NCBI RefSeq assembly: GCF_006345805.1
Contig: NC_042999.1
Coordinates: 4,650,001 to 4,714,000 of the forward strand
Reading direction: 5' to 3'
Origin: Octopus sinensis
Lineage: Eukaryota
Length of the DNA: 64,000 nt
Below, piece by piece: positions 1-64,000 of the stretch (positions are counted from its first letter, which is position 1; the number at the start of each line of letters is the position of its first letter). Below the pieces are notes generated by a model. The model ran no database searches. It was not told where the DNA came from and saw only the letters and a list, made by a program, of their open reading frames with translations. The position numbers were made by a program, and so were the translations under genes.

Positions 1-527
1 AGCCATCACTACAAGAGTTGGAATGTTAATAACAAATTAAATCCACAAAACCCCCCTCTTTGGAGCCAATTCGATATAACAGGAATAAATGGGAACACTG
101 ACTTCCTCTTTTGGTCAAGAAGGAAGGCAGAGTCCATGACTTATACAAAGGTTCTGAGACTTGTGAATGGGAGGAGGATATACTCAAACTGGAGACCTGG
201 CTTAAATGCTCTCTTGTAACGAATAGCTTCCTAGATTCTAAGCAAAGATTCAAAATTGAATCTACATTTTTCTACAAGTTCTTTTCCCATTGTTCGTGCA
301 CTTTACGAAATTTACAAGGGTCAACTTTCACCTTTAGTTAAGCTCTATTGTTTAAGTTAATACACTTGGGTTAAATAGAGTTCAAGGGAGATAAATTCAT
401 TACTTTCCATTATTTTCTGACCCACATCCAGCTTTCCAAACCCAAATTTGGTTCTTCCTTTTTTCTTTTGGCACCGACAGAGAAAACACTTTGTACAGCT
501 CTTATCCTCTCTACTTGTCTAGACTCT

Positions 528-529
528 CT

Positions 530-604
<75 letters not shown>
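528..604. repeat. (TC)n microsatellite; many other (TA)n, (CA)n, (GATA)n, (CAT)n and (TTA)n tracts throughout
   Basis: Read directly; other examples are (TA)n(GATA)n 2103-2189, (TA)n 34805-34905, (CTAT)n 37963-38326 and (TA)n 45225-45300. Confidence 0.95.
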
Positions 605-856
605 TTTCTTGTCTGTCTTCTAGCAGTCAACAAAAAGCAAATTTAACTACCTACAGAATGGATTTTAGTGCTGTGAATAATAATTGTACAACCTGAAAAC
701 ATTGTATCTTAGACTGGAACAATGAAAATAAACGGCCATTTCAACCAATTCGTAATATTTTTCTTCCTCTCATTTTCATTGCCACATAGCATTGTTATAC
801 TCTTCTTGAACTAAAGATGCATAAAACCTTTTGCCAGGTCTCCATGGCATATAGTG

Positions 857-1010
857 GAGGCATGTGGCTTAGTGGTTAGGGTGTTGAACTCATGATCGTA
901 AGGTTGTGGTTTCGATTCCTGGACTGGGCGATGCATTGTGTTCTTGAGCAAAACACTTCATTTCATGTTGCTCCAGTCCACTCAGCTGGCAAAATTGAAT
1001 AATCCTGTGA
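857..1010 (+). mobile_element. tRNA-derived SINE family C, representative copy
   Basis: GGAGGCATGTGGCTTAGTGGTTAGGG...GGTTTCGATTCC head followed by GTGTTCTTGAGCAAAACACTT...GCTCCAGTCCACTCAGCTG. Other copies at about 10310-10505(-), 23480-23815, 25065-25375(-), 25386-25770 and 53738-53940. Confidence 0.75.
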
Positions 1011-2100
1011 CTTTTAATTTCCAACAACCAAATCCACTCACAAGATTTTGGTCTGCCTGAAGCCAAGGTACCACACAGTGGGACTTGAACATGGAGCCAT
1101 GTAGTCGGGAAGCAAGTGTCTTACCACACAGGTATGCCTATGCCTATTACAGTAAATTATTTTATGAAAATCTTGTCACATCCAATCACATCCTCCAGAA
1201 ACATAAAATTGTTACAAACTGATGCCAAATTGAGTTCACTGATAGCCTCTTGTCTTAAATTTGCTTCCCAGTCAAATGATTTTGGATTCTGTCCCACTTT
1301 GAGGCACCTTGACCAGGTGTCTTTTACTGTCTGTTGCCAACTCTCATTTGTTTCCAGACAAAATAATATTTCCCCATGACCCGAAGGACCCAACACTCAG
1401 ACTAGTACAGGAGTACATCCTCATAAATGAAACATCTCCATTACTAAATAGGATATATGTGTAGAAGGTAGTCATACCCCAATACCCACAGTTTATATAG
1501 ACTGTTGGTAAGTAGAGTTGTTAGTAGGCTGTTATATAGATATGTGTGTGTGTGTGTATAGGTAAATGTAAGTAAACAGATAGATAAATAGACAGATAGG
1601 TACATAGGTAATACGGACAGACAAGCACATACACACATACATACACAAATGAAGAATGAAACACATGACCATATACAGACAAGGAGACATATGGAGACAC
1701 ACATCCATACATAACAGATGCACGTACGTAGTCACACAAACACATACACATAGACACACTCAAACATACACACACAAATTCACACACACATACGCAAACA
1801 TGAACACACAAACACATGAATATGCAGAATACATACATGGAAACATACAAACATGCATGCATATATATGTGCATGCACACACACACATACATATATATAT
1901 ATACATATGTGTATACATATGCACTCTGACACACACACATGCACAAACAAACAAAAGGAACACAGCTCTGATAATGGACAGAGTCAACGACTATTGAAAA
2001 GGTTGCAAAATGCAATGAAAATAAAATAAGTAAATGAGAGGAAATCAAACCAGTGAGTGTGTTAATAAGGTATTAAAACAGAATGACTCTCCCCAGACAC

Positions 2101-2189
<89 letters not shown>

Positions 2190-2699
2190 CGAGCAAAACT
2201 CCCCCCCCCCTCCATCCAATTGACAGTGCTGAGTTGTAAAACATTTAAACCAAATTTTCTCAAAACAACTTGTCCCATAGGCCTCCCCTTTGAGAAAAAC
2301 TGAGTTAACCTAAATTTGAGACACTAGCAAAAGAAGAAATAAAGATAGACTTTTCTTCTATTCCAAAGAAAAACGATTTTATTCCCACAAATATGCAACT
2401 GAAGAGTTTAAAGTACCAGAAATGATGAGGCTGTTGACTGGGAGAACACAAACATGGTTTAAACAGTAAGCTTGGCAGGAAAGAAATGTGCCTTTAAGCA
2501 GTACAAAAACAACAAAAAATGGAAGGTGCAGTTATGCACAGGCTAACAGAAGAAAAGCAGGACAAAAACGATGCATGCAAATGGGTTAGCTGGAGGTAAA
2601 TCTAGATGGAAAAGCATCATGATTTTTTGCGCAAACTGCACGTGCATTTTTCTTGCATACACGTAGTATCGATCACCACAGCTGATATATTTGCACATA

Positions 2700-2890
2700 C
2701 AAATGCACGTTCCCACGGCTCTATCGATCGCATTCTCACCTGGAATTGATTTTTGTAATTTTTTCAAGACTTATACATGCCGTGATACCGTCGGTATCTA
2801 CATATCAAATTTGAGCGCAATCGGATGAAGGATGCCCGAGATCCTAGAAGACACACAGACAGACAGAACGGATTTTATATAATAGATATA
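2700..2890 (+). mobile_element. Helitron-like non-autonomous element 3' part (second copy at about 33770-33962)
   Basis: Two copies share CATATCAAATTTGAGCGCAATC...ACAGACAGAC...TTTTATATAATAGAT, an end structure like Lep1-type Helitrons. A possible 5'-type fragment lies at about 15180-15480. Confidence 0.5.
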
Positions 2891-4490
2891 TATATATATA
2901 TATATATAGTGAGAATTTACAAAAAAACAAAAGATGAACATGGGTGTATAAACAACAAACAGATATATTAGTTTAATGCTCGGGAAGTGAGAAAGTCTTT
3001 TACGTTTCGAGCCTATGCTCTTCAACAGACAGGAACACAAAAATAAATAGAGAGAGAAAACAGAATAAGGTTTAGTGGCTAGTGATCTATCATGGTGAAT
3101 GCCGGACCATATATACTCTTTATTATTAAAGCTGCAAAAACATCACAAAAATTCACAAAAAACTGCTCCTCAGAGTTTCACGTTCCCATTCGTTGGGCAA
3201 TTGTGACTGAGAATGGGGACAAGAATTAATGTTATATGTATGCATCACCATCAATGTGTTCGTTTAACGTCCAATTTCCATGCTGGCATGGGCTGGACGG
3301 TTTGACTGAGAACTAGCAAGCCGGGAGGCTGTACCAGGCTCCAATCTGATTTGGCATGGTTTCTACAGCTGGATACCCTTCCTAATGCCAACCACTTCAA
3401 GAGTGTAGTGGATGCTTTTTACATGCCACTGGCACAGGAGCCAGTGAAGCAGCACTGGCATCGACCATGCCCGAATAGTGCTTTTTACATTCCACCAGCA
3501 TGGGTGCTAGTCAGGCGGCACTGGCCTCAGTTGGTGGCACTGGCATCGGTTAGCAGTACTGGAATCTGTTGGCAGCACTGACATCGTTTGGCAACAATGG
3601 CATCAGTCAGTGGCATTTGCTTCTATACAGTTTGCATTAATCAAATTCACTGGAACTACAGTGGAAGACACTTGCCCAAGGTGCTGCATAGTGGGATCGA
3701 ACTTAGATCCACTTGGTTGCAAAGTAAACTTCTTAACCACACAGTTTCTCCTGCACCTATCAAGAGAAACATTTTTTTATCAATAAACCATACAGATTGA
3801 TTTGCAGACAACAAGTACAAATTTATTTGAAACGGTGTCCATGAAAGTATTGATATGATGTTCATGAACAATGGTTGTTGACTGAAGGATTTAGTGTACA
3901 AAAACTGTATTTTATGAGCTATTTTTCAACGGTTTTAGTATGAGAATCAATACCATTGAGAATTATCTTTGAAACTGTCTAATCTATCTTCATATATTTG
4001 ATTAAATAATAAAGGAAGATGGCAGTGTTGAATTTCACTTCTGAAATAGTTATAATCTTACATAATCCTAGAAGGAGGATATAAATTAACACCAAATTAA
4101 ACAAAAAGCCAAAGACACCAATGATTTTTTTCTTTATAACTTATAAAGAAATTTTGCTCTACTTCCTCACCATTCTTAATCAAACAGAGAATAAAGCTGC
4201 TGGATTGAAACATTCACACGAGTTAAGTATCAAAATGGAAAAAATGAAACAAAAAAAACCACATACAGTAGAATATTTGCCATCTGTTTCAATTGATTTC
4301 CTCCTAACATGAAATCTCTTCATTGTCTTCAAATCAATCCATTCATGTAAAGAACAGATTTTAATGATTATTGATATTCAATGTCAGAATTGATTAACAT
4401 GAGTATAATTAATAAGGGTGATTTCACAGCATTTCATTTGAGAAAAACAGAAGCTGAAACCAAAACTTTAATTAATTCCCAAGAATTATC

Positions 4491-4551
4491 ATGTCAAGAA
4501 TCTTACCAAAACATATCATTCTTGCTTTTATTGCAATCTTGTCCTCATCAG
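4491..4551 (+). CDS. Coding exon 1 (signal peptide) of a secreted C-type lectin-like + PAN/apple protein
   Basis: ATG at 4491 gives MSRILPKHIILAFIAILSSS+G, with a basic n-region and hydrophobic core. It ends at a strong donor CAG|GTAAGA (phase 1) that matches the next exon. Confidence 0.8.
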
Positions 4552-4967
4552 GTAAGATTTCTTTTGGTATTTTTTCTTCAACATCATTGTTAAACTATTT
4601 TCTTTTTTGAACAAATTCCGAAAAAAAACATAAAAAATATATCCCAAAACTACTGATATAAATGTTGAAATTATACTTAAAATCTATTTTTAAAAAGATT
4701 GTTATTTCCTTACGTGTGTGGTAAGAAGAGCTTGCTTCTCAACCACATGGTTCCGGGTTCAGTCCCACTACATGGCACCTTGGAAAAGTATCTTCTATTA
4801 TAGCCTTGGCCATGACCAAAGACTTGTGAGTAAATTTGGTAGACAGAAATGGAAAGAATCCCTTTATATATATATATATATATATACTAGAAAGTAATAC
4901 ATTTGTAAAGCAGTATTTTCTATTGAAAACTTTTTCACTGTTCTCATTCTGTTAATGGCTAAGTGTT

Positions 4968-5001
<34 letters not shown>

Positions 5002-8000
5002 GGTGGTTGTGTTTGTCTCCACCACTGCTTGACAACCAGTGCCACTGTTGGTGTGTTTACATCCCAGTAACCTAGCAGTTCAGCAAAAGAGACCAATAGA
5101 ATAAATACCAGGTTTGAAAAAATTAAGTCCTGGTGTCAATTCAATCAACAAAAAAGTTCTTCAAAGCGGTGCTCCAGCATAGCCACAGGCTAGTGACTGG
5201 AACAAGTTAAAGGATAAATAATTTGCTTTTGATATTTGAACTTGAAGTAGATAAGGCTATAAATAACAGCATGTATATATCAGATTATAGAACCCCTTTT
5301 GGATAGAAAAAAAGTCAAAGCCTGCCAGTGGGACTTGCCCCCATATCTCTTGTAAACATGAGAGATGTTCTACCATTGGCTCAAAGCATCCCTTCAAATT
5401 TCCCTGTGTTTTAGAAACTTTCTTCTTACCACCAATAATTGTCTGTTGTTGACATCATAAGAACGTAGAAAATCTGAACTCATAAAACACGAATTTATCT
5501 TCATAGATTCTTATGACATTATTTCATTTTTTCCCCTTTTTTTTCTATTACTTTTTCTTTTTAATCCCCGCCCACCTTTTGTAGATCAATTATCATTTGT
5601 TTAATTCCCATATCTATATAGTTGATCCTTCACCAACACCATCTCAATAAAACAATAGAATTAGGGATCTCCCAGCTTAATAAAAGCAGGAAAAGATTAA
5701 ATAGAAATATGATAATCTTAATCCACCTAAATTTATCAAAATCCAACTTTATTTAATTAAAAATAGTGCATGAAATTATATTTAACCCTTCCATTACCAT
5801 ATTTTTGTTGAAACACTCTAGGTTTGTTTTAATTAATATTCAATGTGAGAGCAAATGAAATTAAGCATTAACTAATATGCATCTATCAGTTATGGTCACC
5901 TTATTCTGTAAAAATGGTAAATAGTTCTGGTACTTTTCTACTCAAGGCAAAAGGCCTGAAATTTTGGGGGAGGGGGCCAGTCCATTAGATCGACCCCAGC
6001 ACGCAACTGGTATCTAATTTTTCAACCCTGAAAGGATGAAAGACAAAGTTGACCTTGGTGGAATTGGAACTCAGAATATAAAGACAGACGAAATACCGCT
6101 AAGCATTTCGCCCAGTGTGCTAACGTGGCTGAAACCACCTCTGGCTCTGTAGTACAAATGTCTTGTTTTCATAGGTTCTAAATTAAAATCTTCCACTAAA
6201 CCTTAGTCACAATTTATGTTCCTAACACTGTTTGCTTCCCAGCCACATGGTTCTAGGTTCAATCCCACCTTGAGCAAGTATTTTCTATTATAGCTTTGGG
6301 CCAACCAAAGAAGCCCATCATATATATGTGCGTGTGTCTATGTTTTTCCTCACCACTGCTTAACAACTGGTGTTGGTGTGTTTACATCCCTGTTTGGCAC
6401 GAGGGACCTCTTGAATAAGTACCAGGTTTAAAAATTAAGTACTGGGGTTGATTGGTTCAACTAAAATTCTTCAAGGTGATGCCCCAGCATGGCCATAGTC
6501 TGATGATTGAAACAGCTAAAGAATAAAAAAGCTAATAATAGCCGGTTGGTTGGTTGATTTCTCTAGTCAGATTTTACATCATATAGAGAGGGAGAGAGAA
6601 TAAAAAAGATATACAGGCAGAGTTAACATAAGTAAGAGAGTTCTATACTAAGCTTGGTGGCAGGCAATGAGTAAGAGAATGCCCTTCACACGCATACACA
6701 CACATTGAAAGAGAAAAAGCGATAGAGACAGACAAAGAGAAGAAAGAGTAAATACCAGAGTAATTATGGGAGAAGTTATACAAATGAGAAATTTGCTTTA
6801 TTTAATTTTATTTTAAGGTAAAAAGCATTTTTCTTTTGAATATCAGCATTCATTTTAGTGCTTTTTTTTTTATAAGTACCAAGAGATTTGATAAAAGTTA
6901 GATTATGCACACAATGTTTCCAGATATCAATCCAAGGGTGGTAAAAGTATTCTTCCAAAGTCCATATAATGAGTATCACTTTAGTAATAACATATTTGAT
7001 AACAGAATGATATGCATTTCTCTCATTATCATAATCATCGTGTAACTTCCATTTTCCATGCTGGCATGGGTTGAATGGTTTGACAGGAGCTGATAATGCC
7101 AGGGCTGCACCAGTTTCCAGAGTCTGTTTTGGGCTTGGTTTCTACCACTTGAAGCCCTTTCTAGTGCCAACCACTTTACAGAGTGTACTGAGTGATTTTC
7201 ATGTGACACCAGCACCTGTGTCTTTTAGATGGCACTATCACCACTGCTTTTTATGTGACACCATACCAGTGCCTTTTACTTGGTACTATTACCACTGCTT
7301 TCTATGTGACACCATCACCAGTGCCTTTTAGGTGGCACTATCACCAGTGCCTTTTACTTGGTACTATTACCACTGCTTTTTATGTAACACCTTTTACATG
7401 GCACCAGCACCGGTGTTTTTTAGGTGACACTATCACTAGTAACTTATAGGTGGTACTATCACCACTGCTTTTTATATGGCACCAGCACCATTGCTTTTCA
7501 TGTAGCACCAGCACCAACATCAGTGCTTTTTACATAGTATGTTAGTTTTGCGATATCATTTCTGTTGTGGTGGGCAGGTCTTCTCAACTACAACAATACA
7601 CCACAGATCTCAGTCCCCTGTCGTCTCCTTCATAAGACTCAGTATTTTGAGATCAGTCTTCAATAATTCATAATAATAAAATCAAATGGAAATTGTAGTT
7701 GTGATACCAGTGCTGGTGACATGTAAAAAGATCCATCTGAACGTGGCCGTTGCCAGCACCGCCTTGACTGGCCTCCGTGCCGGTGGCACATAAAAAGCAC
7801 CAACCGATCGTGGCCATTGCCAGCCTCGCCTGGCACGTAAAAAGCACCCACTACACTCACGGAATGGTTGGCGTTAGGAAGGGCATCCAGCTGTAGAAAC
7901 ACTGCCAGATCAGACTGGAGCCTGGTGCAGCCTTCTGGCTTCCCAGACTCCGGTTAAACCGTCCAACCCATGCTAGCATGGAAAACGGATGTTAAACGAT

Positions 8001-8289
8001 GATGATGATGATGAATTAAAAAAATTTCAATACATATAAAAAAGTGAGTAAATTATAAACAAAGAAGTCAGTCGTTATAAATGGTAAAGATCTACAAGAC
8101 AACACTTGACTTGGGTTTGTGAAAAATTGTTAAATATCTTCAATCACAGATTTTTCTACGTCTATTATTATCCTATCTCTATCAGACATGATACAGTTTC
8201 AAAATTTCACCTGAAAGGTGATATCTAAACTTATATAGAATCCACTGATTGCACCTGTCATTTCTCTCACCTGGTCATCAGCAATGAAG

Positions 8290-8470
8290 ACTTGTAATTA
8301 CTCTGGCTCAAGATCTCTTATTATTCCTCTTGGGTCATCTATTGTCACAAACCATTTTATGAACTCTTTCAGTTACCAGCAGATATTTGAGTATCTGTTG
8401 TCCTGCCATGACGATCACATCTATCTCTCAATGAAGTCAATGTCCTTGTAGACTTCAGGCACCCCCTCTT
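8290..8470 (+). pseudogene. Possible decayed AP-endonuclease fragment of a LINE
   Basis: Frameshifted LWLKIS...FEYLLSCHDDHI...NEVNVLVDF resembles APE-domain WLKI...GDFN segments. Confidence 0.3.
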
Positions 8471-11400
8471 ATCTCTCTTATACTCTCCCCAATCCTACTC
8501 TACTTGGTAGAAAGTGAATCATTTGTTATTCTGAACTATCTACAGCAGTTTAACACCTTCACCTATTTCTATCGTTCACCAACATAACAACTTGCCAAAT
8601 CATTATCATCATCATCATCGTTTAACATTCGTTTTCCATGCTGGCATGGGTTGGATGGTTCGACCGGGGTCTGGGAAGCCAGGAGGCTGCACCAGGCTCC
8701 AGTCTGGTCTAGCAGTGTTTCTACAGCTGGATGCCCTTCCTAATGCCAACCACTCTGTGAGTGTGGTGGGTGCTTTTCACATGCCACCGGCGCAGGGTTC
8801 AGAGGAGACTGGCAACAGCCACGATCAGTTGGTGCTTTTTACATGCCACCGGCACGGAGGCCAATCAAGGTGGCGCTGGCATCCACCACATTCAGATGGA
8901 GTTTTTTACATACCACCGGCACGGTTATCACAACTACAATTTCCATTTGATTTTTATTTTGATATTGATGTTGATGTACTTGACTCAATAGGTCTCCTCA
9001 AGCACAGCAGGTGACCCTACAATCCAAGGTAAGCACAGCAGCTGTCCTGTGAGCCATGAATTCACTTCATTTGTCTGACTTTTTTGTAAGATGTCTGTGT
9101 TTTGAAGCATCATATTTCCCAGCTTCAGACTTAGGCTGCATACTCAACCAATTAGATCAATTGGTGAGCTGAAATCTTATTACCAAATGGTCTATAGAAG
9201 GTTCTAGAACTTCTGAGCAAAAGGTGAATGAATTCAACTTTAGGCAGAGCTATCACAAGTATATGTGGGTCATGTTGCCTGCCCCCATATGATAGTCTCT
9301 CATCTCTCTCACCTGTTCTTGCTTGATTTAATTGACCATCACTGATTACAAAATTAGTATTACATCTCAGTATATATTTGCATTAACCAAATGATTACAT
9401 CATCGTCATCATCATCATCATCATCATAATTTAATGTCTGCTTTTCCATGTTTGCATGGGTTGTATGGGTTTTAGTGAGGCAGATTTCTCTATGGCCAAA
9501 TGCTTTCCCTGCCGACAACCAACTATTATTACTTGTTTTCAAACAAGGAATATTTCTGTATGAGCAAGCAAGCTTTTTGTAGAAACAAACAACAATGTTT
9601 ATGTGACAGTGATGCTTATTTTCAATCACCACATGACATCTAGACAAAGGAAAACACACACACACACATATATGTATATATACATACATATATATAAAAG
9701 TAAATAAATGGCACAACGAAGCACCGATATTTACTGGAAAATAGCAATCGTAATAAATACGACGCTATTGTATAGCTTCACTGTGTATATACTAGTAAAG
9801 ACGTGTGTGTGCAACAAACATATATATTATCATCTCATCATCATCATCATTTAACATCTGCTTTCCATGCTAGCATGGGTTGGACGATTTGACTGAGTTC
9901 TGGTGAGCCAGATGGCTGCACCAGGCTCCAATCTTGATCTCGCAGAGCTTCTACAGCTGGATGCCCTTCCTAACGCCAACCACTCCGAGAGTGTAGTGGG
10001 TGCTTTTTATGTGCCACTGGCATGAGGGCCAGTCTGGTGGTACTGGCAATGGCTATGTCCAAATAGTGTTTTCTACATTCCACCTACTGCACAGGAGCCA
10101 GTCCAGCAGCACTGGCAACGACCTTGCTATATATATATATATATATATATACAATGAGTTTTTATCATTTTCCATCTACCAAGGCTTTGATCAGCCTGAG
10201 TCCATAGTAGATATCACTTCCCCAATGTGCCATACGGTGGGACTGAACCTGAACCCGCATAACTGGGAAGGGAGATCCTCAATGAGCACCCCACCACAGA
10301 GAATATAGTTCCCAGGGAGATTCAGCATGATACAGAATGTGACAACACTGGCCCCTTTGAACTCCAGGTATTATTCATTTTTGCCAGCTGAGTGGACTGG
10401 AGCAAAGTGAAATGAAGTACCTTGCTCAAGGACACAACATACTACTGGGATTCAAACTCACAATCTTATGATCAGAAGCCAAACACCCTAACCATTAAGC
10501 CACTGGGGCTGGTGGCATAAACTACGACCTCTCCCCACATAATTACTGGCTTTGTGTCAAAATCAGAAACCTTATTAAGAACATATTAGTAATCCTCAGA
10601 TAAAAATAAACTAATTTCATTCATCATCATCATCATCGCTTAACGTCCGCTTTCCATGCTAGCATGGGTTGGACGATTTTGACAGAGGGCTGGCGAACCA
10701 GATGGCTGCACCAGGCTCCAATCTGATCTGGCACAGTTTCTACAGCTGGATGCCCTTCATAACTGTAGAAACTCTGCCAGATCTACAGTTAGGAAGGGCA
10801 TCCTGCCATTAGTTTTATATCCTTCTATGTGTTTGATATACAGGTTTCACAAAGCGGGGATAGACACAACTGTCTTCACACGACATGATTCAAATTACTC
10901 CACTAAACCCGATACTCCAATAAATACAAACACCCAACAATCTCAGTGACTTCCTACAACTGTTACAAACTCTCAACAACTCCTACCACTGTTCTCTCAT
11001 CTCAACCAATATGTTACTCTCTATAAGAGTTCGGCTAGGCCATTCTTCCAATTGAACAGGGGTGTCAATGACTCTTGCCATAACAGTCAGTGAATGTTTT
11101 CTAGATACAAATAGCAATGATAACAGAATATTTTCTATTTATTAAAATATATTTTCAGATCAACTTAACTTTCATATTTAATTTATCTCGGTGCAGTCCA
11201 ACTGGAGTGGCATGTCATTGTCTTTTCCTGGTTGGTATAACACATTAATGTTTCAGATAAGAAATATTTATGCCTTTCTTAAGAGTAATTAGTGTGATAA
11301 TTAAAACAAAAATAAATTAACAGATATTGTTGACATCATAAGAATATTATAAACCTCTGAGAGAATGTAAGATAATTCTTTTGTTTTTTGAACAGTAGAT

Positions 11401-11544
11401 CTTGAAGCAGACAAAGCCATGAATAATCCTTTTGTCTATTGGCAAAACGCCTGAGGTTTTGGGTGAGTTGGGAGTCAGTTGATTATATTGAGTCTATCTA
11501 CCCTGAAAGGATGAAAGGCAAAGTCAACCACTGCAGAAATGTAA

Positions 11545-11880
11545 CACACCTTTTCAAACTCCATCTGTCTAACACCCGTGGACATGTTAACAACGTCAGA
11601 AAACAACACAGCTCCCATGACTTTCAGAAACATTTGTTCATGCTAAGAGTTGCTGAAGCATGGAACAAACTGCCGGCATCAGTTGTTAGTTGTCGGAGCA
11701 CTGCATCCTTCAAAACTTCCATGCTTCCTGATATTCGCCAACACTACACCTGGTGTTCTCCCCTCCATACACACACAAGCATGTATCTGACTCATACACT
11801 GTTCACTTTCCAGACATTTGTACATTACTGCATATGCTTTACACGCACTTTTGACAAGTTGTGGGGCACCTGGGGATCAT
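11545..11880 (+). mobile_element. CR1-clade LINE 3' fragment
   Basis: NTRGH...QKHLFMLRVAEAWNKLPASVVSCRSTASFK matches the CR1 C-terminal TRGH...RV...WN.LP..VV.....FK motif. Confidence 0.75.
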
Positions 11881-11929
11881 CATCATAGGATTTATATCCA
11901 TGTGAGATATTTGCACTTGTCGGGTGCTT

Positions 11930-13171
11930 CACACATTTCCCTAAGCTATGGACACATAAGAGATGCAGCAATGTCAAAGGAAAGCTAACTAGGAAGATGG
12001 TTTTTGTATGTGGCAGATGCTCAGGAACAATAAACACTGAAAATGCTCTGAGACCAACTTCCGTCACTTTCCAGGGAGAAAAACTAGAAATAGTTGATAG
12101 TTTCCGTTACCTAGGTGACCAAGTCAGCAGCGGGGCGGGTGTGCTGAAAGTGTAACTGCTAGAGTAAGAATAGCTTGGGCAAAGTTCAGAGAGCTCTTAC
12201 CCCTGCTGGTGACAAAAGGCCTCTCGCACAGAGGGAAAGGCAGACTGTATGATGCGTGTGTACGAACAGCCATGCTACATGGCAGTGAAACATGGGCCGT
12301 GACTGCTGAGGATATGCGTAAGCTCGCAAGAAATGAAGCCAGTATGCTCCGATGGATGTGTAATGTCAGTGTTCATAATCGACAGAGTGTAAGTACCTTG
12401 AGAGAAAAGCTGGACCTAAGAAGCATCAGTTGTGGTGTGCAAGAGAGACGATTGCGCTGGTATGGTCATGTGGCGAGAATGGATGAAGATAGTTGTGTAA
12501 AAAAGTGCCACACCCTAGCGGTTGAGGGAACCTGTGGAAGAGGCAGACCCAGGAAAACCTGGGACGAGGTGGTGAAGCACGACCTTCGAACTTTAGGTCT
12601 CACTGAGGAAATGACTAGAGACCGAGTCCTATGGAAGTGTGCTGTGCACGAGAAGACCCGGCAGGACAAGTGAGTCCATAACCCGTGGCCTTCTACTTGG
12701 GATGGAGCCAGCCTACGTATGCATACCTTCCCTTCTTGGGACACAAAACTCTACTTGTGAAGACCTGTTGAGGCAAGTGAGGATCAGAATCGAAATCGAT
12801 CAATGGAAATTGCAGATGTGTTACCAGTGCCGGTGGCATGTAAGAGAACCTTCCGTTTCGCGACCGTTGCCAGCACCGCCCCGTTTCGTGTCCGTTGCCA
12901 GCCTCGCCTGGCCCTTGTGCCGGTGGCACATAAAAAGCACCATCCGTTCGTGGCCGTTTGCCAGCTCTGTCTGGCACCTGTGCGGGTGGCACGTAAAAAG
13001 CACCCACTACACTCACGGAGTGGTTGGCGTTAGGAAGGGCATCCAGCCGTAGAAACACTGCCAGATTTGACTGGGCCTGATGAAGCCTTCTGGCTTCACA
13101 GACCCCAGTAGAACCGTCCAACCCATGCTAGCATGGAAAACGGACGCTAAACGATGATGATGATGATGATG
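11930..13171 (+). mobile_element. RTE-clade LINE, 3' portion (ORF2 C-terminus, 3'UTR, (GAT)n tail)
   Basis: YLGDQVS...LYDACVRTAMLHGSETW...RRLRWYGHVARM...GRGRPRKTWDEVV are RTE C-terminal motifs; one frameshift near 12135. The 3'UTR has tandem units, the palindrome CCATGCTAGCATGG and a (GAT)n tail. Confidence 0.9.
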
Positions 13172-14021
13172 ATAGTTGTGTTCTTAGGGCAGCGAATGAG
13201 CAGAATTGTTAGCATGCCGGTCAAATGTCCAACGGCATTTTGTCCATCTTTATGCTCTGATTTCGAATTCTACCAAGGTTAACTTTGCTATACATCCTTT
13301 CAGGGTCAATAAAACAAGTACCAGTTGAGCACTGGGGTCAATCTAATGATCTTAGCCCACAACATGAAATTTTAGTCCTCGTGCCAAAATTTGAAACCAA
13401 GGTGGCAAGTTGGCAGAATCATTAGCACGCCGGGCGAAATGCTTAGCGGCATTTTGTCTGCCATTACGTTCTGAGTTCAAATTCCACCGAGGTTGACTTT
13501 GTCTGTCATCCTTTCAGGGTCGATAAATAAAGTACCAGTTATGCACTGGGGTCGATGTAATCGACTTAATACCTTTGTCTGTCCTTCATTGTCCCCTCTA
13601 TGTTTAGCCCCTTGTGGGCAATAAAGAAATAAGAATCATTAGCATGCCAGACAAAATACTTTGAGGCATTTCATCCTTTATGTCCTGAGTTCAATTCTGA
13701 TGAGGTCGACTTTGGCTTTCACCCTTTCAGTGCCAATAAAATAAGTACCTATTCCCCCGAAATTGTCGGCCTTGCACTAAAATTTGAAACCAATATCTAT
13801 GGATATAACTGAAATTTGGAACTGTGCCACAGGTCTAGTTGGCTGGGGATTAACAGTCTTGCTCTATTGCAGTGGCTCTCAACTAGGGTCCATGTGACCC
13901 CTGAGGATTCATATAAGATTTTTGTAATCATCTTTGTAATCGACTAGCCCTCCACTTTAAACTTTCAACCCTTGTATCTATAGAAGAAAGGATTATTATT
14001 ATTATTATTATTATTATATTA

Positions 14022-14043
<22 letters not shown>

Positions 14044-14056
<13 letters not shown>

Positions 14057-14540
14057 GAGTGAGAGAGTAGTGCATGCCATCAAAGTGACACTGGGGTAAA
14101 ATATACAAAGCCCAGTATACCCATCATGACTACCCGTCTGATAAGGGTACACCAGGCACATGCATCACAACCATATGTGCATGACATGGTGATCTCATAT
14201 CAAGATAAACAGCGCATGACCTTGCAGGTGGAGCCCAATTAGAATTTTCTTCTGATTGAGTAGTCCATCCTGCTCAAAAGGTCCCTGAATACGGGTTGTT
14301 TAAGGATGTTGGATGAAACACCCATGTTTCCAAAGATGAATTATCCAAACCTCTAGGAATTCCTTTCAACACATGGCTATGATGCTCCCCCACTACTTCT
14401 GCTCGTGATCAGAGATGCACATATTGTCAGCCACTAAGGGACATGCTCAACTGGTTACGGTCAAACAACTGACAAGCAAATCTGTGGTATTGAGCAGAAT
14501 ATTTGCTGTAGCCCATCATTTATGCCGAGACAAAACAATG
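14044..14540 (-). mobile_element. (TAA)n-tailed retroposon 3' fragment; second copy at about 57560-58750(+)
   Basis: rc ends CTCTCTCACTCAATAATAA, as at 58735-58750; internal segments align (GGAATTC, CCCTTATTCAGGGACC). Long (TTA)n tail at about 13992-14056. Confidence 0.7.
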
Positions 14541-14613
14541 TACATGATAACACTTCTATTATTATTATGATTACTGTTGTTGTTGTTATTATTATTATTA
14601 TTTTTATTGTCAG

Positions 14614-14796
14614 GCTTGCATCCTTATTCTTTGAAACTTCAAAAGACTCTGAATAACCTTCTGCTCGGCAAGGTGTATCGCTGCTACAGTAGCACTACCT
14701 GGAAAATAGCTACAATGGTGTGTGCCCAAAATGGTCAAAACCTGGTCCAGTTACTGACTAAAGATGAACATAACTGGTTAGTAGACAGAGTGAAAT
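14614..14796 (+). CDS. Coding exon 2: N-terminal half of C-type lectin-like domain
   Basis: Acceptor tttttattgtcag| and donor AAAT|GTAAGT; 183 nt, phase 1-1. Translates (G)LHPYSLKLQKTLNNLLLGKVYRCYSSTTWKIATMVCAQNGQNLVQLLTKDEHNWLVDRVK, fitting the CTLD pattern TW..A...C...G..L......E..W/F. Confidence 0.85.
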
Positions 14797-16095
14797 GTAA
14801 GTATTGAAATTTTTGGTAAAATTTAAAGAGCGAGAATTTAGGAATGATGAAGAGGTTGGTCTTAAACCAAGGAAACGGATTAAGACTACCACTCAAGTAC
14901 AGCCATATCTGAACTTACATTAGATTCATGAATGAACTTATTGTACACAGTGCTGCTCAGGGCCACTAAAACTCATTAGAAAAAAAAGAAACTGTATGAA
15001 CAGTACATAAAATATGCACAGGAAGTGAACAGGCATAGGAGTAGCTGTGTGGTAAGTAGCTTGCTTATGAACCACATGGTTCCGGGTTCAGTCCTACTGT
15101 GTGGCACCTTGGGCAAGTGTCTTCTACTATAGGCTCGGGCTGACCAAAGCCTCGTGAGAGGCTGTCGTATATACATATATATATAAAACTGAGATTGTGT
15201 GTCTGTCTGTCTTTTTAACTTTTTGCCTAGGGCGAGCCCACAGCAATATCATATCTTCTCCACTACGATTCCCTAAAACTTGAGAACTACACAACCAATT
15301 TCATTCAAATTTTACACATGCCTTACTTAGGGTCCATGTAGTTTCATGGGCAAAAAAATGTTCAACTTCTTGCCTAGAGCGAGCCTATAGCAATATCATA
15401 TCTTCTCCACTATTTCAGTATTATGTGTTAAAAGTGAAACAAAAACATTTCTCTATTTTATGTCAGATACTTTCACTTTAACAATAAAAATTAGAGATAA
15501 TAATAACAATTGAATTATATGTAGAAAGTAATAATTAAAATCAAACTAAAGTATAATATAATCGTAACATAACAAAAGTAAAAATAGCAATTGGTATAAA
15601 ATTGAACTTGAATAAGTGGTTTCACATGAATGGGAATAAATTAAAAATAAAATTAGTGTGCAGAAATGGAATAGTCCAGATGGAGCTGTGCACATACCGT
15701 TTACCATGGCTTTTACATTAGATTATCTGCTAATTAGCTAGCATTAAGTATTTATATGAAGTTTGGCTGTATGTAATGTCTGTTTTCTCGAACAGCCGCT
15801 TCTACTGAGTACTGCTGTTGGTTTATTTCTTATACATAAAGGACTATAGCTTCAACTGCGTACTGCATTTTGATTCACCGTAAGGTTTGTTGTTATTATT
15901 ATTACTGTTTAACTATTGTTATCATGTTTGTTGGTTCCTCGTAAAGGAAACGTTATTGTGTTGCATTTGTTAAATAATTGTAACCCTCCCCCTTTGGAAG
16001 AAGGAGCTTTGGTTATTGTTTAAAAATTGAATTGTGTCCCTGTTTGGGGAAATTGACAATATTTTCACCATTTACGCGGAAGCATTTTTGTTAGA

Positions 16096-16620
16096 ATGCC
16101 TTCGATAGAAGAAAGTCCAAAAATGAATTTTGCTGCAGCCGTTGGTGGGCACGAACTCATTAAAATTAAAATGGAAGAAATACAAACCTATTTTGGATTG
16201 ATCACTGACAAAGACGGTGAATCTAGGATAACACCACTAAACGAAATAAAAAATTAAATTAAAGAAAAGACTATTGTCTATAAAGTATACAATGTAGAGG
16301 GAAAAAAAGATTTGAACACCTGGAGGAAAGCACCATCGAAAAGTGTCTTGGTGTGACTATGAAAGATATCTAACCAGAGGCGGTAAATTCGCCACAATAG
16401 AAGCAAGGTTCGAGTCAACAGAGCATGCAAGGGGGTACTTGACTCGAACCTTGCAAAGGGGAAATATTTTATTTTTACCTTTATATCTGGGACGCAGGAC
16501 GTCCTGGATAAAAATTAGAAATGTCCCCCCAGAAGTAGAGGTAGGCTGGATTGTAGCCACACTTCTATACAAGAGGGAGGACAAGATACAATTGATCGAA
16601 ATTGCAAGAGACGGGCCTAC
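16096..16620 (+). pseudogene. Decayed ORF1 (gag-like) 5' part of an L1/Tx1-like LINE
   Basis: MPSIEESPKMNFAAAVGG... has an in-frame stop and a frameshift, then ...YLGRRTSWIKIRNVPPEVEVGWIVATLL, which is homologous to the remnant at 54.7 kb. Confidence 0.6.
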
Positions 16621-18043
16621 AATTCCAGTCTGTTATATATTTTGAGTATTGTTATTACTAGTGATATCAAGATATAACTTTGTATTTTGTATTTTATGTA
16701 TAGATGTATATATATAGATGTACATGTAATATGTACACATATATATACACATATATACATGCACTAGCACTATAACCCGGCAATGATGGGTCATAATGCT
16801 AGTATGTATATATATGTATGTGTGTGTATGTGTTTGTGTGTCTGTGTTTGTCCCCACCAACATCGCTTGACAACCGATGCTGGTGTATTTACATCCCTGT
16901 AACTTAGCAGTTCGGCAAAAGAGCCTGATAGAATAAGTACTAGGCTTACAAAGAATAAGTCCTGGGGTCGATTTGCTCGATTAAAGGCGGTACTCCAGCA
17001 TGACCACAGTCAAATGACTGAAACAAATAAAAGAGGGTAAAGTGAGAGTGAATAAGTCTTAGATTAAAAAAGAAAAAAAGGATGAGGAAACGAGGGTGGG
17101 GGGGGAATCAGGAAGCATGGAAGTTTTGAACCAAATCCGATGACTGGCACCCATGCCAGTGGAGCGCTAGCAGCTCCATCCAAGCAGGATCACTGCCTGA
17201 GCAGCTGTCTGGCACGTAAAGAGCACCATTTGAGCGTGATCGTTGTCAGCGTCACCTCACTGGCACTTGTGCTGGTGGCACGTGAACAAAACATTCGAGC
17301 AAGATCATTGCCAGTGCTGCTGGAGTGACTCCTGTGCAGGTGGCACGTAAAAAATAACATTTTCGAGCGTGGCCATTGCCAGTACCGCCAGACTGGTCCT
17401 CGTGCCGGTGGCACTTTATAAGCACCCACTACACTCTCAGAGTGGTTGGCGTTAGGAAGGGCATCCAGCTGTAGAAACTCTGCCAGATCAGATTGGAGCC
17501 TGGTGCAGCCATCTGGTTCGCCAGCCCTCAGTCAAATCGTCCAACCCATGCTAGCATGGAAAGCGGACATTAAACGATGATGATGATGATGATGTAGTGT
17601 CTTGACTGCTAACATTTGAAGCTGGTAGTTTATTCGATGGTTCAGCAATTCTGAGTGTGAAAAATATTTCTGAAAGCCATGGGTGCTGTGTTGTGCTTTG
17701 ATTTTGTAAGCCTGTCCATAAGTGTTAGACGTATGGAATTCAAAAGTAATTCAATAAGTAAGTAGTATGAAGACTTGAGTTACAAAACAATGCAACATGA
17801 AAAATCATTTAAAAAACTTTATTAGTTTATGTCTTTTTTAAGAAATGGTTTCTACATATTTTCACGTGTATTCTATGGGATTTTCCACTTTAGTATTGGG
17901 TCTTAGATGTTCTTTTTAAATGTTTATGCTTTTAAATATGTTTGTTAAGACTAACGTCAAGTCAGATAAATCAACTAAAGTAGAGGTTTATTTTATAAAA
18001 AAAAAAGAAAAAAGAAACAATGTCAAGATAAAAACGACATATA

Positions 18044-18445
18044 GGCGTAGGAGTGGCTGTGTGGTAAGTAGCTTGCTAACCAACCACATGGTTTCGGGTT
18101 CAGTCCCACTGCGTGGCATCTTGGGCAAGTGTCTTCTGCTATAGCCCCAGGCCGACCAATGCCTTGTGAGTGGATTTGGTAGACGGAAACTGAAAGAAGC
18201 CTGTCGTATATATGTATATATATGTGTGTGTGTGTGTGTGTTTGTGTTTGTACCCCTAGCATTGCTTGACTATCGATGCTGGTGTGTTTACGTCCCCGTC
18301 ACTTAGCGGTTCGGCAAAAGAGACCGATAGAATAAGTACTGAGCTTACAAAAGAATAAGTCCCGGGGTCGAGTTGCTCGACTAAAGGCGGTGCTCCAGCA
18401 TGGCTGCAGTCAAATGACTGAAACAAGTAAAAGAGTAAAAGAGTA
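18044..18445 (+). mobile_element. tRNA-derived SINE family A (internal (TA)n(TG)n microsatellite), representative copy
   Basis: Head GGCGTAGGAGTGGCTGTGTGGTAAG...GGTTCAGTCCC (A/B-box-like) and tail GGCGGTGCTCCAGCATGGCTGCAGTCAAATGACTGAAACAAGTAAAAGAG. Other copies at about 4715-5215, 18880-19420, 20360-20925(-), 21273-21665(-), 29040-29515, 43490-44000(-), 50052-50492(-), 55160-55580 and 60481-60870. Confidence 0.85.
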
Positions 18446-18521
18446 TATGTTGAGGGATGCCTGTATTTAGAATGCAGAGGATCAGGTGAAACACTGCAAA
18501 GTGTCTAACCTGAGACTTTAA

Positions 18522-18740
18522 CCCTTTTCTTACTGTATTTATTTTGAGATGCTCAGTGTTTCTTTCAGTTACTTTAAATATAACAAAGAATTTAGTAAAA
18601 TAATTTAGTTATCATTAAGCTAGTATTAGGAACATAAATTCTGACTAAAGTTTGGTGGAAGATTTTAATTCCAAACTTATGAAAACAAGACATTTGTACT
18701 CAGAGCCGGACCGGTTTCAGCCGGGTTGGTAACAAAAGGG
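18522..18740 (-). mobile_element. piggyBac-type MITE (same family)
   Basis: TTAA flanks, CCCTTT/AAAGGG termini, reverse complement of the 30.3-kb unit. A further copy is at 51372-51588(+) and a partial one at about 6126-6230. Confidence 0.8.
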
Positions 18741-19072
18741 TTAACAGTTCTACTAATCAGCTCTCCTTAGTATTTTAATTTATTGATCCTGATAAGTGTT
18801 CAATAATATTTCTTATACAATGTTCATAGGTTGGTAAGAAGGAGGGTAGGTTAAAAAAAATTATTTATATAGACATCGGCATGACTGTGTTATAAGAAGT
18901 TTGCTTTCCAACCACATGGTTTCAAGTTCAGTCCCACTGCATGGCACCTTGGCCAAGTGTCTTCTGCTATAGCCTCAGTCCGACCAAAGCTCTGTGAGTG
19001 GATCTGGGAGATGGAAACTGAAAGAAGCTTGTCATGTGTATGTATGTATATCTGCATGTGTGTGTGTGTGTG

Positions 19073-19105
<33 letters not shown>

Positions 19106-19280
19106 CAGTGTGTGTCTATGTCTGTGTTTGTCCCCCACCACCACTTGACAACTGCTGTTTGTGTGTTTACATCTGCATAACTTAGCAGTTCGGCAAATGA
19201 GACTGATAGAATAAGTACCAAGCTTTAAAAAGAAATAAGTACTGGGGTCAATTCATTCAACCCAAAAAAAATTTTTCAAG

Positions 19281-19390
19281 GCATTGCCCCAGCATTGCCC
19301 CAGCATTGCCCCAGCATTGCCCCAGCATTGCCCCAGCATGGCCCCAGCATGGCCCCAGCATGGCCCCAGCATGGCCCCAGCATGGCCGCA
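19281..19390. repeat. 11-bp tandem repeat (about 10 copies) inside a SINE A tail
   Basis: (GCATTGCCCCA)5 (GCATGGCCCCA)4 GCATGGCCGCA. Confidence 0.9.
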
Positions 19391-19539
19391 GACTAATGAC
19401 TATCAATTAAAAGTTAAAAGAGAAAAGATATATATATATAGTTTTAATTATTTATCATAATAAACAGAGTTTAACTAAAATATTCTTACAACTTGCTCAT
19501 TAAATGTTTAATCAGCTGCAAGCATCTACAGAAAACCTG

Positions 19540-19553
19540 GTTGCCATAGCAAC
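19540..19553. promoter_or_regulatory. RFX X-box-like motif
   Basis: GTTGCCATAGCAAC, one mismatch from the palindromic GTTGCCATGGCAAC; function unverified. Confidence 0.3.
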
Positions 19554-20181
19554 ATGATTAGACTTACAGTTCACGTTAGTGTTTGGAATTTAAAATAGCA
19601 ACTTCAGTTTTATAATTTCTCTTCAGAAATTTCTTTGTGTCTTTCTGGATATTTCTGAGTCTTTGGGCAATTTTTAATCCTCCATTGAATTCCCAAGACA
19701 TTTCTTACTTCTATTCTTGTATTTCTAAATAGAAACATGCTTCTTAAATCTCAGCTTTAATCTCAGTGGTAGGCTTAATCCATCAGTCATTTTAACACTT
19801 TGGCACCACCACTTGGGGCTGGAATCCATTCCGTTTTAAGCTGTCAGACCAGTTGCCTGGTTTCTGAGAAGCACTTCTTCCCTCCCTCCCAGTTTTTAAT
19901 AGGATTTTGAAGAATAACTTCTTCAGTTTTAAATCTTTTTATATAAATGTCTTTGCATATTTTATTCGCTTGTTCTTTTATTTGTTTAAGTCGTTTGACT
20001 GTGGTCATGCTGGAGCACCGCCTTTAGTCAAGCAAATTGACTCCAGAACTTATTCTTTGTAAGCCTAGTACTTATTCTATTCGTTACTAAGTTATGGGGA
20101 TGTAAACGCACCAGCATCAGTTGTCAAGCGATGTTGAGGGGACAAGCAGACACACAAATATATACCTATGTACACACACAC

Positions 20182-20216
<35 letters not shown>

Positions 20217-20219
20217 TAT

Positions 20220-20275
<56 letters not shown>

Positions 20276-20573
20276 GACACAGAAAGATATGGGATGAGGT
20301 GGTCAAGCCTGACCTTTGAACATTGGGTCTCCAAGTGGCAATGACGAAAGACCGACTGCGGCCATGGTGGAGCACTGCTTTTAGTCAAGCAAATCGACCC
20401 CAGGACTTCTTCTTTGTAAGCTTAGTACTTATTCTATCGGTCTCTTTTGCCAAACTGCTAAGTATCAGGGACATAAACACACCAGCATCGGTTGTCAAGC
20501 GATGTTGGGTGGGGTGGGGGACAAACAGAGGCACACAAACATATACACACATATACATATATACACACACACA

Positions 20574-20629
<56 letters not shown>

Positions 20630-20650
20630 TATACACACACAGACACACAG

Positions 20651-20681
<31 letters not shown>

Positions 20682-20682
20682 G

Positions 20683-20762
<80 letters not shown>

Positions 20763-21911
20763 GACGGGCTTCTTTCAGTTTCCGTCTACCAAATCCACTC
20801 ACAAGGCTTTGGTTGGCCTGAGGCTATAGTAGAAGACACTTGCCCAAGGTGCCACGCAGTGGAACTGAACCCGGAACCATGTGGTTGGTAAGCAAGCTAC
20901 TTACCACACAGCCACTCCTGCGCCTATACGTCTGTTTTTTTTTTTTATGTTGGCAAAGGTTGAACAACTTGAGAGGATCCAATGAAAGTGGGGATGTGCT
21001 GAGCTCTAGTGTCAGTATGGCATGGTTTCTATGACTGGATGCCCTTTCTAATACCAACCCCTTTACAGTGCATACTGGGTGCTTTTTACAGCACTAGTGA
21101 GGCCATCAGCAAATCCTTACGGTATAAGAAAGCAAGCGATAGACTATATGTGAATAAAAGATGATATAGTCTCAACTAGACTACAACCTTTTCCCATAGG
21201 TCTACTCAATCAAGGCTTGCCTGGGGCTAAACAACAGCAAATGAATCCATGAGGTTTAGAATAATTTTTTTCTTCTCTTTTACTCTTTTACTTGTTTCAG
21301 TCATCTGACCGCGGCCATGCTGGAGCACCGCCTTTAATCGAGCAACTCGAACCCAGGACTTATTCTTTGTAAGCCCAGTACTTATTCTATTGGTCTCTTT
21401 TGCCAAACCGCTAAGTAACAGGGTCATAAACACACCAGCATCGGTTGTCAAGCAATGCTAGGGGACAAACACACACACACACATATATATATATACATAT
21501 ATACGATAGGCTTCTTTCCGTTTCTGTCTACCAAATCTACTCACAAGGCTTTGGTTGGCCCAAGGCTATAGTAGAAGACACTTGCCCAAGGTGCCACGCA
21601 ATGGGACTGAACCCGGAACCATGTGATTGGAAAACAAGTTACTTACCACACAGCCACTTCTGCGCCTATATGTGAATAAAAGATGATATAGTCTCAACTA
21701 GACTACTACCTTTTCTTATAGGTCTACTCAATCAAGGCTTGCCTGGGGCTAAACAACAGCAAATGAATCCATGTGGTTTAGAATAATTTTTTTCCTGTGT
21801 AATTTTATTTTGTGATTTTAATGTATTTTATTCCATTTTAATTTAGATGATCCAGAATAACAGGTGAAATACAGTTTGATACAATCATTAATTCTTCATT
21901 TTTAATTATAG

Positions 21912-22124
21912 CATCAATTGCTAGATTCTGGGTTGGTGGAATTCAGTTTCAACATCACTGGTACTGGAAATATCCAACATGGAGGATTCCGATAAAAAAG
22001 AGCCGATGGTTTATAGACTTCAGGGAAGATCAAAAAGTTGTTGCACATGAAGATCATTTAGATAGTCAAGGAACTTATTCAAAACAACATTTTATTTGTG
22101 AGGAGAATTATTTTTCAAGGAATG
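21912..22124 (+). CDS. Coding exon 3: C-terminal half of C-type lectin-like domain
   Basis: Acceptor tttaattatag| and donor AATG|GTAAGG; 213 nt, phase 1-1. Translates (S)SIARFWVGGIQFQHHWYWKYPTWRIPIKKSRWFIDFREDQKVVAHEDHLDSQGTYSKQHFICEENYFSRN, with the WVG, W.W and terminal FICE motifs of CTLDs. Confidence 0.85.
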
Positions 22125-22879
22125 GTAAGGCATTTTATTCAAATATTAATCAAACTTTTAGATGAGTTCAGAAATGTATTAGGATATTTGACTTGTAAAG
22201 AGGCCATTTTCATTTTGGTTTGCTTATACCAGTCCATGGGAGAGGGGGGGGACTTCAAAATGGCTTTGGTGCTTTACATCTTTAGCCTAAAGCAAGAATT
22301 TTTCTCCATGGCAAACTACAGTGAAAAGGGCCTTTTTGCAAGTCAAATATGCCCCAGTCATATTAGAACTGATCTAAAATTTTGTTTATTTCACATCTTT
22401 GCTTCACACATCAACCATGCAATAAATATCAATTTTTTTATTTTAATTTCTTTTTTTTTTTTTTTCACCTTTACTGGTGTCATATAAAATCCACCTGTAC
22501 TGGTTCTACGTAAAAAGCACCTCTGCTGGTTCCACATATAAAGCACCCATGCTGGTGCTTTGTATAAAGCACTGGTGCTGGTGCAACATAAAAAGTCTCC
22601 AGTACACTCTGTAAAGTAGTTGGCATTATGAAGGCCCTCAAACTGTAGGAACCATGCCAAAACAGGTAATTGAAGCCTAGTGTAGCTCTCTGGCTTGCCA
22701 GCTCCCGTTAGATCATCTAATCCATGCCAGCATGGAAAACAGACATTAAATGATGATGATAATGATCATCATCATGAAGACTATGTTCTTAAAAATTATT
22801 GCAGCATGAGCCCATGGTGGTGATTTGAAACCCAACTGCTAGATAATCAGTGAGACACCACAGTTTTACATGATTATAT

Positions 22880-23330
22880 CTGAGAAACTATTTGCCTTAG
22901 TAGAAGAAACAGTACCGAAAGTGGCAGGTAAGTTTATCTACGTGGGTAGCACACTCAGCAATACTTGCTCCTTGGACAGTAAAATATTTCAAAGGCTTCA
23001 GAAGGTACAGTTTCATTCAGGGCAGCTCTTCAGTCTTGTATTTGGTCCCAATATGGCATCACAAGGTGAACAAAAGTTGCTGTGTACTGTGCATATATAT
23101 TAATGTCTCTTCTTTACTCAGGTGGGACATGAACCCATTACAGGCATCATTATAAGGGCCCTCAAGCTTTTCTGTCAGAAGTATCTGAGATATATCGTGA
23201 GCATCTCTTTGTCTGGAGTCCATGCAGACTCCAGACACAGAGGTGTTGAGGGGAGTCACATCCTGAGCATTGAAGTGACGGTACACAAGTACCATTTATG
23301 TTGGACTGGGTACTTTGTTTGAGTGAATGA
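22880..23330 (+). pseudogene. Highly decayed RTE/BovB-like RT C-terminal fragment
   Basis: KFIYVGSTLSNTCSLDSKIFQRLQK resembles the RTE FTYLGSTLS...IDDEI..RI.KA motif; frameshifted. Confidence 0.55.
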
Positions 23331-24099
23331 TTGAAAGACCCCTAGCAGATGGTGTACTTATTTATGGAGAGTACCCCTAGTGGAAACCAAGACTACAATT
23401 TAAGGATTGGTGTAAAGTCTCCATTCATTCGTTTGGACAATGGATCCAGATCCTTTCGTGAAGGCTTTTGCCCACTTTTTAGCTCAGTGGTTAGAGCTTT
23501 TGGCCCACAGTCATGAGGTTGTGAGTTCAATTCCTGGACTGGGCTGTGTTGTGTTCTTGAGCAAGACACTTTATTTCCTGTTGCTCCAGTTCACTCAGCT
23601 ATAGAAATGTGTTGTGATGTCAGTGGTGCCAAGCTGTATCGGCCCCTTTGCCTCTCCCTTGGATAACATCGGTGGTGTGGAGAGGTGAGATGGCTATGCA
23701 TGGGTGACAGCTGGTCTCCCATAAACAACCTTGCCCAGACTTGTGCCTCAGAAGGGAAATTTCTAAGTACAATTCCATGGTCATTCATGACCACAGGAAG
23801 TCTTTACCCTTTTAGCATTTTAAAGTTTTCATTGAAGGCATGTGAAATATTGGAGGTCAAGTGAGAAAGCAGTAACCGTCGCCACTACCAACAGACGAAA
23901 CAAGTAAAAGAAGGAGTGAATACTTTAAAAAAAAGATGCAGTTTCCATGAAGAATTTAAATGAGCTGCTTGAAAATGCATTGCCAGTATAGTGAATGGGG
24001 GAAGAATGGTCTGCCATATCTGTGAAAGTGTATGTTTATCAAGAGCTGGGTTTATTAGTCACCTGTGGAGCCACAAGTGTAAAATATAAATTTGTCTGG

Positions 24100-25056
24100 C
24101 GAGAATGGATGAAGAGAGGTGTGTGAGAAAGTGCCAATCCCTAGCAGTTGAGGGAACCCGTGGAAGAGGTAGACCCAGGAAAACCTGGGACGAGGTGGTG
24201 AAGCACGACCTTCGGACGTTAGGTCTCACCATGGAAATGACTAGAGACCGAGACCTATGGAAGTATGCTGTGCGTGAGAAGACCCGGCAAGACTAGTGAA
24301 GCCATAATCCGTGGCCCCTACCTGGGACGTAGTCAGTCCACCTGTGCATACCTTCCTTCTTGTGACACTTGTGAAGACCTGTTGAGGCAAGTGAGAATCG
24401 AATCGAATCGTATCAAATCAAATCGAACCAAATCAAAATAGATGAACATCAATGGAATTTGTATCCTTGTGGTACCAGTGCCGGTGGCACATGAGAAAAC
24501 CATCCGAACGTGACCGTAGCCAGTACCGCAATGACTGGCCTCCGTGCTGAGGGCACGTAACAAACACCATCCGAGCGTGGCCGTCCGCCAGCCTCGTCTA
24601 GCACCTGTGTCGGTGACACATACGAAACACCATCCGAGCGTGGCCGTCTGCCAGCCTCGTCTGGCACCTGTGTCGTGGTGGCACATAAAAAACACCATCC
24701 GAGCGTGGCCGTCTGCCAGCCTCGTCTGGCACTGTGTCGGTGGCAGGGGCACATAAAAAAACACCATCCGAGCGTGGCCGTCTGCCAGCCTCGTCTGGCA
24801 CCTGTGTCGGTGGCACATAAAAAACACCATCCGAGCGTGGCCGTCTGCCAGCCTCGTCTGGCACCTGTGTCGGTGGCACATAAAATCACCCACTACACTC
24901 TCGGAGTGGTTGGCGTTAGGAAGGGCATCCAGCTGTAGAAACACTGCCACATCTGACTGGCCTGGTGCAGCCTTCGGGCTTCCCAGACCCCAGTTGAACC
25001 GTCCAACCCATGCTAGCATGGAAAGCGGACGTTAAACGATGATGATGATGATGATG
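24100..25056 (+). mobile_element. RTE-clade LINE 3' fragment with expanded 3'UTR tandem repeat
   Basis: MDEERCVRKCQSLAVEGTRGRGRPRKTWDEVVKHDL matches the 12.5-kb copy. About 7 tandem units of about 57 bp at 24500-24890; (GAT)n tail. Confidence 0.9.
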
Positions 25057-26053
25057 AATGTTCTTTAAGGAGTTGTTTGTTCCTTCTCGAGCCATGCCTG
25101 GCTCATAAGGACCGGTTTCCTGGTTTCCTTGGTGTATAGGTTCCCCACCTGGATGGGATGCCGGTCCGTCACAGGTAAGCTGCAAGATGCAGGAGAAAAG
25201 AGTGAGAGAAAGTTATGGCAAAAAAGTCAGCAGAAGTTCGCCATTACTTTCTGCTGGAGCCACGTGAAGCTTAGGTGTTTCGCTCATAAACACACACATC
25301 GACTGGTCTGAGATTCAAACCCGCGATCCCTCAACCGTGAATCTGCTGCTCTAACCACTAGACCATGTGCTTCCACTTCTTTAAGGAGGCGCAATGGCCT
25401 AGTGGTTAGGACAGCAGGCTCGTGGTTGTAGGCTCGCGGTTTCGACTCCCAGACAAGATGTTGTGAGTGTTTATTGAGCAAAAACATTTAGGGGCCCCAC
25501 GAGGCTCTGGCAGTGGGGTGGGGGTGGCGAACCCTGCTGTACTCTTTCACTACAACTTTCTCTCGCCTTTGCTTCCTGTTTCTCTTGTACCTGTATTACA
25601 AAGGGCCAGCTTTGTCACAGTCAGTGTCATGCTGAATTTACCTGAGAACTATGTTAAGGGTACATGTGTCTGTGGAGTGCTCAGCCACTTGCACGTCAAT
25701 TTCATGAGCAGGTTGTTCCGTTGATCGGATCAACTGGAACCCTCGTTGTCGTAACCAACGGAGTGCCATGATATATATAAATATATATATATATTTCTTT
25801 ATTGCCCACAGGGGGCTAAACACAGAGGGGACAAACAAGGACAGACAAAAGGCTTAAGTTGGTTACATCGACCCCAGTGCTTAACTGGTACTTAATTTAT
25901 CGACCCTGAAAGGATGAAAGGCAAAGTCGACCTTGACGGAATTTGAACTCAGAACTTAACGGCAACTGAAATACCGCTAAGCATTTCACCCGACGTGATA
26001 ACGATTCTGCCAGCTCGCTGCCCTAATATAGATATATATATATATGTACACTG

Positions 26054-26124
<71 letters not shown>

Positions 26125-26261
26125 TCCCGGGTTGAGTCGGAGTTAACCACAGTCAATAAGGTACTCAATACATAGCAGAGTAAATTAATTTATTTTATAG
26201 AAGGAGCTTCTACAGGACTGAGTTCTAGTCCTGTAGAAGCTCCTTCTATAAAATAAATATA

Positions 26262-26296
<35 letters not shown>

Positions 26297-26557
26297 CTAG
26301 GCTTACAAAGAATAAGTCCTGGGGTCGATTTGTTTGACTAAAGGTGGTGCTCCAGCATGGCCCCAGTCAAATGACTGAAACAAATAAAAAGAAAATAAGA
26401 TAAAAATGGTCAGTGATGATCTTCCTCAGTCATAACTAGACCGCCAGCATCATGTAATGTGTGTGTGTATGTGTGTGTGTGCATGAGAACAAAAGAAAAT
26501 ATTTGAGGGACATAAAGAATCTTTAAATGCTTGTGAAATCATTTTGTAATTTCCAAG

Positions 26558-26599
26558 AATTGGGAGATCTTATCTATGATCCCCAGGTGATTCAGTACA
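26558..26599 (+). CDS. Candidate small internal/alternative exon of the CTLD-PAN gene
   Basis: Acceptor ttttgtaatttccaag| is in phase 1 with exon 3 and gives (E)LGDLIYDPQVIQY. Possible donors are ACA|GTGAGT (26599, phase 1) and CAG|GTGATT (26586, phase 0). The frame stays open to TAA at 26697. No homology support. Confidence 0.3.
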
Positions 26600-27156
26600 G
26601 TGAGTTCATGTTAGAATATCTTTTAAAAGAATATGATCTGTTCATAGACAACGAAATCTATGTTTATTGGCATTCTTCAGTTTCTGATATGTTTTAAACA
26701 TGCTTAAATCTAGTTGAGATAAAAGGGGATTAAAACTTGATAGCTTATCTTTCAATTATGCCCAATATTTTTTCTACTTTTGATATTCATCATCATCATC
26801 ATCATCATTTAACGTCCATTGTCCATGGGTTGGACAGTTTGACCAGGATTGGTAAGCTGGAAGGCTGCACCAAATTCCAGTCTGATTTAGCATGACTTTC
26901 TGTAGTTGGATGCCCTTCCTAATGCCAACCACTCCAAGAGTGTAATGGGTGCCTTTATGTGCCACCAGCATGGGTGCCACTTGCATGACACCAGTATCTG
27001 CCATGACACACAGATTCAAGCATGGCTCTGTGGTAAGACACTTGCTCCTCAACCACATGATTTTGGGTTTAGTCCCACAGTGTGACACCTTGGGCAAGTG
27101 TCTCCCACCACAGCCTCAAGCCAACTAAATACTTGTGAGTGGATCTAATATTATTA

Positions 27157-27525
27157 TTACCTATGCCTTCGCTAAGGTGGAGGTATTGTTTTTACTTGTG
27201 TTTGTTTGTTTGTCCATGGATAAGATATCTCAAGAACCGCTGGATGGATTTGAATGAAACTTTGAGGGATGTTTGGCCTCATGACTGGCACAAACTGATT
27301 AGATTTTGAGATAGATCTGGTCCCAGACAAAGATTCTGGATTATTTTTAGTTTTCTTGTTTTTTTTTTTTACTTAATTTTTGAGAGTGGTCAGGTTCATT
27401 TTTAGTATTCTCGTTTGTGAGAGCGATTTTATTTCAGATATTCTCATTTTAAAAATCATCTCTGGCTAATCGTTGAGAGGATATTGCTTGCCTTGGCAGA
27501 AGTTTACACTCTCTGAGTGCTCTTG
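27157..27525 (+). mobile_element. HINE/DINE-like (Helentron-associated) element
   Basis: Subterminal inverted motifs CCTTCGCTAAGG / CCTTGGCAGAAG, a GTTT microsatellite near the 5' end and a 3' hairpin CACTCTCTGAGTG. Confidence 0.5.
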
Positions 27526-29240
27526 GTACTATTGTTGTTGTTGTTGTTGTTTATTTAATTTGTGATATTTGACGATTTTTCCATTGTTTTTCTTTGTACA
27601 CTTTCTTTTATTTCATTTGCTAATTTATCCCCTGTCTTATTTCCATTCATATCCATAGACACAGGCGTGACTGTGTGGTAAGAAGCTTGCTGGCAGAAAT
27701 GTTAGCACGCCAGGCAAAATGCTTAGCGGTATTTCGTCTGCCGCTACTTTCTGAGTTTGTCCTTCATCATCATCATCATCATCATCATTGTTTAGCGCCT
27801 GCTTTCCATGCTAGCATGGGTTGGACGGTTCAACTGGGGTCTGTGAAGCCAGAAGGCTGCATCAGGCCCAGTCTGATCTGGCAGTGTTTCTATGGCTGGA
27901 TGCCCTTCCTAATGCCAACCACTCCGTGAGTGTAGTGGGTGCTTTTACGTGCCACCCGCACAGGTGCCAGACGGAGCTGGCAAACGGCCATGAACGGATG
28001 GTGCTTTTTACGTGCCACTGGCACAGGGGCCAGGTGAGGCTGGCAACGGACACGAATGGATGGTGCTTTTACGTGGATAGTAAAGAAATAGGTATTTTGT
28101 CTGCCGTTAGTTTCCGAGTTCAAATTCCGTCAAGGTCGACTTCGCCTTTCATCCTTTCGGGATCGATAAATTAAGTACTTGTTAGACACTGGGGTCAATA
28201 TAATCGACTTAATCCCTTTGTCTGTCCTTATTTGTCCCCTCTATATTTATCCCCTTGTGGGCAATAAAGAAATAAGGAGCTCGCTTTTCAAACACATAGT
28301 TCTGGGTTCAGTTGCACTGTGTAGTACTTTGGACAAGTGTCTTCTACTTTAGCCTTGGGCTGACCGTGTGTGTGTGTATTTGTTCCCCACCACTGCTTGA
28401 GAACTGCTGATGGTGTGTTTACATTCCTATAACTCAGGGCATTTCAGAAAAAGAGACCAATAGAATAAGCACTCAGCTTAAAATTAAAAACATAAATACT
28501 AGAGTCAATTCATTCAACTAAAATTTCTTCAAGGCAGCGTGCCCCAGCATGGCCACAGTCTAATGACTGCAACAAGTAAAAGACAAAAAGATAAAGATGT
28601 TTATATAAATTTGCATTTAAATCATTGCTGTGTGGTAAGGAGCTAAGCGCAGGAGTGGCCGTGTGGTAAGTAGTTTGCTTACCAACCACTGGGTTCTGGG
28701 TTCAGTCGCACTGTGTAGTACTTTGGACAAGTGTCTTCTACTTTAGCCTTGGGCTGACCGTGTGTGTGTGTATTTGTTCCCCACCACTGCTTGAGAACTG
28801 CTGATGGTGTGTTTACATTCCTATAACTCAGGGCATTTCAGAAAAAGAGACCAATAGAATAAGCACTCAGCTTAAAATTAAAAACATAAATACTAGAGTC
28901 AATTCATTCAACTAAAATTTCTTCAAGGCAGCGTGCCCCAGCATGGCCACAGTCTAATGACTGCAACAAGTAAAAGACAAAAAGATAAAGATGTTTATAT
29001 AAATTTGCATTTAAATCATTGCTGTGTGGTAAGGAGCTAAGCGCAGGAGTGGCCGTGTGGTAAGTAGTTTGCTTACCAACCACTGGGTTCTGGGTTCAGT
29101 CCCACAGTGTAGCCTCTTGGGCAAGTGTCTTCTACTATAGCCTCGGGCCAACCAAAGCCTTGTGAGTGGATTTGGTAGACAGAAACTAAAAGAAGCCCAT
29201 CGTATATATTTATGTATGTATATATATGTGTGTGTGTGTG

Positions 29241-29282
<42 letters not shown>

Positions 29283-29820
29283 TGTTTGTGTGTGTGTGTG
29301 TGTATATGTTTGTGTGTCTGTGTTTGTTCCCCCAGCATCGCTTGACAACCGATGCTGGTGTGTTTATGTCCCTGTAACTTAGTGATTCAGCAAAAGAGAC
29401 CGATAAAATAAGTAATGGGCTTACAAAGAATAAGTCCTGGGGTCGATTTGCTCGACTAAAGGCGGTGCTCCAGCATGGCCACAGTCAAATGACTGAAACA
29501 AACAAACAATTAAAAGATTATATGTCTGTTTATAACAGTTTGTTTTAATCCTGACTCTCTTTATCCCGAAGGAATTATTTCAGATTTCAATAACCTGCCA
29601 ATAACCAATAAGTTTGTTTCCCAACAACGATAATTCTTGAGCTGGTGGTGAGGGGGGTGGGGGGCGAGAGGAAGCCAGAGAATGAAGATGTTTGACTGGA
29701 GGAAGAGAGATGAATGAATGTGAAGTGGGAGAAAGGACTGGGTGATGTTGTAAGAGACAGAAATAAATGAAGGAGGAACAAGTCGTGATTTGTCAAAGGC
29801 AGGAATATGTCATGATACAA

Positions 29821-30017
29821 GAGAGGAGGGAGGGAGGGAGAGAGAGAGAAGGAGGGAGAGAGAGAGAAGGAGGGAGAGAGAGAGAGAGAAGGAGGGAGAG
29901 AGAGAGAAGGAGGGAGAGAGAGAGAGAAGGAGGGAGAGAGAGAGAGAGAGAAGGAGGGAGAGAGAGAGAAGGAGGGAGAGAGAGAGAAGGAGGGAGAGAG
30001 AGGGGGAGAGAGAGAGG
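29821..30017. repeat. Polypurine compound repeat (GAGGGAGAGAGAGAGAAG-like units)
   Basis: About 200 bp consisting almost entirely of G and A, in 18-22-bp units. Confidence 0.9.
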
Positions 30018-30292
30018 CTAGAGTAGAAAAGATGAGAGTTCAGGAAATGCCATGCAAAACCACACCCTACTTGTTGCTGAGTGTATGACCCTTCTTCTGT
30101 GTGACTGATCCAGTTAGCAAAAGTATGCAGCTGTCCCAGATTAGAATCATGTGATTGAGTAACACAGATATTTGTACTTTTCGTTTTTTATTTTTTTTAT
30201 TGTTATTTTAAATGACTTTAGTTATTCCGGTTCATACGGAGGAAACCAAACTTGATACAGCTTTCTTTCCTGCTTATCCCTTTAACATTTAA

Positions 30293-31002
30293 CCCTTTAG
30301 TTACCAACCCGGCTGAAATCACCTCTGGCTCTGTAGTACAAATGTCTTGTTTTCATAAGTTCTGAATAAAGATCTTCCACCAAACCTTAGTCACAATTTA
30401 TGTTCTAACATTAGTTGAATGATAACTAAGTTATTTTACTAAATTCTTTGTTATATTTAAAGTAATTGAAAGAAACACAGAGCATCTCAATAGAAATATG
30501 GTAGCAAAAGGGTTAAAGTTACCATGATATTTTTAACCCTTTAGTTACCAACCCGGCTGAAATCACCTCTGGCTCTGTAGTACAAATGTCTTGTTTTCAT
30601 AAGTTCTGAATAAAGATCTTCCACCAAACCTTAGTCACAATTTATGTTCTAACATTAGTTGAATGATAACTAAGTTATTTTACTAAATTCTTTGTTATAT
30701 TTAAAGTAATTGAAAGAAACACAGAGCATCTCAATAGAAATATGGTAGCAAAAGGGTTAAAGTTACCATGATATTTTTAACCCTTTAGTTACCAACTTGG
30801 CTGAAATCACCTCTGGCTCTGTAGTACAAATGTCTTGTTTTCATAAGTTTTGAATTAAAATCTTCCACCAAACCTTAGTCTCAATTTATGTTCCTAACAC
30901 TAGCTGAACAATAACTAAGTTATTTTACTAAATTCTTCGTTATATTTCAAATTAATTGAAAGAAACACAGAGCATCTCAAAATAAATACAGTAATGAAAG
31001 GG
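30293..31002. mobile_element. Three tandem piggyBac-type MITEs (about 220 bp each, 244-bp period)
   Basis: Each unit is TTAA|CCCTTT...AAAGGG|TTAA: units 30293-30512, 30537-30756 and 30781-31002. The first two are identical. Confidence 0.8.
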
Positions 31003-31438
31003 TTAAACCAGCTATGTCTGACACAAATATTCTACCTCTTTTATACTCAACCCATTCAGATCTGGCTTTTCCCACCTACCTTACAATGTAATTCTGAAAG
31101 TATACAATCTCATCATTGAAATCTGAAAGCTACAAGATAATACAAGATTAACACAAAACGATATGAATGAACAAGCATTACATATGAAAGAATAGTATTA
31201 AATGATAAAAGGTTAACCAGTGCAGTTAGCAGTTTGCATTTTCTAGATTCATCTAGCAACAAGTGAATAGCGATTAATTTAAGTGGCAAATATACTTCAC
31301 GTTGTCGTGCAGCTACTGTTTATACCACGTTCAGAGATTTATTATTGCTTGTTTACACTTTTTCGAGATCAGTGATTTTTTGTCACTGGAAAAAGGATAT
31401 AAATATTTGCATTAGAACCCCTTCGCATCGGAGACCGG

Positions 31439-31495
31439 TGATTGTCGTGCGCTGACGACGGGTAAATACTCAGAAACCCAGGTCCATACGTATCA
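31439..31495 (+). ncRNA. Type I hammerhead ribozyme motif
   Basis: TGAT-TGT-CGTGCG | CTGACGA | C GGGT AAAT ACTC A | GAAAC CCAG GTC | CATACG-T-ATCA. The core is intact with a GUC cleavage triplet. Stem I has a distal bulge and extension; there are two C-A mismatches. Confidence 0.75.
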
Positions 31496-34437
31496 TGTCA
31501 GGTTGACGATGGGAAGGATGGCTTCCCTTTGCAAATACTGATAGGGCACAGAGGGTGTGTCAATAGCCAGCTGGAGAAGATGTTCTCCTGGGGCTACAAG
31601 CTACAGTAGTATCCACTCTTAGTGGTTAGCCATATTTAAGTGGCAAATATACTTCACATTGTCGTGCAGCTACTGTTCATACCTCGTTTAGAGATTTATT
31701 AGAGATTAATCCTTTTAATGAAAAATAAGGTATTTAAAGGGTAGATCTTAAGCAGGCCAATATATTTTTCCCTATTTGAGAGGAGTTTTTCAACAGCTTC
31801 AAGATAGATCATACTTATATCATTTCTTATCCATCTCCTTTATTGAAATTTGATATTGTTAATTTTATTATTACACAATCTCAAGTGTATTTCTTTGATT
31901 TTAACAACATGCTATGTTGAAATCATGATTTTCAATTAACATTTCAGATAAGTTTCCATTTCTAATCTGGTTGCAGCCAGATAACGAGAATATTAATAGT
32001 TTTTTTTGCAATGTCAATGGTTGAGTCATTTATTTGCTCATTTGTTTTACATTCATTTTTGCATACCAGCATGGGTTAGGTGAATATATTATTTAGACAT
32101 CATTTTGTAGCTGGATGCCCTTCCTGTTGCTAATCCTTACCTGTTTTTCAAGTGAGGTATCATTATTTCACATGTCTTCAAAGGGGTCAAGTGAACTGAG
32201 AATTTTTGAAAGGAGAATTAACAATAACAATGTTGCTTATAGCAAGCAACTTTCATAGACTACAAATATGAACTCATGCACATATACATGCTCGTTGCAT
32301 GCATGTACACATAGATGCACACACAGGCATAAACATGCCATGATAGATCGTTAGCCACTACACACATTTTTTTTTCTCGCCTTGTTTCTCTCCTTGTTTT
32401 TTCTGTGTCCCTTTCTGTAGAAGAGTGTAGGCTCGAAACATAAAAGACTTTTTCTATTCCTGAGCGTTATACTAAAACATCTGTTTGTTTTGCACACCAC
32501 CTGTCTTTATCTTTTGTTTTTTTCGTAAACTCTCCCTATATACATACATATGTATGTATTATTCTTAAACAAAAATATTATTATGATTTTGAAGTTTTGG
32601 CCAGTTAAGCCATTGTTGGACTGCTCTAATTGACCGACAGTTCAGAGTCACTTTCAGTAATATTCTTGTTGAAGAATAACAAATTTGTACTCTCCAAAAG
32701 TAGGTGCAGGTGTAGCTGTGTGGTAAGAAGCTTACAGAAGCTTCTTACCACAAAGCGAGCTGGCAGAAGCATTAGTACGCCAGGCAAAATGCTTAGCAGT
32801 ATTTCGTCTGCCACTACGTTCTGAGTTTAAATTCCACCGAGGTCGACTTTGCCTTTCATCCTTTCGGGGTCGATTAAATAAGTACCAGTTACGCACTAGG
32901 GTCGATGTAATTGACTTAATCCGTTTCTCTGTCCTTGTTTGTCCCCTCTGTGTTTAGCCCCTTGTGGGTAGTAAAGAACTAAGTATTTTGTCTGCCATTA
33001 CGTTCTGAGTTCAAATTCCACCGAGGTCGACTTTGCCTTTCATCCTTTCGGGGTCGATAAATTAAGTACCAGTTATGCACTGGAGTCTATGTAATCGACT
33101 TAATCCCCTTATCTGTCCTTGTTTGTCCCTTCTATGGTTAGCCCCTTGTGGGTAATAAAGAAATAAGAAGCTTGCTTCCCAACCACATGGTTGTTTGCTT
33201 ACCAATCACATGGTCCTGGGTTCAGTCCCACTATGTGACACCTCGGGCAAGTGTCCTTTACAATACCCTTGGGTCAATCAAAGCTGTGTGAGTGGATTTG
33301 GTAGATGGAAACTGAAAGTAGACCATCATATATATATCATCTGGCATGGGTGAGAGAGTATGACTGGGATTGGTAAGCCGGTAAGTGGTGCACAGTTCCA
33401 GTCTGATCTGGCATGGTTTCTATGTTGAATTCCCTTCCTAACACCAACCACTCCAAGCTACTAGCACGGTTGCATATACATGTCACCAGCACAGGTGCTT
33501 TGATGAGTCATTGGCATGGGAGCTTTTGTGTGACACCATCACAGGTGCTTCTTACATGACAGCAGTATCGGCCATGACTACAATTTCACTTGGTTTGATG
33601 AGTCTTCTCAAGCACAGCAAATCACCAAAGGTCTCCATCATTTATTATTGCCTCCATGAGACCCAACATTTAAAGATCATGCTTCAACACTTTGTCCCAT
33701 GTCTTTCTGGGTCTACCTCTCCCATAGGTTCCCTACACATTTAGAGATCGGTACAGGCTGACGGAAGAAAAGCAGGACGAAAACAGCTTTATCGATCGCA
33801 TTCTCACCTGGAATCGATTTTTGTAATTTTTTAAAGACTTACACACACCCTGATACCGTCGGTATCTACATATCAAATTTGAGCGCAATCGTATGGAGGA
33901 TGCCTGAGATCCTAGAAGACACACACACAGACAGACAAAACGAATTTTATATAATAGATAATCTATAATTTTTAATTTTTAATTCTCAACTTTATGAAGT
34001 ATAATTTTTAATTTTTAATGTTTAATTTAATGTTTAATTTACCACTTAATTTTAAGGTGATGTAAAATTAGATTAACAATATTTTGAAAAAGAACCTGAA
34101 GATGTGTTGATAGAATTGTAAATATGATGATTGCACATATATATTTATATGTGTAAGTGTATGTATATGTATATATATATATTATAATCTTCCAAAACTG
34201 AAACACGTGTAGTTCTTTCATAATTTATAATTTTAATTTTAACTTAAGTAGGTGATAAAGAAGTATATTTTATACCCTGCTGATATACTGGCTATATCCT
34301 TTAAAGTATCATTTCCTGATGTGAAAATAGATACCACGAGTTTACCTTCAGATATATTCATTAGGTTATTTTTTTGTATTATTTGAAATAGAATAACCAT
34401 ATATCTATTACTCCCAAAAACTGAATCATATACATGT

Positions 34438-34750
34438 ATGTATAAAATATAAATTAGAGATAAAACCACTGTTATGCAACTCAAACAGTGATAGACATAA
34501 ACCAATACATAAATAACAAATAATATATATTTTTATAAAACATATAACTTATAACTAGATCTCAAAAAGTATAAAATGAATGATAAATATATAAAATAAC
34601 AAATAATAAGTATATAAAATAATAACATTCATTCTATACTTTTTGAGATCTAGTTATATGTTTTATTATTTGTTTTTTATGTTTTGGTTTATGTCTATCA
34701 CTGTTTGAGTTGCATAATAGTGGTTTTATCTCTAATTTATATTTTATATA
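34438..34750. repeat. Foldback quasi-palindrome
   Basis: 34442-34505 pairs with 34684-34747, and 34551-34582 pairs with 34626-34657. Confidence 0.9.
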
Positions 34751-34804
34751 TTCATATTGTGAAATTTGAATTTTTCCCTGTAAGTTTGGAGTTATACTCC
34801 CTAA

Positions 34805-34890
<86 letters not shown>

Positions 34891-35329
34891 TATATATATT
34901 ATATATACACACATACACAGCTTTAGTCAACCAAATTGTTTCATAAGATTTGGGTCAAGCGAGGGTTATACTCAAAGACCCTTGTTCCAAATGTTGTACA
35001 GTGGACCAAAAACCATGTGACTCTGAATCAAACTTCTTAACCACACAGCTATGCCCCTCTTATCTATCTAATTCCCCTTCCCACTGCAAATCACTTATTG
35101 TTAGTGTAACCATGGCGACAGAGCCTATTACGTTTCCTCTATGATTCATCACCAGTCACATAGATAGATCAATATATCCCTGTGTCACTGCCAGATATTC
35201 CCATTTTCTCTCCACATAGAGACTAACAACTTAATATAGACCTTTCCTTCTTCCTCTTCCTAGACAGAATTCCCTTTCTGACTGTCTGTCTGTCTGTCTA
35301 TCAATCTATCTATCCATCTATCTATCTTT

Positions 35330-35450
35330 TGATTTTACAATCCCTTTTGATCGAAAACCAAACCCCCTTTTTATCCCCAAAAGAAAAGCTCTACCTTGTA
35401 ATTTGTCCTGTCTGTGTGCAGCCCTGTGTGGCTAATAAAGAAACATATCT
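35330..35450 (+). mobile_element. Very short 3'-end copy of the same Tx1-like element
   Basis: Aligns by eye with 37830-37965 (AAAAGAAAAGCTCTACCTTGTAATTTG...GTGCAGCCCTGTGTGGCTAATAAAGAAACATATCT). CTGT/CTAT repeats lie on both sides. Confidence 0.85.
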
Positions 35451-35454
35451 TTCC

Positions 35455-35518
<64 letters not shown>

Positions 35519-35550
35519 GTCTGTCTGTCTATCTATCTATCCATCTATCT

Positions 35551-37965
35551 TGTTTGGACTTGTTTGGAGACGTCTTAGCAGCGGTATACTGCAACTGGCA
35601 GCAAAACAGGAGCATACCCGGTTTTGTGAGTCGAGGAGCTGTAACTCTGCTGAAGAAAGATCCAAACAAGGGAAACATTATAGATAACTTTAGGCCAATC
35701 ACTCTGCTCAATGCAGACCTGAAAATTTTGACAAAGGTGTTAGCCAAGAGGTTGGCGCTTGTCATGGAGAAACTGGTCGACAACACACAAACGTGCGCCG
35801 TGCCGGGCCGGAGCATCCATGACAACCTCCATCTGATGCGCTACATCATAGACAGGGTAGTTAACGAACCTGGCATGGGTGGGGCCCTGATCAACTTGGA
35901 TCAATCGAAAGCCTTTGATAGGGTAGACCATCGATACTTGGAGGCAGTCCTGAGAGCGGCTGGTTTCGGTCCCGTCTTCCGCAGCTGGATAGGTGCCTTG
36001 TACAGAGGCATCCGTTCGGTAATTCGCGTAAATGGACATCTATTGAGACCCTTCGACATTGTACGTTCGGTCCGTCAGGGATGCCCCCTCTCGGCGCTTC
36101 TATACGTATTGACTCTTGAGCCACTACTGCGGAAGCTGGCGACTCTGAGGGGCATCCCACGAGAATTAGGATGCGGGACGAGCGTGTCTGCATACGCGGA
36201 CGACGTCACCGTCATAGTGTCAAGCCACGAGCACATCGAGCGGGTCGGCGAGACACTGAAAGACTACGAAGCGGTGACAGGAGCAAAAATCAACCAGGAA
36301 AAGTCAGTGGGCTTGCGGCTCGGCACCTGGAGAAGCAAGCCCATGCCGTCCACCAGTACCTCCGTCGTGGGACGCTGGACAGACGGCCCGGTTGAGTTGC
36401 TCGGGGTCTGGTTCGGTCCGGACCTCCAAATGGAGAAGAACTGGAACGAGATAACGAGTAGGGTGGTCACTCTCGCCCAGCAATGGGCCGAGAGGAAACT
36501 GTCCCTAAAAGGTCGGGCGGAGGTGGTGAACGCGTACATCGCGTCCATCATCTACTACCGCCTGACCGTCGTACCTTGTCCCGACCCTACCATCACCAAG
36601 CTAGAACGCATCCTCTTCCGCTTCTTGTGGAAAGGATGCGTCCCGATGGTCAGGCGATCCATTTGCTGTCAACACCCGTTAAAAGGAGGGCTGGGCATGC
36701 TGTGGTTGATGATGCGCAGACACGCGCTGAGACTGCGACATCTCCGGCTCTATGTAGACGACGGTGAACAGGTGTGGTCGCCGTTTGTGAGGCACGCATT
36801 CCCGCAACTCGTCTCCATGACCGAACTACAGTCGTGGATCAAAAAGAGGCCGAGGAAGGGCGAATGGCACCGCAGGTGTCGCGTTGCTCTCAAGCAACTC
36901 TGCTGTCCCGGGTCGACCTTGAGTGACTTCAACACAACCAAAGCATTCTATAGGGGATTAGTGGAGGGGAGGTACGACGACGAGCTCGGGGCAAACCTGG
37001 GCGTCGACGAGGAATACCTGACCCGCCTGTTTCAAACGACTTTCGGCCCGGGACCTATGGACAACTTCCAGAGATCCCTGGCCTGGCGGTGCTACCGAGA
37101 AGCGCTACCCGTTCGGGATAAGCTCTATAGGCATGGCTCGAGAAACACGGGGCCGACCTGCCCGAGATGTGGGCAGAGCGACGAAACCGCTCTGCACGCA
37201 ATCGTGCAGTGTCCAGCAATTTCCCACCTGTGGGCTTATGTCGAATGACTGCTGTCACGTGTGGAACATGTCGGTTTATCAGCCGAGTCTATCGTTAATA
37301 TCGTCACGCCTCCTTCCTTCAAACGGGAAGGAAGAGCTATTTTTATCATACTTGTGGCTATGGCGAAAGAATGTATCTGGTGGACGCGTCTGAAAGGATT
37401 AGAGACAAACACTTTCCTTCTGGTCAATCTCTCATCAACTTCTTCAAGTATCACTTGAAGAAAAAGTGAGAGTAGAGAGGCAAGTTTGTCTAGTGAATGT
37501 TTTAAAAAAAGATGGGTGAATGTAGCAAGGATGGCACGTATGAATGACGAAGCCACCTTGACTATGATTCTATGAACCGTAAAAATTAATACAGAGAGTT
37601 GCTTATTTGCAATAAAAAAAAAAAAAAAAAAAGAAATATAACATGTGACTTCATTGACCGAGGTTACCGTGGTCTTTTCCGTAGGCTTTTCTTTCCACGG
37701 GTAAACCTCACCCGTCCTCCCCTTTACACTTCATATTGACATTTCTGTGATAACGATCCCTATTGATCAATTTTTTTTCCTCTCCCCCTTTTTTTTTACC
37801 CCCCCCCCTTTTTTTGTCCTCTTTCTCTCCTTTTACGATCCCTTTTGATCGACACCCCCTTTTTTTTTTTTTTAAAAAAAAATTTTTTTTACCTTCAAAA
37901 GAAAAGCTCTACCTTGTAATTTGTTCTATCTGTGTGCAGCCCTGTGTGGCTAATAAAGAAACATA
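35551..37965 (+). mobile_element. 5'-truncated Tx1/L1-group non-LTR retrotransposon (ORF2 RT + CCHC + 3'UTR)
   Basis: RT motifs FRPITLLNADLKIL, LDQSKAFDRVDH, VRQGCPLS and AYADDV, plus C-terminal CPRCGQSDETALHAIVQC. The frame is open to TGA at 37248, then continues with small frameshifts to about 37575. GC-rich relative to the host; the 3'UTR ends GCTAATAAAGAAACATATCT; both flanks are (CTAT)n. Confidence 0.95.
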
Positions 37966-37972
37966 TCTATCC

Positions 37973-38015
<43 letters not shown>

Positions 38016-38017
38016 CA

Positions 38018-38048
<31 letters not shown>

Positions 38049-38059
38049 CTATCTATCCA

Positions 38060-38131
<72 letters not shown>

Positions 38132-38133
38132 CA

Positions 38134-38181
<48 letters not shown>

Positions 38182-38183
38182 CA

Positions 38184-38243
<60 letters not shown>

Positions 38244-38249
38244 CATCTC

Positions 38250-38287
<38 letters not shown>

Positions 38288-39019
38288 CATCTCTCTCTCT
38301 ATCTATCTATCTATCTATCTATATATATATATATTATATATATATATAAATCAAAAAAGCAACAAGGATATCCAGAAGATATCCTTGTTGCTTATTTTGA
38401 TTTTAATCTCCTTATTTTAAATTGTATGGGTAATACCATACTAAATTCTGGTGTCTCAACTTAAGTATCATATTCATCTGAATCTATGTGTGTGTGTATG
38501 TATATATATACATATATATATATACACACACACACATATTATAACACACATGCATACATACTTAAATGGTGGGAGTTGACTCTTGACCAAGTAAGACCAC
38601 TTCTTAAACTCAGTCTTTGTAGATTTTCAGAGCAAGAACTTCCTGTTTGTGAATTTACTTTGAGTGGATAAAGTATTACACAGCAATGAGCCAACTTTTC
38701 AGCACAATCAGTTATAAAATCTGCCACAACAAAGGTTAAGACAACCAGGACCCAGCAGTACTTCAGGGCTTTTATACATGTCTACTTTTTCATAGAAGAA
38801 TGTTCAAACAGGAACTGGCATGTGATTTTAAACTGCCCTTGGTAGTGAGGCCCTGTTTTATAGTTATCAGGTTTTTGAGGAGTGTGGAACCACCTCTTAG
38901 CCTCTATTGTGACCAGGTCTGATCTAACCCAGGGTGGGAGCACCTGTTACGGTCCCAGCTGTGGATTAGCAAGTGAACAAATGGGAATAAAGGACATACA
39001 TAATCCACATACATATCCA

Positions 39020-39205
39020 GCTTGTGGAACAAGCTGCCAGACGAGATGGTGAAGATGCCGACGACCGCTTTGTTCAAAGCCTCCCTTGACCTCAAGTGGC
39101 CTGAACTCTTTACATGAACACCACCCTGTACTTAACTCCATGTCCCCCTACATGGCCTTGCTATTTGCTTTTGAGCCAAATTAACTAACTAACTAACTAA
39201 CTAAC
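39020..39205 (+). mobile_element. CR1-clade LINE 3' fragment with (TAAC)n tail
   Basis: LWNKLPDEMVKMPTTALFKASLDLKWPELFT* followed by a short UTR and (TAAC)n. Confidence 0.7.
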
Positions 39206-39210
39206 ATATA

Positions 39211-39918
39211 CAAAAGGGAATCAAAAAGTATACGGACTATTTTCAATGTATTTACACAAAAGCAGGGGATAAACAAGTACATCATTTTCCCATATAGTCC
39301 CTTTCCTTTTCGATGCATTTGGTCCAGCGGTCCACAAGTTTGCATATTCCCTCCAAGATGAAGGTTTCCGGTTGGTCGTGCAACCATTTATACACCGCTT
39401 CCTTCACATCTTCATCCATAGGAAATCGACGACCTCGTAAACCATCTTTGAGCGGTCCAAAGATATGATAGTCAGAAAGGGGCGAGATCTGGTTTGGGCT
39501 GTAGGCAGCATGTTCCAGCACCTCAAAACCCAATTGGTTAATGGTTTCAACAGCCTGGGTGGCCATGTGTGGGAGTGCATTGTCATGCATCAACAAAACT
39601 TTCTTCGACAGTAGGCATTTGGTGCAAATTGCTGGCTTCATTTTGTTGGGCAGCGAAGCATTGTATCTTGCACTGTTGATCTTACAACCCTTTTCCAGAG
39701 AAATCAGATCACTGCTTTCTGTTCTTCTTTGGTGTACATTGCTTGTGGTGCAGCCATACTTACACTGTGAAGCCAGAAAGAAAAATGGCACGATCAGGCT
39801 CAAACTTTGATCACGTGACCACAATAGTACCAACTATAAGCACACATGCACAGAAGGCAGTGTGACAATAACAAGATATGTTAAGGCGAAAGTGTGGATA
39901 ATTTTTGACTTCCCCTCG
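39211..39918 (-). mobile_element. Internally deleted mariner (Tc1/mariner, DD34D) element
   Basis: TA flanks at both ends and degenerate TIRs of about 28 bp (CAAAAGGGAATCAAAAAGTAT / rc CGAGGGGAAGTCAAAAATTAT). Minus-strand HDNALPH...YSPNQISPLSDYHIFGPLK...F...EDVK is the transposase C-terminus. Confidence 0.85.
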
Positions 39919-41314
39919 TATATATACATTCATACATTCATACTCAGCAGCAGCAGCACAACTATTTTGGCTGTCTGTCAATATTGGTGATAACTTTCCA
40001 TATATAAAGTTACGAGTTATAGTATCGAAAGAAGATTGCTCCGCTTCACTAATTAAGCAATTTAAATCACTAATTAAGCAACTTAAAGCAATGTCATCTC
40101 ACTTTGGGATGTCTGGCACAACACCTCCTCCCTTTCAGATTTTTTTTCTTTCCCCGACTGGCCTCATGCCGGTGGCACGTAAAAAGCACCATTCGTTCGT
40201 GGCCGTTGCCAGCCTCGCCTGGCCCCCATGCCGGTGGCACGTAAAAAGCACCATCCGTTCATGGCCATTGCCAGTGCCACCCCAACTGGCCTCGTGCCGG
40301 TGGCACGTAAAAAGCACCATTCGTTCGTGGCCGTTGCCAGCCTCCCCTGGCCCCCGTGCCGGTGGCACATAAAAAGCACCATCTGATCGTGGCCGTTGCC
40401 AGCCTCGCCTGGCCCCCATGCCGGTGGCACGTAAAAATCACCCACTACACTCATGGAGTGGTTGGCGTTAGGAAGGGCATCCAGCCGTAGAAACATTGCC
40501 AGATCAAACTGGGCCTGGTGCAGCCTCCTGGCTTCCCAGATCCCAGTCGAACCTTCCAACCCATGCTAGCATGGAAAGCGGACACTAAACGATGATGATG
40601 ATGATGACAACATTATCATTTTTTTCTTCAGAATGCCACAGGTAGTACCAGTTTACATTGTTTACTGGTAGTTCTACTAATACATAGCGGCCTGACTTAA
40701 ATCCTTCACATGGATTTATTAATATTATTATTTTTTTCTTCCACACAGAATTATTTTTCTCCTCAGAATGCCACAGGTAGTATCAATCTACATTGTTTAC
40801 CGATAGCACTACTAACATATAGTGACCTGACAGAAATCCTACAAATGGATTTGTATTATTTTTCACTATGTGTAGGTCAGTTCTTTGTTAGAGTTCCAGT
40901 TTTATCAGATATTTTTTTTCTTCAGAATCTTTTTTCAATAGAATTTATATATTTTTCATTGTGTGTACAGTATTTTTCACTGTGTATAGTTCAAATCCTA
41001 CTTTGGGATTTTTAATATTTTTCACCGTGTGTAGTTGTGTCTTCTTACACAATCCATCTGTGTTGTATCTTATCAGCCACTGCTTGTAGTTCAAAATCTT
41101 TCTTCGACAGGATTTTAAAATATTTTTCACTGTGTGTGTTCAAATCCTCATCACCACAGGTATGTCCCGCATTATGATGACATATTTCGTCATCTGCATG
41201 ACTGGCCCATACGGTGTATCTCGCCGACTGACACTTCTTGCTGTGGTCTTACTTGGTCAAGAGTCGACTCCCACCATTTAAGTATGTATGCATGTATGCA
41301 TGTGTGTTATAATA

Positions 41315-41372
<58 letters not shown>

Positions 41373-41386
41373 CACACATACACACA

Positions 41387-41458
<72 letters not shown>

Positions 41459-41929
41459 GATTCAGATGAATATGGTACTTAAGTTGAGGCACCAGAATTT
41501 AGTCCACTATTTATCAGTAGTGGAACAGCCCACTTCTCACTTGGGGGTGTCCACCACAACAAAACCACCCAACCCTTGCCAGCATGGAAAGCGGATGTTA
41601 AATGATGATGATGATGATGATGATCCATGGTGGCATGACTTGGATTGCTATCACGTATGCATGTGTATGTGTGTGTGTGTGTGTGTGTGTGTTCGTGCTT
41701 AAATGGGTAAACCAGTGCTGTTTCCCTCCTACACCACTTATCTAATCAGTTAAAAATCTAGTGTTACTACTTTTATCAGCTGATTATTTGATTTGATTGT
41801 TTTTTTAAGGTATCCACTTAACTATTTTACAAACTTATGAAACTAGGCAGTTATCAGGCCGAGTAAAAAGCAAGCAATGTTTTGAAACATGAGATTCATC
41901 CTAATATATTTCTGGAGCGTGATTAGTGA

Positions 41930-42640
41930 AACGTGTGGTCAAGCATTGTCATGAAGAATGATTGGCCCTCTTCTGTTGACCAGTCTGGAACAGAGAAGTA
42001 ACAGTTTTTTGTTCATTTTGGCAATTTCATAGCAATATATTTCTACAGTAATGGTTTTTCTGGGTTTTAAGAAGTTATAGTGGATGACTCCAACAGTACA
42101 CCAACAAACAGTTACCATAACCTTTTTGAAGAACTCGGGTTTAGGTTTTTGGTGCTTCATTTTAGTCCACCACTGGGAAGAACATTTTTTATTATTGTAC
42201 AGAATCCCATTTTCATTGCAAGTTACAATACGGTCAAGAAATGGATCAGTCTGGTTCTAGAGAAGTGACAAGCAAATTTCATATCTGTGCATTTTCTGAT
42301 TTTCATTCAAATCATGTGGTGCCCATTTTTTAGGCTTTTTTTATTTTCCAATCGCATGCAAATGGTTACAGGCAGTTTTCTGGCTAACTTGAAGTTCTTT
42401 TCCTAGTTCTCAAGTGGTTTTATGTGGATCTTTCTCAATGGCGGTCTTTAACTGACCATCATTGACGAAATATGGGCGTCCACTACACTTATGAGCTTCA
42501 AGGCTCAGTACTCCACTGCGAAATCGTTTAAACCATTTTCGAGCTGACCACTCATTGGTCATATCCTCACCAAATGCTTCATTGATATTGCAAGCAGTTT
42601 CAGCTGCTTTACGTCCTTTTTTGAAGTTGAATAGCAAAAG
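41930..42640 (-). mobile_element. Decayed mariner transposase (Hsmar1/SETMAR-like)
   Basis: FKKGRKAAETACNINEAFG...WFKRFRSG...SGRP (paired-like HTH) and KVMVTVCW...GVIHYNFL...TITVEIYC...ILHDNA (catalytic region), in broken frames. Confidence 0.85.
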
Positions 42641-44504
42641 TGGTTGTGCTTTGACAGTTCCATTTCAGATGATTGTAACAACGGTGAAAAAAATATCAAT
42701 GTTAATTTATTGATGCATTTAAGCAAGTCTATGCCTGTATTATCAGACAATTGCAAAACAAATGTTCAAAAAATTTCAAAACTCTGCAAAAATCCAGTAC
42801 AAATTCTTCATGGTTCAAAACATTACTTACTTTTTACTCAACCTGATACAATTTGTTGTGGGTTTTGTACCAATTGGCAGAACTGTAATCCATCCAGGCA
42901 TCATTTTGTTAGGCAAGGCAGACATCTCAAGACATATACATTATTATTATTGGAAAAAATTCAAAGTCTTACAGCTGTTTCTGGGATATCCCCAAGTATG
43001 AGATATTCCATCATCAGAGACAAATAGGGAAAAATAGGGAAAATGAGAAGGATATATATTAATGAAATGGTGACATAGAGGATGGGAGTAAAAGAATAAG
43101 GAGATAAAGAGAGAGAAGAAAAAAGAAGCATGAAAGTTCATAGTTCAATTTTCCAATGTTGTAGAAACATGTTTCTATAATTTACAGTTTTAAGTAAATT
43201 TCCAGAAAATCAATTTAATTCACATACACAAATGATACACTTACTTATATACATGCACACACACATACACACACACACACAGAGGAGATTAAGTGATATA
43301 GTTTAAAACTGTTTGAAACTGTTACCTAAAATTAGATATGCTTTAGACTTTACAAAGCTTTGGAATGATATTAAACTATAATACATTGTGTGTGTGTGTG
43401 TGTGTGTGTGTGTGGCATTATATGTATATGTGTATGTGTGTAAATCGTATATTTTCTTTTGTTTTGGTACAAAATTGTGATCGTTATCTTTGACCTTTTC
43501 CTTGTTTCAGTCATCAGACTGCGGCCATGCTGGAGCACTGTTTTGAAGAATTGCTAGTCAAATGAATCAACCCCGGGTTCTTATTTCTTTTTTAAAACTG
43601 GTGCTTATTCCATCAGTCTCTTTTGCTGAACCACCAAGCTATGGGGGCACATAAAAACACCGCCATTGGTTTTCAAGTGATGGGGGAACAGACAGACACA
43701 AATACACACGTGCACACACACACATATCATACCCACAACCACACACTCACACACACACACACATATCATACCCACAACAACACACTCACACACACACATA
43801 TCATACCCACAACCACACACTCACACACACACATACACACACACACATATACGATGGGCTTCATTCAGTTTCCGTCTACCAAATCCACTCACAAAGCTTT
43901 GGTCACCCTGAAGTTATAGTAGAAGACCTATTCCCAAGCTGCCATGCAGTGGAATTGAGCCCAGAACCATGTGGCCGGGAAGTGCACTTCTTATCACACA
44001 GCCACAGCTGCTCATGTCTTGGTGAAGAGACACTGGAAAGAGAAAATGGCCGAAATATCTCAGCTATTTCTTATCAACTCCATTGGAGATACAGTAATGG
44101 CAATGGTCATTGTGGAGCATTGGTTGTGAAACCGAATGCACGGAGAGATGGGGAAGAGAGCTGGAGGATAGATTTGGAAATTATGGGAAGAGGTTGGGGA
44201 AAATTTTGATTGAGGGAAAAAATAAGAGTGAAGACTAGAGAGAGAAAGGAAGAGTAATGTATATATGCATATGTGTGTGTATGTGTATATATATATATGT
44301 ATCATCATCATCATCATCGTCGTTTAACGTCCGTTCTCCATGCTAGCATGGGTTGGACGGTTCGACCGGGGATCTGGGAAGCCAGAAGGCTGCACCAGGC
44401 TCCAGTCTTATCTGGCAGTGTTTCTACAGCTGGATGCCCTTCCTAACGCCAACCACTCCGTGAGTGTAGTGGGTGCTTTTTACGTGCCACCTGCACAGTG
44501 TATA

Positions 44505-44537
<33 letters not shown>

Positions 44538-44652
44538 GGCCTGCTCGCTTAGCCAGCGGGGTGGCGTCATTTGAAGGCTAAAACAATGCGAACGCATGGT
44601 GACCAGCAATGTGTAGCAACATCTCATAGCCTGGTCGGTCACGGTGATCATG

Positions 44653-44695
<43 letters not shown>

Positions 44696-44806
44696 ATATA
44701 TATACTATATCAAGAATGAGTTGGTGTGTGTGTCTGTGTCTGTGTGTATATATATATATTTGTATGTATGTATGTATGTAAGTATGTATGTATATATGTG
44801 TGTATA

Positions 44807-44848
<42 letters not shown>

Positions 44849-44999
44849 TATATATATGTATGCGTGTATGTGTATATATATATATACACACACAGACACA
44901 CACACCAATTCATTCTCTATATAGTATATATATGTGTGTGTGTAGTTATGTATGCATGTATATATATATATGTATGTATATAAGGGGAAGCTTTATGAA

Positions 45000-45180
45000 A
45001 ATAGACAAAAGACGAAGGCAGGTAGAAAACAAACGAACAATTGTATTAGTATGGCGCTCAGGAAATATAAATAAAACAAGTCTTTAACGTTTCGAGCCTA
45101 CGCTCTTCAACAGAAAGATACACAGAGAGAAAAAAAACACAGAAAGAAGGAGAGAAAAAAATGCGTGCAGTAGCTAACGT
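45000..45180 (-). mobile_element. Penelope-like terminal fragment carrying a minimal hammerhead-like motif
   Basis: rc TCTTT CTGTTGA A GAGC GTAG GCTC GAAAC GTT AAAGA at 45080-45119. Homologous fragments at about 2910-3100(-), 32340-32540(+) and 46010-46210(-), all abutting (TA)-rich microsatellite. Confidence 0.6.
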
Positions 45181-45219
45181 ATATATGTATATATGTAAAT
45201 ATGTATGTGTATATATGTA

Positions 45220-45311
<92 letters not shown>

Positions 45312-46695
45312 GATATATATATATATCCAGTGAGAGAGAGAGAGAGGAACTATAGAAAGGAAGTGAAGATGCACTATGAAACTGTAATGAACTCCCAAAA
45401 TTAAAGTATGCGCTGTAAGTTCATAAGAACCTTATTTTTCTGGAGGGTATCAAAGGATTTACAAAAATAAATGACAACGATTATCAGCATCAGAGGGATT
45501 AAAGGGCAGCAAAGTTGGTTTATGTGGGATTTAAAATTAGAGAAAAAGGGGAAAAAAACTAAATAGAGTAATTTATTTAGTTTGGTGCTTTTCAAGTACA
45601 AACATCTTTACTACCATTAATTTATATTTATATAGTAATTCATGGAGTCATTAATGTATTATAATTAATGAATATATACCGTTAAAAGGCATGATGCTGT
45701 GGTTTTTGTCTGAGAAAAATATCTTCATAAACATATATTAGAATTACAATATATATTAAAATGAGGCAAATATCATCCCAGCAGCAACTTCAGATGCACT
45801 GCAGCCGTTTTGGACCTTGTCAATGACATGTACCCATCACCTCATGCTTAAACATAATTGTCTCTTTTGATATATAGCAAACAAGGAATAATATATTGAC
45901 TGAGATTAGGGGAAAATTTGGTGGAATAAAAACTAAGTGTATGCAATTGAAACAACATTAAAATGAAATAGCCATCTGTGAACTATACTTAATATATATA
46001 TATATATATAAAATGGGAAAGTTTACGAAAATAAACAAATGACGAAAGCAGTTGGAGTACAAACAAACAAATGTATTAGTATAGCGCTCAGGAATAGAAA
46101 TAGAAAAAGTCTTTTACGTTTCGAGCCTATGCTCTTTGACAGAAAGATACACAGAAAAAAACAAGGACAGAAAAAAATGCGTGTAGGAGCTAACGATCTA
46201 TCATGGCATCCTAACTTCGGACATATACATATATACATATATACATATATATGTGTGTGTGTGTATAATTGAAATATGCATAGCGGGACTCATGGAGGCA
46301 ATGACCAAGACCTTTGGCATTATGTTGTGCTTGGGAAGAAGATCCATCAAACCGAGTAAAATCACAGTCATGGCAGATACTGGCGTCACCCATTACATTC
46401 TCGGAGTGGTTGGCATTAGGAAGGGCATCCAGCCTTAGAAAACCATGCCAAATCAGACTGGATCCTGGCACAGTTTTCCAGCATGCCAGCCCAGTCAAAC
46501 CATCCAGCTCATACCAGCATGGATAACAGACATTAAATGACGATGATATCTGTGTGTGTGTGTGTTGTGTAGTTGTCACTAAATGTGACTGTAGATGCTA
46601 CTAGTACAGTCAGAATTAGTGACAACTGGATTTTGCCTATACAGTTTATATTGCTCCCAGCTGCCACATATATATATATATATATAAATATTATT

Positions 46696-46738
<43 letters not shown>

Positions 46739-46828
46739 GGGTAAAATTAATTAATTAATTAATTAATAATCAATAATTTTACCAAGTAGTTCAGTACATT
46801 AAAATAACGTTTTTGAGAAACATTATAC

Positions 46829-47264
46829 AAATATTCTATAATTATCAGCATAATTATAATCAGCTAATTGCTTCACCAAGCACCAAATTTAGAAATATCA
46901 GTTAAAATACTTTTTCCGCTGCCATAAATATGTCCCAGACGGTAACACACATTTTTACGTAGGCAAAGAAAAAAAATAACGAATCCACACAGATTAGCCA
47001 CATACACATTTCGGGATTAAAGTAAAGTTATATTTCCTTACTTATCAGTGCAGGATTTCAAATACAAATTTGAGAGTGTTAGAATTAGATATGTACGCAA
47101 TCAAGTGTTATTGCATAACTGATATATATGCACTTCCAAAAATATACAGCTGAGATATTTATGGTAGCGGAAAAAGTATTTTAACTGCTATTTCTAAATT
47201 CAGTGTGTGGTGAAGCAATTAGCTGACCTCTGATTTTAATTATGCTTATAATTATAGAATATTT
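46829..47264. repeat. MITE/foldback-like element with inverted arms of about 105 bp
   Basis: The arm starting at 46829 (AAATATTCTATAATTAT...AAAATACTTTTTCCGCTGCCATAAATAT) is the reverse complement of about 47150-47264. Confidence 0.85.
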
Positions 47265-47919
47265 ATATATATATATATATATATATCATCATCATTATCA
47301 TCATCGTTTAATGCCCAACCACGTCCCACCCATGCTAGCTTTCCATGCTGGCATGGGTTGGACGATTTGACTGAGGACTGGTGAACCAGATGGCTGCACC
47401 AGGCTCCAATCTTGATCTGGCAGAGTTTCTACAGCTGGATGCCCTTCCTAATGCCAACCACTCCGAGAGTGTAGTAGGCACTTTTATGTGCCACTGGCAC
47501 AAGGGCCAGCCAGGCGGTACTGACAATGGCCATGCTCAAATGATGATTTTTATGTGCTACGTGCACGGGAGCCAGTCCAGCGGCACTGGCAACGACCTTG
47601 CTCAAATGTTTTTTCACGTGCCAGTAAGGCGACACTGGTAACGCTCACGCTCAAATGCTTTTTAGGTGCCCCGCTCTAGCAACGATCACATTCGGATGGT
47701 GCTCTTAGTGCTCCACTAGCATGGATGCCAGTCATCAAATTTGATTTCGATTTCACTTGCCTCAACAGGTCTTCGCAAGCAGAGTTTAGTGTCCAATGAA
47801 GGAAAGGTATGCATAAGTGGGCTGATTACACCCCTGGCATTGGCCATGAGGTTAGGGTCTCATTTGGCTTGCCGGATCTTCTCACCAGAGTAAGCACATA
47901 AATGTGAAACAAGGTGGAC

Positions 47920-48060
47920 AAAAGAGTACTCAAATACCAGAGGTAGAGTAACATGCTTTGCTTAAAAGCAGCAGAAATATAGCAAAAGCTGTTACTCGGA
48001 GTTTCATGTTCCCGTTCATCGGACAGTTTTGTTAAAATAAATATATGAATATTTATATAC
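47920..48060 (-). mobile_element. Second Penelope-like fragment family with decayed hammerhead motif
   Basis: rc AAAA CTGT CCGATGA ACG GGAA CAT GAAAC TCCGA GTA ACAG C TTTT at 47985-48030. A more decayed homolog lies at 3157-3200(-). Confidence 0.5.
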
Positions 48061-48441
48061 ATTTATATACATTGCCAGCCTCGCTTGGCCCCCGTGCCGG
48101 TGGCACGTAGCACCATCCGTTCGTGGCCATTGCCAGCCTTGCCTGGCCCCCGTGCCGGTGGCACGTAAAAAGCACCATCCGTCCGTGGCCGTTTGCCACC
48201 CTCATCTGGCACCTGTGCCGGTGGCACGTAAAAAGCACCCACTACACTCATGGAGTGGTTGGCGTTAGGAAGGGCATCCAGCCGTAGAAACACTGCCAGA
48301 TCAGACTGGAGCCTGATGCAGCCTCCATGGCTTCTAAGACCCCAGTTGAACCGTCCAACCCATGCTAGCATGGAGAACGGACGTTAAACGATGATGATGA
48401 TGATGATGATGATACATATAAATCTATGTAATTTCTTTCAG

Positions 48442-48671
48442 ATATTTTCACTAAAGTAACTTCCCATGAATCCGTAGAGAAGCTGCTGTCAAATGGTCGT
48501 GGTGGAGAAATAGAATGCGCATCTAAATGTTTGCTCACACACGATTGTCAGGTGATTGTCGTTAAGAGGGATGGAACTTGTAAACTCTACAGTGTTGGTA
48601 GAGCAAACAGAAACATTGACTGCAGGTCTGCAGGAAACCAATGCTTTTATAGAGACAAACCAAAATACTGA
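48442..48671 (+). CDS. Terminal coding exon: PAN/apple-like domain
   Basis: Acceptor atttctttcag|, phase 1. Translates (D)IFTKVTSHESVEKLLSNGRGGEIECASKCLLTHDCQVIVVKRDGTCKLYSVGRANRNIDCRSAGNQCFYRDKPKY*. The C-x3-C-x5-C...C-x-L-Y spacing is PAN-like, and AATAAA follows downstream. Confidence 0.75.
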
Positions 48672-48743
48672 TTAAAAGAAAAAACAGAATTGTAAAAACA
48701 TTGCAATCTATTGAATGTATTTTTGTTTTTTGTTTAATTTAAA

Positions 48744-48749
48744 AATAAA
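48744..48749 (+). promoter_or_regulatory. Candidate polyadenylation signal of the CTLD-PAN gene
   Basis: AATAAA about 70 nt after the TGA stop, followed by T/GT-rich sequence. Confidence 0.45.
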
Positions 48750-48944
48750 GTTTACATTCTTATTTTGTGAGGTATCTATTTTCAAACTGCTTTGTATAAA
48801 TTCTGCAATTTTGAATTCTGGTTTAGAAATTTGGAAGCTATTCATTATAAAATCATCTTCAGTAATTAACTGGTACTTTATTTTATCAACCCCGGGAAGT
48901 ATGAAGGGCAAAGTTTGACCTTGGCAGGATTTCAACTCAGTGGC

Positions 48945-49172
48945 GAGCTGGCACAAATGTTAGCATATCAGGAGAAAGGCTTAGCGGTATTTCGTCTGCC
49001 ATTAGGTTCTGAGTTCAAATTATGCCGAGGTCGACTTTGCCTTTTATCCTTTCGGGGTCGATAAATTAAGTACCAGTTATGCACTGGGGTCAATATAATC
49101 GACTTAATCCCTTTGTCTGTCCTTGTTTATCCCCTCTATGTTTAGCCCCTTGTGGGCAATAAAGAAATAAGG
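48945..49172 (+). mobile_element. SINE family B, representative copy
   Basis: GGCGAGCTGGCA...TTCTGAGTTCAAATT...GAGGTCGACTTTGCCTTT.ATCCTTTCGGGGTCGATAAATTAAGTACCAG...TAAAGAAATAAG. Other copies at about 5935-6125(-), 13395-13632, 25790-26015(-), 28075-28275, 32755-33165 (x2), 58780-58965(-), 60265-60425(-) and 61820-61962. Confidence 0.85.
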
Positions 49173-49692
49173 ATTTCAATTCAGAATATAAAGAAGTAGA
49201 CAAAATTCTATGAGGAATTTTATCTATTCCGCCACAGTCTTTGTTGTTGCATGGCTTGCATGCCTCAATGATCCTGAGAGGTATACCGACAGAGCACAAG
49301 CCCCTGGGAGAGACTCCCTTGATGAACGAATCAAGGGACAGAGGCCAGACTTATATGGAGCAATTCTTCTCAGAAGTAAAAATGGGTTTATGTAGGGCTA
49401 ACATCTCTAGACAGAAAACAAAGCAAAATAACAGAATCATGAATGGCCCTTCAAAACTAACAAGTCCTGGGAGAGGAAGGTTTTCCCTTAGCATCAATGG
49501 ATTCAGCTCATCCAGTGATGCAGATATGGTGCCTGTGGAGTACTGTATCTTGGCTGGTATCCAGTGCACACTTGGTGACCCTGGAAAATCTGGGCCAGCA
49601 ACAGTTCACAGCTCTTGAGTCAGTCTATACCCGCTATCTGCAGTAGGTCCCCAAAGTGTACAGTTCAAATATTTTCTACTACCACCATAGTT

Positions 49693-49764
49693 GCCTCCAT
49701 AGCTCAGTGGTTAGAGCACTGGTTTTGTAACCAGGGGTCATGAGTTCGATCCTCACTGGGGGCT
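49693..49764 (+). tRNA. tRNA-Thr(TGT)-like pseudogene / SINE head
   Basis: GCCTCCATAGCTCAGTGGTTAGAGCACTGGTTTTGTAACCAGGGGTCATGAGTTCGATCCTCACTGGGGGCT. The acceptor stem GCCTCCA/TGGGGGC is intact. The anticodon stem CTGGT/ACCAG has a 6-nt loop TTTGTA (one nt short), and there is an A-C mismatch at the first T-stem pair. Confidence 0.8.
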
Positions 49765-50268
49765 TCTGTTACACAATTTTAAACGGCGGTGCATCAACAT
49801 GGCTGCAGCTCTGAGCCGAAACGTAAAAAAAGAAAACAAAAAGCAAGATCTGCACCCTTGGTTAGCTTCATCTGGGTTCATGTCCAAAGCTTATATAGGG
49901 AGCAAAGGGCTTAAGTGAATATGTATTTTATCTAATTGGTTTTATAGTAATTATAATATCAGGCTCTTGGCTGGTTATGTTAAAGTTGTTGCTGTTGTTT
50001 CGTTGGTTATGTCGAGTAATCATGGCTTTTCTGAAACAGACTTTTATATCCTCTTTTACTCTTTTATTTGTTTCAGTCATTTGACTGTGGTCATGCTGGA
50101 GCACCGCCTTTAGTTGAGCAAATCGACCCCACAACTTATTCTTTGTAAGCCTAGTACTTATTCTATCGGTCTCTTTTGCCGAACCGCTAAGTTACAGGGA
50201 CGTAAACACACCATCATCGGTTGTCAAGCGATGTTGTGGGGACAAAGACAGGCACACAAACATATACA

Positions 50269-50320
<52 letters not shown>

Positions 50321-51744
50321 CACATATACGACAGGCTTCTTTCCGTTTCCATCTACCAAATCCACTCACAAAGCTTTGGTTGGCCCAAGGCTATAGTAGA
50401 AGACACTTGCCTAAGGTGCCACGCAGTGGGACTGAACCCAGAACCATGTGGTTCGTAAGCAAGCTGCTTACCACACAGCTACTCCTGTGCCTATTCTTTT
50501 ATGTTAGATATATAATATAATGAAGCTGGGGAAAAGAAAGTATTTACATGATGCACTACTATTATTACTATTACATGAGATTCAATGCTTTCAATTGTGG
50601 CTCACACTGAACTGCTTACCAACCCAAACTCCAATCACTCACTGTTCTTTATTTTATAACAATGAGTCAGTCCACCTTTACTCACTTGATGGGAGGTCAT
50701 ACTCCTTCCAGAACACAGACCCATGAAACAGAGATAAGCTCTAGAACATTTGGTGGTGTAGTCTCCATATTTTGCTTTCACAATATGTTATATTACAAAG
50801 CACAACCCAAGATAGAGAAATACATAAATAGATGCCATCCTGGGAGTTGAACTACATAACTGTTGTATGTCAAACAATACTTTTTATCTGTCTTAAACTA
50901 TGCTTCAAAAAGTCTTATATAATTTCATATTTAAAATCTTTTAACTGTTTACATACTCACACCAAGTGGGACAGGAATATGGTTGCTACCATTCTTGTCT
51001 CTCTTCCAATACTCCCTCCTCCCACCAGCACTTTTACTGTTCCATCTCTACACTTGCACACCACTCAAAACATTCTGTTTCTCCCAACATACTCTTTCTT
51101 ATTTCTCTCACCCACCCACTCTGGTCATGCTATCTTGAATTAATGAAGACACCCCAGGGAGAAACAAGGGCCTTTTAGTCATATCGCGGACACAACAACC
51201 TCTCTGGGGTTGGTGTCAAGATAAAAAGCACTTAGTACACTCTGTAAAGTTGATCAGAATAAGACAGGTATCCAGCCATAATAACCATACCAAAATTGGA
51301 ATATCCTCCAGCCTTCAAAGAAGACACCAACTCCAACAGTTCCTATCTCCAGAGAAGGATTCATTTCTTAACTCTTTTGTTACTAACCCGGCTGAAACTG
51401 GCTCTGGCTCTGTAGTACAAATGTCTTGTTTTCATAAGTTTTGAATTAAAATCTTCTATCAAACCATAGTCACAATTTATGTTCCTAACAGTAGCTTAAT
51501 GATAACTAAGTTATTTTACTAAATTCTTTGTTATCTTTAAAGTAATTGGAAGGCACACAGAGCATCTCAAAATACAGTAACGAAAGGGTTAATCAACTTT
51601 TCATTAGGTGAGCCAGGGAGTAGCCTCTATACATCTACTTAACCTGCAAAAACAGGAGACAATTCCTCCTCACATCACACCAAACTTACATGGAAATAAA
51701 AAAAATTGAAATGAAAGAAACAAAGGAAGGAAGAAAGGAAGGAA

Positions 51745-51775
<31 letters not shown>

Positions 51776-54699
51776 GGGAGACACAGAACAACATGATAAG
51801 GCAGGGTGGTCACAGCTGGAGCTTCTTTTGTTGTAGGTTTGCTGAATATGGACTGATTTGAGGACCTAAGGTTAAAGAACAGCAAATCTCTTATCAGTCT
51901 GTACTCAAACTCTTCTATTCTGACAAACTAAAGTTGCTGTCAGTTTTCCTACAATAAACTCTGCTTATCTGAAATTTGTAACCAAATCTCGCTTCTACAT
52001 GGAGCTATCCAGTTCATTTGTCCATCAGCTCTTTGTATGGTTTATCTTGCACCAGATATTATGTGATGTTATACTCATATGCTGTCCATCAGTCTAAAGT
52101 GTGAACATAATAATTTACATACTTCTAACCCGCAAACCATTACTGTACAGGGGTTAGAGTATTGAGGCAGGGAGCATTTTAGAATATTGTGACAAACCAA
52201 AATTAAGAGAACATCATCATCATCGTTTAATGTCTGTTTTCCGCGCTAGCATAGGTTGGACGGTTCGACCTGGGTCTGGGAAGCCAGGAGGCTGCACCAG
52301 TCTCCAGTCTGATCTGGCAGTGTTTCTACGACTGGATGCCCTTCCTAACGCCAACCACTCCGTGAGTGTAGTGGGTGCTTTTTATGTGTCACCGGCACAG
52401 GTGTCAGGGGAGGCTGGCAGCAGCCACAATCGGTTGCTCTGGAGATAGGAACTGTTATTACGTGCCACCAGCACAGAAGCCAGTCAAGGCGGCGCTGGCA
52501 TTGGCCACGTTCAGATGGTGCTTTTTACGTGCCACCAGCACAGGTATCACAACTACAATTTCCATTTAATATTTAGTTCCAAATTTTGGCTCAAGGCCAG
52601 CACTTTCAAGGGAGGGATTAAGTCGATTATATTAACCCCATTGCTCATCTGGTACTTATTTTATTGACTCCTTAAGGGATGAAGTTGACCTTGGTGGAGT
52701 TTGAATTCAGAGTGTAAAAATGGCTGAATATAACTCTTTATTAGGAAGAGGTAGAATTGTTAAAGATCTACACTGAGTGCCAAATAAAATCTATATGAAA
52801 GACTATTGGGAAGCAGCAAGCTGGCAGAATCATTAGAACGTTGGGCGGCAAAATGCTTGGTGGCATTTCATTTGTCTTCATGTTGTGAGTTCAAATTCCA
52901 CAAAGGTCATCTTTGCTTTTAATCCTTTTAAGGTTGATAAAATAGGTACCAACTGAGCACTGGGGGTCAATCGACTTACCGCCACCCCCAGAATTGCTGG
53001 CCTTGATGATAATTGTAGTTGTGATACCTGTGCCGGTGGCACATAAAAAGCACCATCCGAACGTGGCTGATGCCAGCACTGCCTTGACTGGTGTCCATGC
53101 CAGTGGCATGTAAAAAGCACCAACCGACCATGGATGTTGCCAGCTACCTCTAGCCCCTGTGCCGGTGGCATGTAAAAAACATCCACTAAACTCACGGAGT
53201 GGTTGGCGCTAGGAAGGGCATCCAGCTGTAGAAACACTACCAGATCAGACTGGAGCCTGGTGCAGCCTCCTGGCTTCCCAGACCCCGATTGAACTGTCCA
53301 ACTCATGCTAGCATGGAAAAAGATCATTAAACGATGATGATAATGATGATGATGATGTATCAAAATTTGAAACTAATCTAAAAGACTTTAGGAATCAAAA
53401 TTATGTTTTTGTGGTGGCAACAACAAGTTTTCTGGTTGAAGAAAGCAAACTAAATTCCCCGCTGGGTTTTCTTTTTTCTATTACTGATATTATCTTTGTC
53501 ACAACTCCTAACAGAAGTGTCAATGTTTTTCAGTGACAGAGCAGAATTTGAACTCAGAATGTGCAAATCTGGAACAGACACTACATCCTATCAGACAGTC
53601 CTGTCAGTTCATTGTGCCAGGCTTGGTACTTTAGTTATCAACCCTCACAAAAAAAAGTAGTAGTAGATAAAAAGAAATGTTGATTTAGACAGGATTTGAA
53701 CTCAGAAAGTTAGGACAAACACCACAAAGAATTTTATTGGAGGCACAATGGCCCAGTGGTTAGGACAGTGGACTGTGGAGGCGCAATGGCCCAATGATTA
53801 GGGTAGCAGACTCACGGTCATAGGACCCCGGTTTCGATTCTCAGAGCAGGCATTGTGAGTGTTTATCAAGCAAAAACACCTAAAGTTCCATGAGGCTCCG
53901 GCAGGGGGTGGTGGCGATCCCTGCTGTACTCTTTGAAATGCAAAGACCTATTGAGGCAAGTGAAATCAAATCAAAATCGTTGATGTGGCCGATGACAGTA
54001 CCGCCTGATTGGTACTTGTGCCAGTGGAACGTTAAAAGCACTTCTGAGCGTGATCGTTGCCTGGGCCATGGATTGGTGCCCATGCCAGTGACATGTAAAA
54101 AGTACCATTCAAGTGTGATTGTTGCCAGTGTCGCCTTACTGGTACATGTGCAGGTGGCACGTGAAAAACAACATTCGAGCATGGTCATTGCTAGTGCCAC
54201 CGGACTGGCTCCTGTGCAGGTAGCACATAAAAAGCACCTTTTGAGCTTGGTCATTGCCAGAACCGCCTGACTGGCCCTCATGCCAGTGGCACATAAAAGC
54301 ACCCATTAAACTCTTGGAGTGGTTGGCGTTAGGAAGGGCATCCAGCTGTAGAAACTCTGCCAGATCAGCTTGAGCCTGGTGCAGCCTTCTGGCTCACCAA
54401 TCCTCAGTCAAACCATCCAACCCATGCTAGCATGGAAAGCGGTTAAATGATGATGATGATGACTTCAACAACATCACAGCATTATTGATTGTAAATTTAT
54501 CCTGAAGACATAAACTTCAAAATAATACTGGCATTCTTTTGGTTGCAACAAAGGTTCCAGTTGATTTGATCAATGGAACAGCTTGCTCATCATGAAAATT
54601 AATGAGTAAGTGGCTGAGTACTCCACAGACACACATATTCTTAATGTAGTTCTCAGGGAGGTTCAGTATGACGCAGTATGCGACAAGGCTGCTCTACTC

Positions 54700-56090
54700 A
54701 TATACCTTGGGAGATGTGCTTTCAGGGTTAGGGTAGAAGATATACCCCCAGAAACTGATGTAGCCTGGCTAGCAGCTGCCATACTGCTGGGCATGGAAGA
54801 GAAGGTAGTGGTCCTCCAGGCCACCAGAACACCCCACAAGAACTGGGAAGGGCAGAGCCTAGGTATGATATTCCAGGTGGCCCTGGAAGGCCTTGAAAAT
54901 ATGGTCGAGACCATCACGGTTGAAGAGGTGACACTCAGGGTCAGAGTAGAAGGCAGGATCCTGTAACCTGAAAGGCCACATTAGAGTGGACTGTCCTTGA
55001 CCACCCATGAAGACTAAAGAGAAACCTGAGAGCAGGAAGGAAAGCGTGACTTCAACACTGATGAAAACCAGTACTAGTGCCGAGGAAGAGGAGGTGAATG
55101 AGGAAAAGAATGGATGGGAAATGGCTGGGAAAAGAAGAAGAAAGAGAAAGAAAAAAAGGTGCGGGAGTGGCTGTGTGGTAAGTAGCTTGCTAACCAACCA
55201 CATGGTTCCGGGTTTAGTCCCACTGCGTGGCATCTTGGGCAAGTGTCTTCTGCTATAGCCCCGGGCCGACCAATGCCTTGTGAGTGGATTTGGTAGACGG
55301 AAACTGAAAGAAGCCTGTCGTATATATGTATATATATATATATATAAGTGTATGTGTATATGTTTGTGTGTCTGTGTTTGTCCCCCTAGCATTGCTTGAC
55401 AACCGATGCTGGTGTGTTTACGTCCCCGTCACTTAGCGGTTTGACAAAAGAGACCGATAGAATAAGTACTGGGTTTACAAAGAATAAGTCCCGGGGTCGA
55501 TTTGCTCGACTAAAAGGCGGTGCTCCAGCATGGCCGCAGTCAAATGACTGAAATAAGTAAAAGAGTAAAGAGTAAAGAGTATACTTTGTAAATGATGACA
55601 CCTCCCCCTCCCACACCTATCTGCCTCCCACCCATACCCACTTTACCTCAACCTCTCCCTACAGACACCAACCCTCTCCATACCCCACCTGACATAAAGA
55701 CAAGTACAAGGACACAGGAACCCCCAAACTTCTCCACCCTTGCCCTGTGAGAAAAAATATGTTATACTGTAGAACAGACAAAAGGAACAACTTTATAATG
55801 AAACAGAGTCGTGGGACAGAGCGATAAAAGTGAATATAACGGAAGTTAGGGGATTGCCAGAGTGTATTCATTGTACGATGGCAGACACAGAGTATCTTTC
55901 GAGAGTAAAGGATTGTGAGGAGGACTTTGAGTGGTGGGTCAAGAAAATAATCACCAGCAGAATGCCAGAATGGGTAGGCGATCTTGAACTTTGAAAGAAA
56001 TTTAACAGAGACATTTTTCAGAAAGATGAAAGCTAACTGTTGCAAACAGTGTTCTGAACTGTTACAAGTAGTGTTTGAAAAAGAAGTTGT
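54700..56090 (+). pseudogene. Decayed LINE ORF1 remnant with zinc knuckle, interrupted by a SINE (55160-55580)
   Basis: YLGRCAFRVRVEDIPPETDVAWLAAAILL...VEGR is followed in another frame by CNLKGHIRVDCP (partial CCHC knuckle). A later protein-like stretch reads ITEVRGLPECIHCTMADTEYLSRVKDCEEDFEWW. Confidence 0.6.
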
Positions 56091-57588
56091 ATTAACAGGT
56101 TCAACGAAGTCACTCAGAGGTGGGGCCAAATGGCTTCTGCCACTCGAGTACCGTGCTAGTAGGGTGCCAAGAGCACCATCCAAACGTGATCGTTGCCAGA
56201 ACGGCTATCTGGCATTCCGTGCCGGTGGCACGTAAAAGACACCATTCAAGCAGGATCATTACCAGCATCGCCTTACTGGCACCTGTGCCAGTGGCATGTG
56301 TAAAAGATTAGAGCAAGGTCGTTGCCAGCACCGCCTGACTGGCCCCATGCCAGTGGCACGTAAAAGCACCTACTACACTCTCGGAGTGGTTGGCGTTAGG
56401 AAAGGCATCCAGCTGTAGAAACTCTGCCAGATCAAGATTAAAGCCTGGTGCAGCCATCTGGTTCACCAGTCCTCAGTCAAATCATCCAACCCATGCTAGC
56501 ATGGAAAGTGGACGTTAAACCATGATGATGATGATGATGATCCTTTCCATCTGGTTTTTTGTTTCTGTCCCCACCATGTGCTGTCCCTTCCAAAGGACTC
56601 TTGGTATGCTGTTTTGCTCTATCAGGGTTTACGCTGGCCTCTCTCATACAAGATCATTCTTCTTCCACTGACACTGTCAGAATAGACCAAACTCAATATT
56701 GTTATCTTTATGTTATCTAGAAACACTTCTGTCAAGTCTCTTCTACAAATACAAAGTACAACTAATATTTTCCCACATTCATTCATTTATTATTAACACA
56801 CAGAGACATCTTTATAAAAAACTACACATCTCTACAATAACACAACTGACTTCTTTACAGGAAATCTCATACAAGACATACACATTGTCCGTAACCTGCT
56901 GCTGTGAATAAACTTTGCTATTGAACAAGGTTGGGTTTTGTCCATCTGTCTTTGTAAACCAATTACAATTGAACGAACACACACACACAGTATCAACAAA
57001 CTGCTACCACTGACGTCATCACTTCAGCCAGACTATGAACACTCCATTGGGCTATAGCTACACATTAGCTACGAAGATAGTGAACTCACCATACTGGTGA
57101 CCCCTTCACTAGACAGGTGATGAAGGCACTAAACACTTAACAACTGGTGCTGGTTTGTTTATGTCCCTCTAACTTAGCAGTTTAGTAAAAGAAACCAGCA
57201 GAACAAGTACCAGCCCTAAATAAAAAAATAAGTACTGAGGCCATTTTGTTTGATGGTGCTCCAGCATGACTAGAGTGCAATGACCAAAACAAATAAAAGA
57301 ATAAAAGAAATAGAAGAGAAATACATGAGAAAGTCCACAAAGGATGACCCATTCCGCACCAGGTCAGTCAAGGAATTCTCCACAGATCCAGAATTACCCT
57401 GACTGCAAAGGTTCTGTCTCAGCTGTGTTGCCTGCCCAACAGGCAACACATATGCTGAGAGAAGACCCATTTACTTGATCCATCCTTGCCACTCACACCT
57501 TTCAACAAATTCACTGAAAGGCCAGTATCTCCCTCCCCCTCCCCACCTTCTCCAAATTGAACTTGAAGATGTCTCTGACATTATGAGC

Positions 57589-58495
57589 CACAAGCAGTAA
57601 TAGGGGAGCATCATAGCTATGATCACGAGCAGTAATAGGGGAGCATCATAGCTATGATCACGAGCAGCAATAGGGGAGCATCATAGCTATGATCACGAGC
57701 AGTAATAGGGGAACATCATAGCTAGGATCACAAGCAGTAATAGGGGAGCATCATGGCTATGACCACAAGCAGTAGTTGGGGAGTATCATAGCTATGATCA
57801 CAAGCAGTAATAGGGGAGCATCATAGCTATGATCACAAGCAGTAATAGGGGAGCATCATAGCTATGATCACAAGCAGTAATAGGGGAGCATCATAGCTAT
57901 GATCACAAGCAGTAATAGGGTGGCATCATAGCTATGATCACAAGCAGTAATAGGGGAACATCATAGCTATGACCACAAGCAGTAATAGGGGAGCATCATA
58001 GCTATGATCACAAGCAGTAATAGGGGAACATCATAGCTATGATCACAAGCAGTAATAGGGGAACATCATAGCTATGATCACAAGCAGTAATAGGGGAGCA
58101 TCATGGCTATGATCACAAGCAGTAATAGGGGAGCATCATAGCTATGATCACAAGCAGTAATAGGGGAACATCATAGCTATGATCACAAGCAGTAATAGGG
58201 GAGCATCATAGCTATGATCACAAGCAGTAATAGGGGAGCATCATAGCTATGATCACAAGCAGTAATAGGGGAACATCATCGCTATGATCACAAGCAGTAA
58301 TAGGGGAGCATCGTAGCTATGATCACAAGCAGTAATAAGGGAGCATCATAGCTAGGATCACAAGCAGTAATAGGGGAGCATCATAGCTAGGATCACAAGC
58401 AGTAATAGGGGAACATCATAGCTAGGATCACAAGCAGTAATAGGGGAGAATCATAGCTATGATCACAAGCAGTAATAGGGGAGCATCATGGCTAG
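57589..58495. repeat. 35-bp minisatellite, about 26 copies
   Basis: Consensus CACAAGCAGTAATAGGGGAGCATCATAGCTATGAT; each unit contains the 14-bp palindrome ATCATAGCTATGAT. Confidence 0.95.
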
Positions 58496-61400
58496 GTGTT
58501 GAGAGGAATTCTTTGGAGTTTGAATAATTCACTACTAGAAACAGGTGTTTCGTTCATCATACTTAAGCAACCCTTATTCAGGGACCTTTTGAGGAGGATG
58601 GGCTACTTGATCTGTAAAGTCATGTGCTATCTTTATGTGAGATCACCGTATTACATGCATATGGTTGTGATGCATGTGCAGATGGGTATTTGGGGTTTCA
58701 TATATTTGTACCCCATTTTTTGCATGTGCTGCTCTCTCACTCAATAATAATGATTCCAAATTTTTGCTACAGGGGCATCTTGGGGGAGGGGATTGAGTCG
58801 ATTACATTAACCCCAGTGCGTAACAGGTACTTATTTAATTGATCTGGAAAGGATAGAAGGCAAAGTCGACCTTGGCAGAATTTGAACTTAGAATGTAGTG
58901 GTAGAAGAAATCCCGCTAAGTATTTCACCCGGCGTGCTAACAGTTCTGCCAGCTCGCCACCTTAATAAGACTGGCTCCTATGCAGGTGGCATGTAAAAAA
59001 CACCATTTGAGCGTGGCCATTGCCAGAACCGCCTGACTGGCCTTCGTGCCGGTGGAATGTAAAAGCACCCACTACACTCTCGGAGTGGTTGGTGTTAGGA
59101 AGGGCATCCAGCTGTAGAAACTCTAACAAATCAGATTGGAGCATGGTGCAGCCATCTGGTTCGCCAGTCCTCAGTCAAATCGTCCAACACTTGCTAGCAT
59201 GGAAAGCGGACGTTAAACGATGATGAATAATGAGTTCTTTAGTTTTTAAAGTTTTAATCTGTTTATTTTATAACAACATAATTGATATAAAACAATGTTG
59301 CTTTATTTGGTACCAGCTCACTACCCTTGCTATACAAAGATACTAATTGATAAAGAAAGTATTCGTTTAAACAATTAAATACTATAATCCTTCTCTCAGA
59401 ATTTATTCAACTCAAAACTCGAACAAAAGAACACTTCATATATTTGAAACATCGCCCATACGTTTTCTGAATATCAAAGACGAGGCCGTGGTTGCCCATT
59501 TCCCCCAATAAAGGAAGATGATAAAAAGTCACATGTTACAACAATTCGAGTGTGAAATTCCGTACATATTCAGGAATTCCTCAGCGGATAAACGTCAGCA
59601 ATCACGGCTGATGATGTAACTAATTTTATGACAATAACAATGAATCATCTTCGTGTCAGTCATGGTAAGGAAAGCGTCGGAATATTGTTCAAAGATATGG
59701 AATTTAGAGCTTATCAAAAAAGATCATAGACAAAAACATTTTATTATTTTATCAACTTTATAAAATAATTCCTACTCAATTACTTCTCTCAGCTACAACA
59801 ACGTAACTCAGTTATAATTGCTGTGTTGAATAAAGAATAACAAACTATATACTTAAGTCTACTATGGAGTATACCCGAAGATTTTAGCCGTCACTATGTT
59901 CCTTAATTATTTTACTAGATAATTAGATGTAAAGTTTTGCTATTTTCACAGTAAGTTGACATACATTTATCGGATGCATTTAGTAAATTTATTTAATTAA
60001 CGATGCATTTACGGTCAAAATGTTTGGGTCTGCCCCATAATAAACTTTAGAATGGAAAATAATATCGCTACGTAGTATGTCAGTAGTTTATGTAATAAAA
60101 CTATAAAAGTATAAAGTTTTAGAATTGGTAGAATGCTTCAGTGTGCAAGGCGACGACTTTGTAGAGATCCTAGAGTTGTTTGTAAATCGAACAAAATGTT
60201 TAACGACTTCACGTTTTAAGTTCAAATTCTGCCAAAAGTAGACTTTGTCTTTTGTGATGGATAAAATAAGTACCTATTTCTTTACTACCCACAAGGGGCT
60301 AAACACAGAGGGGACAAACAAGGACAGATAAACGGATTAAATCGATTATATCGACGCCAGTGCGTAACTGGTACTTATTTAATCGACCCCGAAAGGATGA
60401 AAGGCAAAGTCGACCTCGGCGGAAAAAATAAGTACCACCCTAAAAATTAGGGGACTTGTACCTTTTGCAGAAAGAATTATTAGGAGTGGCTGTGTGGTAA
60501 GTAGCTTGCTAACCAACCACATGGTTCCGGGTTCAGTTCCACTGCGTGGCATCTTGGGCAGGTGTCTTCTGCTATAGCCCCGGGCCGACCAATGCCTTGT
60601 GAGTGGATTTGGTAGACGGAAACTGAAAGAAGCCTGTCGTATATATGTATGTATATATATATATGTGTGTGTGTCTGTGTTTGTCCCCCTAGCATTGCTT
60701 GACAACCGATGCTGGTGTGTTTACGTCCCCGTCACTTAGCGGTTTGGCAAAACGAGACCGATAGAATAAGTACTGGGCTTACAAAAAAGAATAAATCCCG
60801 TGGTCGATTTGCTCGACTAAAAAAGGCGGTGCTCCAGCATAGCCACAGTCAAATGACTGAAACAAGTAAAAAAACAATATATATATATATATATATGTGT
60901 GTGTGTCTGTGTTTGTCCTCCTAGCATTGCTTGACAACCGATGCTGGTGTGTTTACGTCCCCGTCACTTAGCGGTTCGGCAAAAAGAGACCGATAGAATA
61001 AGTACTGGGCTTACAAAAAAAGAATAAGTCCCGGGGTCGATTTAGCTCGACTAAAAAAAAGGCTCCAGCATGGCCGCAGTGTCAAATGACCCGAAACAAG
61101 TAATAAGAGTAGAAAAGTTTACAAAGTAAAAAATAACAAAAACAACAAAAACAATAATCGCTTTAAAAAAAGTTTTATCTATGTATATTGACATAGTAAT
61201 TGCATTTTAGGGTGAACAGTATAACGATAAGTGATAAAAATATTTAATAAAAAAAAAGAAGAAAAAGTGAGTCGATAATTGAATAATCGGTCGCTGGTTT
61301 TATTAAGTAGGCAGCAGCTGTTGTTGTTGTTATTGTTGTTGTTGTTGTTCGGGTGGCCTGATCAGGTTTTGTGTGTCATGTGATCCACTCTCCTGTCATT

Positions 61401-61715
61401 GAGGAAGAAACCGTCCGATTTCTCTCTTCACTCTTCTGTCTCCGTCGATCGATTCATTCGTGTCTCCTTCTCTTCTTCAGGTTTTACCGCAAAAAAAAAA
61501 AAAATAATAATAATGTTCGGATAAAATAAAACAACAAACAAGCACCGACCTACAAAGCAATTAACGCCTCTCTCGCTCGCTCTCTCTCCTTGATCCGAAA
61601 TCAACGGTTGATTCATTCATCAAGAGAAAGTGACACCAACTTGATTATTATTTATTTATATTTCTCTTGTGTATATACAACATAACAACCCGTGTGATAC
61701 ATTTCTACATCCACG

Positions 61716-61775
61716 ATGTATTTACGGGGTACATGTCTGTACTTCGTACTATTAATATCATGGGGTGTACTGAAG
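61716..61775 (+). CDS. Candidate first coding exon of a second gene
   Basis: Strong donor GAAG|GTAAGA at 61775/6. ATG at 61716 gives signal-peptide-like MYLRGTCLYFVLLISWGVLK (phase 0); an alternative ATG gives MGCTE+G (phase 1). It lies in TE-poor, CpG-retaining sequence. Confidence 0.4.
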
Positions 61776-62977
61776 GTAAGACATTATCATTATTATTATT
61801 TTTATTTTTATTATTATATAGGTCGACTTTGCCTTTTCATCCTTTCGGGGTCGATTAAATAAGTACCAGTTACGCCCTGGGGTCGATATAATCGACTTAA
61901 TCCCTTTATCTGTCCTTGTTTGTCCCCTCTGTGTGTAGCCCCTTGTGGGTAGTAAAGAAATATATTATTATTATTATTGTTCTAGTGTAACTGATTTCTT
62001 TCTTCCACCCTTATTATGGCTCTGTCCGTTTGTGTTGTGATATTGTTATGTAATAATCTTACTTCTTGATTTGTTACCTCAGTTACTTTCTATTTGATTA
62101 ATCACCTGTCCTACCCACTTATATATATATATATATATATATTTGGCAGAGCTGTTATTTTATTAATCAAAACGAAGGAACCACTTTTGTTTATGATGAA
62201 TTATCAGGGAACTGTCCCGGCGAGCTGGTTTCGAAACTTGCTTTTCGAGTCCCGATTTTTAGATAATTCACCCGAGAAACAGAAAACACGAACATCCTAT
62301 CATTTGCACATTACACACAGCTAATGCAATTTAAATGTCGCTTACTATTTTCGTCTGCTTATATCTGTGAAATAAATAGGGGTTTTATCTTTTTTTCTCA
62401 CATATGATAAGGTTTCTTTGCTACTCTTATTTTTTAAGTCAGCTTTTTTCATAAAAATATCCAGTTGCTATTTATTTAACGTATACTTGGAGCATGAAAT
62501 CTTTCGTTCACTATTGTTAATATTTATATACAAGACCTATAATCATAATTTACCTTCGACAACCGTTGTCAACCAATATTCTATTATATTTTGGTAAAAT
62601 ATGAACTTTACATTTTAGTCCTGTTAAGTTAGACTGTAAATTTACGTTTACTGATTCAAGCGTGAACAATATATTCCACTTTCTCCGGTGTCTGTTGACT
62701 GTTTGCAAATGGTTCCATACATTTAAATGTCACGCATTCATTGAAAAAGGCGTCTGTGGTAGACGTTAAGTCAATCGGCCTACTAGAAATAGCAGCCAAA
62801 TCTCTGACTAACGCATTAAAGAAAATGGAAACGCTAAATGATGTAATCCTAGGCATGCTGAGATAGACTGAAATCCGATATGGTTATGATTTAAATGCCT
62901 TTTGGTCATAGATAGGTCTTTTTAATCGGAATTCACATGGGACTAAGCAACAAGGAATAACTTTTTGCCTTTGTCAG

Positions 62978-63003
62978 ATGATAAAGTGCTTGCGCCCATC
63001 ACC
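62978..63003 (+). CDS. Candidate 26-nt microexon of the second gene
   Basis: Acceptor tttttgcctttgtcag| and donor ACC|GTATGC. Phase 1 gives (D)DKVLAPIT; phase 0 gives MIKCLRPS. Confidence 0.25.
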
Positions 63004-63578
63004 GTATGCACACCCTCTGACTAATGGGAGAAAATTTCGATTTTTTAGGCTCTAAGTACTGCTCTGTATGTTTGCAATAAAATGCCTCCCTCTAAACGCC
63101 CCCAAAGGCGACGTGGAGCTGTTGTACTGAATATTATAAAGGATGTTTTTATGTGATTCATGAGTTTTACTGTCAAACTGGTTTTCTTTGTATATGAAGG
63201 CTACCTGTTTAAAATAGTCTTGTCAAAAGTTTCCTTCGGACACTTAAAACGTTTATACAAAATCGATGAATTATTCCAAATCCTCAATACTTTCAAGTAT
63301 TAGAATTCCTCCCCACTGTTCATTTGACTATAATCAGTCTATATTGTTTATAATCTCTGCAGTTTCAGGTTACTTGAACTTTGTCCTATAACAAATATAT
63401 TTTCGGTAGAACTTTTTTCTTTCTCTGCTCCTGTGCTCCAACACGTGATATTTCAGATAAGAACTGGATCGTCTATTAAAAGTGCACACTCATTCATAAA
63501 TATAATTTATCTCTTACAACTTATATTTTTGTAATGTAAATGTAAATATGTATGGTAAAAATATGGAAAGATTTATAT

Positions 63579-63638
63579 GGATTTCCACCGGCCTGGGGAG
63601 AGGCTCCTTTAGGGGCTTCGAAACTTTAAGTAGCACGG

Positions 63639-63643
<5 letters not shown>
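63579..63643 (+). ncRNA. Type I hammerhead-like motif with A6G core variant
   Basis: GGATT-TCCA-CCGGC | CTGGGGA | GAGGCTCC TTTA GGGGCTTC | GAAAC TTTAA GTA | GC-A-CGG-AATCC. 8-bp stem II, bulged stem I, GUA triplet; followed by (TA)n. Confidence 0.6.
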
Positions 63644-63695
<52 letters not shown>

Positions 63696-64000
63696 AGATA
63701 ATCATTTTACCTTTGCCCATATAATACAGTAAATGAATTGATTGCATCGCAATCATTAACATTTATGTATTAACTTTGTTGGGTACTTCACTAGCAGTAT
63801 ATTGGATATGTTATCCCATGGAGGGTTGCATTTACAACCCCTATCTCAATTTGTAACTATATAATATATATATATTTGATGTAACTGTTTGAAAAGTTGT
63901 CTCTGTTTAGTCCTAGATCAACCGTGGTCAGATAAAGTTTATGATCAGATCTTTCTATTTACAGCCGTATATGCCTGCATTTGATTATTGTCTTTACCGT

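Follow-up and report, generated by a model that had tools for sequence, protein, structure and literature searches.

[quoted passage not shown] In the window, i.e. the whole 64-kb stretch of DNA analyzed (CM016861.1, bases 4650001-4714000), the four exons lie where the preliminary description had placed them, with GT-AG borders and phase-1 junctions, and joined together they encode 228 aa, a full-length match at 100% identity to RefSeq XP_029633109.1, "uncharacterized protein LOC115209117". The gene range on the NCBI record, 4491-48671, equals the span first picked out from the letters. The suggestion of a hidden or new gene does not hold, since NCBI already has exactly the same model; LOC115209117 is an ordinary spliced animal gene, already annotated and neither hidden nor new. 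The gene seemed "invisible" because a bacterial-style list of open reading frames cannot display short spliced exons. Exons 1, 3 and 4 were indeed missing from that list: read from start codon to stop codon exons 1 and 4 yield 39 and 46 aa (exon 2 yields 76 aa), and exon 3 has no in-frame ATG, GTG or TTG. In eukaryotic windows such lists miss short spliced exons that have no ATG, and invisibility in them is expected and no sign of novelty.

The features are collected in Table 1. The exons comprise 687 nt of coding sequence with the terminal TGA (48669-48671) as the sole stop, and exon 1 is identical to residues 1-20 of XP_029633109.1. The donor sites read AG/gtaaga, AT/gtaagt and TG/gtaagg for exons 1, 2 and 3; the acceptors of exons 2, 3 and 4 read ttattgtcag/, ttaattatag/ and tttctttcag/, the first of these consisting of a polypyrimidine tract and a cag. 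About 85 nt 5' of the ATG lies GTATAATTAATAAGG, an AT-rich motif that resembles a TATA box. Shuffled extracellular modules usually come as phase-1 exons that each carry a module or half-module, and in LOC115209117 each module or half-module is on its own phase-1 exon.

Table 1. Features of LOC115209117 and its surroundings (positions within the 64-kb window)
Feature	Position	Strand	Description
Exon 1	4491..4551	+	61 nt; ATG at 4491; predicted signal peptide MSRILPKHIILAFIAILSSS plus first base of G21
Exon 2	14614..14796	+	183 nt; phase 1-1; aa 21-81; linker and N-terminal CTLD half
Exon 3	21912..22124	+	213 nt; phase 1-1; aa 82-152; C-terminal CTLD half
Reverse-transcriptase ORF of non-LTR retrotransposon	35329..37248	+	639 aa; in intron 3, outside the protein; RVT_1 E 4.6e-32, zf-RVT E 6.9e-8
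Exon 4 (terminal)	48442..48671	+	230 nt; aa 153-228 plus TGA; probable six-cysteine PAN/apple-like module
AATAAA polyadenylation signal	48744..48749	+	73 nt 3' of stop codon

The N-terminus was described as signal-peptide-like, and inspection by eye agrees: it shows an n-region with basic residues, a hydrophobic core of nine residues (IILAFIAIL) and a c-region reading SSSG. No other hydrophobic stretch follows this core by eye in the 228 aa, and the product is predicted to be secreted.

Exons 2 and 3 together encode a full CTLD (aa ~37-150), as originally proposed. Exon 2 holds the W49..A..C57 motif and both CTLD helices, and exon 3 holds FWVGG (its version of the WIGL motif), WYW, a long-loop region that is degenerate and has no EPN/WND, and FIC144EE. 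The Pfam Lectin_C match has 22.6 bits, exactly the gathering cut-off of 22.6, over the N-terminal half of the domain only, and the Pfam and PDB alignments run gapless over the exon 2/3 junction. A PDB sequence search returned CTLDs only (best NKR-P1B, E 1e-3), and the 25 non-self matches of an exhaustive HMMER scan, all of them multi-CTLD proteins, are restricted to aa 21-174. An hhalign comparison gave 98.1% probability for aa 37-154 against positions 4-125 of a 132-position CTLD profile, a partly circular figure since the profile left out the query itself but was built of segments chosen because they matched it. The residues that define the fold are kept, i.e. W49, the C57-C144 outer disulfide (FICE), FWVGG and W97-Y-W99; the two cysteines, FWVGG and W97-Y-W99 fall in columns that are invariant or nearly so in the alignment. 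AlphaFold2 (AF2) reaches pLDDT 76-89 in the CTLD core, support for the fold that is partly circular as well since the program was fed a CTLD alignment; on the single sequence the mean pLDDT is 36. The best 50 Foldseek matches are all CTLDs, with Endo180 and mannose-receptor CTLDs, NKR-P1B, LLT1, Clr-11 and CLEC9A at the top, at target TM-scores of 0.6-0.67.

The designation "lectin" is doubtful, for the domain has lost both EPN/QPD and WND, the motifs that bind calcium and sugar: the EPN column is occupied by PIK/IKK, and HED..LDS stands in the WND region. The inner disulfide is also missing, with zero cysteines between C57 and C144, and several related CTLDs in the alignment are likewise without it. 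Functional CTLDs have often lost EPN/WND, e.g. those of NK receptors, and NK-receptor-type CTLDs bind protein ligands without calcium. By analogy with these, the octopus CTLD most likely acts calcium-independently on a protein or other non-sugar ligand and is most likely no true lectin. The NK-receptor-type CTLDs (group V: NKR-P1B, LLT1, Clr-11, CLEC9A, CD94) are those that it resembles most; they share with it the lack of EPN/WND, and they supply both its best PDB sequence match and some of its best fold matches. They are vertebrate type II membrane receptors, usually dimers, whereas the octopus protein has a predicted N-terminal signal peptide and an extra PAN-like module, is without an evident membrane anchor and without the inner disulfide, and is only ~20% identical to them. 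Proteins of the mannose-receptor family and insect multi-CTLD proteins (lymphocyte antigen 75-like, C-type mannose receptor 2-like) head the exhaustive sequence search, and Endo180 and the mannose receptor are fold matches; these are 800-2000 aa long and carry 5-10 CTLDs, the majority of which still have EPN/WND, in contrast to the single CTLD of the octopus protein. Their high scores arise because they are summed over repeats, the best single domain scoring 25.6 bits.

The PAN-like domain ascribed to exon 4 stands as probable only. A PAN_3 match, the cysteine spacing and a predicted helix-plus-hairpin speak for it; the position of that match just under the Pfam cut-off and modest model confidence speak against it. 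PAN_3, a profile that draws mainly on nematode CW domains, reaches 20.6 bits where 21.1 are required, i.e. 0.5 bits under, with E 3.9e-4 over positions 24-54 of the 71 in the profile; the Pfam scan listed neither PAN_1 nor PAN_4, nor any other cysteine-rich family at E up to 10. In the PAN core, four cysteines (C-x3-C ... C ... C) link a helix and a beta-hairpin. The cysteines of exon 4 are spaced C178-x3-C182-x5-C188-x10-C199-x13-C213-x6-C220, and the C-x3-C-x5-C-x10-C portion agrees with the PAN core of plasminogen. In the AF2 model a helix (174-185) is followed by a hairpin (189-204; strands 189-195 and 198-204) at pLDDT 53-68, falling below 50 past residue 207. There is a minor though real chance that the C-terminal module is instead an unrelated small disulfide-rich domain whose cysteine content produced a chance match to PAN_3. 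The score under the cut-off, the partial coverage of the profile and the low AF2 confidence would fit such a domain, as would the sequence searches with the PAN exon, which gave only chance matches to G-beta-5 in the PDB and zero candidates in a word-index search with this exon alone; the Foldseek query was the whole protein and its output was dominated by the CTLD. Against a chance match, the PAN_3 E value is already corrected for 24,736 Pfam models, competing cysteine-rich families are absent, and the predicted order of helix and hairpin agrees, together with the spacing, with the PAN core. Exon 4 probably encodes a PAN/apple-like module.

If so, the protein may present two binding surfaces. 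The CTLD would bind a protein or other non-sugar ligand independently of calcium, the PAN-like module would offer a second surface for protein or carbohydrate, and the whole could be a soluble protein that recognizes or bridges its ligands through two sites. Of the putative immune, venom-gland or matrix roles that had been raised, the one in the venom gland found nothing specific in the literature on octopus salivary gland lectins.

The junction of exon 3 with exon 4, like expression of the gene, is predicted on the basis of splice and poly(A) signals and the identical NCBI model. That the four exons join without stops is in itself not beyond chance: 3' of exon 3 there are 75 different open frames, each 60 codons or longer, that can be entered in phase 1, so stop-free joining is weak evidence for exon 4. 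What does exceed chance is the gapless CTLD across the exon 2/3 junction, the six-cysteine PAN-like match, the AATAAA signal and the independent, identical NCBI model. It is improbable that the CTLD gene is real and exon 4 is not its usual 3' end, so that the PAN-like exon is part of a different transcript or the predominant isoform ends elsewhere, e.g. by read-through past the exon 3 donor, which would add 13 codons before a stop. Such an arrangement would accord with the ease of entering downstream frames in phase 1 and with the intervening 26-kb intron, rich in repeats and owing its size in part to the retrotransposon (a LINE) that sits inside it. It would accord too with the RNA record, in which the 90% protein cluster consists of a single member from a single contig, that of the genome itself, and the protein is encoded by none of the assembled RNA contigs in the collection, and with the finding of no two-domain relative of the same architecture. 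Against it, the NCBI pipeline arrived independently at exactly this junction, and AATAAA follows exon 4, whose acceptor is strong. Exon 4 cannot start a protein alone because a TAA closes the frame four codons 5' of the acceptor, and an upstream phase-1 exon is needed. The annotation has no further gene in the 10 kb downstream of exon 4, and tblastn of the protein against the 64-kb window found no paralogous or additional CTLD or PAN exons. Among the 20 longest other ORFs of the window the Pfam scan matched the LINE reverse transcriptase alone, and there is therefore no second protein-coding gene candidate. The four-exon gene ending in exon 4 is the preferred model.

The preliminary description called the protein possibly lineage-specific, and this is compatible with the searches: no orthologue or relative of the same architecture was found in ~15 billion proteins, cephalopod genomes lying outside that search. 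That the locus is silent, decaying or mispredicted, a leftover with a persisting open frame and no functional product, is very improbable: its orphan status (extending to every transcript-derived entry), the loss of CTLD ligand-binding motifs and the lack of any precomputed Pfam domain for XP_029633109.1 in the databases might suggest it, but all four exons are undamaged, their splice sites canonical and their frame free of shifts and internal stops, the fold-defining residues and the even six-cysteine set of exon 4 are preserved, and NK receptors are functional without EPN/WND.

A functional LOC115209117 might be a young gene confined to the Octopus lineage, formed by phase-1 exon shuffling of a CTLD and a PAN-type module followed by divergence so fast that orthologues in other sequenced animals escape detection, and an independent invention of the CTLD + PAN-3 combination otherwise known in Caenorhabditis only; this is a speculative reading and rather unlikely to be right in full. 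If it were true, fast evolution would suit a host-pathogen or predator-prey interface, e.g. haemolymph recognition or a salivary secretion. The CTLD + PAN-3/CW architecture itself is known already in C. elegans, and the octopus protein is a divergent further member. The C. elegans class IV CLEC proteins, encoded by 16 genes, have 1-2 CTLDs plus 1-2 CW/PAN-3 domains (PMC5297725), and the combination is documented in this species (PMC5297725, PMC8051790). These proteins are secreted, and the octopus protein resembles them in being a predicted secreted combination of a CTLD and a probable PAN-3/CW module, PAN_3 being its only PAN-type Pfam match, if under threshold. It differs in phylum and in having no detectable sequence kinship with them past the generic domains, none appearing in the search output; because the phylum differs, the octopus architecture was perhaps assembled independently.

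Within the molluscs, secreted single-CTLD lectins are expanded in bivalves and few in cephalopods, according to a survey of mollusc C-type lectins (PMC10140915). The octopus protein is like these in being a small, putatively secreted mollusc protein with one CTLD, and unlike them in its missing sugar-binding motif and added PAN-like domain; molluscan C-type lectins were absent from the named or top matches of the sequence searches. No literature on LOC115209117 or XP_029633109 was found, including in the searched text and supplements of the same survey (PMC10140915). The present work attaches a domain description, i.e. a predicted signal peptide, a CTLD without the sugar site and a probable PAN/apple module, to an unnamed RefSeq protein, which is of modest value. 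Since cephalopod C-type-lectin-like genes are unusually few (PMC10140915), each divergent addition shifts the count slightly, and a CTLD + PAN-3 protein outside the nematodes would be a minor point for studies of domain shuffling.

A last observation concerns the cysteines, which number nine in the mature protein, an odd count that leaves C43 without an evident partner. As a candidate for the N-terminal hairpin cysteine of long-form CTLDs C43 was rejected, since the alignment puts it on the first strand, three residues past that position, and it has no upstream partner. C43 is probably either free or buried.

[quoted passage not shown] The four proposed exons were taken straight from the window sequence and spliced computationally. 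Their 687 nt translate into 228 aa with no internal stop and with phase 1 at all junctions, and an AATAAA lies 73 nt 3' of the stop; the direct reading and the joined translation thus bear out the proposal of four stop-free, phase-compatible exons. Exons 1, 3 and 4 do escape the ORF list, as was also claimed, because bacterial-style ORF listing handles short eukaryotic exons in this way: the start-to-stop frames of exons 1, 2 and 4 are 39, 76 and 46 aa, and exon 3 has no in-frame ATG, GTG or TTG. The gene itself is not hidden, since NCBI annotates the identical model. The product matches XP_029633109.1 (UniRef100_A0A6P7S4H3; "uncharacterized protein LOC115209117 [Octopus sinensis]") at 100% identity over its full length, it is encoded on CM016861.1 of assembly GCA_006345805.1, and the recorded gene range coincides exactly with window positions 4491-48671; the window spans 4650001-4714000 of this chromosome. 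The by-eye reconstruction therefore equals the NCBI pipeline model, and the gene model was already known. No precomputed domain is recorded for the protein in the databases, a literature search found no paper mentioning LOC115209117 or XP_029633109, and its 90% cluster holds a single member from a single contig, that of the genome. None of the assembled RNA contigs in the sequence collection encodes the 228-aa protein, which is mild evidence against high or broad expression.

Features of the LOC115209117 locus and its repeats (window positions)
Feature	Position	Strand	Details
Exon 1	4491-4551	+	61 nt; opens with ATG; donor AG/gtaaga
Exon 2	14614-14796	+	183 nt; acceptor long polypyrimidine tract + cag; donor /gtaagt
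Exon 3	21912-22124	+	213 nt; acceptor ttaattatag; donor /gtaagg
Exon 4	48442-48671	+	230 nt; acceptor tttctttcag; closes with TGA
~63 bp repeat	7785, 8826, 12925, 17211, 24552-24885, 27995, 40158-40442, 48070-48239, 52512, 53038-53126, others		
Open frame reading GRGRPRKTWDEVVKHDLRTLGL, intron 3	24115-24294	+	
Long-period tandem duplication, intron 3	28299-29148		394 bp x 2.2 copies, 98% matches
Long-period tandem duplication, intron 3	30288-31007		244 bp x 2.9 copies, 95% matches
LINE / non-LTR retrotransposon ORF, intron 3	35329-37248	+ (host gene's strand)	639 aa; RVT_1 E 4.6e-32; zf-RVT E 6.9e-8
(TATC)n microsatellites	35446-35550 and 37964-38345		
tRNA-like sequence, ~1 kb downstream of the stop	49693-49764	+	Rfam tRNA 53.6 bits
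Minisatellite	57589-58494		26 copies of 35-bp unit CACAAGCAGTAATAGGGGAGCATCATAGCTATGAT, 94% matches

Judged by alignment, the joining of exons 2 and 3 exceeds chance: a full CTLD is obtained only when the two are joined, and the CTLD alignments to Pfam and to PDB chains cross the junction gap-free. For exon 4 the stop-free joining alone is weak evidence, because the sequence downstream of exon 3 offers 75 different open frames, each 60 codons or longer, that a phase-1 junction could enter. Exon 4 is distinguished by a strong acceptor, a PAN-like match that includes six cysteines, a poly(A) signal after the stop and the independent NCBI model, and it cannot begin a protein alone since its frame is shut four codons upstream.

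On profile and model evidence the region of aa ~37-150 is a genuine CTLD, and on this point the sequence and structure searches agree with the preliminary description. Pfam Lectin_C matches aa 21-152 at 22.6 bits, exactly the gathering score, over profile positions 2-59 only, and the PDB sequence matches are CTLDs without exception (best NKR-P1B, E 1e-3). When 1.84 billion representatives were scanned exhaustively with HMMER, 25 matches other than the protein itself appeared, all to multi-CTLD proteins and within aa 21-174 only, whose strong E-values are sums over repeats, the best single domain scoring 25.6 bits; those named are insect and hemichordate mannose-receptor-like proteins, with no molluscan protein among them. 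Against a CTLD profile of 20 segments, query left out, hhalign gave a probability of 98.1% over aa 37-154 and hmmsearch 50.5 bits over aa 38-147, figures somewhat inflated because the segments were picked for matching the query. The AlphaFold2 model, built on an alignment of 47 single-CTLD proteins found with the CTLD profile, has a mean pLDDT of 68 and 76-89 in the CTLD core. Foldseek against the PDB returned CTLDs only (those of Endo180 and the mannose receptor, NKR-P1B, LLT1, Clr-11, CLEC9A; target TM-score at most 0.67), a test that is partly circular because the input alignment consisted of CTLDs. Conserved residues in the alignment are W49, C57, L63, W87 and G89 (FWVGG, the WIGL motif), W99 (WYW) and C144 (FICE); the EPN/QPD triplet, the WND motif and the inner disulfide are absent. 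Judged by these motifs, the domain is not a calcium-dependent lectin.

The exon 4 module is probably a PAN domain, though on thinner evidence than that for the CTLD. PAN_3 is the sole cysteine-rich family reported by the Pfam scan at E up to 10 (E 3.9e-4, profile positions 24-54 of 71), and the spacing C178-x3-C182-x5-C188-x10-C199 fits the four-cysteine PAN core of plasminogen. AlphaFold2 places a helix at 174-185 followed by a hairpin (189-195 / 198-204). These features favor the PAN claim, but the PAN_3 score of 20.6 bits falls under the cut-off of 21.1, the pLDDT of helix and hairpin is a modest 53-68 (below 50 in the last 22 residues), and the region has no PDB sequence match, no candidate in the word-index protein search and no covering match in the exhaustive HMMER scan. 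A third bridge of the module would link C213 to C220. The mature protein has nine cysteines; among them C43, which the alignment puts in the first strand, has no obvious partner and may be free or interchain.

By eye the N-terminus resembles a signal peptide, with basic residues, then the hydrophobic IILAFIAIL, then SSSG, and since no later hydrophobic segment follows, the product is probably secreted. The putative signal peptide and the PAN-like module occupy one exon each and the CTLD two; modules on phase-1-bounded exons are a classical signature of extracellular module shuffling. The octopus CTLD has lost its calcium/sugar site and is similar to the NK-receptor type of domain, whose ligands are proteins. 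For PAN modules, PMC5297725 cites Tordai et al. (1999) on binding to proteins or carbohydrates. From these two properties a soluble two-site binding or bridging protein is proposed as the likeliest mechanism, with immunity, saliva or matrix as possible settings; the literature search gave nothing favoring the venom-gland idea.

A CTLD plus PAN-3/CW architecture occurs in C. elegans as CLEC class IV, with 16 genes (PMC5297725; also PMC8051790), but no sequence link of these to the octopus protein was seen beyond generic domains. Very small CTL repertoires are reported for cephalopods (PMC10140915); that paper and the supplements searched do not contain the LOC115209117 identifier, which would be understandable because the CTLD scanned alone barely reaches the Pfam threshold. 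Searches confined to protein databases found no orthologue. One of 50-90% identity would be expected in the protein-cluster search and a more distant one in the exhaustive HMMER scan, so the gene may be lineage-restricted or fast-evolving.

The source gene table, which reaches base 58671, holds no other protein-coding gene inside the window. A minus-strand neighbor just upstream of it (CM016861.1 4644491-4648647; L001 1-4157), with a 242-aa product and faint EF-hand matches, could act as a synteny anchor for orthologues in other cephalopods. The LOC115209117 introns are large because they are packed with repeats, and contain many microsatellites and minisatellites. A dispersed ~63 bp repeat containing GGCACGTAAAAAGCACCATCCG matches 16 times at up to 3 mismatches, counting both strands, where 0 matches are expected. 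It probably belongs to the abundant interspersed repeats of octopus; it often forms short tandem arrays, one of which stops ~200 bp before the exon 4 acceptor. The GRGRPRKTWDEVVKHDLRTLGL frame resembles the C-terminal tail that is conserved among ORF2 proteins of retrotransposons, and it probably represents a further remnant of such an element. The anticodon of the tRNA-like sequence was left unnamed by ARAGORN; by eye its loop TTTGTAA gives TGT (Thr), and there is a T-run ~12 nt further downstream. The sequence may be a genuine tRNA-Thr(UGU) gene or may instead form the head of a SINE derived from a tRNA.
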